Part shown: positions 1 through 64,000 of the stretch, one piece after another
How the letters are laid out: each line of letters begins with the position of its first letter
Numbering within the stretch: position 1 is the stretch's first letter
Assembly (NCBI GenBank): GCA_001464695.1
Contig: LNDQ01000108.1
Location: 148,090 to 212,089 of the forward strand
DNA length: 64,000 nucleotides
Origin: Betaproteobacteria bacterium Ga0077523
GTDB taxonomy: Bacteria > Pseudomonadota > Gammaproteobacteria > Burkholderiales > Ga0077523
Direction: 5' to 3'
The notes under the pieces: model-generated
Told to the model about the DNA's origin: nothing
Database searches by the model: none
Seen by the model: the letters and a program-made list of their open reading frames with translations, nothing else
Position numbers and translations under genes: made by a program

Positions 1-568
1 CGGTATCGGCCGCCGACGCTGCCTCGCGCTCCGATCCGCGTGCCGTCGATGCCGGAGACTCCGTCCGGTTCGCGAATACCTTGGACTTGGGCACATCCGT
101 GAGCTCCGCTGGCGCCATCTCGTACTCGGGAGACCCGGCGCCAGCGGAGTCCTTGCTGGCCGGTTCCGGTCCCCGCGCTCGACCATCGGTTCGCCTGGCG
201 GCAACCATATCGTCGGTAGTGCTTGGGGGCGTCCGGGACGCGGACGGCGCGGCGGGCGGCGACGCGCCGGGTTGCTCCGGGTACGGCTCCACCGTCAAAC
301 CGGGCTCGCTGCCCCGATCGACCATCAGCGAAAGACTGGTCGCCACCACCAGGACCGCTGCGGCGGCCAGCGGCACCTGCCAGCGGCGCCAGGGTGACCG
401 GCCGACCAGCGTCGGCCGCGCACTCACCGCGCGACGCGCGGCGGCAAGAATGGCCGCGTCGACATGCGGCGGCGGCGCTTCCGCGACGGACTCCGCCCGC
501 AGTCGTTGGCGCGCAGCGGCCGTAGCCGCCAGCAGCTCGTCGAGTTCGCGGTCGGATTCCGGCGTCAT
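1..568 (-). CDS. putative anti-sigma factor (partial; C-terminus lies beyond the left window edge)
   Basis: My own minus-strand translation from the ATG at 566-568 gives MTPESDRELDELLAATAAARQRLRAES.... The start forms an ATGA overlap with the stop of the upstream ECF sigma gene. There is a single hydrophobic span (WQVPLAAAAVLVVATSLSLMV) and the frame stays open to position 1. It is absent from the ORF track, probably because it is truncated. Confidence 0.6.
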   Translation of the reverse strand, partial: MTPESDRELDELLAATAAARQRLRAESVAEAPPPHVDAAILAAARRAVSARPTLVGRSPWRRWQVPLAAAAVLVVATSLSLMVDRGSEPGLTVEPYPEQPGASPPAAPSASRTPPSTTDDMVAARRTDGRARGPEPASKDSAGAGSPEYEMAPAELTDVPKSKVFANRTESPASTARGSEREAASAADT

Positions 569-1143
569 CAATCCATCTCCCCGGCGAGTTCCGCGCGCAG
601 GCGGACTAGCGCATAGCGCAGACGGCTCTTGGCTGTCTCGCGCCCGACACCGGTCAGTTCGGCGATCTCCTCGAGTGTCAGCTCACCCTCTTCGTGCAGC
701 AGGAAAGCCTCGCGCTGCGCTGCCGGCAACCGCTCGACCGCATCGGCCACCCGTTCGAGACGGCGCTTCATCGCCACGGCCGCCTCCGGCTGCTCGCGCA
801 CCGGCGCCGCCAGACTCGCCGCGATGGTCTCGCCGGCCTCGTCATCAAGCGACACGGTGCCGCTGCCGTCGCGACGCAGCACGTCGATCATGCGATTGTG
901 CGCAATCTGATAGAGAAACGTCTTGAAGCGCGCTTCCACGCGATAGCGTTCGCGCGCGTTGATGAGATTCATCCAGGCATCCTGAAATACTTCCTCGGCC
1001 CGTGCCGCATCCCGCCCCATGCGCAGGCAGAATCGATAGAGCCCGCCCCGGTGGCGTTCGTAGAGGATCGCGAACGCCCCGGCATCGCCGTCATCGCGAT
1101 AACGCAGCATCAGCGCCTCGTCGGTCGGATCCGCGTCCGTCAT
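568..1143 (-). CDS. RNA polymerase ECF-type sigma-70 factor
   Basis: Translation from MTDADPTDEALMLRYRDDGDAGAFAILYERHRGGLYRFC shows region 2 (FQDAWMNLI, YQIAHNRMID) and region 4 (LPAAQREAFLLHEEGELTLEEIAELTGVGRETAKSRLRYA). I chose the ATG at 1141-1143 rather than the longer track ORF. Confidence 0.9.
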   Translation of the reverse strand: MTDADPTDEALMLRYRDDGDAGAFAILYERHRGGLYRFCLRMGRDAARAEEVFQDAWMNLINARERYRVEARFKTFLYQIAHNRMIDVLRRDGSGTVSLDDEAGETIAASLAAPVREQPEAAVAMKRRLERVADAVERLPAAQREAFLLHEEGELTLEEIAELTGVGRETAKSRLRYALVRLRAELAGEMD

Positions 1144-1205
1144 GGCGCAAGAGTGTAGCGAACGCCGGGGCGACAGCGCAGAACCGGGTTGTTGAGGACT
1201 GAAAC

Positions 1206-1232
1206 GGAACCGGCGGCGCTTCGGGGTCGAAC
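1206..1232 (+). promoter_or_regulatory. candidate ECF-type promoter (GGAAC-N16-TCGAAC) facing the HlyD operon
   Basis: GGAAC at 1206-1210 is followed 16 nt later by TCGAAC at 1227-1232. The site lies in the divergent intergenic region between the ECF sigma gene and the adaptor gene. Motif match only. Confidence 0.25.
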
Positions 1233-1375
1233 AAGCGCCCTCAGGGATCCCATGATCGTGCAGGACTCCGACCGACGACGATATTTGCTTGCAAGCTCGA
1301 AGGTGCCGGCACCGGCTTCGCGCAAGCGCCTGCAAAGCGGCTCCGGAATTCGAAAAACTTTTTTATTTCCGGACC

Positions 1376-1404
1376 TTTACAATCGATTTCGGGCTCGCCA
1401 GAAT
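1376..1404 (+). promoter_or_regulatory. candidate sigma-70 promoter TTTACA-N17-CAGAAT
   Basis: TTTACA at 1376-1381 and CAGAAT at 1399-1404 are separated by a 17-nt spacer. They sit in the only AT-rich patch of the intergenic region, about 30 nt upstream of the ATG at 1433. A 7-bp inverted repeat (TCCGGAA 1342-1348, TTCCGGA 1367-1373) lies just upstream. Confidence 0.3.
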
Positions 1405-1432
1405 GCGCCGGCCTCAACCGAGACCCTGCTGC

Positions 1433-2254
1433 ATGAATGCTCAACGAATTGCCCCATTGGTGCTGTCGATCGCGCTCACCTGGGGTGCGAACGCCTGCGC
1501 CGCCGAACTGGCGGATGAGTATGACTGCCTCGTCGAAGCCCGCACCACCGCCGAGATCCGCAGCCCGATCGAAGGCCTGATCGAGCAGGTCCACGTCCGA
1601 CGGGGCGACTTCGTCCGCAAGGGCCAGGTGGTCGTCACCCTCGAGTCGGGGCCCGAACGGGCGGCGCTGGCGTTGGCCCGGTCCAAGGCCACCATGAAGG
1701 GGCCGCTCGAAGCCTCTGCGTCCCGACTCGACTTCGCTGTCAAGAAAGAGCAGCGCGCGATCGAACTCTACAAGCAGAAATTCGTCTCGGCCGGCGCGCT
1801 GGACGAAGCGCGCACCCAGCGCGAACTGGCGGAATCGGAGCTGAAGGAAGCGCGCGAGAACCAGAAACTGAACGAACTCGAGATGCAGCGCGCCGAGGAG
1901 GTGGTCAAGCTGCGCACCATCCGCAGCCCGTTCAACGGTGTGGTGATCGAGCGCTACCTTTCGAGCGGCGAATTCGCCACCGCCAACGTCAAGAATCCGA
2001 TCCTGAAGCTCGCCGAAGTGGACCCGCTCAACGTCGAAGTGATCCTGCCGGCCAACCTGTACGGCAAGATCAAGGTCGGTGCCCGCGCCAAGGTCGCACC
2101 CGAAGCACCCGGCGGCGAGTTCACCGCGGCGGTCGTGCTCGTGGACCGCGTCATCGATGCGGCCAGCGGTACCTTCGGCGTGCGCCTCGAACTGCCCAAC
2201 GCCAACCAGCAGATCCCGGCAGGCGCGAAGTGTCGCGTGAAGTTTCCGAAGTGA
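1433..2254 (+). CDS. HlyD/membrane-fusion-protein family periplasmic adaptor (secreted form)
   Basis: Signal peptide MNAQRIAPLVLSIALTWGANACAAE. Lipoyl-like hairpin halves (IRSPIEGLIEQVHVRRGDFVRKGQVVVTLE ... IRSPFNGVVIERYL) flank a coiled coil (ELAESELKEARENQKLNELEMQRAEE). An alternative ATG exists at 1403. Confidence 0.85.
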   Translation: MNAQRIAPLVLSIALTWGANACAAELADEYDCLVEARTTAEIRSPIEGLIEQVHVRRGDFVRKGQVVVTLESGPERAALALARSKATMKGPLEASASRLDFAVKKEQRAIELYKQKFVSAGALDEARTQRELAESELKEARENQKLNELEMQRAEEVVKLRTIRSPFNGVVIERYLSSGEFATANVKNPILKLAEVDPLNVEVILPANLYGKIKVGARAKVAPEAPGGEFTAAVVLVDRVIDAASGTFGVRLELPNANQQIPAGAKCRVKFPK

Positions 2255-2736
2255 TCCGGTCGGCGTTCATGGCCGTCGCGCTGCTCGCAGCGACGGCAGT
2301 CTCGCCCGTGGCTGCGCAACAGAATCAAGCGGCACTGACTGCGACCGTCCCTGCCGGCACTCACAAGACGCTGCGCTTGCGGAATCTGCCGAAGGACGCG
2401 CAGATCGCGGTCGCAGTCCAGGCCACCGGCCGCGTCGTCGTGACGTTTCTCACTGAAAGCGACTTCAAGCGCTATCCAAATCCGGAGGAGCCGGTGTTCA
2501 CCGCCCCGGTGGAGCGCCGCCTCTCCTTCGCGCTCGTCATGCCGGAGTCGGGCAACTACTATGTGGTGTTCGACAACACCAAGGGCACGGAAGAACGGAA
2601 GGTGCAGATGGTGATCCGCGCGGCGCGCGGCGCAGCGCAAGTGCCTGCGCCGGCCAATCCTTCAGCGCCAGGCGCCATCGTGCCCCCGGGACCACCACCA
2701 CCGACACAGCCGAAGGCGCAGCAGCACGACATGTAA
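2251..2736 (+). CDS. secreted protein of unknown function with Pro-rich C-terminal tail
   Basis: The GTG at 2251 forms a GTGA overlap with the adaptor stop (an alternative ATG lies at 2269). The signal peptide ends AVSPVAAQQ. The core is beta-rich and the tail reads PAPANPSAPGAIVPPGPPPPTQPK. I recognise no family. Confidence 0.6.
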   Translation: MIRSAFMAVALLAATAVSPVAAQQNQAALTATVPAGTHKTLRLRNLPKDAQIAVAVQATGRVVVTFLTESDFKRYPNPEEPVFTAPVERRLSFALVMPESGNYYVVFDNTKGTEERKVQMVIRAARGAAQVPAPANPSAPGAIVPPGPPPPTQPKAQQHDM

Positions 2737-2804
2737 GGTGCCGCGGCGATCAGGTCGCGGCGAATGTCTCTTGATCGCCGCGTGAATCTGTTCGGCCATC
2801 CGAG

Positions 2805-2899
2805 ATGCTCCGGGGTCAGAGATGCTCCGGGGTCAGGTCTTGCATTCATGCTCCGGGGTCAGGTCTTGCATTCATGCTCCGGGGTCAGGTCTTGCCTTC
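2805..2899. repeat. 26-bp tandem repeat (ATGCTCCGGGGTCAGGTCTTGCATTC), 3 full units plus 1 truncated unit
   Basis: Units at 2805-2819 (truncated), 2822-2847, 2848-2873 and 2874-2899. It lies in the 218-nt gap between two convergent stop codons (2736 and 2955). Confidence 0.9.
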
Positions 2900-2954
2900 A
2901 CGCATTCCCGCATCCTCACGACCAGACGAGCAGATCGCCACTTCCAACCATCGC

Positions 2955-4919
2955 CTACTCCGCCCGCCCCGCGAACGCCAGCAGATCTCCGAGATAATCG
3001 TCCATCTCGAGCACTTCCTTGCGCATCATGTAGTGCACCTGTTCGGCGCGTTTCTGCGCGAGGTTGAAGAGCAGCCGTCCGGCGTTCGCGTCCGACAATG
3101 CGCGTCCGAGCAGCTTGTGGAAGAAGCTGCCGTAGCGCTGGATCAGTTCGTCCTCGAGACTCACGAACACCTCGCAGCTTCCGGGGTCGCCCTGCCGTGC
3201 GCAGCGCCCGAAGAGCTGGCGATCGATACGGCCCGCTTCATTCATCTCGGTCGTGACCACGTGCAGGCCACCGGCTGCGAGTGACTCGGGGGTCAGTTTG
3301 ATATCGGTGCCGCGGCCTGCCATGTTGGTCGCCACGGTGATGCGGCCCGGTTGCCCGGCGGCGGCAACAATCTCCGCCTCTTCCTTGTCCTGTCGCGCAT
3401 TGAGCACGCGATGTTCAAGTCCTGCCGCCGTAAGAAGCGCCGCCAGACGCTCGGACGCTTCCACGGTCCGGGTGCCGACCAGCACCGGCCGACCCCGCTC
3501 GTGCTCGCGGCGGATCGACTCCAGCGCCGCCGCATACTTCTCCTCGAGCGTCGGCAGCAGCATCGGCGGTGCGATCCTGCGCAGCACCGGCTTGCGCGTC
3601 GGCACGCGCGTCACCTTGAGGCGATACACGGCCCAGAGCTCGGCCGAGATCTCCTTGGCAGTGCCGGTCATGCCGGACAATCGAAGATAGCGCCGGAAGA
3701 ACCGCTGGTACGAGATACGCGCCAGCGTCTCGCGCTGGCCGGTGAGTTCGCAACCTTCCTTCACCTCGATCAGCTGGTGCAGGCCACGCTCCCACGAGCG
3801 GTCCGCCATCGTGCGGCCGGTGTACTCGTCCACGATGACGATCTTGCCCTCTTCCACGAGGTAGTGCTTGTCGCGCTGGTACTGGTGCGTTGCCGACAGC
3901 GCCTGCTTCACGAGTTCCTCGCGCCGGTTGGGTCCGGTCCACAAGCCGCGCATGTCGGCGGCAAGCTCCTTCAATCGCTGTTTGCCGGTATCGGTGATAC
4001 GGATGCTGGTCTGGTGATGCTCGAGCACGAAATCCTCGTCACGCACGAGCTGCCCTGCGAGCCCGAGCGCTTCGCGATACAGGCGCTCCAGGCCCGAGTC
4101 GCCGGTGTCACCGGAGATGATGAGCGGCGTGCGCGCCTCGTCCACCAGGACGCTGTCGACCTCGTCGACGATCGCGAACGACAGTCCACGCAAGGTGAGA
4201 TCGCTGTCGCCGCCACCACCCGTGACCTTGTCGACGGCGTAGCGCAACGCGCGGGGCCGACCCTTCAGCTTCATGCGATCGCGCAGGTAGTCGAAGGTGA
4301 CGTCCTTGTTGGTGCAATACGTGATGTCGTTGCGGTACTGCGCGGGGCGATCTGGCAGCGCGACATCCTGGGTAACGCAGCCGACGGTGAGGCCGAGCGA
4401 GCGGTACAGCGGCCCCATCTCCTCGGCGTCGCGCGCGGCCAGGTAGTCGTTCACGGTCACCACATGCGTGGGCCACCCACCGAGCGCAGCGGTGGCGGCG
4501 GCGAGAGTTGCGGTGAGAGTCTTGCCTTCGCCGGTTTCCATCTCGGCGATGCGGCCCGACAGCAGGATCCAGCCGCCCGCCAGTTGGACGTCGTAGTGGC
4601 GCACACCGAGCGTGTGGCGGGCAGCAGCACGTACCAGCGCGAACGCCTGTGCGACCAGGGGATCGGTGAATCCGTCACGCTTCAGTTTCGGCCGCAGTTC
4701 CATGGCCCGCGCGCGCAACTGCTCCAGCGTCAGCTCGTCGCACTGCGGTCCCGCCGCGTTCACGGCGGCAATGAACGCATCGAAGCGGCCCTTGCGCATC
4801 GCATGCATCCGCTCGAGCCACAAGGCGGGGCGGCGGGCGGTGCGCTCCAGCCAGTTCTCGCGCGGTTCGAGCTTCTCCGGGTAGAACCCGTGACCGAGGA
4901 TCTGGGTGGTACTAGACAC
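2955..4919 (-). CDS. SecA-like DEAD-motor ATPase, C-terminally truncated relative to canonical SecA
   Basis: Walker A METGEGKTLTATL (GEGKT at 4518-4532), Walker B/DEAD FAIVDEVDSVLVDEARTPLIISG, and NBD2 motifs TNMAGRGTDIKL and GRCARQGDPGS. The protein is 654 aa and ends shortly after the start of the scaffold helix (AQKRAEQVHYMMRKEVLEMDDY). Its start overlaps the upstream gene by 8 nt. Confidence 0.85.
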   Translation of the reverse strand: MSSTTQILGHGFYPEKLEPRENWLERTARRPALWLERMHAMRKGRFDAFIAAVNAAGPQCDELTLEQLRARAMELRPKLKRDGFTDPLVAQAFALVRAAARHTLGVRHYDVQLAGGWILLSGRIAEMETGEGKTLTATLAAATAALGGWPTHVVTVNDYLAARDAEEMGPLYRSLGLTVGCVTQDVALPDRPAQYRNDITYCTNKDVTFDYLRDRMKLKGRPRALRYAVDKVTGGGGDSDLTLRGLSFAIVDEVDSVLVDEARTPLIISGDTGDSGLERLYREALGLAGQLVRDEDFVLEHHQTSIRITDTGKQRLKELAADMRGLWTGPNRREELVKQALSATHQYQRDKHYLVEEGKIVIVDEYTGRTMADRSWERGLHQLIEVKEGCELTGQRETLARISYQRFFRRYLRLSGMTGTAKEISAELWAVYRLKVTRVPTRKPVLRRIAPPMLLPTLEEKYAAALESIRREHERGRPVLVGTRTVEASERLAALLTAAGLEHRVLNARQDKEEAEIVAAAGQPGRITVATNMAGRGTDIKLTPESLAAGGLHVVTTEMNEAGRIDRQLFGRCARQGDPGSCEVFVSLEDELIQRYGSFFHKLLGRALSDANAGRLLFNLAQKRAEQVHYMMRKEVLEMDDYLGDLLAFAGRAE

Positions 4920-7059
4920 TGAAGCGCTTCAGGAACAAGCGCCGGACCGATCGAAAGGTCTGCGCCGCGAGCGGCTCGGCGTCGTGATCGAAGCGCACGA
5001 ACACGCGCCCGCCGATGTGCAGGTCGGAAGTGTTGGGCGGTAGTCGCAACTCGAAGTGGAATACCGGATCGAGCGCAACCGGTCGGTCGGTCTTGCGCGG
5101 ATCGAGCGGGATGGAGCCGCCGCCGCGGTCCGACAACGCGAGGCTCGGCAGCTCATTCGAAGCAGCCGGCACTTCACGGATCACCGAGGCGGTCAGGGTC
5201 TCCGCGACACGCTCGGTGAGCTTCACTTCGATCGATCGGGTGTGGCTGCGAACGTAGTCGACGTCGTCCTGGCGCACGATGACCCGCACGATGCGCTCCG
5301 ACGGCGGCGCCACGAAGCCCAGTTGTTCGCCCCGGCGCACGAACCGTAGCGGCATGTCGCTGGGGTTCGCCAGCACGAAGCGGCCGGCGGACGGCGCCGT
5401 CACGGTGAGCCCGGCCAGCCGCTCGCGCACGCGTTTGAGTTCCTTTTCCGTGTAGGCGATCTCGTCGCGCGTCATGCCGGCCTGCACGCGAGCGTCCTGC
5501 TGCAGCGCGCGCTGCTTGAAGTCGAGTTCTTCCAGCCGCGCTTCGAGTAACCGCTCCTGCGGTGCCAGCAGCGGATCTTCGATCTCGATCAGCGTGACGC
5601 CGGCGGCCACACTGGTACCCGGAGCGGTGGCGATACGCGTGACGAAGCCGTCGGCACCGGCGCGCACGACCGATTGGTCCGGCACCCACAGGACTCCTTC
5701 GGTGCGTGTCCATACCGGAAACGGCATGAGAAAGAAGGCACCCAGGAGGACGACGGCCGTCGAACCGGCCACCGTCCACGCCCGCTGCCGCCGGCGCCGC
5801 AGGGTCTTGCCGGACGCCAGATGGACGATGCCCTTGCCGATCGGCAGGAAGATCGACGAGAACCCGGCCCAGATGGCGAGGACCACGCCGATCACGAAAT
5901 ACTCACCGGCGATGAACAGGATGATCGCGAAGGTGATGAAGAGGCGATAGATGGTGGCCGAGATGGTGTAGCCGACGAACCAGCGCTTCTCGCCCTCGGT
6001 CGCTTCCGGCGCCTGCAACTCGCGCACGCCGAAGGCGTGCCGGTTGATGAGATAGAGGACGTACTTGTTGCCGCGCGGCCCGAGGTTGGGAATCTCGATC
6101 AGATCGGCCAGCATGTAGTAACCGTCGTAGCGCAACAACGGATTACCGTTGAACAGCACCGTGGAGATACCGGCGATCAGCATCACGTTGAAGGCCATCG
6201 CACGCACCAGGCCCGGCTCGACGTTGAGCCAGACGAACATCGCGATCGCCGCGAGCACCAGTTCCGCCATCATGCCGGCGCCGCCAACGACGAACCGCTC
6301 CCACTTGCTGCGGAAGGCCGACGAGGCCGATGCGTCGACGTAAGGTACGGGCAGGAACACGAGGAACATGACGCCCATCTCGTGAACTTCACCGCCTCTG
6401 GCGCGTACCGCGCACGCATGGCCGAACTCGTGCACCGTCTTCACGATCGGAAACAGCAAAAGCATGGTGAGCAGGTTGCTCGGCGCCAGCACGCGGTCCG
6501 ACAGGTTCTCGGTGAGCTCATGCCAGGAGAACGCCGCGGCGACGCACGCAGCCGCGACGATGGCCAACCAGACGAAGAACCCCCACCGGGAGAAGAGCGG
6601 AGCGTAGAAGCCATGGGTGGCGCGCAGAATCCGATCGGGGTCGATCAGCGGCAGCTTGATCGACATCGGGTTCTTGAAGTTGCGCCACCACTTGCCCTTC
6701 TGCTGTTTGCCATAGCGGCGCAGCAGCTCGTCGACGTCGGGCGGCAGATCGCTCTGCAGCAGGTCGGAACCGTGGAGCTGACCGAGCAGGCGGATCGATT
6801 CGTCCTGGGTCGGTGCGTCGTCGCCAAGTCGGTGGCAGGCGAGATCCCAGGCTTCCTGCACCGTGCGTTCGCCATCCAGCAGTCCGATCAACTGCCACGC
6901 GGCCGGGTTGAAGCGGTACATGCGGCGCGACGCGCGATCCTGCAGCACGTACCAGAGCTGGCCGCGGTAGTGGTGGCGGTGGACCTCCGCATGCGTCTTC
7001 AGCCGCGGCTTGAGTGCCGCGACGCGGTACCAGGAGGGGCTGTGGAGTTCGGAGCTCAT
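4912..7059 (-). CDS. fusion protein: PqqD/RRE-like N-domain, M50 (site-2 protease family) zinc metalloprotease membrane domain, HlyD-type adaptor C-domain
   Basis: Start MSSELHSPSWYR (ATG 7057-7059); the longer track ORF would run into a REP element. HEFGH is encoded at 6418-6432 inside a polytopic hydrophobic region. The N-terminus WYVLQDRASRRMYRFNPAAWQLIGLLDGERTVQEAWDL looks PqqD-like. The C-terminal third has lipoyl-like and coiled-coil features of membrane-fusion proteins. Confidence 0.85.
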   Translation of the reverse strand: MSSELHSPSWYRVAALKPRLKTHAEVHRHHYRGQLWYVLQDRASRRMYRFNPAAWQLIGLLDGERTVQEAWDLACHRLGDDAPTQDESIRLLGQLHGSDLLQSDLPPDVDELLRRYGKQQKGKWWRNFKNPMSIKLPLIDPDRILRATHGFYAPLFSRWGFFVWLAIVAAACVAAAFSWHELTENLSDRVLAPSNLLTMLLLFPIVKTVHEFGHACAVRARGGEVHEMGVMFLVFLPVPYVDASASSAFRSKWERFVVGGAGMMAELVLAAIAMFVWLNVEPGLVRAMAFNVMLIAGISTVLFNGNPLLRYDGYYMLADLIEIPNLGPRGNKYVLYLINRHAFGVRELQAPEATEGEKRWFVGYTISATIYRLFITFAIILFIAGEYFVIGVVLAIWAGFSSIFLPIGKGIVHLASGKTLRRRRQRAWTVAGSTAVVLLGAFFLMPFPVWTRTEGVLWVPDQSVVRAGADGFVTRIATAPGTSVAAGVTLIEIEDPLLAPQERLLEARLEELDFKQRALQQDARVQAGMTRDEIAYTEKELKRVRERLAGLTVTAPSAGRFVLANPSDMPLRFVRRGEQLGFVAPPSERIVRVIVRQDDVDYVRSHTRSIEVKLTERVAETLTASVIREVPAASNELPSLALSDRGGGSIPLDPRKTDRPVALDPVFHFELRLPPNTSDLHIGGRVFVRFDHDAEPLAAQTFRSVRRLFLKRFSV

Positions 7060-7085
7060 CGCGTCTGGCGCCGCCGAAAAATCTC

Positions 7086-7190
7086 TTCCACCACGAAGGA
7101 CTCGAAGGACACGAAGGGCCGCGAGGGAGGTCGCGGCTTGCCGGCCTTTCCTTCGTGCACCTTCGTGTCCTTCGAGTCCTTCGTGGTGAA
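7086..7190. repeat. REP-type long inverted repeat ('HEGLEGHEG/FVSFESFVV' element) inside the operon
   Basis: Arms at 7086-7117 and 7160-7190 are near-perfect reverse complements (about 30 bp). An inner hairpin GCCGCGA-GGGAGG-TCGCGGC lies at 7118-7137. The element sits in the 155-nt gap between gene 1 and gene 2 of the operon. Confidence 0.85.
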
Positions 7191-7214
7191 GCTTTGCATT
7201 GCTGTTCCCGCCAG

Positions 7215-9089
7215 CTAGGGCACCAGCGACCAAACCTGCAACCGCACCCAGTCCAGCAGGTACCGAGTCCAGATCCAGATCAGCTTCCGGTCGCCCACGC
7301 TCACCTTGCCCACACCTTCCATCCCGGGGCGCAGCCGTTCGATGCCGCGATCGAGCTTCGCTTCCACGCGGAAATAGTTGCGCCCGTCTTCCGGCGTGCT
7401 CACGGGAGTGACCCGCGCCACGGTGATCGGCTGCTTCTGCGAGGGCATCGACTGCAACACCAGTTCGCCCTTCTGGCCCACGGCCACGTCGCGGATGTCG
7501 CGCTCGTCCACTTTCAGCACCACGCGATAATCCTCGAGGGGCGCAATCTCGAACAACACGTCACCGCGCTGCACCGGCGCCCCCAGCTTCTGCGTGAGAT
7601 CGCCGCTCACCACTACGCCGTCGAACGGCGCGGCGATGACCGTGCGCGCGAGCTTTTCTTCCACGATGGCAAGTTCGGCTTCGGCCTGCTCCACCTGCGA
7701 ACCGATCACGCGGATGTCTGCGCGTTCATGGTTGGCGAGCGCTTCGCGATACTGCTTGGTGAGTTGCTCGCGCTTGGCCGACAGCTTCATGCGCTCCAGT
7801 TGCAGGTCACGATCCTCGAGGCGCGCCACGGCTTCGCCCTCCTTCACCAGGTCGCCGGGACGCTTGGCCGCTTCGCCGACGTAGCCATCGAAGGGTGCCG
7901 CCAGCGCCCGCTGGATCGAGCCCTCGACCTTGGTGTCCGCGGCGATGCGATACGTCCCGGTGGCGAACGTGAAGAACAGCGTGGCGACCGCAATGATGAT
8001 GGCGGCCAGCTTCCAGGCGACATGGCCCGGGCCGAAGAAGCGGAACCAGAGGGCCTTCATCGCATCCCACGTGCGCGCTGCCGGACCGCGGTCCGCCTCG
8101 CGCTGGATCTCGGTCAACGGACCGAGGAGAGCCGCGAGCCCGTCCGCCAGTTCGATGTCTTCGTGCGTGAACGGTCGGCTGCGCTCCAGGCACAACGCCC
8201 CGACGCCTTCGCCCATGCGCGTGAGAGGGATCGTCAACACCGCTGCCGACCCGTGGACCTGCGCGAGCTTCTCGTGGGCGCGCACAACGTGGCCCTCGAC
8301 GCCCTCCTCGCCCGGCCACACCAGCCGCGTCTTCTGATCGACCGCTTCGTCCATGGCGGTCTCGATGGCGCGGGTCAGCTCGGCATTCTTCTCGAACTGA
8401 ACCGTGTGCGACAGCGCCTTCACTTGCGAACGCTTCCCCCGCTGGATGCCGAGCGAGACGCGATCGCAGTCGAGCAGCGACGCAAGCTCGGTGGCAGTGG
8501 CGGTGGCCGCCGGCACGAAACCGTGGTGTTCCAGGGCGGCACTGAACACGTCGAACACCCGCCGCAACCTCGCGGCCGCCGCAGCATCCCCGGCGCCCAT
8601 GTGCCGGCGCAGCAGCGCCTCGAGCCAACCGGCACCCCACGCGAGGTCACGGGCAAGGCCCTTCAATTCGCGTTCGGCGCGTCCTTCCACGTCCACCGCG
8701 ACCGCACCGAGGACGGTGCCGTCGGCCTGGATCGGCTGGGCCACGTGCGACCTGGCACCGTTCTCACCGGCGGGGACAGCGATCAGCGCGTTTTCGTGGA
8801 TCGCACGCTCGATGGCCTCGCCGAGCTTGGCTCGATCGCGCTTGGTATCGGGCCAGACCGCGGCCGGAACGAATCCTCCACCGCCCGGCTGCGCCAAAAC
8901 CAGAATGCCGTCGGCCGCACCTGCCTTGATGCAGGTGACTGCGAGCCAGGCCTGGCAGAACGCTTCGGCGTTCTCGGCCTGGGCAAAACGCATCCACGCG
9001 TCGTCCTCGGCGGCAGCCCGCAGCCGTGCCGGATCGGCAACCTGGAGGTGCGGGCGTCCTTCCGCCGGCGTCGGCGTGGAAGAATTCAT
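7215..9089 (-). CDS. GAF-domain (probably two) - transmembrane - HlyD-family adaptor fusion protein
   Basis: Start MNSSTPTP (ATG 9087-9089) preceded by AAAGGAAATTCTCC. The N-terminal half resembles GAF domains (GILVLAQPGGGGFVPAAVWPD...; LLDCDRVSLGIQRGKRSQVKAL...GALCLERSRPF). TM helix WKLAAIIIAVATLFFTF. The adaptor core has lipoyl-like halves and a coiled coil. Confidence 0.8.
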   Translation of the reverse strand: MNSSTPTPAEGRPHLQVADPARLRAAAEDDAWMRFAQAENAEAFCQAWLAVTCIKAGAADGILVLAQPGGGGFVPAAVWPDTKRDRAKLGEAIERAIHENALIAVPAGENGARSHVAQPIQADGTVLGAVAVDVEGRAERELKGLARDLAWGAGWLEALLRRHMGAGDAAAAARLRRVFDVFSAALEHHGFVPAATATATELASLLDCDRVSLGIQRGKRSQVKALSHTVQFEKNAELTRAIETAMDEAVDQKTRLVWPGEEGVEGHVVRAHEKLAQVHGSAAVLTIPLTRMGEGVGALCLERSRPFTHEDIELADGLAALLGPLTEIQREADRGPAARTWDAMKALWFRFFGPGHVAWKLAAIIIAVATLFFTFATGTYRIAADTKVEGSIQRALAAPFDGYVGEAAKRPGDLVKEGEAVARLEDRDLQLERMKLSAKREQLTKQYREALANHERADIRVIGSQVEQAEAELAIVEEKLARTVIAAPFDGVVVSGDLTQKLGAPVQRGDVLFEIAPLEDYRVVLKVDERDIRDVAVGQKGELVLQSMPSQKQPITVARVTPVSTPEDGRNYFRVEAKLDRGIERLRPGMEGVGKVSVGDRKLIWIWTRYLLDWVRLQVWSLVP

Positions 9090-9158
9090 GGAGAATTTCC
9101 TTTTTTTATCAGTAGCCTGAGGGTCTGGACTGGCAACCTCTGGAAGCATACACCTGCA

Positions 9159-9174
9159 AGCACAGGACCTGCCA
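9159..9174 (-). promoter_or_regulatory. candidate sigma-54 (-24/-12) promoter TGGCAG-N5-GTGCT upstream of the GAF-HlyD operon
   Basis: The minus-strand sequence TGGCAGGTCCTGTGCT matches TGGCAC-N5-TTGCW at the key GG/GC positions with correct spacing. It lies about 70 nt upstream of the ATG at 9089. No enhancer-binding protein is present in the window. Confidence 0.25.
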
Positions 9175-9182
9175 GAATCTCC

Positions 9183-9935
9183 TTACGGCAAGGCTTCGCG
9201 ATCCTTCCAGGGAAATCCCAGCCGCGTCACACCCGCCCGAATCTCGCCCATGGCAGTCTCGACCACGGCAGCATCGCCCCTCACCCCCAGTTCGATGTGC
9301 CGTCCCTCGGCACCGATGTGCGGCAGGCTGAACAGCTTCAGCGTCGGATAGCGCTGCACGATGTCCTGCATGAGGTCGATCAGCTGGCTCTCGCCGGCCT
9401 CGCGCACGATGATGGCCTCGTCCCGCTCGCGCGAGGTGCTATGCAGGTGCGCGTAACGCTGGTCCAGAACCCATTCCATCATCGGCCACGCCATCTCCGG
9501 AAAGCCCGGCAGGAAATGGTGATCGCCGTAGCTGAATCCCGGCACCCGGTTGTACGGGTTCGGAATGATCCGCGCACCGACGGGAAACTCCCCCATGAGT
9601 ATGCGTTTGGGGTAGGCCTCGGCGCCGAAGCGCGCCTCGATTTCGGCCTTCGCCTCGGGATGCAGCGCCAGTTGCACCCCGCCCGCCTCGGCTGCCGCCT
9701 GGCGCGTGTGGTCATCGGGGGTGGCACCGATCCCGCCGAAACTGAACACGATGTCGCTCGTCGCGAACGTGCGAAACAGCGTCTCGACGATCAGCCGCCG
9801 GTCGTCGCCGAGGTAATGGGCCCAGGCCAGCGCGAGGCCGCGCTGGCGGAGCAGTTCGATTGCCTTGGCGAGATGTTTGTCCTGCCGCTTGCCGGACAGG
9901 ATCTCGTCGCCGATGATGAGTACGCCGAACGCCAT
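9183..9935 (-). CDS. CinA-like / MoCF-biosynthesis (molybdopterin-binding) domain protein
   Basis: MAFGVLIIGDEILSGKRQDKHL...DIVFSFGGIGATPDDHTRQA is typical of the MoaB/MogA/CinA N-domain fold. I chose the ATG at 9933-9935. Confidence 0.75.
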   Translation of the reverse strand: MAFGVLIIGDEILSGKRQDKHLAKAIELLRQRGLALAWAHYLGDDRRLIVETLFRTFATSDIVFSFGGIGATPDDHTRQAAAEAGGVQLALHPEAKAEIEARFGAEAYPKRILMGEFPVGARIIPNPYNRVPGFSYGDHHFLPGFPEMAWPMMEWVLDQRYAHLHSTSRERDEAIIVREAGESQLIDLMQDIVQRYPTLKLFSLPHIGAEGRHIELGVRGDAAVVETAMGEIRAGVTRLGFPWKDREALP

Positions 9936-10026
9936 GGGTGCAATCCGCGAAGATGACGCGGACATCATAAGCGGCCGAGGCGAAGAGTGCGGCTGGGCCG
10001 GGGCCTGGCAACGCGGGGAACGGACC

Positions 10027-10272
10027 CTAGGTGCAACCCTCGTCGGCCCTGGCCGGCCGGCATTCGAGCCGCGTCTTGTCGGCGTTGCCGACGCACTTGT
10101 AAATGCTGTCCTTGCAGCGTGCGCACCACACCGTGGTGCTGCCCTCGCGCTTGTATTGGCTGTTGAGAATGTCGAGGTCGGTACGCCGACAACCGACGGC
10201 ATCGGCCGTGCGCGAAATCTGCGTGGCGCATCCCGCGAGCGCAAGCAATACGAATAGGCAAGCGTATCTCAT
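10027..10272 (-). CDS. small Cys-rich lipoprotein, unknown function
   Basis: Lipobox in MRYACLFVLLALAGC. The mature part is 81 aa with 8 Cys. An alternative start lies at 10281. Confidence 0.55.
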   Translation of the reverse strand: MRYACLFVLLALAGCATQISRTADAVGCRRTDLDILNSQYKREGSTTVWCARCKDSIYKCVGNADKTRLECRPARADEGCT

Positions 10273-10373
10273 CGATGTCATTCTTCGAGACGCCGACGAC
10301 CCCGCAGAATGAGCGGCGCGCAACGCGCGTCCGCTCGATTCCGCGGAAGTTGAGGGTCGGCTCCGCCGGCCCT

Positions 10374-10802
10374 CTAACCGGCTATGTATTGTTCGAGTTG
10401 TTCGATCGTCTGCCGCTGATCCGCGATCGTCTCCTTGACCACGTCCCCGATCGAAATCACGCCGGTCACCCGGTTCGCATCCAGCACCGGGAGGTGCCGC
10501 ACGCGCTTGTCGGTCATCAACCCCATGCACTCTTCCATGGTCGCGGTCGGCGGCACGCACAATACTTTCTCGGTCATGATCTCGCGCACCTGCGTCTCGC
10601 GCGAAGACTTGCCGAAGAGGATCACCTTACGTGCATAGTCGCGCTCGGAAAAGATCCCCGCCAACCGCTCGCCCTCCAGCACCAGCAGGGCCCCGACATC
10701 GCGCTCCGCCATGAGCTTGAGCGCGTCATAGACCGACGAGGTCGGCGCCACCGACAATACCTTGACCTTCTTTTCTTCCAGGACCTGTTCCACGGTCTTC
10801 AT
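10374..10802 (-). CDS. CBS-pair domain protein
   Basis: Two CBS repeats (VAPTSSVYDALKLMAERDVGALLVL; MEECMGLMTDKRVRHLPVLD...GVISIGDVV). Confidence 0.85.
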   Translation of the reverse strand: MKTVEQVLEEKKVKVLSVAPTSSVYDALKLMAERDVGALLVLEGERLAGIFSERDYARKVILFGKSSRETQVREIMTEKVLCVPPTATMEECMGLMTDKRVRHLPVLDANRVTGVISIGDVVKETIADQRQTIEQLEQYIAG

Positions 10803-10914
10803 GTCGTCACCCCTCCACGGTGTCCGGCCTCACTCCGGGACCATGGCAGTGTAGGCAAATCCGCCGCCCGGAGGAAGCGTCACCCTCGCCCTTGAGTCGC
10901 CGGACGGCGACCCC

Positions 10915-11367
10915 ATGTTGGGCGGGATGGACGAGACATTGCACATACCCTGCCCCCACTGCGCGGCCCTCAACCGCGTCCCGCGGGCGCGCCTGCGGCA
11001 GTCACCCAACTGCGGGAAGTGCAAGCAGCCGTTGTTCACCGGCACACCGGTCAAGCTCGACGAAACGACTTTCGATCGCCACATCGGCGCCGAACTGCCC
11101 GTGGTCGTGGATTTCTGGGCCGACTGGTGCGGCCCCTGCAAGATGATGGCACCGCATTTCGAGCGCGCTGCGCGCGAGCTCGAACCTGCCGTTCGCCTGG
11201 CCAAGCTCGACACCGAGGCGGCACCCGCGATCGCCGGCCGCTATGGCATCCGCTCCATTCCGACCGTCATCGCTTTCCGTGGCGGCCGCGAGATCGCCCG
11301 CCAGTCGGGCGCCATGGATCAGGGGACACTCGAGCGCTGGGTCCATTCGGCGCTGTCCGGAAGCTGA
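10915..11367 (+). CDS. trxC: thioredoxin 2 (zinc-finger N-terminal extension)
   Basis: CPHC...CGKC zinc finger followed by a thioredoxin fold with WCGPC. The start could instead be the ATG at 10927. Confidence 0.9.
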   Translation: MLGGMDETLHIPCPHCAALNRVPRARLRQSPNCGKCKQPLFTGTPVKLDETTFDRHIGAELPVVVDFWADWCGPCKMMAPHFERAARELEPAVRLAKLDTEAAPAIAGRYGIRSIPTVIAFRGGREIARQSGAMDQGTLERWVHSALSGS

Positions 11368-11451
11368 CGAGCGCTAGCCGCAGCCGGCGCCGGGTTGGCC
11401 CGTTTGGGCGAAGTGCCTCTGGCCGTTCGGGGGGAGTAGTCACCACACCCG

Positions 11452-14400
11452 TCAGATCTCCTCCCAGGCCTTCTCCACGCGCTTGAACGAAACCGGATAG
11501 GGTGTCTTCAACTGCTGGGCCCAGAGCGAGACGCGCAGCTCCTCCAGCATCCAGCGGAATTCCTCGAGCTTCGGATTGCGCACGCCGCGCGCTCGGTCCA
11601 TCTCGAGACGCTGGCTCCATGATCGCCACCAGTTGGCTAGCGTGTCCTGCCACTGGGCATCGCGGGTCGGGTTGGACGGAAACTTGGTGAGCCGCACGTC
11701 GATCGCCTTCAGGTAGCGCGGGTAGTGCTTGAGGCGCGCGTACGGTGCGCTCACGATGAAACCGTTGGGCAGCAGCGCCTTCAATTGCGCCTTGATGTCG
11801 TTCATCAACCGCTGCCAGGCCTGGGCGCCGGGCTGCTGGATGCGAGGCCGCAGCGCGTAGTACTCGGTCAGGATCTCGTTCACGAGGCTGCACACTTCGT
11901 TCGCGACATCGGTGAGCCGTGTGCGCGCCTTGACAACCCGCGCATCGAAAGCCGCCTTGTCGCGGATGCGGTCTTCCTCCACGAAGAACGCACGATCGCA
12001 GATGGCGGTGACCAGTTCCTCCTGCAGCTTCTCGATGGCGGACGCCTTGTCGTGCGCCCGCGTGCCGTCGATCTCGGCGAGCAGCGTGTACTTGAGCGCC
12101 ATCTCCTGCAGGCCGCGCAAGCTGCGCCCCAGATGCCGCACCTGTTCCACCGCCGACAACTGGAACAACCGGCGCAAGCCCCGATGAGTCGCCGCTTCCG
12201 CCTCCTGCTCGGTGTCGAGCAACCCCAGCGACACCGACTTTCCCTCGTCGACGATGGCCGGATAGCCCACCAGCTTCTGCCCCGCGCGCACGAACTCCAC
12301 CTGCTCCGGCAGTTCACCGAAATCCCAGGTGGTGACACCCTGGCGTTCGAACGAGCTGCGCGCCGTTTCGGTGAATTGCCGGCGCGCCTTCACACCGAGC
12401 TGCAGGCGCAGCGCCGGCAGATCGCGCCCCGTCGCCACTTCCGCACCGTGATCGTCGACCACGCGAAAGTTCATGCGGAGGTGCGAGGGGACATCCGCCG
12501 TGTTCCACGCATCCTTGGATACTTCCACGCCGGTCTGCTGCAGCAACACCTCCGACAGGATCTCGGTGAGAGGTACCGCATCGGGCTCGATCGCACCGAG
12601 CACGGCCGTCACCACCTGCGGCACCGGCACGAAATGCTTGCGCAGGCCCTTGGGCAGATCCTTCACGAGGTGGGTGACCTTGTCGCGCAACAGTCCCGGC
12701 ACCAGCCACTCGCAGCGCCGCTCGTCCACCTGGTTCAACAGATGCAGCGGCACGGTCATGGTCACGCCATCGAACGGATGGCCGGGTTCGAACCGATACT
12801 TGAGCGCGTACGTGACCCCGTTCATCTCGATCGAGTCGGGAAAACGCGCGGCGGTGATGTCCTGCGCCGCGTGCAGCATCAACGCCTCGCGCGTCATGTA
12901 GAGCAGGCGCGGGTTGGCGCGCTCGGCCTCCTTGCGCCAGTGCTCGAACGCGCCGACGTTCCAGATACCCTCCGGGACCACTTTGCCGTAGAACGCGACC
13001 ATCACCTCGGGATCGACCAGCACGTCGTGGCGCCGCGATTTGTGTTCGAGTGCCTCCACGTCCTTCACCAGCGCACGATTGGCCCGCAGGAACGGCGCAT
13101 CGAGTTTCGAGTCGCCGTCCACCAGCGCACCCCGGATGAAGATCTCGCGCGCTTCCTTGGGCGCTATGGGTCCGTAGCTCACGCGGCGACGAGCCACCAC
13201 CGTCAACCCGTAGACGATCACGCGCTCGTAGGCGATGACCTGCCCCGAAGCCTTCTCCCAATGCGGATCGAAATGCTGCCGATTCGCGAGGTGGGCGCCG
13301 ACCTGCTCGATCCATTCGGGTTCGACGGTGGCAACACTCCGCGCGAACAGGCGCGTGGTCTCGGTCAACTCCGCGGCCATCACCCACTTCGGCTGCTTCC
13401 GGCGCAGCGCCGATCCGGGAAACACGTGGAAACGGATGCCGCGCGCGCCCAGATAGTCGCCGCCGTCCTCGCTCTTCATGCCGATGTTGCCGAGCAGCCC
13501 TGCCAGCAGCGCGCGATGAACCTGCGCATAGTCTCCAGGCTTCTCGTTCTCGCGCCAGCCGAGCTCCGACACCAGGGCATGGAGTTGCCCGTGCAGGTCG
13601 CGCCACTCGCGCAGCCGCAGCCACGACAGGAAGCGGTCACGGCAGTCCGCCTGCAGCTTGCGCGTGGATTTCTTGTGCTTCAGCAGCTCGTCGTAGAACT
13701 CCCACATCTTGAGATAGGCGAGGAAGTCCGAGCGCTCATCGACGAACAACGCATGCGCCTGGTCGGCAGCGTCGGCTTTCTCCATCGGGCGGTCGCGCGG
13801 ATCCTGCACCGACAACGCCGCCGCGATGATCAGCCCTTCCTTCAGGCAGTTCTCCTGCTTCGCCGCGACGATCATGCGGGCGATACGCGGGTCGATCGGC
13901 AGCTTCGCGAGCTGGGCACCGACCGCCGTGAGGGTGTGCCGCTCGTCCACCGCGTTGAGTTCGGTCAGGAGCTGGTAGCCGTCGGCGATCATCCGCGGCT
14001 GCGGCGCCTCCACGAACGGGAAGCTTTCCGGTTCGCCCAGCTTGAGCGCCTTCATGCGCAGGATCACCGACGCGAGCGACGAGCGCAGAATCTCCGGATC
14101 CGTGAACTCGGGCCGGGCGTCAAACTCGTCCTCGCCATACAAGCGCACGCACACGCCGCTCGACACGCGCCCGCAGCGCCCCGCGCGCTGGTTGGCCGAC
14201 GCGCGCGAGATCGGCTCCACCTGCAGCATTTCCACCTTGTTGCGGTAGCTGTAACGGTTGATGCGTGCAAAACCCGGATCGACCACGTAGCGGATGCGCG
14301 GCACCGTGAGCGAAGTCTCCGCCACGTTGGTCGCGAGCACCACGCGATGTCCCGTGTCGGGCTTGAACACGCGGTCCTGCTCGGCCGCCGACAAGCGGGC

Positions 14401-15477
14401 GAACAGCGGCAGAATCTCGACCATCCCGGCGCGGTGTCGTCCTACCGGATGCTTGCGCAGGTGCTCGGCCGTCTCGCGGATCTCGCGTTCGCCGGGCAGG
14501 AACACCAGCGCATCGCCAGGTCCATGCGCGTGATACAGATCGTCGAGCGCATCGGCGATAGCTTCACCGAGATCGGGGGCCTCGCCCTGCTCGTCCGGCT
14601 TGAGCGGCCGGTATTTCACTTCCACCGGATACAGCCGTCCCGATACTTCCACCACGGGGGCGTCGAAGAAATGCTTCGCGAAGCGCTCGGCGTCGATGGT
14701 CGCCGAGGTGATGATCAGCTTGAGATCCGGCCGCCGCGGCAGCAGCTGGCGCAAGTAACCAAGCAGGAAATCGATGTTGAGACTGCGCTCGTGCGCTTCG
14801 TCGACGATGATGGTGTCGTAGGCGCGCAGGCTGCGATCCGTCTGAGTTTCGGCAAGCAGGATGCCGTCGGTCATCAGTTTCACGAACGGCTCGGGGCCGA
14901 TCTGATCGTGGAACCGCACCTTGTAGCCGACCAGATCGCCCAGCGGTGACCCGAGTTCCTGCGCGATGCGCGCAGCGACGGTGCGCGCCGCGATCCGGCG
15001 CGGCTGCGTGTGCCCGATCAGTCCGGTTACGCCGCGTCCGATCTCCAGACAGATCTTGGGCAGCTGCGTGGTCTTTCCCGACCCCGTTTCGCCGCAGACG
15101 ATGACCACCTGATTGGTGCGCAGCGCCGCCGCAATGTCGTCGCGACGCTCGCTCACGGGCAGCTCTTCCGGGTATCGCAGTGCGGGCATCCTCGAACGCC
15201 GCTGCGCCACGCGGGCGATCGAAGTGTCGATCGCCTTGACTATCGCCTCGATCTGGTCCGGCGGCGGTTGCTGCGCATCGCGCAGACGGGCGAGCTGCGC
15301 GCGCAGGCGGCCCTGATCGGCAAGCATGCAATCCGCGATGCGGGCGAACAGCGGATCGAGGGCAGAGCGGGGAGCGGCGGTTCTGGAGGCGGGCGCGGAC
15401 AACGCGGCAGGACGAAGGGGAGCAGCGGGGTGCAATTCTATCCCGAGCACCCTGCCGGAGCAGCAGTCGACTACCAT
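11452..15477 (-). CDS. hrpA: ATP-dependent RNA helicase HrpA (DEAH-box)
   Basis: GETGSGKTTQLPK, DEAHERS, TNVAETSLT and QRAGRCGR motifs, with the long C-terminal HrpA-specific region. The start is uncertain: 15477 overlaps the divergent eamA start, and an alternative Met lies at 15327. Confidence 0.9.
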   Translation of the reverse strand: MVVDCCSGRVLGIELHPAAPLRPAALSAPASRTAAPRSALDPLFARIADCMLADQGRLRAQLARLRDAQQPPPDQIEAIVKAIDTSIARVAQRRSRMPALRYPEELPVSERRDDIAAALRTNQVVIVCGETGSGKTTQLPKICLEIGRGVTGLIGHTQPRRIAARTVAARIAQELGSPLGDLVGYKVRFHDQIGPEPFVKLMTDGILLAETQTDRSLRAYDTIIVDEAHERSLNIDFLLGYLRQLLPRRPDLKLIITSATIDAERFAKHFFDAPVVEVSGRLYPVEVKYRPLKPDEQGEAPDLGEAIADALDDLYHAHGPGDALVFLPGEREIRETAEHLRKHPVGRHRAGMVEILPLFARLSAAEQDRVFKPDTGHRVVLATNVAETSLTVPRIRYVVDPGFARINRYSYRNKVEMLQVEPISRASANQRAGRCGRVSSGVCVRLYGEDEFDARPEFTDPEILRSSLASVILRMKALKLGEPESFPFVEAPQPRMIADGYQLLTELNAVDERHTLTAVGAQLAKLPIDPRIARMIVAAKQENCLKEGLIIAAALSVQDPRDRPMEKADAADQAHALFVDERSDFLAYLKMWEFYDELLKHKKSTRKLQADCRDRFLSWLRLREWRDLHGQLHALVSELGWRENEKPGDYAQVHRALLAGLLGNIGMKSEDGGDYLGARGIRFHVFPGSALRRKQPKWVMAAELTETTRLFARSVATVEPEWIEQVGAHLANRQHFDPHWEKASGQVIAYERVIVYGLTVVARRRVSYGPIAPKEAREIFIRGALVDGDSKLDAPFLRANRALVKDVEALEHKSRRHDVLVDPEVMVAFYGKVVPEGIWNVGAFEHWRKEAERANPRLLYMTREALMLHAAQDITAARFPDSIEMNGVTYALKYRFEPGHPFDGVTMTVPLHLLNQVDERRCEWLVPGLLRDKVTHLVKDLPKGLRKHFVPVPQVVTAVLGAIEPDAVPLTEILSEVLLQQTGVEVSKDAWNTADVPSHLRMNFRVVDDHGAEVATGRDLPALRLQLGVKARRQFTETARSSFERQGVTTWDFGELPEQVEFVRAGQKLVGYPAIVDEGKSVSLGLLDTEQEAEAATHRGLRRLFQLSAVEQVRHLGRSLRGLQEMALKYTLLAEIDGTRAHDKASAIEKLQEELVTAICDRAFFVEEDRIRDKAAFDARVVKARTRLTDVANEVCSLVNEILTEYYALRPRIQQPGAQAWQRLMNDIKAQLKALLPNGFIVSAPYARLKHYPRYLKAIDVRLTKFPSNPTRDAQWQDTLANWWRSWSQRLEMDRARGVRNPKLEEFRWMLEELRVSLWAQQLKTPYPVSFKRVEKAWEEI

Positions 15478-16387
15478 GCCGGGTTTCGCGCACCGCCTGC
15501 AGCCCTTGCCAACTCTCGCGCTCTACTGGATCTGCGTCCTGATCTGGGGTTCCACCTGGATCGCCATCACCTACCAGCTGGGCATCGTCGAGCCCGTCGT
15601 GTCCGTGGCATGGCGCTTCGTGGCTGCCGCGCTGCTGCTCTTCGGCATCTGCTTCGTCCGCAATGAGCGCCTGCGGTACGGTCGCCGCGAACACGCGTAT
15701 CTCGCGCTGCAGGGGCTGCTCATGTACAGCGCGGGCTACGTATGCGTCTACGAAGCCGAAGCGCGCGTGGTGTCGGGTCTCGTCGCCGTCGGCTATTCCG
15801 CCAGCCCGATCGCCAACATGCTGTGTGCTCGCCTGTTGTACGGGACCCCATTGAGTCGGCGCGTGGCCTTCGGCGGCGTGTTCGGCATCGCCGGGATCCT
15901 GCTGGTGTTCTCACCGGAACTCGCCCGGCTGTCGGCGAGCCCGACCGCTCTGGTCGGCATCGCGCTTACCGCCATCGCCGTGTCGGTCCAGGCCTTCGCA
16001 TCGGCCATCGCCGTGCGCAACGGCGAGCGCGGCATCGCGGTGTGGCCCGCCCTCGCGTGGGGCATGACCTATGGTGCGATCGGTTGCACCGCGTGGGTCC
16101 TATTCACGGGGACACCGATCGCCTTCGACGTACGTCCCGGCTATATCCTGTCGTGGGCCTGGCTCACGATCTTCGGCTCGATCATCGCATTCGGTTCGTA
16201 CCTGACGCTGCTCGGCCGCATCGGCACGGGCCGCGCCGGCTACATCGGCGTGATGGTGCCGGTCATCGCGCTGATCATCTCGGCATTCTTCGAGAACTAC
16301 CGTTGGACCTCCGCCACCTGGATCGGCATCGGTCTCGCGGTGGCGGGCAACTTCGTGGCGATGCGCGGCTACGGCCGGAAGGCCTGA
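15476..16387 (+). CDS. EamA/DMT-family transporter
   Basis: About 10 hydrophobic helices with two EamA-like halves (LALYWICVLIWGSTWIAI...). Start at MPGFAHRL (ATG 15476). Confidence 0.8.
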   Translation: MPGFAHRLQPLPTLALYWICVLIWGSTWIAITYQLGIVEPVVSVAWRFVAAALLLFGICFVRNERLRYGRREHAYLALQGLLMYSAGYVCVYEAEARVVSGLVAVGYSASPIANMLCARLLYGTPLSRRVAFGGVFGIAGILLVFSPELARLSASPTALVGIALTAIAVSVQAFASAIAVRNGERGIAVWPALAWGMTYGAIGCTAWVLFTGTPIAFDVRPGYILSWAWLTIFGSIIAFGSYLTLLGRIGTGRAGYIGVMVPVIALIISAFFENYRWTSATWIGIGLAVAGNFVAMRGYGRKA

Positions 16388-16537
16388 GGTGACGCCCCCC
16401 CGATGGGCCTGCGGCCCTTCCCCCCAAGGGGCCAGCCCTCTTGTGGGCTGAGGTCGGACACAGACAGTCCCTGCGGACTGTCTGTGCCTACCGAAGGCGA
16501 TCGGTCTCCGACCGATGGCGGCCCGGCGAGGGCTGAG
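16384..16537 (+). repeat. approx. 155-bp structured dispersed repeat, copy 1 (MITE/REP-like)
   Basis: It is near-identical to 45656-45816 and contains perfect hairpins CACAGACAGTCC-CTGC-GGACTGTCTGTG and CGATCGGTC-TCC-GACCGATCG. It starts at the eamA stop codon and overlaps the last ~16 codons of the convergent gene. Confidence 0.85.
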
Positions 16538-17738
16538 GCCGCCGCCGCAAGGCGAGCAGTACCAACCCCGCGCCCAGCAGCGCATAGGTTTCCGGTTCCG
16601 GAATCGGGGCCGTCAGGCCGAGAGCGACGAACTGGGTGAACTGCGTGCCGGAGAAGTTGTTGTCGGAGACCAGGATGAGCGTCTGCGCGTACGGTCCGAA
16701 CCCGGGACCGAACGTGATGCCCTCGATATTGTCGAGAAGCAAAGGGGAACCATCGTCGTTGGTCAATGTGTTGAGATCGAGCAGCAGTTGTTTGCTCATG
16801 GGTGTGAACGTCGCACCTTCGAGCGAGTCGAGGGCGGAGACGTCCGAAGCATTGCGGGCGTCGGCGAGGTAGATGCGGATGCCGTTGCCCGGCACGCCGG
16901 TCGCGAACGACCGCTCGACCGTCAGGAACTGGCGATCGCCGACCGCGAGCATCTCCACCAGGCCATTGGTCGCAAAGGCGCTGGCGGGGGACGGCAGCGC
17001 AGTCAGCGGCCCTACCTCATAGGCGTATTCCGCCTGGGCGGAACGGGTCGCGACATCGAACTCCACGACGCGTGTCGTCGACGGTTGGTTGGTGGCCTGG
17101 GTCACCGGCAACGAATCCTGGGCAAGCCCGTTTTCCGCCGCGACGTACAGCTTGGTGCGGTCGGTGGACAGCGTGAGGCTCTCGAAGGCGAGGTTGTTGT
17201 AGATGCCCGCGTCGCCCGCCACCAGACCCGAGGCGTCGCCGACAGGGTTGAAGCGCGTCGGCACGGCAAAGTCCCCCGTGTGGTTGCCGGCAAGGTCCAT
17301 CGAGCGGACGGTGGGATTCTGGAATCCCGCGGCGGTCCGTTGACCTTCGTTGGACCAGTACAGGGTGTCTCCCACCTTGCGGATCGACTCCGGATCGACC
17401 GTCAACGCCGCGAAGTCGGTGCCCGCCACCGTCTTGAGATTCGTGACCCCGGTGAACGTCACGCCGGCCGAACCGGGCGCGCTCGACCGCGCGAACTGCG
17501 ACAGATCGAGCGTGAGGTCATAGAAACGCGCCGGGTTCAACTGGCTGCGGTCATCGCTGATGGCCCAGTACCGGCTCGCCGCGGCATCGAAGTCGATGCC
17601 CGAAAGGCCGCCGATCGTCGTGCCGGCGTACTGAGCGCCCGTCGGAACGATGTTCTGCCCGATGTACTCGAGAGGTGCGGCAGCGGCCGCGACGGCATGA
17701 AGTCCGAATACGAGTGCACAAACAAGTCTTCTTCGCAT
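16488..17738 (-). CDS. phytase-like (esterase-like activity of phytase family) protein with PEP-CTERM anchor
   Basis: Signal peptide MRRRLVCALVFGLHAVAAAAA. GLSGIDFD...YWAISDD and NIEGITFGP are typical of the phytase-like family. The C-terminal PEP-CTERM reads PIPEPETYALLGAGLVLLALRRR, followed by an unusual 18-aa tail. Confidence 0.75.
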   Translation of the reverse strand: MRRRLVCALVFGLHAVAAAAAPLEYIGQNIVPTGAQYAGTTIGGLSGIDFDAAASRYWAISDDRSQLNPARFYDLTLDLSQFARSSAPGSAGVTFTGVTNLKTVAGTDFAALTVDPESIRKVGDTLYWSNEGQRTAAGFQNPTVRSMDLAGNHTGDFAVPTRFNPVGDASGLVAGDAGIYNNLAFESLTLSTDRTKLYVAAENGLAQDSLPVTQATNQPSTTRVVEFDVATRSAQAEYAYEVGPLTALPSPASAFATNGLVEMLAVGDRQFLTVERSFATGVPGNGIRIYLADARNASDVSALDSLEGATFTPMSKQLLLDLNTLTNDDGSPLLLDNIEGITFGPGFGPYAQTLILVSDNNFSGTQFTQFVALGLTAPIPEPETYALLGAGLVLLALRRRPQPSPGRHRSETDRLR

Positions 17739-17752
17739 GGGAATGCTCCGGT

Positions 17753-19144
17753 TCAATGATTGGCACGACGGCGGGTCGCGGCACCGGCCAGAACGGCGAG
17801 ACCGAGACCCATGAAGCCCCAAGTGCCCGGCTCGGGGACGGGCATCGCCACATCCGCCCACACCGCGCGATGGTCCGAAGTGGGGAATCCGCTGAACAGA
17901 TTCGGATTGCCGAAGGTGCCGACGAGCGGGAACAGGGGATCCGTCGATTCCGGCCAGAACACGCCGCTGCCGACGATGGTCGTGTTGCTCGACGGCAGCA
18001 CGTAGTCGACGCGCAGATTGCCCGCGGCCGTCCCGGCCGGCGTGTCGGCGAAGTCGGCGGTGTCATAGCGGGGATCGCCGACGTCGTTCGCATTGGCACC
18101 GCCCTGCAGGGCGGACTGCTCGGTGCCGCCGGGGGCTTGCGGCGTCACGCTCGTATTCACCTTCGGATCGTTCAGCAGTTGTCCGATGGCGTTGAACGGT
18201 GCATCGCGAAAGCTGTCGCCGTCGAGCAGGTCGGCGTTGTAGTCGCCCGCGATCACGAATACGGCGTCGGACGTCAGCCCACCGGTACCGCCCTGGTCGT
18301 CGTAGATATACGAAGCGCCATTGACGTAGTCCTTCCAGAAGCGGATTTCGTCGTGGTTGCGCTTGCCGTTGCGATCTTCCGAGCCGTCGAACACCGGCGG
18401 TGTCGGATGCGCGGTGAGAAAATGCACCTCCTGCCCGTCGATGTTGAGGACCACGTCGACGTGATTCTTGGAGGACAGGCGCAGCACGTCGATCTCCTCG
18501 GGCGAGTAGAACGCCGCGAGATCATTCGCGGTGGGATCGCTGGTGAGCAGGTTGTCCGGCATGTCCTTCCACAGGAAATTCTGGAAGGTGCGCACGCCGA
18601 CGATCTCGTACTTCGAATAGATCGTCATCCCGAACTGCCCGGCGAAGTTGCCGAAGCCGAAGGCGTCGTCGCCGCCGCCGATGGAACCGTTGTTGTTGAG
18701 ATCGAAACCCGAGGCGATCCCGGTGTTCGTGGTCGGCGTGTAGCCGTACGCATACGAGATGGCGCTTGCCCCGCCCTGCGGAACGCCGAGGAAGTTGCTC
18801 TGGAAGCGCTGGTGCGCGAGGCTCGTGTAGCCGAGCGCGTTCGCCGTGCTCGAAGAGCCTGCGATGCCCGCGTGGTCGTGATCGAACTCGTTGATGAGCA
18901 CTACATCCGGTGCGATGCGCTGGATGACCTGCGCGACGTTCTGCGCCTGGAGGATGCGCCGGGAAACCGGATCCCCGAGACCCGCTCCGGCCGGGTTCGC
19001 GAGATCCGACAGGAGCTCGCCCGACGCATTGCGGTTGAGCGACGCGTTGAACGTGGCGAAGCGGACTGTGGTCGCCGTTTCCGACTGGGCCGCAACCGCG
19101 ACCGGCAGGACGAGCAGCGCTGACGCAAGGATTCTGATGGCCAT
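17753..19144 (-). CDS. endonuclease/exonuclease/phosphatase (EEP) family protein with PEP-CTERM anchor
   Basis: Start MAIRILAS preceded by GAGGAGG. EEP hallmarks are FATFNASLNR, INEFD, GDYNAD and SDHRAVWADV. C-terminal PEP-CTERM VPEPGTWGFMGLGLAVLAGAATRRR. Confidence 0.8.
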   Translation of the reverse strand: MAIRILASALLVLPVAVAAQSETATTVRFATFNASLNRNASGELLSDLANPAGAGLGDPVSRRILQAQNVAQVIQRIAPDVVLINEFDHDHAGIAGSSSTANALGYTSLAHQRFQSNFLGVPQGGASAISYAYGYTPTTNTGIASGFDLNNNGSIGGGDDAFGFGNFAGQFGMTIYSKYEIVGVRTFQNFLWKDMPDNLLTSDPTANDLAAFYSPEEIDVLRLSSKNHVDVVLNIDGQEVHFLTAHPTPPVFDGSEDRNGKRNHDEIRFWKDYVNGASYIYDDQGGTGGLTSDAVFVIAGDYNADLLDGDSFRDAPFNAIGQLLNDPKVNTSVTPQAPGGTEQSALQGGANANDVGDPRYDTADFADTPAGTAAGNLRVDYVLPSSNTTIVGSGVFWPESTDPLFPLVGTFGNPNLFSGFPTSDHRAVWADVAMPVPEPGTWGFMGLGLAVLAGAATRRRANH

Positions 19145-19382
19145 CGGGTTGCCTCCTCGGGATCGACCGCCTGCGAAGACTTCATGCCTGGCGGATAGCG
19201 AGGCAAGCCTAGGGGACCGATTTGACAATCCGGTTCCGCGGTCCGGCAGAAGGCGTAAGCCGATGGAATCACCGGGCAAAACGTAGTTCTTTCGGATCAC
19301 TCACCACATCAGACCAATGTCACACGGCGTGGGTACTTTCAGGAGTCAGGCCCACACCCAAGAACAGCAACCGGAGACCACC

Positions 19383-21020
19383 ATGGCCGTTTCACATCGA
19401 TTGATGCCGACACTGCTCGGCGTCCTCTTCCTCACCACCGCCGGAACGACACCTGCCGCCGGTCCGATCCAGGCGGTCGAGAAGCAATGGTCCTTCGACC
19501 ATTTCGCCGCCAACGCCGGCCGCTCCTCCGAGATCGTGGCGTTCGACGGTGCCAACCAGAATCTCTGGGTGATCGGCGGCAACGGCATCGACGTGCTCGA
19601 CCTCGGTGGCAATCTGTTGAAGTCCTTCGAGACCACCAGCGTGTACGGCGGCGTGAACAGCATCTCGATTCGCAACGGCGTGGCGGCCGTCGCCTTCGGC
19701 AACGCCGTCGCGCGCGACGGTCTCGGCAGCGTGCAGTTCTTCGACACCACTGCGTTCCTCAGTGCCGCCACCGTCGGCGCCGCCAATCTCGGCGGTGTCG
19801 CCGTCGGCAACGTACCCGACATGGTGACCTGGAGTGCCGACGGCTCCATGGTGCTCGTTGCCAATGAAGGCGAGCGCTACGTGGCTTCGGGCACGACGTT
19901 CAATCCGGCCGGCAGCGTCAGCATCATCGACTTCAACGCAGCGGCACCGGGCAGCTCGGTCGTGCATACGGTCGGCTTCACCGCCTTCGACGGACAGGAG
20001 TCGGCGTTGCGCTCGGCTGGCGTGCGGATTCAGGCCGGGCTCGCGGCATCGATCGCGCTCGAACCGGAGTACATCGCGATCTCACCCGACGGCAACACGG
20101 CCCACGTGACGCTGCAGGAAGCCAATGCGATCGGCGTCCTCGACCTCAACACCAGGACCTTCACGAGCATCGTGCCGCTGGGCCTCAAGGACTACAGCCT
20201 GCCCGGCAACCAGATCGATCCCACCGACCAGGACGCCGGCGTGGCGTTCCGCAACGTGCCGGTAAAGAGCATGTACATGCCCGACGGCATCGCTTCCTAC
20301 TCCGCGGGCGGCAGCACGTTCTACGTCATGGCGAACGAGGGCGACGCATTCACCGACGACGGCGACCTGCGCCGCCTCAGCAGTTCCGCAATCGTCCTGG
20401 ATCCGACAGCGTTCCCGAACGCTGCCGACCTCAAGCAGCCGGGTAACCTCGGGCGTCTCAATGTGTCGCTGATCGGTGCGGACGGCCTCGGCGCAGGGCC
20501 TACCGGATTCACCGAAATCGTTTCTTACGGTGGCCGTTCCTTCTCGATCCGCGACGCCAATGGCGCGTTGGTCTTCGACAGCGGCGACATCCTCGACAAG
20601 CAGGCCCACGCGCTCGGCCTGTACGCCGACGGTCGCAGCGACGACAAGGGCGTCGAGCCCGAGGGCGTCGCCTTGTTCACGATCGCCGGTCGCACGCTCG
20701 CCTTCATCGGAATGGAGCGCACCACGCGCAGCGCAGTCGCCGTGTTCGACATCACCGATCCGGCCAACGCGACCTTCCTGCAGATGATCGTCGGCGATCT
20801 CGCCTCGGAAGTCCGGCCCGAAGGTCTGCTCGCCTTCGAGGCCAACGGGAAGATCTTTCTCGCGGTCGCCAACGAGGCGCTGGAGGACATTCCCACCGCC
20901 GCCGGCTCGAACCGGACCGTCCTCTACGAGATCACGCCGGTGCCGGAACCTTCGACCTATGCACTAATGGGTCTCGGTCTTGTCGGCCTGGGGTGGGTCG
21001 CACGGCGCAAACGCGGCTAG
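19383..21020 (+). CDS. choice-of-anchor-I-like / alkaline-phosphatase-like beta-propeller protein with PEP-CTERM anchor
   Basis: Signal peptide. Repeated motifs PDMVTWSADGSMVLVANEGE, EPEYIAISPDGNTAHVTLQEANAIGVLD, MANEGDA, EPEGVALF and AVANE. C-terminal VPEPSTYALMGLGLVGLGWVARRKRG. Confidence 0.7.
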   Translation: MAVSHRLMPTLLGVLFLTTAGTTPAAGPIQAVEKQWSFDHFAANAGRSSEIVAFDGANQNLWVIGGNGIDVLDLGGNLLKSFETTSVYGGVNSISIRNGVAAVAFGNAVARDGLGSVQFFDTTAFLSAATVGAANLGGVAVGNVPDMVTWSADGSMVLVANEGERYVASGTTFNPAGSVSIIDFNAAAPGSSVVHTVGFTAFDGQESALRSAGVRIQAGLAASIALEPEYIAISPDGNTAHVTLQEANAIGVLDLNTRTFTSIVPLGLKDYSLPGNQIDPTDQDAGVAFRNVPVKSMYMPDGIASYSAGGSTFYVMANEGDAFTDDGDLRRLSSSAIVLDPTAFPNAADLKQPGNLGRLNVSLIGADGLGAGPTGFTEIVSYGGRSFSIRDANGALVFDSGDILDKQAHALGLYADGRSDDKGVEPEGVALFTIAGRTLAFIGMERTTRSAVAVFDITDPANATFLQMIVGDLASEVRPEGLLAFEANGKIFLAVANEALEDIPTAAGSNRTVLYEITPVPEPSTYALMGLGLVGLGWVARRKRG

Positions 21021-21042
21021 AGTCGTCGGCCCGCATCCCGGC

Positions 21043-21124
21043 CTTCCCCCGACGACGTCGGGGGAAGGGGTGTACGGCTCCCTCCCCCGGCTTTGCCGGG
21101 GGAGGGCTGGGGTGGGGGCAGCCA
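21043..21124. repeat. G/C-rich REP element (family 'CCCTCCCCC-loop-GGGGGAGGG ... GGGGTGGGGGC'), copy 1
   Basis: Two hairpins, CTTCCCCCGACGACGTCGGGGGAAG and CCCTCCCCCGGCTTTGCCGGGGGAGGG, followed by CTGGGGTGGGGGCAGCC. It lies between convergent stops. Confidence 0.8.
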
Positions 21125-21138
21125 CCCGCCGACCAGCG

Positions 21139-21372
21139 CTACTTCTTCTCGCCCTTGACCGTGTCCTCGATCTTCTCCCCGGCTTTCTCGAGGGCATCGC
21201 CGGTCTTCTCACCGGCCTTCTCGAGCGCTTCGCCGGTCTTCTCGACCGCGTTGTCGATCTTCTTGCCGGCGGTTTCCGCAGGACCTTCCTGCTTGCAGCC
21301 ATACAAGCCGCCTACCGCCAGGGCGGCGGCCAGCAGCAGCGCGAGATGGGAGCGCTTGTCGATTCCGTTCAT
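21139..21372 (-). CDS. small lipoprotein with tandem EKxGE/ALEKAGEK repeats
   Basis: The lipobox AVGGLYGC is followed by VEKTGEALEKAGEKTGDALEKAGEKIEDTVKGEKK. Confidence 0.6.
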   Translation of the reverse strand: MNGIDKRSHLALLLAAALAVGGLYGCKQEGPAETAGKKIDNAVEKTGEALEKAGEKTGDALEKAGEKIEDTVKGEKK

Positions 21373-21496
21373 GTCGTCGTCTCCTGGAAAAGTTGGATAC
21401 CGCGCGCTTGCAGCGCAGTGATGACAAGGTAATCGCTGGCCCGCTCCCCGACTGTGCGGAAACGCACGGATTCCGGAGGCATGGCACGACCCTGGA

Positions 21497-21814
21497 CTAG
21501 GGCGAGTGCGGCGGCTCCGGGCGCTTCCGGTCGGACGCTTTCCGTGCCGCCATCGCGATCAACTGTGCGCTCACCGGCGTCGTGATCGCGACGAACAGCG
21601 TGATCAGCAACTCGTGCAGACTCACACCGTCACCGCGGGTGGAGAAGAACACGATCGAGGCCAGCAGCAATCCGCCGATGCCCAGCGTCGTCGCCTTGCT
21701 CGGCCCGTGCAGTCGCGTCAGCAGATCGGGGAAACGCGCGAGCCCGATGGAACCGAGCAGCGCAAAGACCGCGCCCACGAGTACCAGGATCGAAACCACG
21801 GCATCGACGATCAC
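21497..21814 (-). CDS. mnhG: monovalent cation/H+ antiporter subunit G
   Basis: GTG start at 21812-21814 preceded by GAGGGA. (M)IVDAVVSILVLVGAVFALLGSIGLARFPDLLTRLH is typical of MnhG/PhaG. It is the last gene of the Mrp operon. Confidence 0.8.
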   Translation of the reverse strand: MIVDAVVSILVLVGAVFALLGSIGLARFPDLLTRLHGPSKATTLGIGGLLLASIVFFSTRGDGVSLHELLITLFVAITTPVSAQLIAMAARKASDRKRPEPPHSP

Positions 21815-21824
21815 GGCATTTCCC

Positions 21825-22094
21825 TCATTCGATGATGTCGCCGCGCAGCAGATACTTCGCCAACGCGACGGTCCCGATGAAGCCAAGCGCGGCGATGAGC
21901 AGCGCGGCCTCGAAGTAGAGCGGACTTCCCGTCCGGATGCAGAACAGGATGAGCAATGCCGCGACGTTGATGCTCATGGTATCCAGCGCGAGGATGCGGT
22001 CCACGGCGTCCGGTCCGACGACGAGCCGCCAGACGTTGAGCAGGAGCGCGCAGCCGAACAGCAGCGCGGCGATGACGAGGGCGTTACTCAGCAT
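21825..22094 (-). CDS. mnhF: monovalent cation/H+ antiporter subunit F
   Basis: 89 aa with 3 TM helices; DRILALDT motif; operon position. Confidence 0.8.
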   Translation of the reverse strand: MLSNALVIAALLFGCALLLNVWRLVVGPDAVDRILALDTMSINVAALLILFCIRTGSPLYFEAALLIAALGFIGTVALAKYLLRGDIIE

Positions 22095-22579
22095 ACGAAA
22101 ATCTCCTTCAGCCTCCGCTCGTACCGGGACTTGACCGCCTCGATCACCGTCGCATCATCCTCGGCATCAAGCGCGTGAATGGTGAGCTCGCGAGCACCCA
22201 GATCGAGGTCCACCGAGACCGTGCCGGGGGTGAGAGTGACAGTCACAGCGAGCAAGCTCGCCACCATCGGCTGGTCGATATCGAGCGGCACCACGACGAT
22301 CCTCGGCCGCAAGCGCGCGAGCGGGCTCAGCACCAGGCGCGCGACGTCGACGTTGGCCACGAGGATGTCGCGCAGCACCAGTCCCACGTAGAGCAGTGCC
22401 TTCATCGGCGCTCGGATGCGCGGCAACGTCGGCACGGTCGCTTGAACCGCCCGCCCGATGACGAACCCGAGCACCACCCCGAGGAGCACGTGGCCGACCG
22501 TCAGCGATTGGTTGAACAGCAGCCAGAGCAAGGCCAGCGCCAGCGACAGGCGCGGGTGCGGCAGCAGGCGCGCCATCAT
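22088..22579 (-). CDS. mnhE: monovalent cation/H+ antiporter subunit E
   Basis: Start MMARLLPHPRLSLALALLWLLFNQS. It overlaps the subunit D stop by 4 nt. The 699-aa track ORF is an upstream out-of-gene extension. Confidence 0.8.
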   Translation of the reverse strand: MMARLLPHPRLSLALALLWLLFNQSLTVGHVLLGVVLGFVIGRAVQATVPTLPRIRAPMKALLYVGLVLRDILVANVDVARLVLSPLARLRPRIVVVPLDIDQPMVASLLAVTVTLTPGTVSVDLDLGARELTIHALDAEDDATVIEAVKSRYERRLKEIFVC

Positions 22580-24117
22580 TGCCGCGCCCCCTCTGCCGCG
22601 TCCGGCTCCACCCGAATCGTCCAGCGCAACGCCGTTGCTCCGAGCACCCGATCGACGTAGTCGCCGGGCGTGACCACGTCCTGGGCGGCCTGGCGCACAT
22701 ACCGATCCACGGGACCCGCAAAGATCGTGAGCGCCATGATCGCCGCAACCAGCAACCCTACGGGCGCCAGGCGCGCGGCCGAGGCCGCGGATGGCAGTCC
22801 GTTGCATGGGTCCGGCGCCGCAGACCAGAACAGACGAGTACCCGCACGGACCAGTGCCACCAGGTTGAGCAGCGAGGTGCAAAGGATGATCCCCCACACC
22901 CACGGCATGGCGCCCGCCCCTTGCAGGATCGAGACCTTGCCGAGAAATCCGGCGAGCGGCGGCAAGCCTGCCACTACGACAGCCACGACGACGTAGAGCA
23001 CTCCGATCGCCGCGGCTCCATGCATGCGCGGTGCGCGACACAGCCGATCGCCGAAGCTGCCCCGGGCGCCGCCGAGCGCGTCGGCGAGCAGGAACAATGC
23101 TGGGATGGCGAGCGTGCTCGCGAGCAGGTAATACAGCCCGCCACCAAGACCCGCGATCGAGAACAGCCCGACGGCCGCCAGGGCCATGGCGCTCGACGCA
23201 AGCGCCAGCCACGATGCGAGCTGGGTCAGGGTAACGGCAGCGAAAGCACCCAACGCCGCGCAGACGAGCGAAACCAGTGCCGCCGGCAGCACGATAGCCG
23301 CGAACGCCTCCATGACGTTGCTCGCGCCGAACACGATCCACGCGACGCGGGCCACCGCATAGACCCCCACCTTGGTGAGGACCGAAAACAATCCTGCAAC
23401 GGGTGCCGATGCAGCGGCGTAGGTGCCGGGCAACCACAGATACAACGGTGCCGCTGCCGCCTTCAGCAGGAACACGATCACGAGCAGCAGTCCCCCGGAT
23501 CGGATCCACGGCCCCTGCTCCGGCGGCGCGTTGGCGAGCGCGACGGCGAGATCGGCCATATTGAGAGTCCCGCCGACGCGATAGAGCATGCTCACGGCCA
23601 CGAGGAACAGCGCCGAACCGAGCAGATTCAGCACCACGTAATGGATTCCGACCTTCAAGCGCTGTGCACCGCCGCCGTGCTGCAGCAGTGCGTACGACGC
23701 GATCAGCATCAGCTCGAAGCACACGAACAGGTTGAACAGGTCGCCCGTCAGGAATGCGCCGTTCAACCCCATCAACTGGAAGTGGAAGAGCGCGTGGAAA
23801 TGCGCGCCGCGACTGTCCCAACCCTGGACCGCGTAGAGCACGCTCGCGCACGCCACGACCGCGGTGAGGCAGACCATCAGGGCCGACAGCCGGTCGAGCA
23901 CGAAGACGATGCCGATCCGGGCCGGCCAGTCGCCGAAGGCGTAGACGCCGAAGTCGCCGCCGGCAGCCTGATGGACGAGGACCGCGGACACCACCAGCAA
24001 TGCCAGCACCGACACCAGCGACACCACACGTTGCGTCGCCAGCCGTTCGCGCACCAACAGTAGTCCGCACGCCGTCAGTGCCGGGAGCAGGAACGGGACG
24101 ACGATCCAGTGGTTCAT
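22576..24117 (-). CDS. mnhD: monovalent cation/H+ antiporter subunit D (NuoN/NuoM-like)
   Basis: 513 aa, polytopic, proton-conducting membrane-transporter family. ATGA overlap with subunit C. Confidence 0.85.
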   Translation of the reverse strand: MNHWIVVPFLLPALTACGLLLVRERLATQRVVSLVSVLALLVVSAVLVHQAAGGDFGVYAFGDWPARIGIVFVLDRLSALMVCLTAVVACASVLYAVQGWDSRGAHFHALFHFQLMGLNGAFLTGDLFNLFVCFELMLIASYALLQHGGGAQRLKVGIHYVVLNLLGSALFLVAVSMLYRVGGTLNMADLAVALANAPPEQGPWIRSGGLLLVIVFLLKAAAAPLYLWLPGTYAAASAPVAGLFSVLTKVGVYAVARVAWIVFGASNVMEAFAAIVLPAALVSLVCAALGAFAAVTLTQLASWLALASSAMALAAVGLFSIAGLGGGLYYLLASTLAIPALFLLADALGGARGSFGDRLCRAPRMHGAAAIGVLYVVVAVVVAGLPPLAGFLGKVSILQGAGAMPWVWGIILCTSLLNLVALVRAGTRLFWSAAPDPCNGLPSAASAARLAPVGLLVAAIMALTIFAGPVDRYVRQAAQDVVTPGDYVDRVLGATALRWTIRVEPDAAEGARQ

Positions 24118-24443
24118 CGCGGCGTATCGCCTCCGTCCACATGATCGCTCGCCGTGGTTGCCCGCGCGCGCATGGACAGGACGACAAGATAGGCCGTCAT
24201 GCCGAATCCGATCACGATGGCGGTCAGCACCAGCGCTTGCGGCAACGGGTCGGCCATTGCCACCGCAGCACCGACGATCGGCGGCTGTCCGATGCGAATG
24301 CCGCCGGCCACGAAAACGAACAGGTTGACGGCGTAGGACAGCAAGGCGAGTCCGAGCACCACGGCAAACGTGCGTGCCCGCAGGCAGAGATAGACGCCCG
24401 CTGCAGCGAGCAGGCCGATCGCGGAGGCCAGCAGGAGTTCCAT
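24114..24443 (-). CDS. mnhC: monovalent cation/H+ antiporter subunit C (NuoK-like)
   Basis: 109 aa with 3 TM helices. Its start abuts the stop of subunit A/B. Confidence 0.85.
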   Translation of the reverse strand: MELLLASAIGLLAAAGVYLCLRARTFAVVLGLALLSYAVNLFVFVAGGIRIGQPPIVGAAVAMADPLPQALVLTAIVIGFGMTAYLVVLSMRARATTASDHVDGGDTPR

Positions 24444-27227
24444 TCAGCTATCGACCTCCCGCCGGGGTACCAAGCGTCCCAGCTGTTCCAGGATCAGCAT
24501 GGTCACGCCCACCACCACGAGGTAGACGCCGAGATCGAACAACGCGGCTGTCGCGAGATGCAGTTCGCCGATGATCGGTGGATGCACGTGTCCATGCGCG
24601 CTGGTGAGGAAGGGCCGTCCGAACAGCCAGGCGCCGAGCCCGGTCGCAGCCGCGATCGCCAGACCTGCCACCATCAGGCCCGGGAAATCGAGCGGCAACT
24701 GCCGCCGGCTCCACGCCGCTCCGTTGCCCACGTACAGCACTGCCAGGATGGCCCCGGTGATGAGCCCGGCCACGAATCCGCCGCCCGGCAGATTGTGCCC
24801 ACGCAGGAACAGGTACGCACTGAGCAGCAGCGCCAGCGGGAGCAGCGCGCGTGCGAGCAGTGCCAGCATGGCAGGGCGGAACGCCGGTGCTTCGCCGGAT
24901 TCCCGCTCGCTCGGTGCCCCCGCCAGAAGCGCGACGATACCAAGCGCGGCGACCACCAGCACGGTGATCTCGCCGTAGGTATCGAAACCGCGAAAGTCCA
25001 CCAGGATCACGTTGACGACATTGGTACCCCCGCCACCCGGCACGCTGCGCGCGACGTGCTCGGACGACACCGAGGATCCTGCGCTCGTCATCATCCACCA
25101 CGCGGCACCGCCCAGCCCGAGACCGCACGCGGCCGCAATGACACCGTCGCGTGCGCGCCGCAGCCGCGACGATTCGATCGGTGTCGTGGCCGGCAGAAAC
25201 GGCAGAGCGAGGAGCATCAGCAGGATCGTCGCTACCTCGACCGTGAGCTGCGTGAGCGCCAGATCCGGTGCCGAGAACCAGGCGAACGCCGCCGCCACCA
25301 TGAGTCCCACGGCCCCGACGAGAATCAGCGCGGTCAAGCGCTGCCGGTGCATGGCGATGGTGGCGCCAAGCGCGATCACCAGCACGAGCCAACCGATCAC
25401 CGCGATCGCGTCGAGCGGCGTGTAGCGATCGAGCACCCGCTCGGGGATACCGCCTGCGAATGGCCACCAGCCCACGGCCAGCATCACCGCCACCAACACG
25501 GCTACCTGTCGCTGCAGGCTGCCGTTCGCGGTGAAATGGGTGAACCGCCGCGCGAACTTCGTGAGCGACACGATCACGATCTGGTAGAGGCGCGCGCCGG
25601 TCCACGGGCTGCGCCCCTCGAAAGCATGCAGGTTGTAGAGGCGCTGGGCGCCGAAATACAGCACGAGTCCCAGCACGGTGGCGATGAGACTCATGGCGAG
25701 CGGCAGGTTGAATCCGTGCCAGATCGCCAGGCTGTATTCGGGCAGGGTGCCGCCGACCACGCTGGCCCCCGCCACCGCGAGGATCGGCCCCACCGTCAGG
25801 TTCGGCGCCATGCCGACCAGCAGGCACAGCGCCACGAGGACTTCCACGGGAATACGCATCCACCTCGGCGGTTCGTGCGGCACGCGTTCGCTCGCATCCC
25901 ATTCACCGTTGAAGAACACGTCGTGGATGAAGCGCGTGGAGTAGGCCACGCTGAAGACACCGGCGAAAGTTGCGACCGCCGGCACGATCCAGGACAACGC
26001 CCCGACATCCCGCAACGTCAACGTTTCCGCGAAGAACATCTCTTTCGAGAGAAAGCCATTCAGCAGCGGCACGCCGGCCATGGCCGCTGCAGCGACCGTC
26101 GCGAGCACGGCCGTGTACGGGAGGTAGCGCCACAACCCCGCCAGCTTGCGCATGTCGCGCGTGCCGGTCTCGTGGTCGATGATGCCGGCGGCCATGAACA
26201 GCGATGCCTTGAAGGTCGCATGGTTGATGATGTGGAAGACCGCGGCCACGGCCGCGAGCTTGGTGTTCATGCCGAGCAGCAGCACGATCAGTCCAAGGTG
26301 GCTGATGGTCGAATAGGCGAGCAGGCCCTTGAGATCATGGCGGAACAATGCGGTGTAGGCACCGAACACCAGGGTGACGAGCCCGGAACCGGCCACGAGG
26401 TAGAACCACAGCTCGGTGCCCGACAGTGCCGGCCACAATCGCGCGAGCAGGAAGATGCCGGCCTTTACCATCGTGGCCGAGTGCAGGTAGGCCGAGACCG
26501 GCGTCGGCGCCGCCATGGCATTGGGTAACCAGAACTGGAAAGGAAACTGCGCCGACTTGGTGAAGGCACCGACGAGGATCAGCACCAGCGCCACGGCGTA
26601 GTGCGGATGCGCGCGAATGGTGTCCCCGCGGCGCACCAGTTCCGAGATCTCGAAGGTGCCGGCCATGTCGCCTAGCAACAGGGCGCCGCCGAGCAAGGCG
26701 AGCCCGCCCATTCCGGTCACCGCCAGTGCCATGCGTGCGCCCTGGCGCGCATCGGGTCGATGGCTCCAGTAGCCGATCAGCAGGAACGACGTGAGACTGG
26801 TGAGCTCCCAGAACACCAGGGTGAGCAGCAGGTTGTCGGACAGTGCGATTCCGATCATGGCACCCATGAAAGCCAGCAGCAGTGCCAGCAGGCGGGCGAG
26901 CGGATCTTCCGCCGCCAGGTAGTAGCGCGCGTACAGGATCACCAGCAGGCCGATGACGAAGATCAGCCCGCAGAACAGCAGTGCGAGGCCATCGAGCCGG
27001 AACGAAAGGTGCAGCCCCAGCGTCTCGATCCAGGGAACGCTCACGCGCCAGGCCCCGCCGTCGAACACCTGGGAACCGAGGAGCCAGAGCAGCACCAGGC
27101 CTGCGATGGGCACCAGCGCGGCGGCCCAGCCGATCATGGTCCGGCCACGGGCATGCAACAGGGCCGGCAGCGCCGCGCCCACGAACGGCAGGGCCACGAG
27201 CGCGTAGAGCAGCGCGGACTGCGTCAT
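24444..27227 (-). CDS. mnhA: monovalent cation/H+ antiporter fused subunit A/B (NuoL-like plus MnhB domain)
   Basis: 927 aa. The N-terminal part is NuoL/MrpA-like (WELTSLTSFLLIGYW, AMAAPTPVSAYLHSATMVKAG). The C-terminal MnhB-like part makes this a group-2 (six-gene) Mrp/Pha layout. Confidence 0.9.
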   Translation of the reverse strand: MTQSALLYALVALPFVGAALPALLHARGRTMIGWAAALVPIAGLVLLWLLGSQVFDGGAWRVSVPWIETLGLHLSFRLDGLALLFCGLIFVIGLLVILYARYYLAAEDPLARLLALLLAFMGAMIGIALSDNLLLTLVFWELTSLTSFLLIGYWSHRPDARQGARMALAVTGMGGLALLGGALLLGDMAGTFEISELVRRGDTIRAHPHYAVALVLILVGAFTKSAQFPFQFWLPNAMAAPTPVSAYLHSATMVKAGIFLLARLWPALSGTELWFYLVAGSGLVTLVFGAYTALFRHDLKGLLAYSTISHLGLIVLLLGMNTKLAAVAAVFHIINHATFKASLFMAAGIIDHETGTRDMRKLAGLWRYLPYTAVLATVAAAAMAGVPLLNGFLSKEMFFAETLTLRDVGALSWIVPAVATFAGVFSVAYSTRFIHDVFFNGEWDASERVPHEPPRWMRIPVEVLVALCLLVGMAPNLTVGPILAVAGASVVGGTLPEYSLAIWHGFNLPLAMSLIATVLGLVLYFGAQRLYNLHAFEGRSPWTGARLYQIVIVSLTKFARRFTHFTANGSLQRQVAVLVAVMLAVGWWPFAGGIPERVLDRYTPLDAIAVIGWLVLVIALGATIAMHRQRLTALILVGAVGLMVAAAFAWFSAPDLALTQLTVEVATILLMLLALPFLPATTPIESSRLRRARDGVIAAACGLGLGGAAWWMMTSAGSSVSSEHVARSVPGGGGTNVVNVILVDFRGFDTYGEITVLVVAALGIVALLAGAPSERESGEAPAFRPAMLALLARALLPLALLLSAYLFLRGHNLPGGGFVAGLITGAILAVLYVGNGAAWSRRQLPLDFPGLMVAGLAIAAATGLGAWLFGRPFLTSAHGHVHPPIIGELHLATAALFDLGVYLVVVGVTMLILEQLGRLVPRREVDS

Positions 27228-27482
27228 CGATGCGTCGTTCCGCCGGGCAACTTCATGGCGGCGCCGGGCGGGGGCGGCGGTAAGGTCATCGAAGGGTCCA
27301 GATTCGGGCGGATATGGTGCGTCCGCCGGTCCGGATGCCCGACAGCCGCGCCGGTGGATGGTAAGCGATCGGTGCGCTCGCAGGAGCCCGACCGCCCGAC
27401 CATCCGAAGGTTCCGGTGGCAGGCCCGACTATTGCAAATCTCGCCTGCCATGCGATCCCGAACGCTTTCCGGAGCCCGCACC

Positions 27483-27926
27483 ATGAAAAAACTCGCCGCC
27501 TTGATCCCGGCCGCGGCAATCCTTGCCGCCTGCGGGAGCGAACCGCTCATCCCCGACGAGAGCGTGATGATCTCGCCGGGCTTCCATCCGCCGCTCGAGG
27601 CGGTCGTCGGTGTCGTCATTGTCGGCGTGGTCGCCTACTACGTCATCGACCCGCTCGCCCCCAACTGGGAAGTGAAGATCAACCAGCTCGACGAGACGCG
27701 GGTGGCGATCGACCTGCGCAAGAAGCGCTTCTCCACCGGCGGCGACGGCGAGGCCCGCGAGATCTTCCGGCGACGCGCCCAGGAGATCGTCGACGACAAC
27801 GGTTTCACCGGCTACGCGATCCTCCAGTACAGCGAGAGCATCGACTCGGAAACCGCCTTCGCCCGGCGAGTTGCGCGCGGCGTCATCGTGGTGCAGAAGC
27901 CACCGCCCGCGACACCGGCAGGCTGA
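27483..27926 (+). CDS. lipoprotein, unknown function
   Basis: Lipobox in MKKLAALIPAAAILAAC, one further hydrophobic helix, then a soluble domain. Confidence 0.6.
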   Translation: MKKLAALIPAAAILAACGSEPLIPDESVMISPGFHPPLEAVVGVVIVGVVAYYVIDPLAPNWEVKINQLDETRVAIDLRKKRFSTGGDGEAREIFRRRAQEIVDDNGFTGYAILQYSESIDSETAFARRVARGVIVVQKPPPATPAG

Positions 27927-27955
27927 CCACTTCGGTCAGTGCCTTGCGGATCGCG

Positions 27956-28411
27956 CTAGCGACCTGCCCTGCCCGCCTGCAGGCGCGCTTTCACGCGCGC
28001 CCGGCCGACATCATCGCGCAGCATCAGGACCAGCAGGGCGATCAGGCTCGCGTGGAACAGGAATGCCGCCACGCCGATGAACGTGAGCTGCCAGACCAGG
28101 GCCGACGCGAAACTCATGACGCCGACAGCCGCAGCATAGGACACGACCAGCGGCCGGAACGTGAGCCACCGCAAACGCCACGACAGGAGTGCGAGAACGG
28201 CCAGCAGGATGATCGACTTGACGATCGCCATTCCGCGCAACAACCGGATCAGTTCGAGGTCGGACGCGTAGCGTCCGGCCGGATCGCCCAGCACGAACCC
28301 GACGGCCGCAGCGACGATGCACACGGCGATCAGCATCGCGCGCAACCGCGCCGTGCGCGAAGGTGACCACAGGCGGGTCTCGAGAGTCGATTCGAAGGTC
28401 GTGGGATTCAT
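27956..28411 (-). CDS. membrane protein, unknown function
   Basis: 151 aa with 4 predicted TM helices. No motif recognised. Confidence 0.55.
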   Translation of the reverse strand: MNPTTFESTLETRLWSPSRTARLRAMLIAVCIVAAAVGFVLGDPAGRYASDLELIRLLRGMAIVKSIILLAVLALLSWRLRWLTFRPLVVSYAAAVGVMSFASALVWQLTFIGVAAFLFHASLIALLVLMLRDDVGRARVKARLQAGRAGR

Positions 28412-28474
28412 GGGACACCTGCCGCGTCGTGTTCGGATCAGGAGTCTACGCCCAACCGCCGCCCGTCCATACCA

Positions 28475-29851
28475 TCACGATGACCGCTCCCCGCGCGCCA
28501 GCATGCCCTTGAATCCCATGCGCGCCTCGCACCACGCAGCCACCGCGAGCAAGTGGTTCGATTCCCCGGCGCGGCCCACGATCTGCAGACCGAGCGGCAA
28601 TCCTCGCGGTCCGAATCCGGTGGGAATGGTGATGGCAGGCACACCGCAAAGACTCCAGAGCGTGCAGAACGCCGGATCGCCGGTGGACTCAAGGGTGGGC
28701 GCCTCGCCCGTGGTCGGCGGCGTGATGATCGCCTCGCAGCGATCGTCGAGAAATTTTCCCAACATTTCGGTGAGTTCCTCCCGCAACCCGAGCGCGCGAC
28801 GATAGTCTTCGTCCGCAATGCCGTCGCCCTCGTCGAGCGCGTCGCGCAACAAGGGGGTGATCTGGGCACCGTGGTGCCTGCGCACCGCCCGCGATGCCCG
28901 TGCGGCTTCGTACAGCATGATCACGCGATGGGTTCGATACCCGTCGTCGAAAGCGTGAGGCAGTTCACGTTCCGTCACCGTGGCTCCGCCCGCACGCAAC
29001 GCAGCGATGTCCGCCACGAAGCGGGCGCGCATCGGCTCTTCCGCCTTGTGCCAGACCGGCGAGCCGAGCGCGATCACGCTCGGCGCAGTCCGCAGCGCCG
29101 CGATGCGCCGGCTGATCACGCCATCGGAGTGGGTCAACCACGACGCGAGCAAACCGGCATCGGCCACGCTGCGGGCAAAGACGCCTGGTTGATCGAGTGT
29201 GGTCGAGAACGGCAACATGCCCGCGGTCGAGATGCGACCCTTGCCGGGCTTGTACCCGACCACGCCGCAATAGGCCGCCGGCCGGATCACCGACCCGTTG
29301 GTCTGCGTGCCGATTGCACCCGGCACCATGCCGCACGCCACGGCAGCGGCCGATCCGCTCGAGGAACCGCCCGGCGAGTGCGCGAGGTTCCACGGATTGC
29401 GGGTCCGGCTCGGCACCGTGAAAGCGAACTCGGTCGCCACGGTCTTGCCCAGCATGAATGCGCCCGACGCCGCCAGGCGATCGAGCAGCGGCGCCGAGCG
29501 CTGAGGCACGTAGTCGCGATAAATCGCAGAGCCCATGCGGGTCGGGATGCCCGCCGTCTCGATGATGTCCTTCACACCGACCGGAATGCCGGCGAGCGAG
29601 CCTCGTTCCGTGAGCGGCAGCACATCGGCCGCATTCGCACTGCCGCCGGCGCGCGCGGCGAGGCGACGTTCGTCCGCCTTGCGTGCCAGTCGCAAGGCGC
29701 GCGTGTCGTCGATCCATTCCCACGCCTCGACCTGCGGTTCGAGTGCGGCGATGCGCCGGATGCAACTCGCCGTGAGCGCTTCGCTGGTGAACTCGCCGCG
29801 CGCCAGGCGCTCGGATGCGTCGCGCAGGCCGAGCGTGAACAATGCCTTCAT
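28475..29851 (-). CDS. amidase (amidase-signature family)
   Basis: GGSSSGSAAAV amidase-signature motif, plus GIPVGVKD and GTQTNGSVIRPAAYCG. Start MKALFTL preceded by GGGGGAGA. Confidence 0.9.
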   Translation of the reverse strand: MKALFTLGLRDASERLARGEFTSEALTASCIRRIAALEPQVEAWEWIDDTRALRLARKADERRLAARAGGSANAADVLPLTERGSLAGIPVGVKDIIETAGIPTRMGSAIYRDYVPQRSAPLLDRLAASGAFMLGKTVATEFAFTVPSRTRNPWNLAHSPGGSSSGSAAAVACGMVPGAIGTQTNGSVIRPAAYCGVVGYKPGKGRISTAGMLPFSTTLDQPGVFARSVADAGLLASWLTHSDGVISRRIAALRTAPSVIALGSPVWHKAEEPMRARFVADIAALRAGGATVTERELPHAFDDGYRTHRVIMLYEAARASRAVRRHHGAQITPLLRDALDEGDGIADEDYRRALGLREELTEMLGKFLDDRCEAIITPPTTGEAPTLESTGDPAFCTLWSLCGVPAITIPTGFGPRGLPLGLQIVGRAGESNHLLAVAAWCEARMGFKGMLARGERSS

Positions 29852-29889
29852 GCGTCTCCCCCCTTGCTCCCGCTGGTTCGCGGGGCCCT

Positions 29890-30870
29890 TCAACGCTTGC
29901 GCTGCACCTCCGGATTGAGCAGGTTCGGCGGCTCGCCGCCGGTCAGCGCCGCGATGCAGTTGCGTGCGGCCGTCGCCGCCATCGCCTTGCGCGTCGGTTC
30001 AGAAGCGGACGCGAGATGCGGCGACAGCACCACGTTCTTGAGCGGCAGGAACCCGGGGTTCAGTGCCGGTTCGTTCTCGTACACGTCGAGTCCGGCCGCC
30101 AGGATGCGCTTCGCCTTCAGCGCCTCGATGAGTGCCGCATCATCGACGATGCCGCCGCGCGCCACGTTGATGAGTACCGCACTCGGCTTCATGAGCGCGA
30201 TCTCGGCAGCGCCGATGGTGTGGTGGCTCTCGGCGCTGTAAGGCGTGAGCAGCACCACGATGTCAGCCTCGCGCAGCAGATCGTGCTTGCCTCGGTAGTG
30301 CGCGCCGAGCTGTGCTTCCTCCGCCGGCTTCAGTCGCGTGCGGTTGTGATAGAGGATCTTCATGTCGAAGCCGCTCGCGCGTCGGGCGACGGTCTGCCCG
30401 ATACGCCCGAAACCGAGGATGCCCAGCGTCGCGCCGTGCACGTCGACCCCCAGCATCTGCTTCAGGTGCGAGCCTTTCCACTCGCCGGCGCGCAGGAAGT
30501 GCTCGCCCTCGGTGAGGCGGCGGCAGGTCGCGATGATCAGTCCGAAGGTGTAGTCGGCCACCGAATTGGTGAGCACGTCAGGCGTGTTGGTCGCCATGAC
30601 GCCGTGCGCGGTCAACGCCGGCAGGTCGAGGTTGTTGTAGCCGACACCGACGTTGGCGACTACCTTGAGCCGCGGGCACCGGTCGAGCAGCGCGCCGTCG
30701 ATGCGATCGGAGGTGGAAACGAGGGCGCCGTCCTTGTCGGCCAATGCGGCCGCCAGTTGCTCCGGGGTGTGCTTCAAGTCGGCCTGGTTGGATTCGACCT
30801 CGAAATGCTCAGCGAGCATTTCGAGCGTTTCGTCGAACACTTCGCGGCTCACGAGTACGCGTGGTTTCAT
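29890..30870 (-). CDS. D-isomer-specific 2-hydroxyacid dehydrogenase (glyoxylate/hydroxypyruvate reductase-like)
   Basis: GILGFGRIGQTVARR NAD-binding motif, plus LINVARGGIVD and SPHLASAS. The 666-aa track ORF is an artefactual extension. Confidence 0.9.
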   Translation of the reverse strand: MKPRVLVSREVFDETLEMLAEHFEVESNQADLKHTPEQLAAALADKDGALVSTSDRIDGALLDRCPRLKVVANVGVGYNNLDLPALTAHGVMATNTPDVLTNSVADYTFGLIIATCRRLTEGEHFLRAGEWKGSHLKQMLGVDVHGATLGILGFGRIGQTVARRASGFDMKILYHNRTRLKPAEEAQLGAHYRGKHDLLREADIVVLLTPYSAESHHTIGAAEIALMKPSAVLINVARGGIVDDAALIEALKAKRILAAGLDVYENEPALNPGFLPLKNVVLSPHLASASEPTRKAMAATAARNCIAALTGGEPPNLLNPEVQRKR

Positions 30871-30884
30871 GTCGGCAGTCGGTT

Positions 30885-32324
30885 CTACTTGTACAGTGCG
30901 GTCGGAAGCCAGAGACCGATCGCCGGGAACAGCGCGAGCAGGAACAGCGCGAATAGCTGGATCAGCATGAAGGGCACCATGCCCATGAAGATCTGCGCGA
31001 GAGTCACATGCGGCGGAGCCACGCCCTTGAGGTAGTAGGCGGCCATGGCCATCGGCGGAGTCAGAAAGGCGCTTTGCAGGTTGAGCGCGGTCAGCAGGCC
31101 GAAGAACAGCGGGTCGATGCCGAAGTGCGTGAGCATCGGCAGGAAGATGGGCACGAAGATGATGATGATCACGGTCCAGTCGAGCGGCCAGCCGAGCAGG
31201 AAGATGAGCAGCTGCGACAGGAACAGGAAGCCCGCCGGCGACAGGTCGAGCGCATACACCCAGCCCTCGAGGATGTGCTGCCCGCCCAGGACCGCGAAGG
31301 TGGACGAGAACACCCACGAACCCACCAGCAGCCAGCACACCATCGCGGTGGTACGGCTGGTGAGGAAGACCGCGTCGGTGAGCCGCTCCCACGTGAGGCG
31401 CCGGTACCCGATCGCGAGAATGATGGCGCCGATCGCACCGAGCGCTGCGGCTTCGCTCGCCGTGGCCCAACCGGCGGTAATGCTGCCGAGTACGGCCAGG
31501 ATGAGCAGCGCGATCGGCACGAACGAGGTGACCAGCATGCGCGCGATCACCCGGCGCGGTACGTTGCGCTCCTCCATCGGCAGCGGCGGCGCCATCTTCG
31601 GATTGAGCTTCGCGCGCAGCATCACGTAACCGATATACAGCATCGACAGCATGATCCCCGGGATCAGCGCACCGGCATACAACTGCACGACAGAGACGCC
31701 GGCGGTGGCCCCGTAGAGAATCAGCATCACGCTCGGCGGAATGAGGATGCCGAGGCAGCCGCCGGCGGCGATGGCGCCAGTGGCGAGCTTCACGTCGTAG
31801 CCGGCCTTCAGCATCGGCTGCAGGACCAGCAGCCCCATGAGGGTGACCACGGCACCGACGATGCCGGTGGCCGCCGCGAACACCGCACACGTGGCGATGG
31901 TCGCCACGGCGAGCGCGGCCGGCACCCTCGCCATCGACAGCTCGAGACTCTTGAACAGGCGGTCGATGATGCCCGACCGCTCGACGATGTAGCCCATGAA
32001 GATGAACAGCGGCACCGAGATGATGATGTCGTTGGTCATCACCCCGTAGGTGCGCAGCACCATCTGGTCGAACACCGGGTTGTCCGCGAACGGCATGCCC
32101 GGGCGCCAGAATGCGTAGACGCCGAACAGGATGCCGAGTCCCATCAGGGTGAACGCGATGGGAAACCCGAGCAGGATCGCCGCGATGATGAGACCCAGCA
32201 TCACCATGCCCATGTGGGCGTTGGTGATCTGCCCGGGCGGCGGCAGGAACAGGACGTATGCGAGGACGATCAGCCCGAGGAAGCCGAAGCCGATGGTGCG
32301 GGTGTCTAGACGCAGCATCCTCAT
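30885..32324 (-). CDS. dctM: TRAP transporter large permease
   Basis: 479 aa, polytopic. ATGA overlap with the upstream small permease. Typical DctM-family sequence. Confidence 0.85.
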   Translation of the reverse strand: MRMLRLDTRTIGFGFLGLIVLAYVLFLPPPGQITNAHMGMVMLGLIIAAILLGFPIAFTLMGLGILFGVYAFWRPGMPFADNPVFDQMVLRTYGVMTNDIIISVPLFIFMGYIVERSGIIDRLFKSLELSMARVPAALAVATIATCAVFAAATGIVGAVVTLMGLLVLQPMLKAGYDVKLATGAIAAGGCLGILIPPSVMLILYGATAGVSVVQLYAGALIPGIMLSMLYIGYVMLRAKLNPKMAPPLPMEERNVPRRVIARMLVTSFVPIALLILAVLGSITAGWATASEAAALGAIGAIILAIGYRRLTWERLTDAVFLTSRTTAMVCWLLVGSWVFSSTFAVLGGQHILEGWVYALDLSPAGFLFLSQLLIFLLGWPLDWTVIIIIFVPIFLPMLTHFGIDPLFFGLLTALNLQSAFLTPPMAMAAYYLKGVAPPHVTLAQIFMGMVPFMLIQLFALFLLALFPAIGLWLPTALYK

Positions 32325-32908
32325 CGCGCCGCTCCCTTCACTTCGGCCGCCTGGACGATGGCCTTCAGCTGCTCGACGTCGGCTTCCTCCACGTCTTGCA
32401 GGCGGTCCGGCCAGCGGCCGGTGCGGATGCACAGCACGCAGCGGATCATCTCGGCCAGCGCTTGCAGCAGCAGGAAGGCGCCGGCGATCGGGATGATCGT
32501 CTTGAACGGGTAGACCGGCAGCCCGCTTCCGGTGACGCTGGATGCCTCGTGCAGCGCCCACGACTTGCCCGCGAACTCCCAGCCGGCATACACCAGCGCA
32601 GCGATGCCGGGGATGAAGAACACGACGTAGAGCACGAGGTCCATCCACGCCTGTATCCGCGGCGACAATGTGCGGTACAGCAGGTCACCGCGGACGTGAC
32701 CGTTACGCGACAACGTATAGGCGCCACCCATCATGAACAGCGTGCCGAACAGCATGAACGCCACATCGAAAGCCCAATTGGTCGGCGCCCCGAGCTTGCG
32801 CACGATGACCTCGTAGCCCACGACCGCGGTGAGCAGCACGATGGTCCAGGCGAAGGCCTTGCCGGACCAGGCACTGATGCGGTCGATCGTCAACAGAAAG
32901 GAATTCAC
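32321..32908 (-). CDS. dctQ: TRAP transporter small permease
   Basis: 195 aa with 4 TM helices; position between the P and M subunits. Confidence 0.8.
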   Translation of the reverse strand: MNSFLLTIDRISAWSGKAFAWTIVLLTAVVGYEVIVRKLGAPTNWAFDVAFMLFGTLFMMGGAYTLSRNGHVRGDLLYRTLSPRIQAWMDLVLYVVFFIPGIAALVYAGWEFAGKSWALHEASSVTGSGLPVYPFKTIIPIAGAFLLLQALAEMIRCVLCIRTGRWPDRLQDVEEADVEQLKAIVQAAEVKGAAR

Positions 32909-33009
32909 GCCCCGTTCTCCTCGTTTTGGGTATCGCTGCTGCGGCGCTGCGGCGCACTGGGGTCGCCGCGATCTTCAGCGCGAAGCGCGTTCGGATCGCG
33001 GCGCGACTC

Positions 33010-34203
33010 TCATGCCTTGCCGAAGAAGTGCTCGTAGGCCTGGCGCGGATCGTTCGTGAACTTGACCTGGTAACCCACCGCGCGCTTCATGAACGCGCGC
33101 TGCGAATCGAGCACTTTCGCGAAGAACGGATTGGCCGACGACTTCGCCGCCATCACCCGGTCCCACGCGTTCAACTGGGCCTCGAGCAGGTCCTTCGGCG
33201 TCTCGACGAACCGCACGCCCTGCTTGTCGCGCATCTCCTCCCACGCTTGCGAGTAGGCATCGAGATTGCGCCAGCTCATTTCGGCGGTGGCCGCCTTGGC
33301 TGCGTAGCGGAAGATCTGCTGGTAGGCCGGCGGCATGGCGTCGTGCACGCGCTTGCTGAGCAGCATCTCGAGGCATTCGCTGGGCTGGTGGTAGCTCTTG
33401 ACCATGCAGACCTTCGCGACGTCGGGGAAGCCCAGGGCCTGGTCGCTGGCGGGATTGTTGTACTCCGCCGCGTCGATGACGCCGCGTTCCAGCGCCGGCA
33501 CGATCTCGCCGCCCGGCAGCGCGACCACCGACGCCCCCATCTCGGTGAAGAGGTCGATGGACAGGCCCACCGTCCGGTACTTGACGCCCTTGATCGCGGC
33601 CGCGGACTTCAGTTCCTGCTTGAACCAGCCGAATGGTTGCGTGCCCATGGGGCCCCACAGGATCGGGACCACGTCGAGCTTGAGGACGTCGCGATAGAGT
33701 TCTTCGTAGAGCGCCTTGCCGCCCCCGAACTCCATCCACGCGAGCAGCGTGTTGGCGTCCTGACCCAAGGCCGGGCCGGTGCCGAACAGCGAGAGCGCAT
33801 TGTCCTTGCCGTACCAGAAGGCCGGCACCGCCATGCAGCCGTCGAGAATGCCCTTGTGCACGGCGTCGGCCATGTCGAACGCACCGACCACGGCGCCGGA
33901 AGGCAGCAGCTCGATCTTGATCTGCCCGCCCGAAAGATCGGAGACGGTGCGGATCAGCATCGAGGACAGCTCATAGAACAGATCCTTGTTGGGGAATCCG
34001 GCCTGGAACCGCAGGTTGAGTTGCGGGCCGAGCGCCCCGCCGGCGGCGCCCGATTGCGCCTGCGGCGCGGACCCGTTGCTCCCGACCCCGCACCCGGCCG
34101 TGACGGCAAGTGCCGCGCTGCCGCCCGCAACGGCGGCTCCCCGCAGGAATTTCCTCCGCCCGTTCGCCTTCTCGCCCGCACGCTGATTCCTGGCGTTCTT
34201 CAT
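33010..34203 (-). CDS. dctP: TRAP transporter substrate-binding protein with twin-arginine signal
   Basis: RRKFLRGAAVAGGSAALAV Tat motif, a DctP-family body, and a GGAGGAG RBS. Confidence 0.8.
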   Translation of the reverse strand: MKNARNQRAGEKANGRRKFLRGAAVAGGSAALAVTAGCGVGSNGSAPQAQSGAAGGALGPQLNLRFQAGFPNKDLFYELSSMLIRTVSDLSGGQIKIELLPSGAVVGAFDMADAVHKGILDGCMAVPAFWYGKDNALSLFGTGPALGQDANTLLAWMEFGGGKALYEELYRDVLKLDVVPILWGPMGTQPFGWFKQELKSAAAIKGVKYRTVGLSIDLFTEMGASVVALPGGEIVPALERGVIDAAEYNNPASDQALGFPDVAKVCMVKSYHQPSECLEMLLSKRVHDAMPPAYQQIFRYAAKAATAEMSWRNLDAYSQAWEEMRDKQGVRFVETPKDLLEAQLNAWDRVMAAKSSANPFFAKVLDSQRAFMKRAVGYQVKFTNDPRQAYEHFFGKA

Positions 34204-34309
34204 CGGTACTCCTCCTCGTAGTCGTTATGGTCGGCCGGAAAGCCGCTGCTTTGTCATTCGAACACGCGACGGGTTCCCGCTGGCTCCCGTTGCGTTGCAA
34301 CAGCCGATC

Positions 34310-35662
34310 TTAGCCTGAGGGGGCCTGCCGGCGGATCAGCCACGCCAGTATCGGCGGGGTCACGAGCGTCGTCACGACCACCATGATGACGATGACCGAA
34401 AACGTCGATGCCGTCACGACACCGAGCCCCATGCCGGTCGCGGCGAAGATGAGGCCCACCTCGCCGCGCGGCACCATGCCCCACCCTACGACCCAGCGGT
34501 TCACCGGCCCGGCCGGGAGGCCCGCGACGATCTTCCCGGCGATGGCCGCCACCGCAAGTGCAAGGGCGATCGCCAGCGCGTGCGGGTCCGCCAGCAGATC
34601 GAGCTTCACGTGCATGCCGGTCACCACGAAGAAGAACGGCACGAGAAAATGGCCGATGGGCGCGATCAACTCTTCCAGGTGCCGGTGCCGGTGGGCCTGC
34701 ACGGCGGCCCCGACCCGCGTTCGCGTGTCGGCATCGGCCTCGGCCAATGCCCGATCGATGTCGGTTTCCAGCTGCGGCCGGTCGTAGTCGCGGAAGATCA
34801 CATCGTCGAGCACCAGGCCCGCCGCAAAGGCACCGACGATGGGGGCCAGATCCATGAGGCTCGCGAGCCACGCGAAGACGAGGCCGGTCGCCAGAGCCAC
34901 GGTGAGCTTCATGCCGACGCCGGTGTTGATGTGCGCGAAGCCGCGCGAGAACCATGGCGCGGCGAGCTGGCCCAGCACGATGGCCCCGGTCAGGAAGAGC
35001 ACGGCCTTGGCGATGATCCAGGCGAGCCCGGTCGGGTCGAGCGAGCCGGTGGTGACGATCGCCGAGACCACCGCGAGAATCACGAGTCCGAGCACGTCGT
35101 CGATCACCGCTGCGCCGAGAACGATGCGGGCCTCGGGCGACTGCAGGCAGCCCAGATCGCGGAACACGCGCCCGGTGATGCCGACCGAAGTGGCGGTGAG
35201 CGTGGCACCGATGAACAGGTACGCCTGCGCATCCAGGCCGGGCAGGAGCCACGGCCCGACGATGATGGTGCCGAGGACGAACGGCACGACGACGCCGACC
35301 ACCGCCACGGCCGTCGCCCGCGCACCGACGGCCAGCATCTGCTGTACGTTCGATTCGAGGCCGATCTGGAACAGCAGCACGACCACGCCGAGTTCGGCGA
35401 GGAAGGCGATGATGGGCTCCGTGGGCAGCCCCGCCGCCACATCGATGCCGATCAGCCCCAGATTGCCCAGCAGGATGCCGACGAGAAGCTCGCCGAGGAC
35501 CGCCGGCTGCTTCACGCGCTCGACCAGGCTGCCCAGCTTCGCCGCGATCAGGATCACGGCGATCCACAGGAGCAGCGTGGCATGGTGGGCAGCGTCGGCC
35601 CCGCCCGAGGCGATGGCGGCGACCGGGACCAGGAGTAGACAGAGGGCGAGCGCGCGGTTCAT
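34310..35662 (-). CDS. cation:proton antiporter (CPA2 / Kef-type Na+/H+ exchanger family)
   Basis: Start MNRALALCLLLVPVAA. QPAVLGELLVGILLG, about 12 TM helices, and no RCK/KTN domain. Confidence 0.85.
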   Translation of the reverse strand: MNRALALCLLLVPVAAIASGGADAAHHATLLLWIAVILIAAKLGSLVERVKQPAVLGELLVGILLGNLGLIGIDVAAGLPTEPIIAFLAELGVVVLLFQIGLESNVQQMLAVGARATAVAVVGVVVPFVLGTIIVGPWLLPGLDAQAYLFIGATLTATSVGITGRVFRDLGCLQSPEARIVLGAAVIDDVLGLVILAVVSAIVTTGSLDPTGLAWIIAKAVLFLTGAIVLGQLAAPWFSRGFAHINTGVGMKLTVALATGLVFAWLASLMDLAPIVGAFAAGLVLDDVIFRDYDRPQLETDIDRALAEADADTRTRVGAAVQAHRHRHLEELIAPIGHFLVPFFFVVTGMHVKLDLLADPHALAIALALAVAAIAGKIVAGLPAGPVNRWVVGWGMVPRGEVGLIFAATGMGLGVVTASTFSVIVIMVVVTTLVTPPILAWLIRRQAPSG

Positions 35663-35753
35663 CCCCGAAGGGTATCGGCTGTCGACCGCTTGCGCCACCG
35701 GATGCGATGGGGTGAGGGGCGGTGCGATAATTCTCCGCAGCATCGCTGAACGC

Positions 35754-35872
35754 AGCCCCCACCCCAACCCTCCCCCACCTTCGGCGGGGGAGGGAGCGTA
35801 CTACTCTGCCCCGTCACCTGAGGCACTCCCTCCCCCACCTTCGGTGGGGGAGGGCTGGGGTGGGGGCAAACG
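35754..35872. repeat. G/C-rich REP element pair (inverted dimer), copy 2
   Basis: GCCCCCACCCCAACCCTCCCCCACCTTCGGCGGGGGAGGGA and its inverted partner TCCCTCCCCCACCTTCGGTGGGGGAGGGCTGGGGTGGGGGC. Confidence 0.85.
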
Positions 35873-35915
35873 CACCCCGCACACCACAAGACCCATCAAC
35901 CCGGAAGATCCTCCA

Positions 35916-37049
35916 GTGGCCACCATCAACTACCTCACCACCGTGCAGTTCGACTTCGGCGCCATCAAGCTGGTGAGCGACGAGTGCAAGCGTCTCAACA
36001 TCAAGCGTCCGCTGATCGTCACCGACCGCGGCATTCGCGCCTCGGGGCTGCTCGACCGGTTGCGCGAGCACCTCGATCCCGGCCTGGGTTTCGAGGTCTA
36101 CGACGGCACGCCGCCCAATCCGACCGAAGCGGCGGCCCTGGACGCCATGGCGCAGTACCGCAAGGCGGGTGCCGACGGCATCATCGCCATGGGCGGCGGT
36201 TCCTCGCTCGATCTGGGCAAGGCCGTCGCCCTGCTGGCCACGCATCCCGGACCGTTCGTGCAGTACGCCGCGGTGGAAGGCGGCGTCGCGAAGATCACCG
36301 CCGCGGTTGCACCGCTGATCGCGATACCGACCACCGCCGGCACCGGCAGCGAAGTGGGCCGCGGTTCCGTGATGGTGCTGAACGACGGCCGCAAGCTGGG
36401 GTTCCTCTCCCCTTACCTGCTGCCGAAGGTCGCCATCTGTGATCCGGAACTCACGTTCGGTCTGCCCTCGATGCTCACGGCGGCGACCGGGATGGACGCC
36501 ATCGCCCATTGCATCGAGACGTTCCTGTCGCCGCTGGTGAATCCGCCCGCGGAAGCCATCGCGATCGACGGTCTCACGCGCGCATCCGCTCATATCGAGC
36601 GCGCCACGCGCGACGGCCAGGATCGCGACGCACGCTGGAACATGATGATGGCCGCGATGGAAGGCGCCATGGCCTTCCAGAAAGGGCTCGGTGCCGTGCA
36701 CGCGCTGTCGCATCCGCTGGGTGCGTTGCACGAACTCAAGCTGCATCACGGCACGCTCAACGCCGTGTTGCTGCCCGCGGTGATCCAGTACAACACGCCT
36801 GCCGTAGGCGACAAGATCGCCCGGCTTGCGGCCGCGATGGGGTTACCGAAGGGCGCGGATGTCGCGCAGGCCATTCACGATCTCAACGCGAAACTCGGCC
36901 TGCCGATCGGATTGAAGGCGATGGGCGTGCCGAAGGATGCGCTGCAGGGCATCGCCGAAGCAGCGCCGAAGGATCACTGCCACGGCACCAATCCGCGCCA
37001 GCCGACGGTGGCGGAGTATCGGACGTTGTTGGAAGAGGCGTACGTGTAG
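35916..37049 (+). CDS. iron-containing (group III) alcohol dehydrogenase
   Basis: GTG start at 35916 (VATINYLT). GGGSSLDLGKA, IPTTAGTGSE and metal ligands (AIAHCIE, HALSHPLG, HG). Confidence 0.85.
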   Translation: MATINYLTTVQFDFGAIKLVSDECKRLNIKRPLIVTDRGIRASGLLDRLREHLDPGLGFEVYDGTPPNPTEAAALDAMAQYRKAGADGIIAMGGGSSLDLGKAVALLATHPGPFVQYAAVEGGVAKITAAVAPLIAIPTTAGTGSEVGRGSVMVLNDGRKLGFLSPYLLPKVAICDPELTFGLPSMLTAATGMDAIAHCIETFLSPLVNPPAEAIAIDGLTRASAHIERATRDGQDRDARWNMMMAAMEGAMAFQKGLGAVHALSHPLGALHELKLHHGTLNAVLLPAVIQYNTPAVGDKIARLAAAMGLPKGADVAQAIHDLNAKLGLPIGLKAMGVPKDALQGIAEAAPKDHCHGTNPRQPTVAEYRTLLEEAYV

Positions 37050-37059
37050 TCGGGCTGCT

Positions 37060-37110
37060 TGCCCCCACCCCAACCCTCCCCCGGCGAAGCCGGGGGGGAT
37101 GGGGCAGCGC
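37060..37110. repeat. G/C-rich REP element, copy 3 (single unit)
   Basis: GCCCCCACCCCAACCCTCCCCCGGCGAAGCCGGGGGGGATGGGGCAGCGC. Confidence 0.75.
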
Positions 37111-37208
37111 AGCGCCCGCTTCATTGGGAAAGGCTGTGATGGGGGCATTCCCCGGCGGACCGAACGACTAGAATCGCGTTCGTCCCATCACGCCTGTTGA
37201 CGGTCCGA

Positions 37209-37862
37209 ATGCTCTCACACATCCCCGTCGCCAAGACGCTGCTGATCCTGCTCGCGGTGGCAGCCTGGACGATCGGGGCTCACGTGGTATTCGCCACTGG
37301 CGAGCCCTCGCGTCTCGCGACCTGCTATGCCGGCGCACCCATCGCGGTCACCGCTGCCTGGCTCCTGCGTCATGCGCGCTGGAGGCAACTCTGGTTCGCA
37401 TTGATCGCAGGGGCACTGCTCGCGGCAGTGCTGATCGTGCCCGTGAATCGCACCGACGCGAGCCTCGTCTATCAGCTCCAGTACCTCGCCATGCAGGGTG
37501 CGCTGGCGGTGCTGTTCGGCCGCACGCTCCTGGCGGGACGCGAACCGCTGGTCACCCGCTTCGCACGCATCGTCCGTGGCGAGCTGCAGCCCGCCATCGA
37601 GCGCTACACGCGTTCGGTCACGCTGGCATGGACCCTCTTCTTCATTGTCATGGCATTGATCGCGGTCGTGCTGTACTCCGCCGCACCGCGCGAAACCTGG
37701 TCAGCGTTCGTGAACCTGTTGACCCTCCCGTGCGTACTCGCCATGTTCGTCGCGGAATACGCGGTGCGACGCATCCGCTTTCCGGCGCTGCAACACTCGT
37801 CGATCCTCGCGGGCGCGCGCGCGTTCCAGCGCGCCTTCACATCGCGCGAACCGCCGCCGTGA
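37209..37862 (+). CDS. integral membrane protein of aryl-polyene-type clusters (COG4648-like)
   Basis: About 5 TM helices. It is the first gene of a tightly coupled lipid/polyketide operon. An alternative TTG start lies at 37197. Confidence 0.6.
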   Translation: MLSHIPVAKTLLILLAVAAWTIGAHVVFATGEPSRLATCYAGAPIAVTAAWLLRHARWRQLWFALIAGALLAAVLIVPVNRTDASLVYQLQYLAMQGALAVLFGRTLLAGREPLVTRFARIVRGELQPAIERYTRSVTLAWTLFFIVMALIAVVLYSAAPRETWSAFVNLLTLPCVLAMFVAEYAVRRIRFPALQHSSILAGARAFQRAFTSREPPP

Positions 37863-38662
37863 GCGCCCGGCGCTGGCAGCCCTCGCCGCTCATCCTCGGC
37901 TCCTTCGGGTTGCACGCCGGTGCCGCGGCCGGCCTGATGCTGGCGCCGGGTGAGTGGCCGACCATCGCCGGCGCCATCGTCGCCAACCACGCGTTGTTGA
38001 CGGCCGCGGGGCTCTGGCCGCGCAGCCGCCTGTTGGGGCCGAACCTGCTGCGGCTGCCGGCGAGTGCCATCGCGCGCCGCGAAGTCGCCATCACCATCGA
38101 CGACGGGCCCGATCCCGAAGTCACTCCCCATGTGCTCGACCTGCTCGAGGCGCGCGCGGCGCGTGCGACCTTTTTCTGCATTGGCGCACGCGCTCTGCGC
38201 AGCCGCGACCTGTGCGCCGAGATCGTCCGTCGCGGTCATGTCGTGGAGAATCACACCCAGCACCATGCACATCACTTTTCGATGCTCGGACCCGGTGCAA
38301 TGAAACGCGAGATCGCTGCCGCCCAGGACACGCTGGAAGGTATCACCGGATCGCGACCGTGTTTCTTCCGCGCGCCGGCGGGACTGCGCAATCCGTTTCT
38401 CGAGCCAGTGCTCGCGAAGCTCGACCTGCAACTCGCCAGCTGGACCCGTCGCGGCTTCGACACGGTGCGGCGAAATCCCGACTACGTCGCCGGTCGACTA
38501 CTGGACAAACTGGCCGCAGGCGACATCCTGTTGTTGCACGACGGTCACGCGGCGCGGACCGCAGCGGACCGACCGGTGGTGCTGGAAGTCCTGCCGCGCC
38601 TGCTCGATGCCTGCGCCGGGCGCGGCCTCACGCCGGTCACCTTGCGGGAAGGCACTACGTGA
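37859..38662 (+). CDS. polysaccharide deacetylase (NodB/CE4-like) family protein
   Basis: GTGA overlap with the upstream gene. ITIDDGPDP, HTQHH and an N-terminal TM segment. Confidence 0.8.
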   Translation: MSARRWQPSPLILGSFGLHAGAAAGLMLAPGEWPTIAGAIVANHALLTAAGLWPRSRLLGPNLLRLPASAIARREVAITIDDGPDPEVTPHVLDLLEARAARATFFCIGARALRSRDLCAEIVRRGHVVENHTQHHAHHFSMLGPGAMKREIAAAQDTLEGITGSRPCFFRAPAGLRNPFLEPVLAKLDLQLASWTRRGFDTVRRNPDYVAGRLLDKLAAGDILLLHDGHAARTAADRPVVLEVLPRLLDACAGRGLTPVTLREGTT

Positions 38663-39372
38663 ACGAGCGCGAGTTTCGCGCGGCACTGGTCGACACAGCC
38701 GCCGCACCGTACCGGCAGGCAGGCCGCTTCGCGTGGCATTTCGCGCGCGGCAAGATCGGGAGCGATCCGGCGTTCGTCGGGATGCTGCGACTCGGCCTCT
38801 TCCGCCCGAACGCACGCGTCCTCGACCTCGGTTGCGGTCAGGGCCTGCTGGCATCCACTCTGGTGGCGGCCGACAGGTTGCACGCGCGCGGCGCCTGGCC
38901 CTCAGGCTGGCCGCCGGCACCGTCGGGCATTCGGGTACGCGGCATCGAACTCATGCCGCGCGACGTGGAGCGGGCCCGGCACGCACTCGGCGATGGTGCA
39001 GAAGTCGAACAAGGCGACATCCGATCGGCAGCCTTCGATGCAGTGGATGCGGTGGTCATCCTGGACGTCCTGCACTACATCCCCCGCGCGGAGCAGGAGG
39101 CGGTGCTGGTGCGCGTGCGCCATGCGCTGTCGCCGGGCGGCGTTCTGCTGTTGCGCGTGGGCGATGCCGCGGCCGGGTTGCCGTTCCGGGTGAGCCAGGG
39201 CGTCGATCGGGTCGTGACGTTCGTCCGCGGTCATCGATTGGCGCAATTGTACTGCCGGCCGTTGCGCGAGTGGATCGACGTGCTGACGGCCATCGGTTTC
39301 GAGGTGCAGGCGCTGCCCATGAGTGAGGGGACGCCGTTTGCGAATGTGTTGTTGGTGGGGCGGGTGAGATAG
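38659..39372 (+). CDS. class I SAM-dependent methyltransferase
   Basis: GTGA overlap with the upstream gene. Motif I VLDLGCGQGLL, plus DAVVILDVLHYI. Confidence 0.8.
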   Translation: MNEREFRAALVDTAAAPYRQAGRFAWHFARGKIGSDPAFVGMLRLGLFRPNARVLDLGCGQGLLASTLVAADRLHARGAWPSGWPPAPSGIRVRGIELMPRDVERARHALGDGAEVEQGDIRSAAFDAVDAVVILDVLHYIPRAEQEAVLVRVRHALSPGGVLLLRVGDAAAGLPFRVSQGVDRVVTFVRGHRLAQLYCRPLREWIDVLTAIGFEVQALPMSEGTPFANVLLVGRVR

Positions 39373-39480
39373 GCAGCGCTGCCCCCTCCCTCCGCCCTCC
39401 CCCGGCATAGCCGGGGGAGGGGACGTACACCCCTTCCCCCATCGAAGATGGGGGAAGGCTGGGATGGGGGCAGCGCCGCC
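39372..39480. repeat. G/C-rich REP element pair, copy 4
   Basis: CCCTCCCCCGGCATAGCCGGGGGAGGGG and CCCTTCCCCCATCGAAGATGGGGGAAGGCTGGGATGGGGGCAGCGCC, between convergent stops. Confidence 0.8.
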
Positions 39481-40256
39481 TACCCCTCGCGAACCGCCCG
39501 GTACTCCGAAAAGATCCCCGCCTCCACGTGACGCTCGACCCGCGTGAAGCCGACGTGCGTCAGCGTCGCGAGCACCCGCTCGGGCGGCACGCACGTTTCG
39601 ATCGTGTCCCAGTAGTAGCGCATCAGCTCGGGCGTGTCGGCATTGCGCGCCACGAACCACGACAACGCCGGCACGACGCCGCGCATGTAGGTCTTCAGCA
39701 GCCAGGTGCGCAACGCGGTCGCCGGGCGGGTGATCTCGAGCACGCACACGATGCCGCCGGGCTTCAGCACGCGCCGGAACTCGCTGAACGCTTCGGCGAG
39801 ATCGCCGATGTGGCGCAACGCGTAGCCCATGCTCACGAAGTCGGCGCACGCATCGGGCAACGGGATGGATTCGGCGCGACCCTCGAGCAGCGTCACACCT
39901 GCAGGCACGTGCGCGGCGCCGAGCATGCCGGGGCTCGGATCGACGCCCGTCACCAAGGTGGGGGCACCGACGATGCGAGCCGCCTCGCGCGACACCAGGC
40001 CGGTTCCCACACCCACGTCGACCACGCGCATGCCGGCAGCGAGTCCGGCACGCAGCAGCGCCTGTCGTCGATACCACGACCCGGTACCGAGCGCCATCAT
40101 GCGTTCGACCCGATCGTAGTCGGGAGCGGAGCGATCGAAGATGCCGCGCACCCAATCGCGCCGCTGCGTCTCGCCGTCGTAGTAGCCCTCGAGCGGCGGA
40201 TGCGGAGCATGCACCACCGTACCCTCGCCCACCGGCGGCGTGGTCGAATCAACCAT
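39480..40256 (-). CDS. class I SAM-dependent methyltransferase (UbiE/MenG-like)
   Basis: VVDVGVGTGLV motif I, plus LKPGGIVCVLE. 8-nt overlap with the upstream acyltransferase gene. Confidence 0.8.
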   Translation of the reverse strand: MVDSTTPPVGEGTVVHAPHPPLEGYYDGETQRRDWVRGIFDRSAPDYDRVERMMALGTGSWYRRQALLRAGLAAGMRVVDVGVGTGLVSREAARIVGAPTLVTGVDPSPGMLGAAHVPAGVTLLEGRAESIPLPDACADFVSMGYALRHIGDLAEAFSEFRRVLKPGGIVCVLEITRPATALRTWLLKTYMRGVVPALSWFVARNADTPELMRYYWDTIETCVPPERVLATLTHVGFTRVERHVEAGIFSEYRAVREG

Positions 40257-41109
40257 CGCGATGCACCGGTGGCGTCACGCGCATTTCATCTTCGAAGTAC
40301 TGCTCGAGCATCGCGCTGAAGGCTTTCACGTCCCTGTCCACCATGAATCGCCGGCCCAGCCGCACCCGGTAGCGGATCGGCATGGACGGCCGTCGCCACC
40401 AGGGCCAGCCTTTGCCGAGGAACGGCGCAGCCGTCTCGATGAAGACTGTCTGCACCGGCACACCTGCGCGCCGCGCGATCAGGGCGAACCCCGGCTTGAA
40501 CGGATTGACCGGCCGCCGCACCGAACGCGTACCTTCCGGAAACACCAGCAGTTGACTGCCGCGCCCGATTTCCTCGACTGCACGCTTCACCATGCTGCAC
40601 GGCGAATCGTTGCGGATATAGCCCGCCAGGCGTGCACCGCCGCCCAGCAGGACGTTGTTCCACAGGTCGGCCTTCATGATGCCGGTGATCCGCGGGAGAC
40701 GCGAGGCCACCAGCAATACGTCCAGCAGCGCCGGATGATTCGGCGCGATGACGAGGCCGCCCTCCTTCCGCAACGGATCGAGCGCGCCCAGATCGAACTC
40801 GAAACGCCCGGTCAGCCGCAGGAACCCGAGTTGCATGCGAAACGCGGCCATGATCATCCACTGCCCCACACGCGTGCCGGTGCGCCGGGGGAGCAGCCGC
40901 CACAACACCGCCGCGAGCAAGCCGGCGAAGAGCGTGATGGCGACGAAGACCGCATAGCCGGCCCAGAACGCCGCGATGTCGCCGGCTTCGCGCCATCCGC
41001 CCGGGTCGGCCGTACCGGCATCCGTCACGCCTACCCGCCAACCGCCTCCGGCCCGCGTGGTCTCGTCCTCGAGTTGCTCCCGGACCGGATCAGTGCGCGG
41101 CGGATTCAT
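40249..41109 (-). CDS. lysophospholipid (PlsC-type) acyltransferase family protein
   Basis: NHPALLD (HX4D-type block) and FPEGTRS, with an N-terminal TM segment. Confidence 0.8.
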   Translation of the reverse strand: MNPPRTDPVREQLEDETTRAGGGWRVGVTDAGTADPGGWREAGDIAAFWAGYAVFVAITLFAGLLAAVLWRLLPRRTGTRVGQWMIMAAFRMQLGFLRLTGRFEFDLGALDPLRKEGGLVIAPNHPALLDVLLVASRLPRITGIMKADLWNNVLLGGGARLAGYIRNDSPCSMVKRAVEEIGRGSQLLVFPEGTRSVRRPVNPFKPGFALIARRAGVPVQTVFIETAAPFLGKGWPWWRRPSMPIRYRVRLGRRFMVDRDVKAFSAMLEQYFEDEMRVTPPVHRDG

Positions 41110-42406
41110 GCAGCGTCTCTCCCACGATGCGCCGCCGCCGCAGCCACGCGAGGAGCGACCGCCTCGGCCTCAGCACGCAGTTGAACAGGTAGATCGCCTT
41201 GAACATCGACAACCGGAAACCGATCGGCGTGCCACGGAAGATGTCGCCCGCCAGCACCGCGAGCAACGCCTCCTTGACCCGCCAGTCGTTGCGCGGGTGC
41301 ATGAACAGCTCGCGCATCGCCGGATTCGTGACGCGATAGATGAACCACGAGAACTGCTTGGGCCCGCGCCGCATCACGCGGTCGAAGCGCCGCAGCGCCG
41401 CTGCCGCCTCCTGCGGCTGGTCGAGGCAGGTGCGCACCGTCTCGGCGCCCTCGAACGCGCTGTTCATCGCGAGGAAGACTCCGGACGAGAACACCGGATC
41501 GACGAAGGCGAAGGCATCGCCCAGCATCAGGTAGTTGTGACCGAACGAGCGCCGCGCCGAGTAGGAGTAGTTGCCGGTAGCCGTGGCCGGTTCGACCAGT
41601 TGCGCGCCTTCGAGCCGCCGGGCGAGCAGCGGGCACAGCGCGATCGTGTCGTGGAAGAAGCTGGTGACGTCCTTCTTGCGCGACTTGAGGTAGTAGGGCC
41701 AGCAGACCGCGCCGACGCTGGTGGTGCCGTCGGCGAGCGGAATGAACCAGAACCAGCCGTGATCGAACCAGAAGATGCTGATGTTGCCTTCGGCCGCGCC
41801 CGGCAGGCGTTGCGCCCCGGTGAAGTGACCGTACACGGCGGCGCTGTTGTGGCGCCGATTCTTCTCCTTCAACTGCAGCTGGTTGGCGAGCAGCGTGTCG
41901 CGCCCGGAAGCGTCGATCACGAATCGCGCCTGCCACTGCAGCAGCTGGCCGGACTCGTCCTTGGCGGTGACCAGCGCACCGCGACCTGCCGCCTCGAAGT
42001 CGATCCGGTTCGCACGCACGCCCTCCAGCAGCTCGGCGCCCTTGCGGCCGGCGTTGCGGAACAGGATGTGATCGAACTCCGAGCGCCGCACCTGGTAGGC
42101 ATAGGGGAAACTCTTGTCCCACGCGTCGGAGAAATCGAGGGTCACCGGCGCATCATGGGTCGGCGAGTTGAACTCGACGCCGTTCTTGCGCATGCCGATC
42201 GCCTCGACCTCGTCGCGCACGCCGAGCCGATCGAACAACGGAAGGTTGAGCGGCAGCAGCGACTCGCCGATGTGAAAGCGCGGATGCCGTGTCTTCTCCA
42301 GGACGACCACATGGCGGCCCTGCTGGGCGAGCAACGCGGCAATGGTGGACCCGGCCGGACCGCCGCCCACGACCAGCACCTCACACGACTTCACCGGATC
42401 CGACAT
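41090..42406 (-). CDS. FAD-dependent halogenase-like oxidoreductase
   Basis: GGGPAGS dinucleotide fold at residues 14-20, HPRFHIGESLLP, GWFWFIP (encoded at 41738-41758, a WxWxIP-type motif) and FVDPVFSSGV. Start MSDPV (ATG 42404-42406); an alternative GTG lies at 42433. Confidence 0.75.
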   Translation of the reverse strand: MSDPVKSCEVLVVGGGPAGSTIAALLAQQGRHVVVLEKTRHPRFHIGESLLPLNLPLFDRLGVRDEVEAIGMRKNGVEFNSPTHDAPVTLDFSDAWDKSFPYAYQVRRSEFDHILFRNAGRKGAELLEGVRANRIDFEAAGRGALVTAKDESGQLLQWQARFVIDASGRDTLLANQLQLKEKNRRHNSAAVYGHFTGAQRLPGAAEGNISIFWFDHGWFWFIPLADGTTSVGAVCWPYYLKSRKKDVTSFFHDTIALCPLLARRLEGAQLVEPATATGNYSYSARRSFGHNYLMLGDAFAFVDPVFSSGVFLAMNSAFEGAETVRTCLDQPQEAAAALRRFDRVMRRGPKQFSWFIYRVTNPAMRELFMHPRNDWRVKEALLAVLAGDIFRGTPIGFRLSMFKAIYLFNCVLRPRRSLLAWLRRRRIVGETLHESAAH

Positions 42407-42589
42407 GGGTTCGCTCTCTCGAGGCACCGGCACGACTCCGAACGCACCCGGTCGATGCCAGTGCGCTGCATTCTAGTGCACTTCCCGCCATCGATCGACC
42501 ATGGGAGCGGCAGCGGGCCTTGTTAGAATGACCGGAATGACGATCGTACCAGCGCCGCACCGCGGCCCGGCCGCCGTGCCGGTGTCCCC

Positions 42590-43309
42590 ATGAAGCGCGC
42601 CCTCGTGACGGGCGCCAGCGGAGGTGTCGGTGCCGCGATCTGCCGAACGCTGGCAACCGAGGGTCTGCACGTGATCGCACACGCGAACGCCCATCCTGAC
42701 GCGGCCGCCGCGCTCGCCGGCGAGATCGTCGCGGCCGGCGGCTCGGCGGAGACAGTCTGTTTCGACGTGACCGACGCGCAAGCAACGCGCGCTGCCCTCG
42801 AAGCGCTGATCGCCCGCGGTGCGATCCAGGTGCTGGTGAACAACGCCGGCCTGCACGAGGATGCGCCGCTGCCCGGCATGACCGGGGAGCAGTGGTCGCG
42901 GGTGATCGACGTCAGCCTGAACGGCTTCTTCAACGTGACCCAGCCGCTGCTGCTGCCGATGATCCGCACCCGCTGGGGCCGCATCATCAGCATCTCGTCG
43001 GTGAGTGCCCTGATCGGCAATCGCGGGCAGGCGAACTACGCGGCGGCCAAGGCCGGGCTGCATGGCGCCTCGCGCTCGCTGGCGCTGGAAGTGGCCACGC
43101 GCGGCATCACCGCCAACATCGTGGCCCCGGGCGTGATCGACGCCGGCACGACGGCCACCGCATTCTCCGAGGAGCGCGTGAAATCCGTCGTGCCGATGCA
43201 GCGCACCGGCACGCCCGACGAAGTGGCGGCGCTGGTCCGGTTCCTCGCGTCCGATGAGGCGGGGTACATCACCGGGCAGGTGATCGCGGTATCGGGCGGG
43301 CTCGGCTAG
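42590..43309 (+). CDS. fabG: 3-oxoacyl-ACP reductase (SDR family)
   Basis: TGASGGVG, NNAG and S...YAAAK catalytic triad spacing; PG motif. Confidence 0.85.
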   Translation: MKRALVTGASGGVGAAICRTLATEGLHVIAHANAHPDAAAALAGEIVAAGGSAETVCFDVTDAQATRAALEALIARGAIQVLVNNAGLHEDAPLPGMTGEQWSRVIDVSLNGFFNVTQPLLLPMIRTRWGRIISISSVSALIGNRGQANYAAAKAGLHGASRSLALEVATRGITANIVAPGVIDAGTTATAFSEERVKSVVPMQRTGTPDEVAALVRFLASDEAGYITGQVIAVSGGLG

Positions 43310-43325
43310 TCGCCGCTCCAGACCC

Positions 43326-44498
43326 GTGACCCTCCCTCCCTCCAGCGGTACGCAGCGAGCCCTGGACGAAGTGTTGCCCGCCGAGCTGCTCGGCGCCTTT
43401 GATGATCGCTTCATTCGCTCGTGCGAGTTCGTCGAGGAGTACGTGCACCGGCTGACGCTTCAGGTGTTCCGCGACACCGGACTCGAGGAAGCCTGTGCGC
43501 AACCGGTCACCGTCGACGAAGCGGTCCGGCGCGCCGGACTGGCCCCCGACATCGCGCTCGTACCTTGCACCTGGATCCTCCGCACCCTGGCCGCGCGCGG
43601 CTGGTTGGAGCGGGTGGACACGGCACGCTTTCGCGCCTCGGCGGTACCCCGGCTCGATCCGGTTGAACTCGCCGCCGCCCAGAACGCCCACGACCCGGCA
43701 TGCCTCCCCACCTACCGTATTGCCGCGCTGGCCGCCGAATCGTATCCAAGCGTGCTGCAGGGCCACACGACCGGCGAGGATGCGCTCTTCGCACCGGACC
43801 ACATCGGCACCTGGCTCGAGTACTTCTCCAACGCCAACCCGCTGTACGCCATCGCGAACACCGTCGGCGCGATCGCGGCCGAGCAGGCGCTGCCCGCCGA
43901 GGGCGGCACCGTCCTGGAACTGGGCGGCGGCCTGGGCAGCGGCGCCGAGGCGTTGCTCGCACGCCTCGATACGGCCGGTCATGGCAAGTCGCTCGCCGCC
44001 TATCGGTTCACCGAGATCGTGCCGGCGTTCCTGCGACGCGCGCGCAAATCTCTGCCCGACTATCGCGCCGGACTACCCCTGTCGTTCACCTGGCTCGACA
44101 TCGACGCGCCGTTCGCCAAGGCTGGCATCGAACCGGCTTCGTGCTCCCTGGTTTACGGCGTGAACGTCATGCACGTGGCGAAGGATCTCGCGGCAACCCT
44201 GGCGGAGGTCCGCCTGGCCCTCAGCGACGGCGGCGCGCTGGTGCTGGGTGAATGCGTCCGCCCGTTCGCGGACCGGCCCATCTACGTCGAATTCGTCTTC
44301 AATCTGCTCGCGTCATTCCGCGCGCCGCTGCTGGTGCCCGCATGGCGGCCCAACGGCGGCTTCCTCACGCCCGAGCAATGGTGCGCCGCGTTGGCGGCGA
44401 ACGGCTTCGACCAGGTCACCATCCTGCCCGACATCGTGGCGCTGCGCGATGCCTACCCTTCGTTCGTGGTCGCCGCCATCACCGCCCGCTGCCAATGA
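43326..44498 (+). CDS. SAM-dependent methyltransferase with N-terminal dimerisation/winged-helix-like domain (O-methyltransferase-like)
   Basis: GTG start. VLELGGGLGSGAEALL motif I, and a size and layout like small-molecule O-methyltransferases. Confidence 0.7.
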   Translation: MTLPPSSGTQRALDEVLPAELLGAFDDRFIRSCEFVEEYVHRLTLQVFRDTGLEEACAQPVTVDEAVRRAGLAPDIALVPCTWILRTLAARGWLERVDTARFRASAVPRLDPVELAAAQNAHDPACLPTYRIAALAAESYPSVLQGHTTGEDALFAPDHIGTWLEYFSNANPLYAIANTVGAIAAEQALPAEGGTVLELGGGLGSGAEALLARLDTAGHGKSLAAYRFTEIVPAFLRRARKSLPDYRAGLPLSFTWLDIDAPFAKAGIEPASCSLVYGVNVMHVAKDLAATLAEVRLALSDGGALVLGECVRPFADRPIYVEFVFNLLASFRAPLLVPAWRPNGGFLTPEQWCAALAANGFDQVTILPDIVALRDAYPSFVVAAITARCQ

Positions 44499-45268
44499 AC
44501 GAACCCATGGATCTCGAGGTAGGCAACGCCTGGTTCGAAGGGCATTTCCCCGGCCGACCGATCCTGCCGGGCGTAGCCCAGCTCGCGTTGGTCTTCGACG
44601 CCCTCACCAAGACGCAAGGCAGACCGGTGCCGGTCAACGGCATCGCATTCGCGCGCATGCGGCAGCCGGTGCTGCCCGGCGAACCGTTGCAGCTCGTCGC
44701 CAGCATGCGGGCCGACGGTACCATCCGATTCGCCGTCACCCGTGCCGGGTCCATCGTCACCAATGGCGAGTTGCGCACCGCCAATCCCGACCCCGGCACG
44801 ACACCGGCCATCGCCCGCAGTCGCCACGTGGCCGATCATCCTGCCGTGGAAACGCTCCTGCCGCACCAGCCGCCGATGCGTTTCGTCACGGCGATCCTCG
44901 ATCAATCCCCCGAGCACCTGACCACGGAAGCCCGCATCCCGCCGACGTGCGCGCTCGCGACGGATGGCGTCGTCCCGGCGGTCGCCGCGATCGAAGCGGC
45001 CGCACAGACCGCGGCTCTTTGGGAAGCGCTGCGCCGGGTCACGGCACCCGAGCCCGCACACCCCCGTGTGGGTTACCTGGTCGGGCTGCGTGAAGTGCGC
45101 CTGCATGCCGCACGCATCCCGGCCGGCACTGCCTTCGTGGTTTCGGTCCGACTCGAAGCGGCGACACCACCGCTCGCGCACTATGCGATGCAGGTCGAGC
45201 TCGAGGGCAAGTCCATACTCGATGGCACGCTCGCGACCTACCTCGCCGAGGAAACCCTGCCCGGCTGA
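44495..45268 (+). CDS. double hot-dog (FabA/FabZ-like) dehydratase
   Basis: ATGA overlap with the upstream gene. The N-terminal half has HFPGRPILPGV (FabZ-like His motif). The second half is hot-dog-like (LLPHQPPMRFV). Confidence 0.75.
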   Translation: MNEPMDLEVGNAWFEGHFPGRPILPGVAQLALVFDALTKTQGRPVPVNGIAFARMRQPVLPGEPLQLVASMRADGTIRFAVTRAGSIVTNGELRTANPDPGTTPAIARSRHVADHPAVETLLPHQPPMRFVTAILDQSPEHLTTEARIPPTCALATDGVVPAVAAIEAAAQTAALWEALRRVTAPEPAHPRVGYLVGLREVRLHAARIPAGTAFVVSVRLEAATPPLAHYAMQVELEGKSILDGTLATYLAEETLPG

Positions 45269-45274
45269 TGCCGC

Positions 45275-45625
45275 TTGCCGCGGCATTCTTGTTTCCCTGA
45301 GGGGGCACCTTTACACTCGCGGCTGTCTCGACCCACCGAATGCAACGCCTTGAGCACCGCCACAGCACTGACCGATCACGAAGCGAAACTCGCGGCGCTG
45401 ATCATCGAGGCCCTCAACCTGGAGATGACACCCCAGGAGATCGATGCGGGCGCCCCCCTCTATCGTGAAGGTCTGGGGCTCGATTCCATCGACATCCTCG
45501 AAATCGCGCTGGTGATCTCCAAGACCTACGGGGTGCAGTTGAAGGCCGACGATGCCGACAACGTGCGCATCTTCGGGTCGTTGCGCAGCCTGAACGAGCA
45601 CTTGCAACAGCATCGCTCCAAGTGA
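45275..45625 (+). CDS. acyl carrier protein
   Basis: LGLDSIDILEIA phosphopantetheine attachment motif. The start is uncertain: ATG 45275 gives 116 aa, and an in-frame TTG at 45350 gives about 91 aa. Confidence 0.8.
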   Translation: MPRHSCFPEGAPLHSRLSRPTECNALSTATALTDHEAKLAALIIEALNLEMTPQEIDAGAPLYREGLGLDSIDILEIALVISKTYGVQLKADDADNVRIFGSLRSLNEHLQQHRSK

Positions 45626-45655
45626 GCGTGCCGCCGGAGCGCCGCTGAGCTGACG

Positions 45656-45816
45656 GCTGAGGTGATGTGACGTCCCCCCCGAAAGGCCTCGCGGCCTCTC
45701 CCCCCAGGGGGCCAGCCCGCTTGTGGGCTGAGGTCGGACACAGACAGTCCCTGCGGACTGTCTGTGCCTACCGAAGGCCATCGGCCTCCGGCCGATGGCG
45801 GCCCGGCGCGGGCTGA
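45656..45816 (+). repeat. approx. 155-bp structured dispersed repeat, copy 2
   Basis: It aligns by eye to 16384-16537 at roughly nine positions in ten, in the same orientation. It lies between the ACP stop and the AMP-ligase start inside the operon. Confidence 0.85.
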
Positions 45817-45857
45817 GTGAACCGTCGGCCCGGGCGCCGACGGGTAGACTGCGCCCC

Positions 45858-47216
45858 ATGCCCCATCCGGATTCGACGCCCCTGCCCTTGTTCGTGCACG
45901 CGAGCCCGGACCTGCCGGTCGCGTTCACGCGAGACGGCATCGTGAACGCGCACCAGTTCGTTGCCGACGTGCACGCATTCGCGGACCGACTGCCGGATGC
46001 GCCGCACATTCTCAACGCCTGTGGCGATCGCTATCTGTTCGCCGTGGGGTTCGGTGCGGCGTTGTTGCGCGGCCAGCGAACCCTCCTGCCGGCGAATCAC
46101 GCACCGGCCACCCTCGAACGCCTCGCCCGGAGCCACCCGGGCCTGCAAGCCCTGACGGACGCGCTCGCACCCTCGCTCGAACTGCCCGCACTCGCGGTGA
46201 CCCGTGAGGGCGACACGCACGTGACACCATTCGAAGCGCCTGCAATTCCCGGCGATCGCGTGGCCGCCGTACTGTTCACCTCGGGGTCCACCGGCGAACC
46301 GGTGCCGACGGTGAAGTCGTGGGCCTTGCTGGCGGCGAGCGGTCGCAACGAAGCCAGGGCTCTCGAACTCGGCGACTTGCCGGCGCTCGCCATCGTCGGC
46401 ACGGTGCCGCCGCAACACTCCTACGGCCTCGAGTCGACGGTACTGATCGCACTGCAGGGCGGGTTCGCGTTCGACGCCGGCCGGCCGTTCTTTCCAGCGG
46501 ACATCTGCGCGGCACTCGCGGTGCTGCCACGCCCGCGCATGCTGGTCACCACCCCAGTGCACCTGCGCGCCCTGGTCGCGAGCGAGGATCACCCGCCCGA
46601 AGTGGACCTGCTGCTGAGCGCCACGGCGCCCCTCGCTCCGCAACTTGCGGCCGATGCCGAGCAGCGTTTCGGTGCGCCGGTCAAGGAGATCTACGGTTGC
46701 AGCGAGGCCGGTCAGCTCGCGACCCGCCACCTGCTCGCCGGCGCCGAGTGGCGACTGATGGGTGACATCGCATTGCGACAGGACGAGCGCGGCACCTGGG
46801 CAAGCGGCGGCCACGTGCCTGGCGACATCCTGCTCGCCGACGTGATCGAACTCGTCGATCGCGAGCGCTTCATCCTGCACGGGCGCACCGCGGACCTCAT
46901 CAACATCGCCGGCAAGCGCACGTCGCTCGCCCACCTCGACTTGCAGTTGAACACTGTCGACGGTGTACGCGACGGCGCGTTTCTCATGCCCGACGATGCC
47001 GAAGACCGCGTCGTGCGCCTCGCGGCCTTCGTGGTCGCCCCCGGGCGCACGGCACGCGAGATTCTCGACGCGCTGCAGGAGCGCATCGACACCGCCTTCC
47101 TCCCGCGCCCGCTCCACCTGGTGGACAGCCTGCCGCGCAACGCCACCGGCAAGATCCCGCGTGAAGCCCTCCTGGCACTGGCCGAGCAATTGAGCAAGCG
47201 CCGGGACGTGCCGTGA
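45858..47216 (+). CDS. AMP-dependent synthetase/ligase (aryl or acyl:ACP ligase-like)
   Basis: LFTSGSTGEPV (A3 core), YGCSEAG, GRTADLINIAGKR and ATGKIPR. Start MPHPDS. Confidence 0.85.
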   Translation: MPHPDSTPLPLFVHASPDLPVAFTRDGIVNAHQFVADVHAFADRLPDAPHILNACGDRYLFAVGFGAALLRGQRTLLPANHAPATLERLARSHPGLQALTDALAPSLELPALAVTREGDTHVTPFEAPAIPGDRVAAVLFTSGSTGEPVPTVKSWALLAASGRNEARALELGDLPALAIVGTVPPQHSYGLESTVLIALQGGFAFDAGRPFFPADICAALAVLPRPRMLVTTPVHLRALVASEDHPPEVDLLLSATAPLAPQLAADAEQRFGAPVKEIYGCSEAGQLATRHLLAGAEWRLMGDIALRQDERGTWASGGHVPGDILLADVIELVDRERFILHGRTADLINIAGKRTSLAHLDLQLNTVDGVRDGAFLMPDDAEDRVVRLAAFVVAPGRTAREILDALQERIDTAFLPRPLHLVDSLPRNATGKIPREALLALAEQLSKRRDVP

Positions 47217-48082
47217 GTGCCGCCACGCAAGCGTGGGCCGCACGGCCGGAGCGCAGCAACACCCTCGCCCTGCGCATCATCGTCTGGGTCGCACTGCATC
47301 TGGGCCGCACCGCTGCGCGCGTGCTGCTGCATCCGATCTCCTGCTACTTCCTGCTGTTCTCGACCGCGTCGCGCCGTGCATCCCGCGCCTGGCTCGAACA
47401 GGCGTTGGCGCGCCCGCCAACCTGGGGCGATCGATACCGTCACTACTTCACCTTCGCCGCCACCATCCTCGATCGCGTGTTCCTGCTGAACGACCGTTTC
47501 GAGCTGTTCCAGCTCGAACTGCACGGCACGGACGCGATGCGTGAAGTGCACGCCGGGCACACCGGCTGCTTCCTGCTCGGGGCCCATTTCGGCAGCTTCG
47601 AAGTGACGCGCGCGGTTGGGCGGATGCAGCCCGGGCTCGAAGTGAGCCTGCTCATGTACGAGGCGAACGCAGCACGCATCGGCGCGATCATCCGCACCAT
47701 CAACCCGGCGCTCGGCACCAAGGTCATCGGCCTCGGCTCCGTGGATTCCATGCTGCGGGTGCGCGCATGCCTCGACGCCGGCGAGTTCGTCGGCATGCTC
47801 GCCGATCGCCGCCTGGGCGACGAGGAGAGCACGCCCGTCACGTTCTTCGGCCGGCCCGCGCGTTTGCCGGCGGGACCGTTCCGTCTCGCGTGCCTGCTGC
47901 GCCGACCGGTCGTGCTGATGTTCGGCATCTACCGCGGCGGCAACCGCTACGAGGTGCACTACGAGCGCATGCCGATGGACGGCGATGCCGCCCGTCTCGC
48001 GGCGCGATACGCCGAACGGCTCGAACACCACGCGCGCAGTGCGCCCTACAACTGGTTCAACTTCCATGATTTCTGGGAGTAG
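47213..48082 (+). CDS. LpxL/HtrB-like (lipid A biosynthesis) acyltransferase family protein
   Basis: GTGA overlap with the upstream gene. GAHFGSFE (HX4E/D-type block), an N-terminal TM segment, and family-typical length. Confidence 0.7.
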   Translation: MSAATQAWAARPERSNTLALRIIVWVALHLGRTAARVLLHPISCYFLLFSTASRRASRAWLEQALARPPTWGDRYRHYFTFAATILDRVFLLNDRFELFQLELHGTDAMREVHAGHTGCFLLGAHFGSFEVTRAVGRMQPGLEVSLLMYEANAARIGAIIRTINPALGTKVIGLGSVDSMLRVRACLDAGEFVGMLADRRLGDEESTPVTFFGRPARLPAGPFRLACLLRRPVVLMFGIYRGGNRYEVHYERMPMDGDAARLAARYAERLEHHARSAPYNWFNFHDFWE

Positions 48083-48092
48083 TTCTGGGAGG

Positions 48093-48686
48093 ATGCGCGC
48101 GGCGCTCGCCGGCATCGTCGCGGCGCTGCTGACAGTCTGTGGTGGCGCCTTCGGCGAAGAAAGCAGCGCCGGTCCGTGGGACCTCCCTCAGCTCATGCGT
48201 GAACTCGCGAGCGTGAACACGGCGCGCGCGCGCTTCACCGAGAAGCGCTTCCTGAAGATGCTCGACCGGCCGATCGAATCGTCCGGCACGCTGGCCTTCG
48301 AAGCCCCCGCACACCTGGAGAAGCTCACCTTGCTGCCGAAGCGCGAGCTGCTGCGCGTGGAACAGGACAAGGTCACTCTGGAAGTCGGCGCGAAGCCGAA
48401 GCGGCGCATCCTGTCTCTGTCCGAACATCCGCCGTTGCGCGCGTTCGTCGAGAGTATCCGCGCCACGCTGGCGGGCGACCAGGCGGCACTGGAGCGGTTC
48501 TACCGGGTGCAGTTCAGCGGCGACGCCGAGCGCTGGCGACTCACGCTGCAGCCTGCCGATGCGAAGTCGAGGTCGTTCATCCGCGAGATCCGCATCAGCG
48601 GCAAGCGCAACGCGGTGACCGGCGTCGAAGTGGATCAGGCCGACGGCGATCGCTCGGTGATGTCGATGGTGCCCGATGATTCGTAG
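48093..48686 (+). CDS. LolA-like outer-membrane lipoprotein carrier family protein
   Basis: Signal peptide MRAALAGIVAALLTVCGGAFG, a GGGAGG RBS, ARARFTEKRFLKMLDRPIESSGTLAF typical of the LolA fold, and a position directly upstream of the MMPL exporter. Confidence 0.7.
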   Translation: MRAALAGIVAALLTVCGGAFGEESSAGPWDLPQLMRELASVNTARARFTEKRFLKMLDRPIESSGTLAFEAPAHLEKLTLLPKRELLRVEQDKVTLEVGAKPKRRILSLSEHPPLRAFVESIRATLAGDQAALERFYRVQFSGDAERWRLTLQPADAKSRSFIREIRISGKRNAVTGVEVDQADGDRSVMSMVPDDS

Positions 48687-50997
48687 TCGTATCGCCATCG
48701 CGCTGTGGCTCGCGGTGCTGGCGGCCGCCGCGGTGGTCATCGCCGGCGCCCGTTTTTCGACGGACCTCTCGGCGTTCCTCCCCAGGCAGCCGACCGCGGC
48801 CCAGCAGTTGCTGGTGGACGAACTGCGCGATGGCGTGGTGTCGAAGCTGATACTGGTCAGCGTGGCCGGTGCACCGCCCGACACCCTGGCCGCCGCAAGC
48901 CGCGCGCTGGCGGCGCGCCTGCGCACGGATCGGCGCTTCGCCTCGGTCGACAACGGCGACGAGGCGCAGCTCGAACACGACCGCGCGTTCGTGTTCGAGC
49001 ATCGCTACCTGCTGAGTCCAGCGGTGGATGCCGCGCACTTCACCGTGAAGGCGTTGCGCATCGCCCTCGACGAATCGCTCGAACTGCTCGGGTCGCCGGC
49101 CGGGATGATGGCGAAGTCGCTCGTCCCGGCCGATCCCACCGGGGAAGTGTTGCGATTGATCGACCGCATGGCCGGCATGTCCCCACCGGCAACGCACGAG
49201 GGTGTCTGGGTCAATCCCGAAGCCACGGAGGCACTGCTGGTGCTGCAGACCCGAGCTCCGGGGTTCGACATCGATGCGCAGGAACAGGCCCTCGCGAGCA
49301 TCCGCGCCGCCTTCGCCGAAGTGCAACGGAGCCCCGGCGCGGGCACGCTGAAACTCGCGTCGACCGGCCCGGGCGTGTTCGCCGTTCAGACCCGCGCGGC
49401 GATCAAGCGCGATGCCGTGCGCTATTCGACGCTGGCGACCATCTTCATCGCAGCGTTGCTGCTGACGATCTTCCGCTCGCCGCGAGTGCTGATTCTCGGA
49501 TTGCTGCCCGTGGCGAGTGGTGCCGCCGTCGGCATCGCGGCCGTCGCACTGCACTTCGGCGAAGTGCACGGCATCACCCTCGGCTTTGGTGCCACGCTGA
49601 TCGGCGAGTCGGTCGACTATGCGATCTATCTGTTCATGCAGACCGACCCGCGGCGCGGTGCCGCCGGCACGCTCGCCCGTATCTGGCCCACACTGCGGCT
49701 CGGCGTCGCGACCTCCATCTGCGGCTTCTCGGCGATGCTGCTGTCCGGTTTTCCCGGGCTCGCGCAACTGGGGCTGTTCTCGATCGCCGGCATTGCCACC
49801 GCTGCCCTGGTGACGCGCTTCGTCCTGCCGGTGCTGCTCCCGCCGGATTTCGCCGTCACCGGTGTCGAGCATATCGCCGCACGGGTCCGCTCGGCGTTCT
49901 CGAGAGCCCGAGTGCTATGGCCGGTGCTGGTACTCGCCGTGATCGGAGCCATCGCCGTCTGGAGCATGCGTGACCAGCGCTGGAGCGATGAACTTGCGAG
50001 CCTGAGTCCGATCTCGGTCGCCCAGCAGCAGCTCGATCAGCGCCTGCGCGATGCACTGGGTGCTGCCGATGTCCGCCATGTGGTGGTGGCGCGTGCGGCG
50101 AGTTCCGATCAGGCACTGGCACTCGCGGAGCGCGTCGGAGCGGCGCTCGATGGCGCCGTGAGCGCCGACGTGATCGACGGCTACGAATCGCCGGCGCGCA
50201 TTCTGCCCTCGGCAGCGACGCAGATGCGCCGCCGCGAAAGCCTCCCCGAAGCTCCGGTCCTGCGCGCCCGCATCGCCGAAGCTGCCCGCGGCACCCCGTT
50301 TCGCGCGGGCACGTTCGAACCCTTTGTCAACGCCGCGCAGCGAACACGGACCGGACCGCTGCTCGAGCGCGAGTCGTTCGGCGGCACGAAACTGGGTGTC
50401 CGGCTCGACGCGTTGCTGGTGCGGCGTGATAACGCGTGGTACGCAATGCTGCCGCTGTCGGGCGTCGGGGACGTCGCGAACCTGAAGCGCGCGCTGGCCC
50501 CGTTGTACGACGCCCAAGTGGTGCTGCTCGACACCAAGACCGAGACGGACGCGATATACGGTACCTATCGCCGCGAGGCCATCTCGTTGTCGCTGCTCGG
50601 TGCGGTCGCCATCGTCGTGCTGCTGGCAGCGGCGATGCGCAGCGCACGTCGCGCGCTGGCCGTCTGCCTGCCACTCGCGGCAGCCGTGCTGGTCACTTCC
50701 GGTCTGCTGCTGGCGCTCGGGCCGCCGCTCACCATGTTCCATCTGGTCGGCATGCTGCTGGTCGTGGCCGTGGGCTCCAATTACGCGCTGTTCTTCGACG
50801 GCTCCCTGGCGGGCGGTTCGAACGATCGCACGGCGCTGTCACTCGCTCTGGCGAACATCACCACGGTCATCGGCTTCGGCATGCTCGGCTTCTCGAGCGT
50901 GCCGGTGCTGTCGGCCATCGGCAGTACCGTCGGCATCGGCGCCGCGCTGAGCCTGATCTTCGCCGCGGCGCTGGCACCACGCCCGCGCCCGGGCTGA
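48676..50997 (+). CDS. MMPL/RND-superfamily exporter
   Basis: 773 aa with two 6-TM bundles, each preceded by a large periplasmic loop. GESVDYAIY-type motif. Confidence 0.85.
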   Translation: MIRSRIAIALWLAVLAAAAVVIAGARFSTDLSAFLPRQPTAAQQLLVDELRDGVVSKLILVSVAGAPPDTLAAASRALAARLRTDRRFASVDNGDEAQLEHDRAFVFEHRYLLSPAVDAAHFTVKALRIALDESLELLGSPAGMMAKSLVPADPTGEVLRLIDRMAGMSPPATHEGVWVNPEATEALLVLQTRAPGFDIDAQEQALASIRAAFAEVQRSPGAGTLKLASTGPGVFAVQTRAAIKRDAVRYSTLATIFIAALLLTIFRSPRVLILGLLPVASGAAVGIAAVALHFGEVHGITLGFGATLIGESVDYAIYLFMQTDPRRGAAGTLARIWPTLRLGVATSICGFSAMLLSGFPGLAQLGLFSIAGIATAALVTRFVLPVLLPPDFAVTGVEHIAARVRSAFSRARVLWPVLVLAVIGAIAVWSMRDQRWSDELASLSPISVAQQQLDQRLRDALGAADVRHVVVARAASSDQALALAERVGAALDGAVSADVIDGYESPARILPSAATQMRRRESLPEAPVLRARIAEAARGTPFRAGTFEPFVNAAQRTRTGPLLERESFGGTKLGVRLDALLVRRDNAWYAMLPLSGVGDVANLKRALAPLYDAQVVLLDTKTETDAIYGTYRREAISLSLLGAVAIVVLLAAAMRSARRALAVCLPLAAAVLVTSGLLLALGPPLTMFHLVGMLLVVAVGSNYALFFDGSLAGGSNDRTALSLALANITTVIGFGMLGFSSVPVLSAIGSTVGIGAALSLIFAAALAPRPRPG

Positions 50998-51650
50998 TGG
51001 AGACCATTGCGGACTGCGCGGGCGACCCGCGCGAGCGCACGTTGCTGGTGCTGCTGCCCCCCGCGTTCGGGACGCCGGGCGACTTCATCGAGCACGGGTT
51101 CGTCACGACGATCCGCGAACGGAAACTGCCAGTCGACGTGATCGCGGCCGGTGCGATCGCCGATCACTATCTCGATCAGTCCGTCGTGGCGCGATTGCAC
51201 GCAGAAGTAATCGCGCCAGCGCGCGCACGCGGTTATGGGCGCCTGTGGCTGGGCGGCATTTCCATCGGCGGCTTCGGCAGCCTGTTGTATCGGGCGCGGC
51301 ACGACGCGGTGGATGGACTGCTGTTGCTCGCACCCTACCTCGGTTCGCGACCGGTGTTGAACGAGGTGGTGCGGGCGGGCGGGCTCGCGCGCTGGCAACC
51401 GGACGCGGATGCGCCGCGCGACCACGAGCGGGAGTTGCTCACATGGTTGCAGGGCGCGTTGACGGATTCCGACGTGCGGGCACGGATCTTCGTGGGGTAT
51501 GGGATCGACGATCGCTTCGCGCCTTCGATCGAGTTGCTGGCGAACGCGCTGCCGCAGGAGCAGGTGGTACGCGCGGCCGGAGGGCACGATTGGGGGACGT
51601 GGGCGGGTTTGTGGCGGGAGGTGATCGGGAGGTGGTGGTATTCGAAGTAG
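50997..51650 (+). CDS. alpha/beta hydrolase (possible thioesterase/esterase)
   Basis: The start shares one nucleotide with the MMPL stop (TGATG). GISIGG nucleophile elbow (GxSxG), with later D and H candidates. Confidence 0.65.
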   Translation: METIADCAGDPRERTLLVLLPPAFGTPGDFIEHGFVTTIRERKLPVDVIAAGAIADHYLDQSVVARLHAEVIAPARARGYGRLWLGGISIGGFGSLLYRARHDAVDGLLLLAPYLGSRPVLNEVVRAGGLARWQPDADAPRDHERELLTWLQGALTDSDVRARIFVGYGIDDRFAPSIELLANALPQEQVVRAAGGHDWGTWAGLWREVIGRWWYSK

Positions 51651-51651
51651 G

Positions 51652-51742
51652 GCAGCCCCCATCCCGACCTTCCCCCACCGGAGGTGGGGGAAGGGGTGTA
51701 CGGCTCCCTTACCCGGCTTCGCCGGGGGGATGGGGGCAACAA
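51652..51742. repeat. G/C-rich REP element pair, copy 5
   Basis: CCTTCCCCCACCGGAGGTGGGGGAAGG and CCCTTACCCGGCTTCGCCGGGGGGATGGGGGC, inside the biosynthetic cluster. Confidence 0.8.
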
Positions 51743-51801
51743 CGCCACTCCCCACCCACCTGAGCTAACATCCCCACCCCACACCCGGCTACCCGCGAAG
51801 T

Positions 51802-52989
51802 TTGGAACCACTCGCCCTCTCCGCCTGTTCGATCGTCACGTGCCTCGGTGCCGGACGGGAAGCGAATGTGGCTGCGCTGCGTGAACGGCGATCGGGTCTG
51901 GCGCGTTGTGCCTTCGAGACCGTCGAACTCGACACCTACGTCGGCGAAGTCGCCGGCGTCGACCAGGTCGCCATGCCGGCCAACCTGCGCGACTACGACT
52001 GCCGCAACAACCGCCTCGCCCAGTTCGCGTTGGACAGCGACGGATTCGTCGAACACGCGCGCGCAGCGCGCGCACGCTACGGCGCCGAGCGCATCGGCGT
52101 GTTCCTGGGCACCAGCACGGCCGGCATCCTCGAAACTGAGCTTGCGTATCGGCGCCGCGATGCCGAAGGACGGTTGCCGTCGGACTTCCACTATCGCGAA
52201 ACCCACAACACCTTTTCGCTGGCGGACTACGTAGCCCACGCCCTCGAACTCACCGGCCCTGCCGTCGTCGTGTCGGCGGCGTGTGCATCGAGCGCCAAGG
52301 TCTTCGGCAATGCCGCGCGGGCCATGGCCACCGGTCTGTGCGACGCGGCGATCGTGGGCGGCGTCGATACGTTGTGCCTCACTACGTTGTACGGCTTTCA
52401 CTCGCTCGGCCTGACGTCAACGCGCCCGTGCCGGCCCTTCGATGCGGCGCGCGATGGAATCTCCATCTCCGAAGGTGCAGCGTTCGTACTGCTCGAACGC
52501 ACATCGGAGGCGATGTCCCGGGTGAGCTTGCTTGGCGTCGGCGAAAGCAGCGACGCACACCACATGTCCACCCCGCACCCGGAAGGCCTGGGAGCGCGCC
52601 TGGCGATGCAAGGCGCGCTGACCAGCGCCGGTCTCACTGCCGATCGTGTCGGCTACGTCAACCTGCATGGCACTGCCAGCCGTACCAACGACTCTTCCGA
52701 GGCAGCGGCTATCGCTCACATCTTCGGTCATCAGGTACCTTGCAGTTCCACCAAGGGACTCACCGGTCATGCACTGGGTGCAGCCGGTGCGATCGAGGCG
52801 TTGCTCGCCGCCTTCGCTCTCGAGGAAGGCTTCCTTCCTGCCGGGGCGCATACCGAAGCGCTGGACCCGGCGCTGAACGTGGACTACCTGTTGGCATCCC
52901 GCCCCGGCACAGCCTCCGTCGCGATGAGCAACTCCTTCGGCTTCGGCGGTGCCAACTGCGCGTTGCTCTTCGGCCTCGGCAAACGATGA
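51802..52989 (+). CDS. beta-ketoacyl-ACP synthase (KS, FabB/FabF-like)
   Basis: Active-site Cys in VVSAACASS, His residues in SDAHHMSTP and NLHGTAS, and C-terminal SNSFGFGGAN. The start is uncertain (TTG at 51802). Confidence 0.85.
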   Translation: MEPLALSACSIVTCLGAGREANVAALRERRSGLARCAFETVELDTYVGEVAGVDQVAMPANLRDYDCRNNRLAQFALDSDGFVEHARAARARYGAERIGVFLGTSTAGILETELAYRRRDAEGRLPSDFHYRETHNTFSLADYVAHALELTGPAVVVSAACASSAKVFGNAARAMATGLCDAAIVGGVDTLCLTTLYGFHSLGLTSTRPCRPFDAARDGISISEGAAFVLLERTSEAMSRVSLLGVGESSDAHHMSTPHPEGLGARLAMQGALTSAGLTADRVGYVNLHGTASRTNDSSEAAAIAHIFGHQVPCSSTKGLTGHALGAAGAIEALLAAFALEEGFLPAGAHTEALDPALNVDYLLASRPGTASVAMSNSFGFGGANCALLFGLGKR

Positions 52990-53783
52990 TGAAAGCCTTC
53001 ATCGAAGGCATCGGCCTGCTCGGTCCGGGACTGCCCGGCTGGAGCACGAGCCGCTCCATCCTCGCTGGCGCGAAACCGCACACCGCGGAACCCATGACGA
53101 TCCCGACGAGCGACTGGCTCCCGCCTGCCGAACGACGCCGCACCGGCGTCAGCGTGCGCCTGGCACTCGCCACGGGCCGTGAAGCATGCGAACACGCCCA
53201 GCGCGACCCGCGCAGTCTCGCCACCGTCTTCACCTCCTCCGGCGGTGATGGTGACAACCAGCACGTCATCTGCGAGTCGCTCGCGACGGCAGCGCGGGAG
53301 GTGTCGCCCACGAGGTTCCACAACTCGGTGCACAACGCCCCCGCCGGCTACTGGGGCGTGGCGACCGGCGCGATGGCGAGCTCGACATCGCTGTGCGCCT
53401 TCGACTGGAGTTTCGGCGCCGGGCTCATCGAGGCGTTGACGTGGATTGCCTGCGAGCGGCAACCGATGCTGCTCATGGCCTACGACGCCCCGTACCCCGA
53501 GCCGATGCGGGCCGTGCGGGCGATCTCGTTCCCGTTCGGCATGGCGCTGATGCTCGCGCCGGAGCGCAGCGCTCGCACCATCACGCAACTCGCGGTCGAC
53601 CTGGAGCCCTCGTCGCGCACGACCGCGGCCGGACTTCCCGAGGGTCTGAAGCAGCTCCACGACGCGATCCCGGCGGCCCGCAGCCTGCCGTTGCTGTGTG
53701 CGCTGGCGCGCGAGCAGCGCGCCGAAGTGCCCGTCGACTACCTCGACGGCCGCCAGCTCCGCGCCACCGTCACACCGCCATGA
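52986..53783 (+). CDS. KS-related chain-length-factor-like protein (no active-site Cys)
   Basis: ATGA overlap with the KS gene. KS-fold remnants (FHNSVHNAPAGYW) but no CxSS catalytic motif. This resembles the small KS partner of aryl-polyene clusters. Confidence 0.7.
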   Translation: MMKAFIEGIGLLGPGLPGWSTSRSILAGAKPHTAEPMTIPTSDWLPPAERRRTGVSVRLALATGREACEHAQRDPRSLATVFTSSGGDGDNQHVICESLATAAREVSPTRFHNSVHNAPAGYWGVATGAMASSTSLCAFDWSFGAGLIEALTWIACERQPMLLMAYDAPYPEPMRAVRAISFPFGMALMLAPERSARTITQLAVDLEPSSRTTAAGLPEGLKQLHDAIPAARSLPLLCALAREQRAEVPVDYLDGRQLRATVTPP

Positions 53784-53835
53784 AGCGCGGCCATCGGCAC
53801 GGGCCGTGCAGCCCGTGCTCGATGACCGCCCTGAC

Positions 53836-55170
53836 CTACTTCACGATCGCCTGATACACGGCGGCGTGCACTTTCTCCTCGATGTCCGGCAGGCGCGGAA
53901 TGCGCTGGCTCATGAACACGATGGCGAGGTCTTCCTTCGGGTCCATCCAGTAGCGCGTGTTGTAGATGCCGGCCCACATGAATTCGCCGACGGAACCGAG
54001 TTCGGTCAATCCGCGCTCGGAGCGGATGCCGAACCCGAGGCCGAACTTGTCGCCGAGGTTGCCGGTGGCGGCAGGATCGAGGCGATCCCAAAGGCTGATG
54101 GACCCGATGGCGTTGGTGCGCATCAGCTCCACCGATTTCGGGCCGAGCACCCGATTGCCGTCCAGCGTGCCGCCGTTCAGCAGCATCTGCATGAAACGCA
54201 GGTAGTCCATGGCGGTGGACGTTAGCCCGGCGCCGCCGGAGAAGTAGGTGCGCTGCTCCTGATACGGCAGGTTCGCGGCGAACATCAGCGTGCCCCAGCG
54301 GATCGGCTCGTCGCTCGCCCGCATCATCGCGCCCTTGCCGTCGGGGATGTACAGGCTCGCCACGCGGCTGCGCTGCGCGGGCGAGATGTAGAACTGCGTA
54401 TCCTTCATGCCGAGCGGCGTGAAGATGCGATCCTTCATGAAGCGGTCGAGCGGCATGCCCGACACCACTTCGACCAGGCAACCGAGCACGTCGGTGTTGA
54501 GGCCGTACTCGTACACCGACCCCGGCTGGTGCAGCAGCGGCAAGCGCGCCAGCTTGCGCACCGCGTCGCACACCTCACCACCGTTCGGCGACAGTCCATC
54601 GGGGACACCGCCCTCTTCATACACGGCTGCCGCGGGATTCCCCCAGAACCGGTACGTGATGCCTGACGTGTGGGCGAGCAGATCCCGGATGGTCACTTCG
54701 CGATTCGCCGGGACGGTGTCGTAACCTGCCTTCGCGTCCTTCGGCTCGCGCGGCACCATCACCTTCGGCTCCTTGAACTCGGGGATGTACTTCGACACCG
54801 GATCCTTCACCAGCAGCTTGCCGTCTTCCTGCAGCATCATCACTGCCACGCTGGTGATCGCCTTGGTCATGGAGGCGATGCGGAAGATGGCGTCGTCCTT
54901 CATCGGCGTGCCGGACTCGGCATCGGCCGAGCCGAAGCTCTTCAGATAGACGAGCTTGCCGTGCCGCGCAACGCCCACCACCGCGCCGGCGAGCTGCTTG
55001 TCGGCGATGTAGGGCTTCAGCGCGCCTTCGATCCGATCCAGTCGCTCCGCAGATAAGCCGGCATCACCCGGCGCTGCCTTGGCGAGGTCGGCCGCCACGG
55101 CGGGCGCCAACGAGAACTGCAGTGCGAGCCCGGCCGCAGCCAGGTGCAGGAACATCCGCTCCAGCGACAT
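53836..55170 (-). CDS. serine hydrolase (class C beta-lactamase/penicillin-binding family)
   Basis: Signal peptide, SMTK (SxxK) motif, YxN-like region, and a GGAGGA RBS. The 742-aa track ORF is an upstream extension through REPs. Confidence 0.85.
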   Translation of the reverse strand: MSLERMFLHLAAAGLALQFSLAPAVAADLAKAAPGDAGLSAERLDRIEGALKPYIADKQLAGAVVGVARHGKLVYLKSFGSADAESGTPMKDDAIFRIASMTKAITSVAVMMLQEDGKLLVKDPVSKYIPEFKEPKVMVPREPKDAKAGYDTVPANREVTIRDLLAHTSGITYRFWGNPAAAVYEEGGVPDGLSPNGGEVCDAVRKLARLPLLHQPGSVYEYGLNTDVLGCLVEVVSGMPLDRFMKDRIFTPLGMKDTQFYISPAQRSRVASLYIPDGKGAMMRASDEPIRWGTLMFAANLPYQEQRTYFSGGAGLTSTAMDYLRFMQMLLNGGTLDGNRVLGPKSVELMRTNAIGSISLWDRLDPAATGNLGDKFGLGFGIRSERGLTELGSVGEFMWAGIYNTRYWMDPKEDLAIVFMSQRIPRLPDIEEKVHAAVYQAIVK

Positions 55171-55293
55171 GGTGATTCCTCCGTTGTGGTTGCCGGCAGT
55201 GTCGACGCCTGCCTGCGGGCAGTCTACTCTCGACCCGAGCGACCGAGAGTAGACTGCCGGCTCCGCCGAACACCGACCGCCCGACCTCGCAAC

Positions 55294-55563
55294 GTGCCCA
55301 AGGTGATCTTCGCTTCTCACGTGCAACGTCACGTCGCCGCGCCGGACAGCGTGGTGGATGGCAGCACCGTGCGCGCCGCCCTCGACGCCGTCTTCGTCGA
55401 CAACCGCCCTCTGCGCGGCTACGTGCTGGACGACCAGGGTCATCTGCGCAAGCACGTGGTGATCTTCGTGGACGGCGCACGTGTGGTCGATCGCGAAGGG
55501 CTTTCGGAAGGCGTGCGGCCAGACAGTGAAATCTATGTGCTGCAAGCCCTGAGCGGCGGCTGA
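55294..55563 (+). CDS. MoaD/ThiS-family ubiquitin-like beta-grasp protein ending in Gly-Gly
   Basis: 89 aa from the GTG at 55294. The C-terminus reads ...IYVLQALSGG-stop. Confidence 0.65.
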   Translation: MPKVIFASHVQRHVAAPDSVVDGSTVRAALDAVFVDNRPLRGYVLDDQGHLRKHVVIFVDGARVVDREGLSEGVRPDSEIYVLQALSGG

Positions 55564-55565
55564 TC

Positions 55566-55710
55566 TTCTCCCTTCTCCCTCCGGGAGAAGGGTCGGGGAT
55601 GAGGGGGACCACCCAGACACCTCGCAGAGGTCGGCGCAGCCGGCCTCTCCCCGCGGGAGAGGGAGGTACACTCCCTTCTCCCTTCGGGAGAAGGGTTGGG
55701 GATGAGGGAA
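55566..55710. repeat. REP elements of the 'CTCCCTTCTCCC-loop-GGGAGAAGGG..GGGGATGAGGG' family (3 hairpin units)
   Basis: TTCTCCCTTCTCCCTCCGGGAGAAGGGTCGGGGATGAGGGGG, CCTCTCCCCGCGGGAGAGGGAGG and CTCCCTTCTCCCTTCGGGAGAAGGGTTGGGGATGAGGG. Confidence 0.85.
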
Positions 55711-55749
55711 AGTACTTGCGCAAGCAAAGCGAAGAGAAAGGATCCATCG

Positions 55750-56838
55750 ATGACCACCCGCCTCCGCGTCGCCACCCGCAAGGGCCTCTTCACGTTCACA
55801 CGCGAGAGCACCCAATGGCGCATCGGCGAGCCCGCCTTCCTCGGCGACCCGGTCTCGATGATGCTTGACGACCCACGCGACGGCACGGTCTACGCCGCGC
55901 TGAATCTGGGCCACTTCGGCGTCAAGCTGCGGCGCTCGCGCGACGACGGCAAAACCTGGGAAGAGCTCGAGGCTCCGACCTATCCGCCTCAACCCGAAGC
56001 GGCCGAGGGTCCACCATGGAAGCTCGTGCAGATATGGGCTCTCGAAACCGGCACCAAGGACCAACCCGGCGTGCTATGGGCCGGCACCATTCCGGGCGGC
56101 CTGTTCCGCTCCGGTGACCACGGCACCACCTGGCAACTCGTGCGCTCGCTCTGGGACAAGCCGGAGCGGGTGGGGTGGTTCGGCGGCGGCTATGACGCAC
56201 CCGGCATCCACTCCATCGTCGTCGACCCGCGCAACGGCAAGCGCGTGGCCGTCGGCATCTCCTGTGGAGGGGTCTGGCAGACGGAAGACAGCGGAACGAC
56301 GTGGCGCAATATCGCCCAAGGCATGCGCGCCGGCTTCATGCCGCCGGATCAAGCCGGCGACCCGAACATCCAGGACCCGCATCGCGTGGTCGCCAGCCCG
56401 AAGGACCCGGATACGCTGTGGACGCAGCATCACAGCGGAATCTTCCGCCGCCCGGCGAAAGCCGATCGGTGGAGCGAAATCACCACGTCCCCCGTCTCGA
56501 GCTTCGGCTTCGCCGTGGCGACCCACCCGACCGATCCGAACACTGCCTGGTTCGTGCCCGCCATGAGCGACGAGAAGCGCGTGCCGGTGGACGGACGCAT
56601 GGTCGTGAACCGCACCCGCGACGGCGGCAAGTCGTTCGAGACGTTGACCCAAGGCTTGCCGCAGACGGCGTGCTATGACCTCGTGTATCGGCACGGGCTG
56701 GATGTCGATTCGACGGGGCGGTGGTTGGCGGTCGGGTCGACGTCGGGCGGGCTCTGGATTTCGGCCGATCAGGGGGATACCTGGGATACCGTTGCGGGGA
56801 ACCTGCCGCCGATTTATGCGATAAGGTTTGTGGGGTAA
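55750..56838 (+). CDS. BNR/Asp-box repeat beta-propeller protein (sialidase-fold, Ycf48-like)
   Basis: Five Asp-box motifs: SRDDGKTW, SGDHGTTW, TEDSGTTW, TRDGGKSF and SADQGDTW. Confidence 0.8.
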   Translation: MTTRLRVATRKGLFTFTRESTQWRIGEPAFLGDPVSMMLDDPRDGTVYAALNLGHFGVKLRRSRDDGKTWEELEAPTYPPQPEAAEGPPWKLVQIWALETGTKDQPGVLWAGTIPGGLFRSGDHGTTWQLVRSLWDKPERVGWFGGGYDAPGIHSIVVDPRNGKRVAVGISCGGVWQTEDSGTTWRNIAQGMRAGFMPPDQAGDPNIQDPHRVVASPKDPDTLWTQHHSGIFRRPAKADRWSEITTSPVSSFGFAVATHPTDPNTAWFVPAMSDEKRVPVDGRMVVNRTRDGGKSFETLTQGLPQTACYDLVYRHGLDVDSTGRWLAVGSTSGGLWISADQGDTWDTVAGNLPPIYAIRFVG

Positions 56839-57141
56839 CCGCGGTTTGGCAACAGGCTGATGCGCCGATGAAGCTCTTGCCACTTGGAATTGGGATCTAC
56901 CAAACGGCACCAACCCGTCGACTACGTTGCGGCGCAATGCAATTCCCCAATTTGGATTTGGGTCACCAGTTCACGGTATCCCGAAGGTCGGCGGAGGATC
57001 ACTGGCGCTCTGAGATCCATGACGCAGGACTGGCGAGGTGACCGGGAACGCGGTAACGTTTATTGGCGGGTAGCGGGCCGTTCCGCAGCCGCCCGCGCGT
57101 TATCCTGAACAACACCCCAATCAACAAATACGGGAGGAGTC

Positions 57142-57627
57142 ATGAAGAGACTAGGTATGATCGGGCTAGGCTGTACCGTCTTTGTGGCTGTACCAAGCTT
57201 CGCCCAAACGCCACCCCAACTGGACGACTTTAGGTGGCAGGTCGGGTCATACAAATGCACCGGGAACACAGCCGGAGAAGGCGCTCATCCTTTCACGGCA
57301 ACGTACAGCCTGACCCGGGACCTCGACGGCGGAGTTTATGTCGAGCGTTACGTCGAAGCGAAAACCGCTCAGCACCAGCAACCATTCTCGATCATTCATC
57401 TCTATACCTACGACACCAAGAACCAGCGGTACGTACGAAACGGCGTTGACGGAAACGGGGGGCGGCACGAGCATACCTCGACTGGCTGGACTGACGGGGT
57501 GTGGACGTGGGATGCAGGTGGGTTCCGGATTCCGATCACGCGCGGTGAGAATCAGTTCAGCTTCAAGGCCGAGCTGATGAAAGATGGTAACTGGGTGCTC
57601 CTAGCAAGCGGCGTTTGCAAAAAGTAG
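57142..57627 (+). CDS. secreted hypothetical protein
   Basis: GGGAGGAG RBS and signal peptide MKRLGMIGLGCTVFVAVPSFAQ. G+C is lower than in the flanks. Confidence 0.6.
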   Translation: MKRLGMIGLGCTVFVAVPSFAQTPPQLDDFRWQVGSYKCTGNTAGEGAHPFTATYSLTRDLDGGVYVERYVEAKTAQHQQPFSIIHLYTYDTKNQRYVRNGVDGNGGRHEHTSTGWTDGVWTWDAGGFRIPITRGENQFSFKAELMKDGNWVLLASGVCKK

Positions 57628-57815
57628 CCGATAGCGCGAAAGGGGGGTACGCTCAAGCGCCCCCCCCAATTGACACCGAGCCATGACGCCGAACATCGCG
57701 TTGCAAGGGGAAGCGAACAGCGGCAGGCCTTGCATCGTGCACGCATGAGCCGGCCGATCGCGCCACTCATCAACCCGAAGATGTACGCACACCATCGTCA
57801 CGTCGACGCGAACGC

Positions 57816-58292
57816 TTGCCTGACATGGACGTGCAAGACTACGTAAAGCGGCTGTACCAGGCCTTCGCCGATGCGCCTCGACCGGAGAGGGATGAGATCG
57901 CGCCGCATCGCTGCAGCGAGTGCGACGAAGTGGAGGTGCGTTTGTCACCGCATCTCGCGCGCGACGTACCGCCAGATGACATGAATTGGCTCTGGGACAC
58001 TTTGCCGCTGCTGAGCCCCAAGGCATTTCGCTACTACTTGCCACGGTTCATCGAGTGCTGCGTAGTGACGCCAGAATGCAGCGTTGAGGCCATGATCAAC
58101 TGCAACCTGGCGCCCGCCGGCGAACTGGATGTGGGCGCGAGAAATCGCTTTGCTCAGTTCAACGACGCGGAACGCAGAGCCCTGCTCGAATTCGTGGACT
58201 ATCGGATTGCTTCGGCAGACACCGAAATTGATCGGGCGCAATTGGAGGATGCTCGCCTGTTCTGGAGCGCGAGCGTTGTGAGCGATAGGTAA
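57816..58292 (+). CDS. hypothetical cytoplasmic protein
   Basis: A 158-aa ORF in the low-G+C islet with no recognised motif beyond HRCSECDE. An alternative start lies at 57825. Confidence 0.45.
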   Translation: MPDMDVQDYVKRLYQAFADAPRPERDEIAPHRCSECDEVEVRLSPHLARDVPPDDMNWLWDTLPLLSPKAFRYYLPRFIECCVVTPECSVEAMINCNLAPAGELDVGARNRFAQFNDAERRALLEFVDYRIASADTEIDRAQLEDARLFWSASVVSDR

Positions 58293-58410
58293 GGCAAATG
58301 GTCGGCGGCAGAATGGTCGACGGGTCGACGGGGTCAGGGTCGCCGGGGTAAGGTCTTGCATCTTGCACACATAGGGGTGGTGGTCCGGACGCGCTCCAAA
58401 TCCGAGAACG

Positions 58411-59070
58411 ATGACCCACCACAACTCCGTACGAGATCTCGGCCTCTGGGCCGCAACCCTCTGCACCGTCTTCAGCGTCGCCTACGTCATCGCCCAGCTT
58501 GGCGAGTGGGCCGGTCTCCTCGGGTCGGCCGGAGGACCCCACAGCCGAAGCACGCCCCTGGGCCTGGCGTTGCTCCTCACGCCCTCGCTGCTCCTGGGTA
58601 TCGCGTTCGTCGCTCTGACGGTAGCCATCCACCACCAGGCAAGGTCTTCAGCGCGAGTGTGGACCCATCTCGCCGTGGCATGCGCGACGATGTACGCCAC
58701 GTTGATCGGCATCGTCTACTACGTGCAACTCGCTTTCGTGCTGCCGCGCATCGCACGCGGCAACGTCGATGACATCCAACTCCTCATCTTCAAGCCGTTC
58801 GACTCTTTCCTGTACGCCGTGGACATGCTGGGCTACAGCCTGATGAGTCTGTCGACGTTGTTCGCCGCCGCGGCATTCCGGGAGCCGGGCCTCGAGCGCT
58901 GGATACGCCGGGCTCTCATCGTGAACGGCTGCCTCATTCCGTTCCTGGCGCTGCAGATGTACTTTCCCCGGCTCATCTGGGGCGGCAGTCTCTGGGCCAT
59001 CACGTTTCCGACGGCGACGTGGCTGCTGGCGACGCACTTCAAGCGGCTGCCGGTGCATTCGGACGACTGA
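58411..59070 (+). CDS. hypothetical integral membrane protein
   Basis: 219 aa with about 6 TM helices. Confidence 0.5.
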   Translation: MTHHNSVRDLGLWAATLCTVFSVAYVIAQLGEWAGLLGSAGGPHSRSTPLGLALLLTPSLLLGIAFVALTVAIHHQARSSARVWTHLAVACATMYATLIGIVYYVQLAFVLPRIARGNVDDIQLLIFKPFDSFLYAVDMLGYSLMSLSTLFAAAAFREPGLERWIRRALIVNGCLIPFLALQMYFPRLIWGGSLWAITFPTATWLLATHFKRLPVHSDD

Positions 59071-59224
59071 CTCCGACCACGAATGTGGTTGCCACCCGCA
59101 CCTTCGTGCTGATGCACAATACGGTCGGCATGTCATGGGGATATCCGATGCCGGCGCCGGGGTGGCGTCGCATTGACCTGATTACTCCATGGTCCCATGC
59201 CGTCGACTGTCATGAGGGGGATAC

Positions 59225-59911
59225 ATGAAACAATATGGCGCGGAGTTTCTCGGAACGTTCTGGCTGATCCTGGGCGGATGCGGCAGCGCCGTGCTCGCTG
59301 CGACTTTTCCGGATGTCGGCATCGGGCTCACGGGCGTTTCGCTGGCCTTCGGCCTGACCGTTCTCACCATGGCGTTTGCGATCGGGCATATCTCCGGCTG
59401 CCATCTGAACCCGGCAGTCTCCATCGGCCTCTGGGCCAGCGGTCGCTTCCCGGCCGGCAAGCTCGGCCCCTACATCGTCGCTCAGGTGCTCGGTGGGGTG
59501 GTGGCCGGCGGCGTGCTGTTCTTCATCGCCGGCGGCGCCCCGGGGTTCGATGTGTCGCAGGGGTTCGCGGCGAACGGTTACGACGCCCACTCACCCGGCG
59601 GCTACTCGCTGTTTTCAGCGCTGCTCTGCGAGATCGTGATGACCATGTTCTTCCTGATCGTCATCCTCGGCGCCACCGACAAGCGCGCCCCCGCAGGCTT
59701 CGCTCCCATCGCGATCGGCCTGGCGCTGACTCTCATTCACCTCATCAGCATTCCGGTGACCAACACGTCGGTCAACCCGGCCCGCAGCACGGGGGTTGCC
59801 GTCTTCGTCGGCGATTGGGCCTTGGCTCAGCTCTGGCTCTTCTGGGTCGCACCGATCATCGGCGCGTTGCTGGGGGCCGCCGCCTATCGATCCATCGGCA
59901 AGGAAGGCTGA
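59225..59911 (+). CDS. aqpZ: aquaporin Z
   Basis: Two NPA boxes (HLNPAVS, SVNPARS) and high similarity to the AqpZ N-terminus [26 protein letters not shown]. Confidence 0.95.
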
Positions 59912-59954
59912 GGCACTCGACCCGTCGAGTTCGCAAACTTCTCAGGAGGTCGTA

Positions 59955-60380
59955 TTGAGCACAGTCCTGTGGGCCAACCTGCTGGTGGACGGCGTCGTTC
60001 AGTCGGATCAGGAGGATCGCTACGCCTTGTACAACCATGGCGACAAGCTCGACAGTCTCTGCAAGACCCTCGGGCTCCCCAGCTTCCTCGAGATCTGCGA
60101 CACCACCGACCTGCGCTTCAACAACGACGACGACCTGGAGCTTCCACCCGGCGTCGAGTCCACCAACGAAGTGATGGCGACCGAAGGGGCCTGGATCGCA
60201 GTCGAGGATGCGATGCGGATGCTCGAGGCCCTGCTCGCCCACATTCGCGCCAAGGGAACCCGCTTCGGTCTGCTGAACAATCAGCACACGGACGTGGTGA
60301 CCGAACTGTCCGAAGTCATCGCGTACCTGCAGGCCAACGCCACCACCGCGCAGAAGTTCAATTTCTGCGTTGTGATGTAA
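59955..60380 (+). CDS. hypothetical protein
   Basis: The TTG at 59955 lies a few nt downstream of GGAGG. 141 aa, acidic, with no recognised motif. Confidence 0.45.
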   Translation: MSTVLWANLLVDGVVQSDQEDRYALYNHGDKLDSLCKTLGLPSFLEICDTTDLRFNNDDDLELPPGVESTNEVMATEGAWIAVEDAMRMLEALLAHIRAKGTRFGLLNNQHTDVVTELSEVIAYLQANATTAQKFNFCVVM

Positions 60381-60389
60381 CCGATCGGA

Positions 60390-60998
60390 TCACTCGTCCT
60401 TCGGCCGCGCCGGATCGCCCTTGGGCAGATAGTCCTTGAAGATGTCGAAGGTCTTCCACACCGGCACCGGCGGGACCACCCCGGCCTCCGGCACGTAGGG
60501 CGAAGCCTCGACGATCTGCATCTTGTGGATGTAGCGCGGGCAGTTCGGAAAGATGTGATGCGCCCGCACCCGGACGATGGCCTGTGCCCCCGGGACCAAG
60601 GGCATGAGTGGGTCGTCCGTGCTGACGACGGCCGTGCCGTTCACCCGCAGCCGCCTGGGCTTCTCGAAGTCGATGAACAGGATGCCGACCTTCGGATTGG
60701 CGCGCACGTTGCCCAGGCTCTTGAACATGCCGTTGCCGTCGAAGCTCGGGAACGCGAGGGTCTCATCGTCGACCAGCCGGACGAACCCCGGCGCACCGCC
60801 CTTGTAGGAGCAATCCGGAAAGCCGTCGGCGTCCGCCGTCGCGAGGAAGAACAAGCTCCGTTGCTCAATGAACGCGCGGTCCTCGTCGGTGAAGCGCGTG
60901 CGGAACAGCTTCTCCACCAGGCGATCGGCCAGGCGCCGCGTATCGAACTCGTCCTGCAGTTCGCGGTTGCGGGCGTGGTACATGGGCGGGTCGGCCAT
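60390..60998 (-). CDS. pyridoxamine 5'-phosphate oxidase-family (FMN-binding split barrel) protein
   Basis: Start MADPPMYH preceded by GGAGGA. FFLATADADGFPDCSYKGG...NPKVGILFIDF resembles the PNPOx fold. Confidence 0.7.
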   Translation of the reverse strand: MADPPMYHARNRELQDEFDTRRLADRLVEKLFRTRFTDEDRAFIEQRSLFFLATADADGFPDCSYKGGAPGFVRLVDDETLAFPSFDGNGMFKSLGNVRANPKVGILFIDFEKPRRLRVNGTAVVSTDDPLMPLVPGAQAIVRVRAHHIFPNCPRYIHKMQIVEASPYVPEAGVVPPVPVWKTFDIFKDYLPKGDPARPKDE

Positions 60999-61075
60999 GG
61001 CGGATCCTCCAGGTAGTGAGGGCGTTGATGAACATGGTACGCCGCCCGCGGCAGCGTGCCGGAGGTGCAGGCGGT

Positions 61076-61834
61076 TCAGCGTGTCGCGAGCTTCCGCGCT
61101 GCAAGGACCGGCAGGCGCAGCAGGAATCCGCTGAGCAACCGCGTATGCATCCACGCCAGCAATGCGTTGTCGCGCACGTAGTTGAAGTGGGAAACTCCGC
61201 CTTCGTCCTTGCCGAGATACTTGACCGGTGCATCGATGTTCACCGCCGGCAGCCCGCGCCAGATCAACCGCACCGCGGCTTCCACGTCGAAATCGAAGCG
61301 CCGCATCCACACCGTGCGTGTCATGATGTCCGCGAGCGGGGCGATCGGGTACACGCGAAAGCCATAGAGCGAATCGTCGATGCCCATCCACAGCGTCTCG
61401 AGATTCGCCCACCAGTTGGAGACCCGCCGGCCGCGCACACGCAGTAGTGGTGCGCTGGCATCGAACACGGGGCGGCCGAGCACCAGGGCCTCGGGGCGGC
61501 GCTGCGATTCGCGCATGAACGCGTCGATCATCGCGGCCGGATGCTGCCCATCCGCATCCATGGTGAGCGCATGGGTGAAGCCGGCCTTGCGAGCCTCGAT
61601 CAGTCCATGCAGCACGGCCGCACCCTTGCCGCGATTCGTCGGCAACACGAACACACGCAGGTTCGGTTCGGTGTGCTCGAGTTCCTGCAGCAACTCGGCC
61701 GAGCCGTCGGTACTGCCGTCGACCACGACCCAGACCGGCGCCCAGTGCGCGAGCGCATCGCGCACCGTGCGCACGACGAGCGGCCCGGTGTCGAAGCTCG
61801 GAATCAGGACGAGATGGGTGGCCGACGGGGTCAT
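61076..61834 (-). CDS. family 2 glycosyltransferase
   Basis: LIPSFDTG...VVVDGSTDGS and TMDADGQH (DxD). The ATG at 61832-61834 forms an ATGA overlap with the P-type ATPase stop. An alternative start lies at 61852. Confidence 0.8.
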   Translation of the reverse strand: MTPSATHLVLIPSFDTGPLVVRTVRDALAHWAPVWVVVDGSTDGSAELLQELEHTEPNLRVFVLPTNRGKGAAVLHGLIEARKAGFTHALTMDADGQHPAAMIDAFMRESQRRPEALVLGRPVFDASAPLLRVRGRRVSNWWANLETLWMGIDDSLYGFRVYPIAPLADIMTRTVWMRRFDFDVEAAVRLIWRGLPAVNIDAPVKYLGKDEGGVSHFNYVRDNALLAWMHTRLLSGFLLRLPVLAARKLATR

Positions 61835-64000
61835 GAGCTGCCGGGATTCCATCTCATCACAGCGAATTTTTCCAGTTCGACCATGACGAAGACCAGGGCA
61901 CCAACCAGCAGGCAGCTCAACCAGGCGAACGCGTCCAGGCCGCCGGTGCCGAACAGGCGCTGCATCGGCGGCAAGTACGTGAAGCCGATCTGCAACAACA
62001 GCAACAGAACGACCCCCGGCAGCGCATAGCGATTGCCGACCAGCAACTCGCGATTCAGCACCGAACGCCCGGTGCGCCGCATGTTGAAGAGGTAGAAGAT
62101 CTCACCCATCACCAAGGCATTGACCGCTGCCGTTCGCGCAGCCGCCTCGGACAGGCCACGCTCCAGCTCCATGTAGTGCAGCAACAGGACGCCACCGGCC
62201 AGCAGCCCCGTTACCAGTATCGTGCGCCAGATCAGCAGCCGCGACAGCAACGGCTCCTCGCGCGACCGGGGCGGCCGCAGCATGATGTGGCCCTCGACCG
62301 GTTCGAACGCGATCACCAGGGAGAGCAGCGTCGCCGTGACCATGTTCACCCACAGGATCTGCACCGCCGTGACGGGCGCGGTCCATCCGGCCATGATGGC
62401 AATGACCAGGACACCGGCCTGGGCACTGCTGGTGGGCAGGATGTACAGGATCGCCTTGCGGATGTTTTCGTAGACCGCTCGCCCCTCCTCGACGGCATGG
62501 GCGATCGATGCAAAATTGTCGTCCGCCAGGACGATCGCCGCCGCTTCCTTCGCGGCCTCGGTGCCCTTGTGCCCCATCGCGACGCCGACGTCGGCCCGCT
62601 TCAGTGCCGGGGCATCGTTGACGCCGTCGCCGGTCATGGCCACGACGTCGCCGTCGTGCTGCAAGGCGCTGACGAGCATGAGCTTGTGTTCGGGGCTGGT
62701 GCGGGCGAAGACGTCCGCATCCTCGATCGCATGGATCAGCTTGTCCGGTTCGATGCGGTCGAGATCGGTTCCCGTCAGGACGCGGTCGCCGTCGAGTCCC
62801 AGGTCACGCGCCACGGCGCGTGCGGTGAGCGCGTGATCGCCGGTGATCATCTTCACGCGGATCCCGGCAGCATGGCAGCGGGCGATTGCTGCGACCGCTT
62901 CGTCGCGCGGCGGGTCGATGCTGCCGATGAGGCCGAGGAGGGTGAGATTGGACAGGGATGCGCCATGCAAGGGGCTTCCCTCATCCCCAGTCCTTCTCCC
63001 GGTGGGAGAAGGGGGCGTTCCTCCCTCTCCCTCCGGGAGAGGGATAGAGGGTGAGGGAAAAGCGGCGTCTCCCTCTTCCACGAACCGCGCGGCCACCGCG
63101 AGCACTCGCATGCCGCTGTCGGTGAGCCCGTCGAGCACCATGTTCCAGTAGCCGTGTTCCAGCGGCAGTTCGCCCGCCGCGGTGAGTTGCAGCGGGCACA
63201 TCGCGAGGACGGTTTCCGGAGCGCCCTTCACGACGATCATGGTGTCGGCGCCCGGCTGACGATGGACGGTGGCCATCCAGCGGCGGTCGGCCTCGAACGG
63301 GACGGCATCGACGCGCTCGGCACGAGCCCGTTCCGCCTCCACGTCGAGGCCGCTCTTGAGCGCCAGGGTGACGAGTGCTCCCTCCGTGGGGTCACCCTCC
63401 ATGCGCCAACCGGCGCCGGTGCGCAGGACCGCTGCGTCGTTGCAGAGAATGGCCGCGCGCACCAGCGCCGCGAGCGCGGAATGCTGGAACACGTCGACGC
63501 GCGATCCCTTGTGGTGCACTTCACCCTCCGGCGCATAGCCGGTGCCCGTGACGTCGTACTCCCCTTCGAAGGTCACGGCACGCCGCACCGTCATCTCGTT
63601 GCGCGTCAGTGTCCCGGTCTTGTCGGTGCAGATGACGGTCACGGCACCCAGGGTCTCGACCGACGGCAAGCGCCGCACGATGGCGTTGCGCCGAGCCATC
63701 CGGCCCACGCCGATGGCGAGTGCGATCGTGACGATCGCGGGCAGACCCTCGGGGATGGCCGCCACCGCAATGCCGACGACCGCGAGGAACGTGTCGGCCA
63801 TGTCGCGTCCGCGCGCGATACCCACGGCAAAGACACCTACGGCCGCGAGCACGACGGCAATCGTGAGGTGTCGACCGAACCGGGCGAGCTTGATGGAGAG
63901 CGGCGTCTCCAGGGTCTCGACACCTGCCACCAGACGCGACACCGCACCGATCTCGGTGTTGCTGCCGGTTGCGACGACCACACCCGTCGCCTGCCCGTGC
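61831..64000 (-). CDS. cation-transporting P-type ATPase (type II/III-like), partial; N-terminus beyond the right window edge
   Basis: ICTDKTGTLT phosphorylation motif, MITGD, TGDGVNDAPALK, and 6 C-terminal TM helices. The frame stays open to position 64000 (...HGQATGVVVATGSNTEIG), so the track start at 63981 is not the real start. Confidence 0.9.
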   Translation of the reverse strand, partial: HGQATGVVVATGSNTEIGAVSRLVAGVETLETPLSIKLARFGRHLTIAVVLAAVGVFAVGIARGRDMADTFLAVVGIAVAAIPEGLPAIVTIALAIGVGRMARRNAIVRRLPSVETLGAVTVICTDKTGTLTRNEMTVRRAVTFEGEYDVTGTGYAPEGEVHHKGSRVDVFQHSALAALVRAAILCNDAAVLRTGAGWRMEGDPTEGALVTLALKSGLDVEAERARAERVDAVPFEADRRWMATVHRQPGADTMIVVKGAPETVLAMCPLQLTAAGELPLEHGYWNMVLDGLTDSGMRVLAVAARFVEEGDAAFPSPSIPLPEGEGGTPPSPTGRRTGDEGSPLHGASLSNLTLLGLIGSIDPPRDEAVAAIARCHAAGIRVKMITGDHALTARAVARDLGLDGDRVLTGTDLDRIEPDKLIHAIEDADVFARTSPEHKLMLVSALQHDGDVVAMTGDGVNDAPALKRADVGVAMGHKGTEAAKEAAAIVLADDNFASIAHAVEEGRAVYENIRKAILYILPTSSAQAGVLVIAIMAGWTAPVTAVQILWVNMVTATLLSLVIAFEPVEGHIMLRPPRSREEPLLSRLLIWRTILVTGLLAGGVLLLHYMELERGLSEAAARTAAVNALVMGEIFYLFNMRRTGRSVLNRELLVGNRYALPGVVLLLLLQIGFTYLPPMQRLFGTGGLDAFAWLSCLLVGALVFVMVELEKFAVMRWNPGSS
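62974..63059. repeat. REP element (same family as 55566-55710) embedded in-frame in the P-type ATPase CDS
   Basis: CTTCCCTCATCCCCAGTCCTTCTCCCGGTGGGAGAAGGGG...CCTCTCCCTCCGGGAGAGGGATAGAGGGTGAGGGAAAAG is translated as FPSPSIPLPEGEGGTPPSPTGRRTGDEGS. Confidence 0.8.

Follow-up and report, generated by a model that had tools for sequence, protein, structure and literature searches.

GAF and HlyD domains in one protein have been described by Kamneva, Poudel and Ward (2015, PLoS One; PMC4452313) as part of a conserved module that also encodes Peptidase_M50, secondary SecA_DEAD and further HlyD proteins. The module was proposed to be secretion-related (T1SS-related), with a regulatory or sensory role for the GAF protein, and one of its members is covered by a microarray reanalysis in Methylobacterium extorquens (PMC4452313). 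Our search for functional work on the module yielded nothing in the literature beyond this study, the experiment being the microarray reanalysis. The cluster 3 GAF/HlyD proteins (e.g., META1p2402 of M. extorquens AM1) contain GAF, HlyD and biotin_lipoyl domains, and the gene order is GAF protein, Peptidase_M50 protein, SecA_DEAD protein, HlyD protein (PMC4452313). Both domain content and gene order are shared by the window (the whole 64,000-nt stretch of DNA analyzed here), where the GAF and HlyD/biotin_lipoyl domains are found in one protein (GAF-HlyD), encoded next to the M50-HlyD, SecA_DEAD and further HlyD genes (Table 1). We see no essential difference between the cluster 3 protein and the window protein, which is an ortholog from a Burkholderiales-type genome; the GAF-HlyD architecture is already known, the window protein is one more typical representative of a family on record, and the regulatory/sensory idea is not new, as it was published in 2015 (Kamneva et al., PMC4452313). 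Added here are the cryptic first GAF domain (GAF-A), a map of conserved residues, a PqqD/RRE-like domain on the M50 partner, the placement of a putative RLS motif on the fourth gene product of the module (a periplasmic HlyD paralog), DUF3467 as a frequent fifth gene, and a much wider distribution.

Several better studied systems resemble GAF-HlyD in part. E. coli HlyD likewise starts with a cytoplasmic segment, crosses the membrane by one TM helix and has a periplasmic adaptor of the lipoyl/helical/barrel type. However, its cytoplasmic part comprises approximately 60 residues with no known fold, unlike the approximately 356-residue tandem GAF region of GAF-HlyD; this short domain couples substrate binding to TolC recruitment, and it is needed for substrate recognition and TolC assembly. 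The partner of E. coli HlyD is an ABC transporter, whereas the GAF-HlyD module encodes none, and E. coli HlyD carries RLT, a form of the RLS/RLT hairpin-tip motif that binds TolC-type channels (PMC3391258), which the hairpin tip of GAF-HlyD lacks. Adaptors of ABC, MFS and T1SS systems in general combine an N-terminal TM helix with sizable, poorly understood cytoplasmic domains, essential in T1SS/ABC systems for substrate recognition and assembly (Chem Rev 2021 review, PMC8277102). The premise of the sequence-only reading that adaptors normally have a short cytoplasmic N-terminus is thus true of RND adaptors, but not of ABC, MFS and T1SS ones (PMC8277102).

Tandem-GAF modules (PDE2/5/6, cyanobacterial CyaB1/2) share with GAF-HlyD two GAF folds on a long helix and a helix leading to the effector, but in these modules and in NifA-type proteins the effector is an enzyme or ATPase of the same chain, and in GAF-HlyD, a membrane-spanning adaptor. 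The analogy with PCATs that have HlyD accessory proteins and with RRE-bearing HExxH proteases (daptide, NF041824) is at the system level only, that is, a presumed peptide-recognizing protease coupled to an ATPase and HlyD-type adaptors. The protease of the module is an intramembrane metalloprotease, in contrast to the C39 cysteine peptidase of PCATs, and the ATPase is SecA-like, in contrast to the ABC NBD of the latter.

Table 1. Features of the GAF-HlyD locus (positions in the window)
Feature	Coordinates	Strand	Basis and comments
ECF sigma factor gene	568-1143		Conserved in closest relatives only
Partner 3: periplasmic signal-peptide HlyD paralog with a putative RLS-type TolC-docking motif	1433..2254	+	Pfam HlyD_D23, HlyD_3, Biotin_lipoyl_2
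Small secreted beta-sandwich-like protein, downstream of the periplasmic HlyD gene	2230..2736	+	Signal-peptide-like N-terminus
Partner 2: truncated SecA-like ATPase, 654 aa (NBD1, PPXD, NBD2)	2955..4919	-	Pfam
Partner 1: PqqD/RRE-like domain, M50-type intramembrane metalloprotease, C-terminal HlyD, 715 aa	4912..7059	-	Pfam Peptidase_M50, PqqD, HlyD_3
Intercistronic stem-loop between the GAF-HlyD and M50-HlyD genes	7089..7188	-	Arms and folding energy
GAF-GAF-TM-HlyD adaptor gene, 624 aa and stop	7215..9089	-	ORF, Shine-Dalgarno, identical database protein, AF2
Trp-rich amphipathic C-terminal helix, conserved, KLIWIWTRYLLDWVRLQVWSLVP	7218..7283	-	AF2, H603-622
Periplasmic adaptor: lipoyl, short alpha-hairpin (H427-453 / H456-481), beta-barrel	7284..7964	-	Pfam, NCBIfam, Foldseek
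Single TM helix, residues 357-375, N-in/C-out, VAWKLAAIIIAVATLFFTF	7965..8021	-	Kyte-Doolittle
Two stalk helices from GAF-B to TM, residues 309-333 and 336-352	8022..8165	-	AF2 secondary structure
GAF-B, residues 187-308, canonical GAF with lid elements	8166..8531	-	Pfam and conserved residues
Connecting helix of 48 residues, 139-186, carrying RQLQWGAGWLE	8532..8675	-	DSSP on AF2 model (H139-186)
GAF-A, residues 20-138, cryptic minimal GAF fold without lid helix	8676..9032	-	AF2 and Foldseek

The longest ORF at the GAF-HlyD locus extends to 9149. Nevertheless, the ATG at 9089 is favored as the start, because it is preceded by a Shine-Dalgarno sequence (AGGAAA, approximately 8 nt upstream), public databases contain a 624-aa protein 100% identical to the product, and the homologs are approximately 620–636 aa long. 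The long cytoplasmic N-terminus noted from the sequence alone is real, but the earlier count of about 370 residues before the TM helix fits the longer ORF, the actual count being approximately 356.

The protein has five parts: the tandem GAF region, the helical stalk, the TM helix, the periplasmic HlyD/MFP adaptor, and the Trp-rich C-terminal helix. Its topology in the membrane is type II (N-in, C-out): the tandem GAF is cytoplasmic, and continuous helices connect it to the one TM helix. The presence of two GAF-fold modules, a single TM helix and an HlyD adaptor in one chain, as claimed by the sequence-only reading, follows from Pfam for GAF-B and from AF2 and Foldseek for GAF-A, and we confirm the fusion of GAF and HlyD as real. 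As the full-length AF2 model (pLDDT 83.9) has pTM of 0.40, the relative arrangement of domains in it is unreliable. Matches of the adaptor half dominate the full-length Foldseek search, which therefore does not inform about the GAF region, and a separate model of GAF-A was required.

GAF-B matches Pfam GAF (PF01590; 53.1 bits vs. gathering score 22.4, E 6e-14), GAF_3 (36.7 vs. 27) and GAF_2 (31.2 vs. 28.6), all above threshold and spanning residues 195–323 (624-aa numbering), while a Pfam search with GAF-A gives no match to any model. The AF2 model of residues 1–185 (pLDDT 82.7, pTM 0.74) has the GAF fold: essentially all of the top 50 Foldseek PDB matches are GAF domains, including NifA 8jrc (best E 1.3e-5), Nlh1 4g3k, 3e0y, PtsP 3ci6/3trc, phytochromes and PDE5/6, and the TM-score to target reaches 0.66; the closest structures are the GAFs of NifA, Nlh1 and PtsP. 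Hence the GAF-like fold expected in the N-terminal region is present by Pfam, AF2 and Foldseek. Profile-profile alignment of GAF-A with GAF-B by hhalign is colinear but weak (P = 0.0015, probability 6.7%), therefore it is the fold search that supports homology of GAF-A to GAF, and an internal duplication as the origin of the two modules was rejected on the same result.

GAF-A is a reduced module of approximately 120 residues, of which W48, L49, P80 and P119 are kept at no less than 96% in 102 diverse representatives. In the AF2 model only about five residues separate beta3 and beta4, so a lid helix is absent and an enclosed pocket is unlikely. The Cys pair C45/C53 was considered as a redox, metal or chromophore site and rejected, conservation in the same set being 32% and 75%, respectively. 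The most conserved N-terminal motif of the family, RQLQWGAGWLE, is on the connecting helix, with W151, G152 and W155 kept at 90–95% of these representatives. Moreover, residues 30–355 are conserved as one unit (328 clusters at 50% identity with E ≤ 1e-30, nearly all of approximately 620 aa), and the conservation of the GAF region across several phyla is as strong as that of many catalytic domains.

In GAF-B, S227, E248, Q252, M246, D251, H272 and E302 are kept at 88–99% of the 102 representatives, and by the AF2 model and conservation the polar ones are located on the pocket-forming beta2-alpha3-beta3-alpha4 elements. In the model GAF-B retains lid elements and has near-invariant polar residues, as is typical of a binding site; these residues could instead form a protein-protein interface. 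The check for cyclic-nucleotide contacts, proposed in the sequence-only reading, went against them: the cNMP motif NKFDE (NK..F...DE) is found in none of the N-terminal 380-residue segments of 62 homologs, unlike the PDE and CyaB tandem GAFs, and a cNMP-binding GAF of this type was rejected. The family profile has only marginal GAF matches among PDB sequences (E > 0.1; 3e0y, 3o5y, PtsP, PDE6), another difference from these tandem GAFs, and inference of the ligand is therefore impossible.

G323, P324 and G353 of the stalk are conserved among the 102 representatives. The TM helix is the one strong hydrophobic segment of the protein (Kyte-Doolittle maximum 2.14), with K+R of 2.8 before and 1.8 after it. 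We looked for conserved Pro, Asn or Gly in this helix and observed none, K360, kept at 96% of the representatives, being its sole conserved residue.

The C-terminal half matches Pfam HlyD_3 (74 bits) and HlyD_D23 (57 bits), is just above the cut-off of NCBIfam RND_mfp (96.5 vs. 94.9), and in Foldseek yields MacA, EmrA, MexA and ZneB with E-values from 1e-15 to 1e-11. The best sequence and fold matches of the periplasmic half are MacA and EmrA (4dk0, E 4.6e-12; 3fpp, E 1.5e-15), which also have an N-terminal TM helix anchor. On the other hand, the alpha-hairpin of GAF-HlyD is much shorter (approximately 27 residues per helix), the AF2 model contains no membrane-proximal domain, with the Trp-rich C-terminal helix instead, and, unlike MacA and EmrA, GAF-HlyD has a large cytoplasmic sensor-type domain and lacks the RLS motif and a cognate transporter. 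W605, I606, W607, W614, W620 and P624 of the C-terminal helix are nearly invariant or invariant. A type I secretion MFP was rejected, as GAF-HlyD scores 55.7 bits with TIGR01843 (type_I_hlyD), below the cut-off of 208.65, and the loci lack an ABC exporter.

The RLS/RLT pattern RxxxLxxxxxx[ST] has no match in the window protein, and in GAF-HlyD homologs it is confined to the base of helix 1 (residue 427 or 433) and is absent from the hairpin tip. A motif of the RLS type, RAIELYKQKFVS, is found at residues 108–119 of the periplasmic HlyD paralog and in 33 out of 50 of its orthologs. The putative TolC-docking motif is accordingly placed by sequence on this fourth, periplasmic paralog rather than on GAF-HlyD.

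Of the partner proteins, M50-HlyD has intact catalytic motifs (HExxH as HEFGH at residue 210, NxxPxxxxDG as NGNPLLRYDG at 304). The PqqD-like domain is present in 14 of 20 orthologs, and the match to NCBIfam daptide_HExxH (E 1e-44) covers 356 of 379 profile positions with a score of 153, below the equivalog cut-off of 300. The SecA-like protein matches Pfam SecA_DEAD (341 bits), SecA_PP_bind and P-loop_SecA, but is missing the C-terminal tail and the bulk of the scaffold/wing domains (SecA_SW is matched at profile positions 13–35 out of 200 only) and is under every SecA/SecA2 equivalog cut-off in NCBIfam. The periplasmic HlyD gene is convergent to the operon and is present in most related loci. 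The gene of the small secreted protein is accessory (approximately 20 of 80 loci by tblastn synteny), and its product has weak, sub-threshold DUF1883/GOLD matches.

As stated in the sequence-only reading, GAF-HlyD belongs to a SecA-like operon: it is the first gene of the conserved trio, followed by the M50-HlyD fusion and the truncated SecA-like protein. The intercistronic stem-loop has 40-nt arms that are 90% complementary, the 166-nt fold has an energy of –89.4 kcal/mol (z = –7.6), and structured gaps recur in 12 of 26 related loci having gaps of at least 40 nt. The promoter-proximal position assigned to GAF-HlyD in the sequence-only reading is more than the sequence shows. Upstream, a CinA-like gene on the same strand ends 93 nt before GAF-HlyD; thioredoxin and HrpA genes also neighbor the module in the window. 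A scan of 2600–10400 identified no sigma-70 promoter, including the gap between the CinA-like and GAF-HlyD genes, and intrinsic terminator sites in the same region did not exceed the shuffle expectation, with none in this gap.

Relatives of GAF-HlyD were found at no less than 572 places in species-representative genomes. Genomes with the module are labeled Proteobacteria (alpha to delta), Nitrospirota, Rokuibacteriota, Myxococcota and others, and Planctomycetes, Verrucomicrobia and Chlorobi are further carriers known from the literature. Cultured carriers include M. extorquens AM1 (META1p2402-2399) and Thioclava pacifica DSM 10166. The co-occurrence of the GAF-HlyD architecture with the M50 fusion, raised by the sequence-only reading, is borne out in both directions: M50-HlyD is directly downstream of GAF-HlyD in all 79 genome loci with room for it, and the reverse survey from M50-HlyD finds a GAF domain upstream in 46 out of 47 loci and the SecA-like gene downstream in 48 out of 48. 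The SecA-like gene also comes next in every GAF-HlyD locus long enough. GAF-HlyD and the genes of its M50-HlyD and SecA-like partners are linked near-obligately both ways, and GAF-HlyD is almost never found without them.

Genes of RND, ABC or MFS transporters neither adjoin the module in the window nor occur as conserved neighbors in 80 loci, and no OEP-sized conserved cluster is seen within ±10 kb in these loci. OMF genes are often unlinked. OEP genes have been reported in some loci of the secondary SecA_DEAD module (Kamneva et al., PMC4452313). Conserved small ORFs of precursor-peptide size (25–90 aa) in 160 loci are only antisense shadows of other genes, and modifying enzymes of RiPP type are absent from the module loci.

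The explanation that we tentatively favor, while stopping short of calling it probable, is that GAF-HlyD acts in a four-gene module for envelope-directed export, as the adaptor that faces the cytoplasm and has a regulatory or coupling role. Together with the HlyD domain of M50-HlyD, it would form an inner-membrane-proximal adaptor ring, and the periplasmic HlyD paralog would contact an outer-membrane channel. GAF-B may sense a cytoplasmic signal, be it a small ligand, the engaged SecA-like motor or a peptide substrate, while GAF-A and the WGAGW connecting helix may mediate dimerization or contact with a partner. The signal would travel via the stalk and the TM helix and control whether the periplasmic conduit assembles or opens, in parallel with E. 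coli HlyD. The cargo would most likely be a peptide or protein, recognized by the PqqD/RRE-like domain, cut at the intact M50 active site and driven by the SecA-like ATPase. Ligand-gated assembly, suggested by the sequence-only reading, is plausible by analogy. Weighing against the export-adaptor reading are the lack of an ABC, RND or MFS transporter in the module, of precursor-like small ORFs in the 160 loci, of the lid in GAF-A, and of NKFDE; in addition, S2P-type proteases are not known as cargo conduits.

A possible, though to us more doubtful, alternative is that the tandem GAF senses nothing and passively provides for dimerization and docking, keeping the truncated SecA-like ATPase attached to the membrane complex. 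This ATPase has lost its SecY- and lipid-binding C-terminal parts, with almost nothing left of the scaffold/wing domains and the C-terminal tail, therefore a new membrane receptor would be needed. Moreover, the top N-terminal motif, WGAGW (small-residue packing), is outside any pocket, GAF-A is lidless, and the best structural matches are the GAFs of NifA and Nlh1/2, which act through contacts with the ATPase domain. However, the lid elements of GAF-B with near-invariant S227, E248, D251, Q252, H272 and E302 are typical of a binding site, and docking and sensing are compatible with each other.

It is quite improbable that GAF-HlyD serves as a substrate of its M50 partner, with intramembrane proteolysis freeing the tandem GAF as a cytoplasmic signal. 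S2P proteases prefer single-pass N-in/C-out proteins, and GAF-HlyD has this topology; its gene is immediately upstream of a protease with intact catalytic motifs, and there is an ECF sigma factor gene nearby in the window. But this sigma factor gene is kept in the closest relatives only, the released fragment would have no DNA-binding or sigma-binding output domain (Pfam), and no conserved helix-breaking residues are seen in the TM helix. Proteolysis would also leave three HlyD paralogs and the SecA-like motor unexplained, and the PqqD/RRE-like domain points to a soluble peptide substrate.

That GAF-HlyD is an ordinary RND/MacA-type drug-efflux MFP with an incidental GAF region, as its source annotations (“RND family efflux transporter MFP subunit,” “HlyD family efflux transporter periplasmic adaptor”), the RND_mfp score and the nearest folds (MacA, EmrA, MexA) would have it, is very unlikely and effectively refuted by synteny, given conserved neighbors that are always M50-HlyD and SecA-like genes and never RND, ABC or MFS ones, the missing membrane-proximal domain and RLS tip motif, and a GAF region as conserved as many catalytic domains in several phyla.

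If the export-adaptor reading is extended to a SecA-like-driven secretion/processing machine without SecY, the module would represent a new way across the Gram-negative envelope, and GAF-HlyD, a rare adaptor protein with its own cytoplasmic sensor. In its broadest form, which we consider rather unlikely, the four-gene module would be a new class of envelope-spanning peptide/protein processing-and-export machine, where the truncated SecA and the RRE-bearing intramembrane metalloprotease stand in for the ABC transporter found in type I systems and PCATs, three HlyD paralogs divide the adaptor role, the tandem GAF is an inside-out gate coupling a cytoplasmic metabolite or cargo-engagement signal to conduit assembly, and the DUF3467 protein may be a cargo or chaperone. 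The present value is modest, a published architecture having been read correctly; the useful outputs are a sharper anatomy, candidate residues for mutagenesis, and a suggested division of labor among the three HlyD paralogs.

The DUF3467 gene, the frequent fifth gene, precedes GAF-HlyD on the same strand in 44 of 80 related loci, and its product has no sequence relative in PDB. A SecB-like chaperone, an idea prompted by an LFPYAR-like patch, was not supported: hhalign with an approximate E. coli SecB sequence aligns only 16 residues with P = 0.14. A gene of the SapC family, named after the Campylobacter S-layer secretion locus, adjoins the module in 14 of 160 loci.

The 624-aa protein GAF-HlyD was identified correctly; it belongs to a family that is known but functionally uncharacterised, and the sequence-only reading was right both in observing two GAF folds on an adaptor and in their structural interpretation. 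The ORF lies on the minus strand, ends at 7215 and has its longest form from 9149. The proposed coordinates 7215–9089 hold, as ATG 9089 is preceded at approximately 8 nt by a Shine–Dalgarno sequence AGGAAA, a 100% identical 624-aa protein is present in public databases, and close and distant homologues all have approximately 620–636 aa. The only strongly hydrophobic segment, residues 357–375 (VAWKLAAIIIAVATLFFTF), agrees with the single TM helix proposed, the part ahead of it thus comprising approximately 356 residues rather than 370.

Pfam identifies GAF (PF01590, 53.1 bits vs. a threshold of 22.4) at residues 195–323 in the 624-aa numbering, with GAF_3 and GAF_2 likewise above threshold in the GAF-B region, and assigns the C-terminal half to HlyD_3 and HlyD_D23. 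The full-length AlphaFold2 model built from 62 homologues (mean pLDDT 83.9; domains listed in the table) retrieves only adaptors in Foldseek (MacA, EmrA, MexA, ZneB; E 1e-15 to 1e-11). Hence, residues 1–185 were modeled separately (pLDDT 82.7, pTM 0.74), and essentially all of the best 50 PDB matches of this model are GAF domains (best E 1.3e-5), among them NifA, Nlh1/2, 3e0y, PtsP, phytochromes, and PDE5/6. The N-terminal GAF-like fold is therefore present and, together with the Pfam matches of GAF-B, confirms the tandem. In direct profile comparison, GAF-A and GAF-B are colinear, with weak similarity (P = 0.0015).

At least 572 relatives have been confirmed (one genome per species), the genomes being labeled, among the matches listed, as Beta-, Alpha-, Gamma- and Deltaproteobacteria, Nitrospirota, Rokuibacteriota, Myxococcota, and others. 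A search with just the N-terminal 355 residues yields 328 50%-identity clusters at E ≤ 1e-30, nearly every one of approximately 620 aa, so that, judging by sequence comparison, the tandem GAF plus adaptor is an old, fixed fusion. Among the best 80 of these at least 572 loci, the contig extends past GAF-HlyD in 79, and in all 79 the next gene is M50-HlyD; the SecA-like gene comes next wherever room allows, and most loci then have the fourth HlyD gene, in one orientation or the other. A reverse survey from M50-HlyD in metagenomes finds a GAF domain upstream in 46 of 47 loci and SecA-like downstream in 48 of 48. The linkage to both partners, of which the earlier reading had suggested a survey for the M50 fusion, is near-obligate. 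The sole exception found is a metagenome locus (L097:1–3836) with M50-HlyD and SecA-like, where the place of GAF-HlyD is taken by an oppositely oriented ORF that resembles an outer-membrane protein (as read from its translation) and a lipoprotein-like ORF.

The architecture is thus common in databases, and it is already published: Kamneva, Poudel and Ward (PLoS One 2015; PMC4452313) described the very same module, centered on “secondary SecA_DEAD” proteins, in which a Peptidase_M50 protein is accompanied by HlyD proteins and by a GAF protein also bearing HlyD and biotin_lipoyl domains. In the type-I-secretion-related system proposed there, SecA_DEAD would be the ATPase, the M50 protein would provide the membrane component, and the GAF protein would have a regulatory or sensory role. 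We found no later functional study of the module in the literature; the finding itself is of modest value, the module as an unsolved system being of greater interest. In general, adaptors of ABC, MFS and T1SS systems possess a TM helix at the N-terminus together with cytoplasmic domains of considerable size and unknown structure, without which substrate recognition and assembly fail (Chem Rev 2021; PMC8277102). Hence, it is less exceptional than first thought for an adaptor to have a cytoplasmic domain, while a folded tandem sensor domain is indeed unusual.

The “ligand-gated” assembly or activity suggested for the GAF region is unproven. The cNMP-binding NKFDE signature is absent in 62 of 62 homologues, and no solved GAF in PDB is close enough in sequence for ligand transfer. 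In the AlphaFold2 model, only about five residues link beta3 to beta4 of GAF-A, which therefore lacks the usual pocket-covering helix and probably serves as a structural or dimerisation module. GAF-B retains the beta2-alpha3-beta3-alpha4 elements, and among 102 diverse cluster representatives (28–40% identity to the query across the N-terminal region) polar residues on these elements are near-invariant (S227 99%, E248 99%, Q252 95%, E302 92%, D251 89%, H272 88%), making a putative binding site for a metabolite or protein plausible. Conservation also covers W151-G152-x-x-W155 in the connecting helix (90–95%) and W48, L49, P80, and P119 of GAF-A (≥96%); a Cys pair of GAF-A that seems conserved in close homologues is not so across the 102 representatives. 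We tentatively favor a sensing or coupling role of the tandem GAF, a pure docking scaffold being a somewhat less likely alternative.

M50-HlyD has intact motifs (HEFGH at residue 210, NGNPLLRYDG at 304) and shows similarity, at 1e-44 and under the cut-off, to the HExxH intramembrane protease of daptide systems (NF041824). Its PqqD/RRE-like domain (residues 37–101; 14 of 20 orthologues, best E 1.8e-7), which the available text of Kamneva et al. (2015; PMC4452313) does not mention, points to peptide recognition. GAF-HlyD itself is improbable as a substrate of this protease.

The RLS/RLT TolC-binding motif, experimentally defined in MacA, AcrA, and HlyD (PMC3391258), is absent from the hairpin tips of GAF-HlyD and of the HlyD domain of M50-HlyD. 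The fourth paralogue has a canonical RLS-type motif (RAIELYKQKFVS; residues 108–119) at the tip/midpoint of its longer hairpin, conserved in at least 33 of 50 orthologues. Its restriction to this paralogue suggests that the three adaptors divide labor. GAF-HlyD barely exceeds the NCBIfam RND_mfp cut-off and is far under those of type I HlyD, EmrA, MacA, and CusB; no ABC, RND or MFS transporter is found among the window neighbors or the conserved neighbors in 80 loci, and an ordinary efflux adaptor is very improbable.

In the mechanism we propose, the two membrane-anchored HlyD domains would form an inner ring, and the periplasmic fourth paralogue would contact an outer-membrane channel encoded elsewhere. 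The SecA-like motor, having lost the SecY-binding parts, would dock on cytoplasmic domains of the complex, and peptide or protein cargo would be selected by the PqqD-like domain and cut at the M50 site. The tandem GAF would sense a ligand or cargo/motor engagement and relay the signal to the adaptor via its stalk helices and the TM segment, similar to E. coli HlyD, whose short cytoplasmic domain passes the signal for TolC recruitment.

Features of the module and window (nt, window positions) and domains of GAF-HlyD (residues, AlphaFold2)
Feature	Position	Strand	Remarks
ECF-type sigma-70 family gene	568–1143	−	divergent from fourth HlyD gene
Fourth HlyD paralogue	1433–2254	+	signal peptide; convergent to operon
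Small secreted protein	2230–2736	+	168 aa, signal peptide; overlaps end of fourth HlyD gene; convergent to operon
Tandem repeat	2806–2900	+	at least three copies, ~26–29 nt (ATGCTCCGGGGTCAGGTCTTGCATTC)
SecA-like	2955–4919	−	654 aa, second gene downstream; NBD1, PPXD, NBD2 kept; almost no scaffold/wing domain or C-terminal tail
M50-HlyD	4912–7059	−	715 aa, first gene downstream; PqqD/RRE-like N-domain, M50-type membrane metalloprotease, C-terminal HlyD
Stem-loop	7089–7188	−	40-nt arms; between GAF-HlyD stop (7215) and M50-HlyD start (7059)
CinA-like gene		−	upstream, same strand; ends 93 nt before GAF-HlyD start codon
PEP-CTERM-anchored secreted protein	17753–19300	−	endonuclease/exonuclease/phosphatase family
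PEP-CTERM-anchored secreted protein	19317–21020	+	choice-of-anchor I
Inverted repeat	35755–35867		42-nt arms, 88% complementary, 29-nt spacer; G/C-rich, tracts GGGGAGGG / CCCTCCCC
Similar repeat	55570–55695
GAF-A	residues 20–138		alpha/beta module 1
Connecting helix	residues 139–186		48 residues
GAF-B	residues 187–308		alpha/beta module 2
Stalk	residues 309–352		two helices
TM helix	residues 357–375
Adaptor	after TM helix		lipoyl, short hairpin, beta-barrel
C-terminal helix	residues 603–622		Trp-rich, conserved

The stem-loop between GAF-HlyD and M50-HlyD is very stable, a 166-nt fold there reaching –89.4 kcal/mol (z = –7.6). In related loci the spacing of the two genes is mostly below 40 nt, and 12 of the 26 larger gaps are strongly structured. 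The stem-loop may set adaptor expression apart from that of the downstream genes, resembling the internal terminator that Kamneva et al. (2015; PMC4452313) reported 3′ of the M. extorquens AM1 GAF gene. No promoter or terminator was callable in a scan of 2600–10400. Farther upstream, past the CinA-like gene, thioredoxin 2 and HrpA are encoded, both housekeeping functions.

A DUF3467 protein (PF11950, E 1e-23; approximately 105–115 aa) whose N-terminal tail varies while its core (YANVCNV.STREEVV..FG.NQAW...LSPFAAKRL) is highly conserved is encoded directly upstream of GAF-HlyD on the same strand in 44 of 80 genome loci, sometimes in two copies (L012–L078, e.g., L012:4783–5103, L014:9619–9939), and tblastn finds it in 23 of 80 M50-HlyD-centered metagenome loci. 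It is absent from the window and its closest relatives (L001–L011). This protein may be a fifth component of the module, either as cargo or as a chaperone; a relationship to SecB found no support. A SapC-family gene (PF07277, E 1.9e-71), of a family that takes its name from the type I secretion locus of the Campylobacter S-layer, adjoins the module in 14 of 160 loci (L022:9730–10521 and 13 more, e.g., L034, L044, L057, L084), the window not being among them.

The small secreted protein has weak, sub-threshold matches to DUF1883/GOLD-like beta-sandwiches and a Pro-rich C-terminus, and its gene adjoins the fourth HlyD gene in approximately 20 of 80 loci. The position of the ECF sigma gene is kept in the closest relatives only (L001, L003). 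The tandem repeat lies where the convergent genes of the small secreted protein (stop 2736) and SecA-like (stop 2955) face each other, and resembles a REP-like or terminator-region element. Elsewhere in the window, the two PEP-CTERM-anchored proteins imply an exosortase system in Ga0077523.

Follow-up and report, generated by a model that had tools for sequence, protein, structure and literature searches.

Gene content of the locus

We analyzed a 64-kb stretch of DNA (the window, to which all positions refer) from a water-treatment Burkholderiales bacterium. At positions 16488-21020 it holds three genes, of which A and B lie on the minus strand and C on the plus strand. These genes and the palindromic elements found with them are as follows.

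16386-16540, no strand assigned: repeated palindromic element of ~155 bp, overlapping the final ~17 codons of gene A together with its stop codon
16488-17738, minus strand: gene A, phytase-like (PF13449) beta-propeller of 416 aa with a signal peptide and a PEP-CTERM tail
17753-19144, minus strand: gene B, EEP phosphoesterase (PF03372) of 463 aa with a signal peptide and a PEP-CTERM tail
19383-21020, plus strand: gene C, choice-of-anchor I (bacterial MSP130-type) beta-propeller of 545 aa with a signal peptide and a PEP-CTERM tail
21021-21125, no strand assigned: hyper-stable palindromic element directly after the stop codon of gene C

The claim in the original prediction that three neighboring genes occupy this interval was borne out, with open reading frames (ORFs) found at its extremes. 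Start codons were placed inside the longest ORFs at 17738 for gene A (MRRRLV...), 19144 for gene B (MAIRIL...) and 19383 for gene C (MAVSHRL...), and the resulting gene models match the calls made for the public contig. Genes B and A are organized as an operon in which gene B comes first, with a 14-nt gap containing GGAG before gene A. Gene C is divergent from this operon, and a 238-bp region is common to both; the ribosome-binding sites GAGGAGG and GGAG precede gene B and gene C, respectively. The source community is a water-treatment biofilter or activated-carbon community.

Secretion and sorting signals

As read directly from the sequence, each N-terminus combines a basic n-region with a hydrophobic core and a cleavage site that is AxA-like, in agreement with the earlier assignment of signal peptides to all three proteins. 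The predicted signal peptides, with a slash at the cleavage point, are MRRRLVCALVFGLHAVAAAAA/P, MAIRILASALLVLPVAVA/AQ and MAVSHRLMPTLLGVLFLTTAGTTPAA/G. Each protein ends in a PEP-CTERM signal.

16488-16604, minus strand: PEP-CTERM signal of gene A, IPEPETYALLGAGLVLLALRRR followed by the tail PQPSPGRHRSETDRLR
17753-17839, minus strand: PEP-CTERM signal of gene B, VPEPGTWGFMGLGLAVLAGAATRRRANH
20940-21020, plus strand: PEP-CTERM signal of gene C, VPEPSTYALMGLGLVGLGWVARRKRG

These C-termini, previously described as (V/I)PEP-hydrophobic-RRR signals, all scored above the curated cut-offs of PF07589 (25.3, 26.9 and 35.4 bits for A, B and C; cut-off 20.7) and TIGR02595 (22.4, 18.5 and 26.7 bits; cut-off 16). 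A six-frame regex scan of the 64 kb for (V/I)PEP-hydrophobic-basic C-termini returned only A, B and C, and since no other PEP-CTERM C-terminus occurs in the six frames of the window, the clustering of the three tails is not due to chance. Their architecture is that of the PEP-CTERM/exosortase protein-sorting system (TIGR02595, PF07589; reportedly the work of Haft and colleagues), with a tripartite PEP motif, transmembrane helix and basic cluster in addition to the signal peptide on A, B and C. Gene A differs from this system by an unusual extension, in that its IPEP...RRR signal is followed by a 16-aa extra tail, and the tails of its relatives are shorter. This 16-residue extension past the basic cluster derives from the repeat element at 16386-16540. 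As had been stated at the outset, no exosortase was present among the ORFs scanned across the 64-kb window, and a cognate exosortase gene would have to lie elsewhere; the same ORFs included no pst/pho genes. A, B and C would be exported by Sec, and an exosortase encoded elsewhere would cleave at the PEP motif, fixing them to the cell envelope or exopolysaccharide.

Protein families

Earlier family assignments held up in HMM searches, with matches to PF13449, PF03372, NF038117 and PF22494 all above their cut-offs. Gene A matched PF13449 at 257.8 bits (cut-off 27.6) over profile positions 1-284 of 284, and its AlphaFold2 (AF2) model is an all-beta propeller (pLDDT 83.6) with no specific neighbor in the PDB; a PDB sequence search likewise gave no relative of gene A or gene B. 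Many D/E/N residues are invariant among gene A homologs, with no variation across phyla in the acidic residues of PF13449. Assignment of gene A as a beta-propeller phytase (PF02333) was rejected, as the profile search gave no PF02333 match. No PF13449 member with a solved structure or documented substrate turned up. PF13449 is the domain that NCBI names in the 'atypical alkaline phosphatase' of Nodularia, a link to 'atypical PhoA' that rests on the annotation of the Nodularia authors. The Nodularia PF13449 protein is strongly induced under phosphorus limitation (PMC9846622).

Gene B matched PF03372 at 72.9 bits (cut-off 24.5). Residues N33, E86, H246, D301, N303, D424 and H425 were invariant in 16 homologs; in line with what is generally known of EEP enzymes, we take these seven to be the catalytic/metal-binding positions, and the active-site-type residues of gene B are invariant across phyla. 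Its AF2 model matched generic EEP folds with probability 1.00 in Foldseek, the nearest structures being an uncharacterized EEP protein, ANGEL2, nocturnin and sphingomyelinases, with TDP2 also among the matches. A nuclease of the ExeM/NucH type was considered for gene B and rejected, as an NCBIfam scan at E <= 0.01 gave PEP-CTERM tail models only.

Gene C matched NF038117 at 469.1 bits (cut-off 300) over profile positions 1-458 of 458 and PF22494 at 243.6 bits (cut-off 32), and a PDB sequence search gave only YVTN-type propeller repeat similarity, to 1l0q. Over 4,500 homologs were found, most of them with PEP-CTERM, and the JGI name for choice-of-anchor I homologs is 'DNA-binding beta-propeller fold protein YncE'. 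The seven-bladed choice-of-anchor I propeller domain is common to gene C and MSP130 of sea urchins and molluscs, a eukaryotic cell-surface glycoprotein tied to CaCO3 skeletons. Choice-of-anchor I is defined by carrying alternative anchors, PEP-CTERM among them, and MSP130 is thought to stem from bacterial homologs by horizontal transfer (PMC11878542). Gene C had been called alkaline-phosphatase-like, a label that gained no support: 'alkaline phosphatase' is absent from the names of its top homologs, phosphatase activity of choice-of-anchor I was not found in the evidence gathered, and the only functional literature found proposes a Ca2+-binding seven-bladed barrel, not a catalyst (PMC11878542). 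No choice-of-anchor I member with a solved structure or documented substrate turned up, and a literature search for an atypical alkaline phosphatase linked to MSP130 found nothing.

PF13449 and choice-of-anchor I are very widespread, with thousands of homologs found. The window genes are ordinary, already annotated members of their families, and thousands of identically built homologs are annotated.

Linkage and fusions in relatives

In 87 related loci, the phytase-like domain was adjacent or fused to EEP in 69, GDPD was beside or fused to EEP in 38, and choice-of-anchor I lay within 10 kb in only 8. Synteny of the trio, with the PEP-CTERM tails kept, extends to a relative with a 5.29-Mb genome (DNA 77-83% identical), and Methyloversatilis carries a five-gene PEP-CTERM operon in the order phytase-like, GDPD, GDPD, phytase-like, EEP. 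The Inhella ortholog of gene C begins 34 nt after pstSCAB-phoU-phoBR. In several betaproteobacteria the EEP gene stands alone in varied contexts without a recognizable Pho box, and choice-of-anchor I homologs also occur alone.

Fusions join the same domains. A single polypeptide at locus L046 contains EEP, PF13449, PF02333 phytase, PhoD, two copies of choice-of-anchor I and DUF4114, and fusions at L022 and L076 contain EEP, PF13449, PF02333 and two copies of GDPD. EEP domains also occur on the choice-of-anchor I proteins of L034, L054, L036 and L076, the last of which carries a 5'-nucleotidase C domain as well, and the cyanobacterium of L076 has the same divergent arrangement of choice-of-anchor I and EEP-phytase-like genes as the window. 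Cyanobacterial EEP and PF13449 domains are 52-56% identical to gene B and 38-46% identical to gene A. In the giant cyanobacterial phosphoesterases these two domains follow the order of the B-A operon, and choice-of-anchor I is fused or adjacent in some genomes. The giants are single polypeptides of 1,100-3,300 aa, whereas the window encodes three separate proteins (416-545 aa), all of which have a signal peptide and a PEP-CTERM anchor of their own; the giants add GDPD, PF02333 phytase and PhoD, and end in DUF4114, RTX or Calx-beta. In Nodularia spumigena, nsp7010 and nsp6490 are annotated as 'atypical alkaline phosphatase' and 'GDPD with phytase domain', and the PF13449 'atypical alkaline phosphatase' and the GDPD/phytase-domain protein are up by log2 4.6-5.5 under phosphorus limitation (PMC9846622, PMC3610870).

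Promoters and possible Pho control

The region between genes B and C contains two candidate Pho sites.

19145-19382, no strand assigned: divergent promoter region of genes B and C, 238 bp, read from the sequence
19206-19239, minus strand: Pho-box-like site and -10 hexamer of the B-A operon, GCGGAAC-cgga-TTGTCAA-N10-TAGGCT
19306-19339, plus strand: weaker Pho-box-like site and -10 hexamer of gene C, ACATCAG-acca-ATGTCAC-N10-TACTTT

A Pho box was taken to be a pair of 7-bp direct repeats separated by a 4-nt spacer, with its end 10 nt before the -10 hexamer. Many orthologous EEP promoters have a Pho box at this distance from the -10 hexamer, and a score of at least 10/14 was reached by 12 of 23 orthologous upstream regions versus 13% of random windows (Fisher p = 1.3e-5). 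In Inhella, a Pho box with a -10 hexamer precedes both the choice-of-anchor I ortholog and pstS. The site at 19206-19239 has a degenerate distal repeat, agrees with the orthologous promoters in position and architecture, and is the best match in the window to a position weight matrix (PWM) trained on 9 independent sites, at 14.9 bits versus 22-31 bits for the training sites; one of 20 shuffles reached 14.9 bits somewhere in 64 kb. The distal repeat of the site at 19306-19339 is degenerate as well, and the PWM score is 6.0 bits versus the same 22-31 bits. The pattern TGTCAH-N10-TANNNT, derived partly from the window's own site, had only two matches in 64 kb, both of them the window promoters (0.09 expected).

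Application of the E. coli Pho-box consensus to the window's intergenic region gave a best score of 9/14, no better than random windows. A strict cyanobacterial Pho-box pattern had no match upstream of 61 fusion genes and is probably too strict. Among the Pho-box comparisons, only the architecture-aware one with orthologs was informative. PrsR-type sigma-54 control was rejected, with no -24/-12 match in the promoter region when up to 2 mismatches were allowed. A literature search that combined PEP-CTERM with phosphatase and phosphate limitation found nothing.

The original prediction had noted no obvious Pho box. This wording needs softening because weak half-sites, conserved in position, exist in the divergent intergenic region. 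Pho control of the window's genes is suggested rather than shown, because both divergent promoters keep only the proximal repeat. Under such control, phosphate limitation would raise expression through PhoB acting on the weak Pho boxes of both promoters.

Proposed function of the trio

We propose, with a probability of roughly 60% and on sequence comparison, that the trio represents a widely conserved module for extracellular phosphoester hydrolysis, here split into separate proteins and tethered to the surface. The proposal is a prediction, and a well-supported one because cyanobacteria fuse the three domains to proven phosphatases in giant proteins. That the genes form one phosphoester-hydrolyzing unit, as first put forward, is strengthened by the 69/87 linkage, the cyanobacterial fusions, the Inhella pst-pho context and the Nodularia induction (PMC9846622). 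On the comparative evidence, PF13449, choice-of-anchor I and a distinct EEP subfamily appear to share one conserved extracellular module from Burkholderiales to Nostocales. The EEP enzyme of gene B would cut phosphodiesters to monoesters, the phytase-like propeller of gene A would release orthophosphate in a Ca2+-dependent manner, and the choice-of-anchor I propeller may hydrolyze or capture phosphoesters of another class, perhaps nucleotides or nucleic acid. Tethered to the cell surface, the trio enzymes would probably free phosphate from organic esters.

The predicted role, extracellular phosphate release, is like that of the Pho-regulon phosphoesterases (PhoX, PhoD, GlpQ/UgpQ, beta-propeller phytase, EddA/EddB and ExeM), and the trio's orthologous promoters likewise have a Pho box placed 10 nt before the -10 hexamer. 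A, B and C differ from these enzymes in matching none of PF05787, PF09423, PF02333, PF03009 or the ExeM/NucH model, and in having predicted Sec-type export with retention by a sorting tail instead of release.

An unlikely alternative is an extracellular DNA (eDNA) nuclease set, in which the EEP protein would be a secreted DNase of the ExeM, NucH or EddB kind and the propellers would serve in binding or processing of DNA and nucleotides, for nutrition or for remodeling of an eDNA-containing floc matrix. The EEP family includes nucleases, the fold matches of gene B include TDP2, choice-of-anchor I homologs bear the DNA-binding YncE name, and cyanobacterial choice-of-anchor I proteins carry Exo_endo_phos_3 and, at L076, the 5'-nucleotidase C domain; P. 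aeruginosa EddA/EddB and Shewanella ExeM are precedents for Pho-linked DNA scavenging (PMC3572637). However, choice-of-anchor I is fused to an EEP domain of a different subtype (PF19580), and the fusion partners of the gene B type of EEP (phytase, GDPD, PhoD) are enzymes of small-molecule organophosphates. The structural neighbors of gene B are as much ANGEL2, nocturnin, sphingomyelinases and an uncharacterized EEP protein as DNA enzymes. The extracellular-DNA option originally offered for the trio gained no specific support in the case of the EEP protein, given the generic EEP fold and the lack of an ExeM/NucH match in NCBIfam at E <= 0.01.

Less probable still is a structural role, in which the proteins belong to the floc or biofilm matrix or are MSP130-style calcium-binding surface proteins, with incidental enzyme folds and no tie to phosphate supply. 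The Ca2+-binding barrel proposed for choice-of-anchor I/MSP130 (PMC11878542), the biofilter or activated-carbon source and the weakness of the window's Pho boxes would fit such a role, and the tails partly match the floc-associated PepA model NF033554, although these matches are confined to the sorting tail and fall below the cut-off. The invariance across phyla of the EEP active-site-type and PF13449 acidic residues, the fusion of the domains to PhoD, phytase and GDPD, and the pst-pho operon context in Inhella argue against it. That three unrelated exosortase substrates lie side by side with no common function or regulation, as the solitary EEP and choice-of-anchor I genes elsewhere might suggest, is very improbable and largely refuted already by the fusions. 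The union of all three domains at L046, the absence of any other PEP-CTERM gene in 64 kb, the synteny in the relative at 77-83% DNA identity and the same divergent arrangement at L076 speak against it.

We only tentatively regard choice-of-anchor I as a working part of the proposed phosphoester-hydrolysis module, which would then be ancient, either as an enzyme or as a substrate- or Ca-phosphate-binding subunit; we do so because it recurs beside or fused with EEP, PF13449, PhoD, phytase and 5'-nucleotidase and ends a pst-pho operon. The setting of MSP130 is CaCO3 biomineralization, whereas the bacterial context of gene C is phosphoester and phosphate metabolism. The idea bears on the role that relatives of animal MSP130 proteins play in bacteria: if true, the ancestral chemistry of MSP130 would be phosphate-ester or calcium-phosphate handling, not carbonate, and the small, separable PEP-CTERM trio of the window would be a convenient test system for PF13449 and choice-of-anchor I. 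The comparative evidence offers a biochemical hypothesis for how phosphorus is cycled in environments such as biofilters, sludge flocs and cyanobacterial blooms, and the trio is a counterpart of the giant cyanobacterial enzymes that is tractable with its three proteins.

Palindromic elements

The sole match in an Rfam scan of the locus was a chance, miRNA-like one on a palindrome. The element at 16386-16540, which includes a perfect 26-nt palindrome at 16460-16485, has a second, roughly 92% identical copy at about 45660-45817, and probably acts as the terminator of the B-A operon. The element at 21021-21125 has a minimum free energy of -83.1 kcal/mol (z-score -6.76) and is probably a terminator as well. 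In the strain variant L002, the match to the window ends at about 21120.

Three probably tethered proteins encoded side by side

The three adjacent genes most likely serve tethered hydrolysis of organic phosphoesters, and probably respond to phosphate starvation. ORF calling in the window gave three ORFs whose outer limits are exactly 16488 and 21020. The longest-ORF starts were spurious; the true starts sit after Shine-Dalgarno motifs, and the gene models based on these motifs are those called on public copies of the contig:

16488-17738, minus strand: gene A, phytase-like, 416 aa
17753-19144, minus strand: gene B, EEP, 463 aa
19383-21020, plus strand: gene C, choice-of-anchor I, 545 aa

The gap between genes B and A is 14 nt, with a GGAG, so the two make up an operon. 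Gene C is divergent from B-A, across an intergenic region of 238 bp.

Profile searches bore out each family assignment of the original prediction. Gene A matches PF13449 (Phytase-like) over the whole profile with 257.8 bits (cut-off 27.6), gene B matches PF03372 (EEP) with 72.9 bits (cut-off 24.5), and gene C is a choice-of-anchor I protein by both PF22494 (243.6 bits) and NF038117 (469 bits, cut-off 300). The predicted PEP-CTERM tails of all three products pass the PF07589 and TIGR02595 cut-offs, and a Sec signal peptide is readable at each N-terminus. In a six-frame regular-expression scan of the 64 kb, no PEP-hydrophobic-basic C-terminus was found beyond these three; no exosortase was found among the window ORFs that were scanned. 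The ORFs, profiles and tail scan confirm the observation of three PEP-CTERM genes of predicted phosphoesterase type. All of them belong to large families that already carry annotation, and none is an unusual member.

Linkage and fusion of the families across genomes

EEP relatives were sought with an alignment of 16 EEP homologues in one genome per species, yielding 544 relatives. The best 80 loci are spread over Beta-, Gamma- and Alphaproteobacteria, Actinomycetota, Planctomycetes and many cyanobacteria. Partner domains within 10 kb were counted in 87 loci, comprising the best 80 and loci collected earlier. Phytase-like sequence adjoins EEP in 69 of the 87, GDPD is near EEP in 38, and choice-of-anchor I in eight, three of which are the window's locus or a close relative. 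EEP and phytase-like sequence are joined in a single ORF of 1,100-3,300 aa in about 50 cyanobacterial genomes and one Beijerinckiaceae MAG. Pfam scans of comparison loci (L numbers) gave the following domain contents:

L046, 7968-17108: EEP, PF13449, PF02333 true beta-propeller phytase, PhoD, two choice-of-anchor I domains and DUF4114
L022, 9995-18589, and L076: EEP, PF13449, PF02333 and two GDPD domains
L034, L054, L036 and L076, adjoining choice-of-anchor I proteins: choice-of-anchor I and a second EEP type

The L076 choice-of-anchor I protein bears an extra 5'-nucleotidase C domain in the Pfam scan, and the divergent gene arrangement of L076 is that of the window. The cyanobacterial "mega-phosphatases" (L046, L022, and L076 at 2281-8916 and 9995-19039) are 2,200-3,050 aa long and finish with DUF4114, Calx-beta or RTX repeats.

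The fusions tie the three window families to one another and to proven phosphatase families, and they account for the JGI name "3-phytase/alkaline phosphatase D" on EEP homologues. A five-gene operon of Methyloversatilis encodes phytase-like, GDPD, GDPD, phytase-like and EEP proteins, all with PEP-CTERM ends. Methyloversatilis sp. RAC08 is a cultured relative that has these genes, at 2,841-2,863 kb of CP016448. Several betaproteobacteria have the EEP gene alone, without a Pho box, so the trio is a lineage-specific form of packaging and no universal operon. In the EEP homologue alignment, orthologues of methanotroph-type Gammaproteobacteria (Methylomonas and relatives; proteins P0094, P0073 and P0112) end in VP(V/L)PG-hydrophobic-basic sequences, not PEP, so the EEP family exchanges sorting tails across lineages, as choice-of-anchor families do.

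Possible phosphate regulation

An Inhella sp. orthologue of gene C, 56% identical, lies 34 nt 3' of pstS-pstC-pstA-pstB-phoU-phoB-phoR as the final gene of its locus (L092, 1-8572; JAYRYU010000001), with a full Pho box and -10 hexamer within the phoR 3' end. The Inhella pstS promoter reads GTGTCAC-N4-ACGTCAT-N10-TACAGT, and the sequence directly 5' of the choice-of-anchor I gene, GCGTCAC-N4-GCGTCAT-N10-TAGCGT, has the same layout. In the classical PhoB promoter, as established for E. coli, 10 bp separate the Pho box from the -10 hexamer downstream. The PhoB-type layout of both Inhella promoters recurs in the promoters of nine EEP orthologues spanning five lineages, and a Pho-box score of at least 10/14 was reached by 12 of 23 orthologous upstream regions versus 13% of random windows (p = 1.3e-5).

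Two Pho-box-like sites lie between the divergent window genes:

19206-19239, minus strand: site and -10 for the B-A operon
19306-19339, plus strand: site for gene C

Of this layout, both window promoters retain the proximal repeat as well as a TAnnnT hexamer at a spacing of 10 nt. This pattern, partly derived from one of them, has two matches in the 64 kb (0.09 expected), which are these promoters. With a PWM from independent sites, 19206-19239 ranks first in the window at 14.9 bits (reference sites, 22-31 bits), and the site of gene C reaches 6.0 bits; given these low scores, Pho control of the window genes is no more than suggested. The promoter region of the locus contains no sigma-54 promoter.

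In Nodularia spumigena, several relevant genes are induced under P limitation, among them a GDPD/phytase-domain protein (log2 4.6-5.5) and an adjoining DUF4114 gene (PMC9846622; PMC3610870).

Predicted structures and activities

The gene B model (pLDDT 68) resembles uncharacterised EEPs, ANGEL2, TDP2, nocturnin and sphingomyelinases to a similar degree, and gene B itself gave no match to the ExeM/NucH family model. Gene B is likely a phosphodiesterase, with DNA not specifically indicated as the substrate. Gene A is modelled as a propeller (pLDDT 83.6) with no close relative among solved structures. In the sole functional literature found, choice-of-anchor I is treated as the MSP130 calcium-binding barrel (PMC11878542).

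The phosphoester-hydrolysis interpretation offered originally gains support from the fusions and linkage together with the pst-pho context. The EEP would act on diesters and the propeller or propellers on monoesters. A side result with more novelty is that propellers of the choice-of-anchor I/MSP130 type repeatedly occur fused to, or beside, phosphatases and a pst-pho operon.

Close relatives, repeats and neighbouring genes

Identical copies of gene C are found on two metagenome contigs: one, from JGI, comes from a drinking-water plant and agrees with the window at 99.94% across 21.6 kb, and the other comes from activated carbon. The nearest named relatives are Burkholderiales MAGs. In a 5.29-Mb genome, ENA ERZ26867466 (contig ctg28270), whose DNA identity is 77-83%, the trio is flanked as in the window by EamA, HrpA and the Mrp antiporter, and the PEP-CTERM tails of all three products are intact.

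A repeat (one of two copies) and a palindromic element lie at the two ends of the trio:

16386-16540 and 45660-45817: two copies, about 92% identical, of a repeat of about 155 bp containing the perfect 26-nt palindrome ACAGACAGTCCCTGCGGACTGTCTGT
21021-21125: hyper-stable palindromic element of 105 nt directly after the gene C stop (-83 kcal/mol, z -6.8)

The repeat copy at 16386-16540 provides the last ~17 codons and stop of gene A, which explains the odd tail PQPSPGRHRSETDRLR beyond the RRR cluster; close relatives end ...RRRRPQAFRL. In a strain variant from the activated-carbon metagenome (L002), the match to the window ends at ~21120, and a dienelactone hydrolase gene takes the place of the window's small ORF and Mrp operon. 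This complete Mrp/Mnh-type multisubunit cation/proton antiporter operon (21497-27227) lies immediately 3' of the trio and is syntenic in the 5.29-Mb relative.

Elsewhere in the window, ~37600-53800 holds a biosynthetic cluster, aryl-polyene- or xanthomonadin-like in appearance, with a polysaccharide deacetylase, methyltransferases, acyltransferases, an FAD halogenase, an AMP-ligase, a LolA-like protein, an MMPL exporter and ketosynthases. An unusual secretion-related cluster at 1289-9149 comprises a SecA-like protein, short at 654 aa, and three proteins of the HlyD type; a peptidase M50 domain is fused to one of the three and a GAF domain to another.

Follow-up and report, generated by a model that had tools for sequence, protein, structure and literature searches.

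Aryl polyene (APE) pathways have been characterised in E. coli, Xenorhabdus, Lysobacter and Azoarcus, and all of these systems make aryl polyenes; membrane-bound yellow pigments of this kind protect against light and oxidative stress. The enterobacterial type carries ApeR, a second acyl carrier protein (ACP), ApeK, ApeN and ApeB, and UbiC is stated to be the source of 4-hydroxybenzoate (4-HBA) in E. coli. An ApeR-type initiating ketosynthase (KS) is required in vitro in the Xenorhabdus system, where the APE lipid has a GalNAc-phosphate-glycerol anchor, roles have been assigned to ApeD and ApeJ, and ApeM, ApeL and ApeG serve export. Xanthomonadin-type clusters lack ApeR. The experimentally studied arc clusters of Azoarcus combine a methyltransferase (MT), polysaccharide deacetylase, exporter, LolA-like protein, acyltransferase, dehydratase, ligase and ACP, and XanB2 is encoded apart from the ligase/ACP module, at another locus (PMC3949708).

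The stretch analysed here (the window, 64 kb) comes from an uncultured Burkholderiales bacterium of a drinking-water activated-carbon filter. Judged from its sequence, nt 37,209–53,783 very probably specify a functional cluster for APE pigment-lipid biosynthesis and export, of a betaproteobacterial xanthomonadin/arcuflavin-like type. This class of cluster is very common and already described, with a few accessory enzymes that are unusual. GC3 frame analysis places exactly 17 genes in the region, as the preliminary description had counted; all 17 ORFs are intact with GC3 of coding type, and the same genes were called independently on a public metagenome contig (99.9–100% identical). Domains were assigned with Pfam and NCBIfam profiles, PDB sequence searches and comparison with ApeA-R of E. 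coli CFT073. Each domain listed earlier was recovered in Pfam/NCBIfam searches, with g1 giving just a weak Pfam match to IspA and being recognised as an ApeG homologue.

Eleven of the 17 proteins match E. coli Ape counterparts (E 7e-8 to 1e-79), and 15, together with a glycosyltransferase (GT2) outside the cluster, have homologues in one cluster of the cultured Burkholderia sp. YI23 (42–68% amino acid identity), so a chance resemblance is excluded. Between 10 and 12 of the 17 genes are shared, in synteny, with loci of Burkholderiales metagenome-assembled genomes, Xenophilus and Nitrosomonas. The polyketide core consists of the following genes.

nt 42,590–43,309, plus strand: g7, FabG-type ketoreductase, ApeQ-like (adh_short, E 3e-50)
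nt 44,495–45,268, plus strand: g9, double hot-dog dehydratase, ApeI-like and ApeP-like domains fused (Pfam, PDB)
nt 45,350–45,625, plus strand: g10, ACP, ApeE-like, Ser46 (PP-binding)
nt 45,858–47,216, plus strand: g11, aryl acid:ACP AMP-ligase, ApeH/ArcT/XanA2 position (AMP-binding)
nt 51,802–52,989, plus strand: g16, elongating KS, ApeO-like, Cys161/His289/His323 (ketoacyl-synt N and C domains)
nt 52,986–53,783, plus strand: g17, Cys-less truncated KS partner/chain-length factor (CLF), ApeC-like (Ketoacyl-synt_2, E 8e-28)

The ketoreductase scores above the cutoff with the FabG profile NF004200 (341 bits), is 46% identical to ApeQ (E 2e-67) and has TGASGGVG and YAAAK motifs. In g9, a FabA/ApeI-like half (residues 8–69, GHFPG motif at 16) matches PDB entries 3ESI and 6QSR_A, and an ApeP-like half (residues 115–250) matches 6QSR_B; E. 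coli ApeI and ApeP are both matched. The ACP, with an LDSID motif, exceeds the cutoff of NF006617 (123 bits) and is 43% identical to ApeE (E 5e-17). The elongating KS, likewise above cutoff (NF006618, 524 bits), matches 7F28_B and 6QSP_A (ApeO) at E 1e-70 and is 43% identical to ApeO versus 34% to ApeR. Its partner g17 matches 6QSP_B (ApeC; E 5e-12) and E. coli ApeC (E 8e-13), and has ASSTSL at the KS active-site position, with Ser/Ala where the catalytic Cys would be; the Lysobacter pair ORF17/16 is also a KS with a half-CLF. The start of g11 was set at nt 45,858 because its homologues are 452 aa long. With KS, CLF, ACP, dehydratase, ketoreductase and RND transporter all found against ApeA-R and the PDB structures of ApeO, ApeC, ApeI and ApeP, the original aryl-polyene assignment holds; the ligase, both acyltransferases, LolA and ApeG were also recovered by the direct E. 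coli comparison.

The starter would come from elsewhere. As noted previously, neither a XanB2-type chorismatase nor an ammonia-lyase is present among the called genes of the window, nor is UbiC, and tblastn for ammonia-lyase was negative. Neither enzyme was seen in the related loci inspected, and XanB2 is absent from about 20–30 kb around the clusters of L007, L087 and YI23. The cluster therefore probably relies on a starter provided in trans. That this starter is aryl is suggested by ligase homology, g11 being 27% identical to ApeH (437 aa, E 9e-25) and 45–57% identical to ligases encoded in APE loci, those of Burkholderiales among them.

The tailoring genes are the following.

nt 37,859–38,662, plus strand: g2, membrane-anchored CE4 (NodB-fold) de-N-acetylase (Polysacc_deac_1, E 1e-25)
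nt 38,659–39,372, plus strand: g3, class-I SAM MT in the arcM position (Methyltransf_25/23/12/11)
nt 39,480–40,256, minus strand: g4, UbiE/MenG-like MT (Ubie_methyltran, E 3e-25)
nt 41,090–42,406, minus strand: g6, flavin-dependent halogenase (Trp_halogenase, E 1e-30)
nt 43,326–44,498, plus strand: g8, stand-alone PKS-type C-MT (PDB by sequence, AF2 with Foldseek)

The deacetylase reaches 97 bits with NodB TIGR04243 (below cutoff), matches chitin/peptidoglycan GlcNAc deacetylases in the PDB (E 4e-21), has the motifs IDDGP80, HTQHH132, RAPAG171 and LLHD225, and is 63% identical to the in-cluster deacetylase of YI23. The counterpart of g3 (45–57% identity) always adjoins the CE4 gene in L009, L014, L015 and YI23, the same adjacency as arcM–arcN of Azoarcus. 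The g4 protein (NF001244, 130 bits, below cutoff) is 59% identical to an in-cluster 'demethylmenaquinone methyltransferase' of YI23 and is also found in L010 and L030. The halogenase matches 5BUK, CndH (3E1T), ChlB4, PltA and CmlS (E 3e-57 to 9e-44) and is 59–63% identical to those of L007, L008 and YI23; its GGGPAG and WFWFIP motifs are intact, and Lys74 aligns to the CndH Lys. PDB sequence matches of g8 are to the C-MTs of CurJ (7e-19), DisA (1.5e-14) and LovB (CMeT, 8e-11), and the top Foldseek matches of its AF2 model (pLDDT 89.6) are all PKS C-MTs: CurJ (TM 0.77–0.79), AprA MT2, DszA, citrinin CMeT, CalH and PsoF. Residues H283 and E309, invariant across the g8 family, correspond to the PKS C-MT His-Glu dyad (PMC9821293). 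No similarity was found between g8 and E. coli ApeB (OMT-fold). Linkage of g8 to g9 is seen in a natural MT3+ApeI+ApeP fusion (P0184) and in an adjacent pair in L087. The three separate MTs reported earlier are real (g3, g4 and g8, Pfam class-I); g3 and g4 are standard for the Burkholderiales cluster type, and g8 is an extra.

Lipid anchoring and export would involve the remaining genes and the displaced glycosyltransferase.

nt 37,209–37,862, plus strand: g1, polytopic membrane protein, ApeG/COG4648-like (ApeG 35% over 78 aa, E 7e-8)
nt 40,249–41,109, minus strand: g5, PlsC-type lysophospholipid acyltransferase, ApeD-like (PF01553, E 5e-17)
nt 47,213–48,082, plus strand: g12, LpxL-type acyltransferase equivalent to the C-terminal half of ApeJ (Lip_A_acyltrans, E 8e-16)
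nt 48,093–48,686, plus strand: g13, LolA-like periplasmic carrier, ApeL-like (LolA_3, E 9e-19)
nt 48,676–50,997, plus strand: g14, MMPL/RND exporter, ApeM-like (MMPL)
nt 50,997–51,650, plus strand: g15, small alpha/beta-hydrolase, Ser89-Asp172-His197 (homologue domains, AF2, Foldseek)
nt 61,076–61,852, minus strand: satellite GT2, orthologue of the ApeJ N-terminal half (Glycos_transf_2), 7.3 kb beyond nt 37,209–53,783

In L087 and YI23 the counterpart of g1 (43–50% identity) lies between the ACP and ligase genes, and the weak IspA match recurs in the gene at the ApeG position of Pseudoxanthomonas. Identity is 29% between g5 and ApeD (E 6e-24; HX4D motif at 125) and 30% between g12 and ApeJ residues 243–550 (E 4e-40; HX4E motif at 125). 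The carrier g13 matches ApeL (E 1e-9) and, below cutoff, LolA2_flexi; g14 aligns to ApeM over 724 aa (E 2e-23), with HAE3 and HpnN below cutoff. The hydrolase gene g15, unnamed in the preliminary description, stands in the place of E. coli ApeK. It has no Pfam match above cutoff; its homologues have Esterase/Hydrolase_4 domains and invariant S89, D172 and H197, and the best Foldseek matches of its AF2 model (pLDDT 93.8) are feruloyl/cinnamoyl esterases and monoacylglycerol lipases. L009 and L031 each have a counterpart downstream of the MMPL gene; YI23 has none. The GT2 is displaced from the cluster and co-operonic with a P-type ATPase. It shares 68% identity with the GT2s that lie inside the L007 and YI23 clusters, 42% with the GT2 of the Pseudoxanthomonas APE locus and 38% with residues 1–241 of ApeJ (E 2e-51). 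No MipA or ApeN-type outer-membrane component was found in the window. Catalytic residues are intact in the KS, ketoreductase, dehydratase, ACP, ligase, both acyltransferases, halogenase, CE4, g8 and g15.

Enzyme identities taken from homology suggest a pathway, of which we infer the step order and substrates. Hydroxybenzoate from outside the cluster, either 4-HBA (UbiC) or 3-/4-HBA (unlinked XanB2), would be adenylated by g11 and loaded directly onto g10; the g16/g17 pair would extend it iteratively with malonyl units, g7 reducing and g9 dehydrating in each cycle to give a conjugated polyene. For the three MTs, halogenase, CE4 and g15, family resemblance is the guide to substrates and regiochemistry. 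The probable substrate of the halogenase is the aryl group while bound to the ACP, as for the closest structural relatives of this enzyme; g3 is likely to O-methylate, as for arcM, and g4 to C-methylate the ring. Acting in trans, g8 may alpha-methylate a beta-ketoacyl-ACP intermediate, as its His-Glu dyad suggests. The chromophore would be joined to a glycerolipid/amino-sugar anchor by g5, g12 and the GT2, with g2 de-N-acetylating a hexosamine and g15 serving release or proofreading in ApeK's place, and g14, g13 and g1 would deliver the finished lipid to its outer-membrane site.

Eleven Ape homologues, and a UbiC-supplied starter that likewise needs no in-cluster enzyme, might suggest the enterobacterial/Vibrio-type family (CFT073/Xenorhabdus ApeA-R) and a simple methylated 4-hydroxyphenyl polyene lipid. 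We find this scarcely credible, since ApeR, ApeF (the second ACP), ApeK, ApeN, ApeA and ApeB have no homologue anywhere in the window, the ligase is far closer to arc-type loci than to ApeH, and the halogenase, CE4 and UbiE-like MT are extras common to the Burkholderia/Azoarcus type; Xanthomonadaceae loci that combine two ACPs with an ammonia-lyase reach just ~30% identity. The earlier preference for a xanthomonadin-type over an enterobacterial cluster thus gains support from the single ACP, the missing Ape genes and the intact-motif halogenase, and Burkholderiales synteny and the arc gene content (PMC3949708), compared as gene content rather than sequence, agree. A genuine Xanthomonas-type cluster, with a 3-HBA-primed brominated aryl octaene as product and xanB2 outside the window, is rather unlikely: the halogenase, single ACP, KS with half-CLF, GT2 and LolA/RND export are as described for xanthomonadin clusters, and XanB2 is similarly unlinked in Azoarcus (PMC3949708), but XanB2 is missing here and around the related clusters, the host belongs to the Burkholderiales and not the Xanthomonadales, and the additional C-MT, UbiE-like MT, CE4 and hydrolase predict other tailoring than in pig, compared by description. 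With pig and arc known from descriptions rather than sequences, the cluster is nearer the arcuflavin/Burkholderia type than Xanthomonas pig proper.

The arc-like gene content also raises an APE-dialkylresorcinol (DAR) ester, an arcuflavin/flexirubin-type hybrid with DAR genes elsewhere in the genome, since the Azoarcus product is a xanthomonadin-DAR hybrid and its dar genes sit in a separate locus (PMC3949708). This is improbable, as no DarA/DarB-type (KAS-III-like) gene occurs in the 64 kb or in the inspected Burkholderiales neighbourhoods, where suspected ORFs of L014 proved to be a LytS/LytTR pair, and the PlsC, LpxL and GT2 genes favour a glycerolipid/sugar anchor as in APE lipids. Still less probable is a non-aryl system resembling type II FAS/PKS, whose product would be a fatty acyl lipid, non-aromatic and either conjugated or methyl-branched; the ligase would then load some other acid, aliphatic for instance, and the lipid would serve to remodel the outer membrane. 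The window has no aryl-starter enzyme, all-trans conjugated fatty acyl chains are also within the reach of APE machinery, and the cluster includes lipid acyltransferases and a C-MT of PKS type; however, g11 is orthologous by position and sequence to ApeH/ArcT-type aryl acid:ACP ligases, halogenases of this family modify aromatic or pyrrolic rings, and the characterised members yield aryl polyenes.

Genes g4–g6 (nt 39,480–42,406) are on the minus strand and g1–g3 and g7–g17 on the plus strand, which divides the locus into three or more transcription units. The statement that most junctions are ATGA/GTGA overlaps was too strong: such 4-nt overlaps occur at 5 of the 16 junctions, and overlaps of any kind at 9. 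Two non-coding features lie between genes.

nt 42,407–42,589, no strand: divergent intergenic region with opposed TAGAAT -10-like boxes (nt 42,470 minus, nt 42,524 plus)
nt 45,660–45,817, no strand: multi-hairpin repeat element inserted between the ACP gene g10 and the ligase gene g11

A promoter consensus scan found no promoters. TAGAAT occurs in only four copies in the 64 kb, three of them 35–64 nt upstream of g1, g6 and g7, and these boxes are candidate promoters. The repeat element, which matched no Rfam family, is 92% identical to nt 16,385–16,537 and has an RNA fold z-score of -5.4.

Since the window has a G+C content of ~67%, raw ORF lists are uninformative. Third-position GC phase (GC3) analysis placed exactly 17 genes (g1–g17, in map order) within 37209–53783, in three strand blocks between unrelated flanks:

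Upstream flank: Na+/H+ exchanger
About 35901–37049, upstream flank: Fe-alcohol dehydrogenase (4-hydroxybutyrate dehydrogenase model, 585 bits)
37209–39372, plus strand: g1–g3
39480–42406, minus strand: g4–g6
42590–53783, plus strand: g7–g17
Downstream flank: beta-lactamase-fold gene, convergent

Publicly annotated metagenome contigs with 99.9–100% DNA identity, from the activated-carbon metagenome PRJNA301005 and from JGI 3300002461 (a sample of a drinking-water plant), have the same genes at the same sizes. Long ORFs at 34839–37049 (+), 37954–39372 (+), 44453–45286 (−), 50781–51755 (−) and 52281–53783 (+) were resolved as alternative frames by GC3 phase and Pfam. Every domain listed in the preliminary description was matched by Pfam/NCBIfam, and motif inspection found active-site residues intact across the cluster enzymes. 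That description also had most gene junctions as ATGA/GTGA overlaps; overlap of some kind occurs at nine of the 16 junctions, but the 4-nt ATGA/GTGA form at only five (g1/g2, g2/g3, g8/g9, g11/g12 and g16/g17).

Domain assignments (Pfam/NCBIfam), active-site motifs and matches to the E. coli CFT073 ApeA–R proteins (blastp/tblastn) of the 17 genes
g1: weak IspA-like match only; ApeG, E 7e-8
g2: CE4 deacetylase; DD, HxxxH, RxPxG and LxH all present
g3: class-I methyltransferase
g4: class-I methyltransferase, UbiE-like
g5: PlsC-type acyltransferase; HX4D; matches ApeD
g6: Trp_halogenase/CmlS-like FAD halogenase; GGGPAG, WFWFIP, Lys aligned to the CndH lysine
g7: FabG (KR), above the NCBIfam cutoff; TGASGGVG and YxxxK; ApeQ, 46%
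g8: class-I methyltransferase
g9: double hot-dog dehydratase (DH), ApeI-like plus ApeP-like; GHFPG; N half matches ApeI, C half ApeP
g10: ACP, above the PRK09184 cutoff; Ser46; ApeE, 43%
g11: AMP-ligase; TSGSTGEP and C-terminal GK; ApeH, 27% over 437 aa, E 9e-25
g12: LpxL-type acyltransferase; HX4E; matches C-terminal half of ApeJ
g13: LolA_3; matches ApeL
g14: MMPL; ApeM, E 2e-23
g15: no family above cutoff
g16: KS, 524 bits (PRK09185 cutoff 407); Cys161/His289/His323; ApeO, 43%, E 1e-79 (ApeR only 34%)
g17: Ketoacyl-synt_2 (CLF); Ala/Ser (ASSTSL) where the KS has cysteine; ApeC, E 8e-13

Aryl-polyene (APE) clusters are recognised by the clustering of KS (ApeO/R), CLF (ApeC), ACP (ApeE/F), DH (ApeI/P), KR (ApeQ) and RND (ApeM) genes (bioRxiv 10.1101/2020.12.19.423268), all of which are present. 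Homologues of ApeC, D, E, G, H, I, J, L, M, O, P and Q were found, ApeJ being represented in both halves if a GT2 glycosyltransferase gene outside the cluster is included. PDB searches were concordant (ApeO:ApeC, 6QSP; ApeI:ApeP, 6QSR; 7F28). The ACP is accompanied by both an aryl acid:ACP AMP-ligase (g11) and a COG4648-type membrane protein (g1); the order ACP–g1–ligase is kept in related loci, and g1 is shifted to the 5' end in the window. Compared with ApeA–R, ApeI and ApeP are combined in one fused protein, the two halves of ApeJ are encoded apart (a GT2 gene and an acyltransferase gene), and a halogenase, a CE4 deacetylase, three unrelated methyltransferases and an alpha/beta-hydrolase are added. 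The lipid-anchor and export logic is common to both. No blastp/tblastn match in the window was obtained for ApeA, ApeB, ApeF, ApeK or ApeN, nor does the window hold a counterpart of ApeR, which matched only g16 (tblastn, 34%). The hallmarks of the enterobacterial clusters (the ApeR initiating KS, two ACPs, the ApeK 4HBT thioesterase, the DUF3261 protein ApeN and the OMT-fold methyltransferase ApeB) are absent, and the predicted gene content is not that of the enterobacterial subtype. The fold of ApeB (Methyltransf_2) differs from that of g3, g4 and g8; g8 was rejected as the ApeB counterpart, as the two share no sequence similarity and ApeB has the OMT fold. With the core genes present and the enterobacterial-type genes absent, both the recognition of an APE cluster and its xanthomonadin-type interpretation stand. 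Judged from its sequence, the locus encodes a complete APE pigment-lipid pathway and belongs to the xanthomonadin/arcuflavin-like type of Betaproteobacteria. Its predicted product is an aryl-polyene lipid, in which an aryl-capped conjugated polyene carboxylate would be attached to a membrane lipid.

The Xanthomonas pig and Lysobacter enzymogenes OH11 clusters, by description (PMC3691225, PMC6859482), specify a membrane-bound photoprotective pigment by way of a type II PKS with one KS and a truncated, Cys-less CLF-like partner. They share with the window a single ACP, a FabG-type KR, hot-dog DHs, a LolA-like carrier, an RND exporter and a GT2, and the pig cluster also has a halogenase. The single KS with a truncated CLF-like partner, the single ACP and the lack of an ApeR-type initiating KS agree with Lysobacter ORF16/17, and the KS plus half-CLF logic has been shown genetically in that genus. 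The g6 protein corresponds to the halogenase of the xanthomonadin type, whose products are brominated; halogenation by g6 itself is predicted. In PDB sequence searches it matched solved flavin-dependent halogenases at E 3e-57 to 9e-44. The closest were 5BUK, CndH, ChlB4 and PltA, which we take to be enzymes working on carrier-protein-tethered substrates. In contrast to the window, the pig and OH11 clusters hold XanB2 (3-HBA/4-HBA synthase) beside the ACP, so that the in-cluster XanB2 of the xanthomonadin type is missing here; conversely, the window has three methyltransferases, a CE4 deacetylase and an alpha/beta-hydrolase, whereas no methyltransferase was identified in the OH11 cluster.

Closer in content is the arc system of Azoarcus sp. 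BH72, the source of arcuflavin, a xanthomonadin–dialkylresorcinol hybrid (PMC3949708). According to its published annotation, it has the same module of methyltransferase, polysaccharide deacetylase, hypothetical protein, exporter, LolA, acyltransferase, dehydratase, AMP-ligase, hypothetical membrane protein and ACP (in agreement with Table 1 of that study), and also a KS, an N-terminal-KS-domain protein, a dehydratase, a reductase, a PlsC-type acyltransferase, a glycosyltransferase and a halogenase (PMC3949708). The adjacency of CE4 and methyltransferase genes is kept in three further related loci (L009, L014 and L015) and in Burkholderia sp. YI23. In Azoarcus the genes are spread over two loci, whereas the window unites all but the GT2; Azoarcus also encodes XanB2 (arcB), MipA and a two-component system, with dar genes elsewhere (PMC3949708), while the window lacks XanB2 and dar genes and has two further methyltransferases and the hydrolase. 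No darA, darB or darC was found in the 64-kb window, and the Azoarcus dar genes are themselves unlinked to the arc loci. Candidate DarA/DarB genes upstream of two related clusters (L014, L016) proved to be a LytS/LytTR two-component pair, like arcW/arcX.

A cultured relative is Burkholderia sp. YI23, in which an annotated but uncharacterised locus (BYI23_D004410–D004580) lies on the 1.95-Mb replicon byi_1p; related clusters also occur in Caballeronia insecticola and related chromids. Homologues of 15 of the 17 genes and of the GT2 are present at 42–68% amino acid identity (halogenase 59%, CE4 63%, g3-like methyltransferase 45%, UbiE-like methyltransferase 59%, KS 60%, CLF 49%, ligase 49%, MMPL 49%, GT2 68%), with gene order and strand blocks rearranged. 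YI23 lacks g8 and g15, and has MipA and an in-cluster GT2, whereas the window cluster lacks MipA and its GT2 is displaced. In YI23 the ApeI-like hot-dog domain forms the C-terminus of the ligase (566 aa; 14007–15707 in that locus). The same fusion (550–650 aa) is found in most related clusters, including L007, L008, L014, L016 and L017. In the clade of the window the domain is instead fused to ApeP, and in the natural fusion protein P0184 to a g8-type methyltransferase and ApeP; this dehydratase domain has been shuffled among fusion partners. More widely, there are thousands of ligase homologues, and those with a named source come mainly from Burkholderiales MAGs. Loci in species-representative genomes (including Burkholderiales MAGs, Xenophilus and Nitrosomonas oligotropha) share 10–12 of the 17 genes at 40–65% amino acid identity among the matches listed, the best genome match among these being 54–57% identical. 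The recurrent core order is ACP, g1, ligase, LpxL, LolA, MMPL, (g15), CE4, methyltransferase, KS, CLF, DH, KR. The ligase matches at ~30% identity, in Stenotrophomonas and Pseudoxanthomonas, belong to another APE type, which has an aromatic ammonia-lyase, a 4HBT thioesterase and a pair of ACPs.

The absence of a chorismatase and an ammonia-lyase had been noted, with the suggestion that the starter comes from elsewhere, and this was borne out. Pfam scans of all called genes in the 64-kb window, and the Pfam annotation of public gene calls for this DNA, returned no chorismatase (XanB2) or RidA-domain protein, and neither UbiC nor an ammonia-lyase is encoded in the 64 kb. None of XanB2, UbiC or ammonia-lyase was found in ~20–30 kb around the L007, L087 and YI23 clusters, nor is XanB2 annotated near the last. 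A 338-aa ORF in a Lysobacter locus (L051) was rejected as XanB2, being a threonine aldolase-type lyase, and the Xanthomonadaceae loci recovered with the ligase profile were set aside as a XanB2 reference since, with their ammonia-lyase, 4HBT thioesterase and two ACPs, they are of the other APE type. Supply of the starter in trans is normal, since the XanB2 locus of Azoarcus, whose ligase ArcT activates 3-HBA in vitro, is separate from the ligase/ACP module (PMC3949708), and E. coli APE synthesis uses UbiC-derived 4-HBA. Like the clusters of E. coli CFT073 and Xenorhabdus doucetiae (PMC8253772; bioRxiv 10.1101/2020.12.19.423268; PDB 6QSP, 6QSR), that of the window has no in-cluster starter synthase. 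The betaproteobacterial cluster type runs without in-cluster XanB2, which bears on the mode of starter supply.

Three separate methyltransferases are encoded, as first described. In the loci inspected, g3 occupies the arcM position and is always beside the CE4 gene; the UbiE-like g4 also occurs in YI23 (annotated as 'demethylmenaquinone methyltransferase'), Nitrosomonas and Nitrospira loci. The unusual member is g8. Sequence searches with g8 returned PKS C-methyltransferase (C-MT) domains, led by CurJ (7e-19) and followed by DisA and LovB, and its AF2 model (pLDDT 89.6) gave full-length Foldseek matches only to PKS C-MTs: CurJ, with a TM of 0.77–0.79 over about 390 columns, then AprA MT2, DszA, citrinin CMeT, CalH and PsoF. 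The TM to small-molecule O-methyltransferases was about 0.4–0.5. The g8 protein has the N-terminal helical subdomain, class-I core and His–Glu dyad of a PKS-type C-MT; its His283 and Glu309, invariant in 21 homologues, correspond to the dyad that methylates the alpha-carbon of beta-ketoacyl-ACP (PMC9821293). It shares its full-length fold with CurJ (5THY), DszA/DisA (6CCA), citrinin CMeT (5MPT) and the trans-acting CalH (7DMB) at TM 0.6–0.79, with sequence identity of 16–23%, and differs in being free-standing in a type II APE cluster and not a domain of a modular or iterative type I PKS. The g8 family (E <= 1e-30) comprises 176 clusters at 50% identity, mainly proteins of ~390 aa, one 6,765-aa megasynthase being matched by an internal domain.

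There is a genetic link between g8 and the fused dehydratase: the g8 gene lies beside that of g9 in a further complete APE cluster (L087), and equivalents of the two are fused in the 683-aa P0184. No g8 homologue was present in any of about 40 genome loci. A stand-alone PKS-type C-MT paired or fused with a dehydratase is a recurrent, uncharacterised arrangement marking a subgroup which may make methyl-branched aryl polyenes. A published link between APE clusters and a PKS-type C-MT was not found in the literature searched (a weak negative). It is conceivable, if rather doubtful, that g8 and g9 form a dedicated module that methyl-branches the growing polyene of a type II APE synthase and that, with halogenation, two more methylations, a de-N-acetylated amino-sugar anchor and a starter supplied in trans, a chain-methylated, halogenated aryl-polyene lipid results; the literature searched held no description of this chemotype.

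In a Burkholderiales MAG (GCA_036555615.1, DATBKZ010000034.1), a g8-family methyltransferase gene lies beside an LpxL-type acyltransferase gene, about 8 kb from the ACP–membrane protein–ligase trio and with hrpA between. The window carries hrpA at 11452–15477, about 22 kb upstream of the cluster, and its occurrence in both may be left over from the gene order of a common ancestor.

Candidate lipid-anchor genes lie inside and outside the cluster. The GT2 lies 7.3 kb away from it, in an operon:

60390–60998, minus strand: PNPOx-like flavoprotein, following the GT2
61076–61852, minus strand: satellite GT2
61831–63981, minus strand: P-type cation ATPase, translationally coupled to the GT2

This GT2 is 68% identical to the in-cluster GT2s of L007 and YI23, 42% to that of a Pseudoxanthomonas APE cluster and 38% to the N-terminal half of ApeJ (E 2e-51), identities which point to it as the missing ApeJ-N function. 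The PNPOx-like protein was considered as a counterpart of the 'flavoredoxin' near the YI23 cluster, and hence as a possible halogenase reductase, and was rejected, there being no similarity in any locus. The nearest relatives of g2 are chitin and peptidoglycan GlcNAc de-N-acetylases and NodB. Since the chromophore of the APE lipids of Xenorhabdus is attached to a GalNAc-phosphate-glycerol backbone made by ApeD and ApeJ (bioRxiv 10.1101/2020.12.19.423268), we propose that g2 would de-N-acetylate the hexosamine of the anchor; given those lipids, the CE4, the GT2 and two acyltransferases amount to a concrete lipid-anchor hypothesis. Homologues of g15 carry esterase or hydrolase_4 domains, Ser89 (in GxSxG), Asp172 and His197 are invariant, and the AF2 model (pLDDT 93.8) is an alpha/beta-hydrolase nearest to feruloyl/cinnamoyl esterases and monoacylglycerol lipases. 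The gene is also found 3' of the MMPL gene in L009 and L031, and its product may act in release, transfer or proofreading in place of ApeK.

The APE family is considered the most widespread of the biosynthetic gene cluster families of Gram-negative bacteria, and its pigments protect cells from light and oxidative stress. A Burkholderiales host is probable here, as a thioredoxin (TrxC) encoded in the window falls into one >=90% cluster with a protein labelled 'Burkholderiales bacterium'. A further example in a Burkholderiales bacterium of a drinking-water biofilter is therefore expected and unsurprising, and with close counterparts in cultured Burkholderia and Caballeronia the cluster is another member of a well-known, extremely widespread class. 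What is non-standard is the stand-alone PKS-type C-MT with the fused ApeI–ApeP dehydratase, the esterase-like hydrolase, the displaced GT2, the lack of MipA/ApeN-type components and the intergenic repeats. The non-standard features suggest, as a hypothesis, that the product is a halogenated aryl polyene with multiple methylations and possibly a branched chain.

The long gaps of the cluster (37050–37208, 39373–39479, 45626–45857 and 51651–51801) all hold G/C-rich palindromic repeats that recur in the window:

37057–37098, 39378–39483 and 51651–51728: REP-like palindromes with CCCCCGGCnnnGCCGGGGG cores, in three of the long cluster gaps
21025–21131 and 35751–35879: the same family, at two other intergenic sites
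45660–45817: multi-hairpin element of about 155 nt in the ACP–ligase gap (45626–45857), separate from the REP-like family

Position 51727, at which the JGI assembly of this population is interrupted, falls within a REP-like repeat. A second copy of the multi-hairpin element, 29 kb away (16385–16537), is 92% identical and shows one or more compensatory changes in its stems; the element has an RNA fold z-score of −5.4 and may be MITE-like or a transcriptional attenuator. Rfam gave no match in the window. A third family of short repeats (CTCCCTTCTCCCTCCGGGAGAAGGGTCGGGGATGAGGG) is present at 55568–55605, 55671–55708 and 63020–63057, the first two copies being 103 nt apart, upstream of a BNR/sortilin-like gene. 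Only four copies of the hexamer TAGAAT are present in the 64 kb, three of them 35–64 nt upstream of g1, g6 and g7:

37169–37174, plus strand
42470–42475, minus strand
42524–42529, plus strand
15435–15440, minus strand: hrpA/eamA divergent region

These hexamers are likely −10 promoter boxes of the host, a reading we infer, since scans for sigma-70 and terminator consensus sequences gave nothing above shuffles.

Elsewhere in the window, an odd operon at 568–9149 encodes a short SecA-like ATPase (654 aa), a 773-aa PqqD/Peptidase_M50/HlyD_3 protein and a 644-aa GAF plus HlyD protein, beside genes for an ECF sigma factor and a further HlyD protein; it may specialise in the export or processing of peptides. 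A 26-nt tandem repeat in three copies is present at 2822–2903. Three adjacent genes at 16488–21020 specify PEP-CTERM secreted proteins (phytase-like, endonuclease/exonuclease/phosphatase and choice-of-anchor I), which imply an exosortase system in the host. They are followed at 21139–27227 (minus strand) by a complete Mrp/Pha-type multisubunit cation/proton antiporter operon with MrpA-like (927 aa), MrpC, MrpD, MrpF and MrpG proteins.
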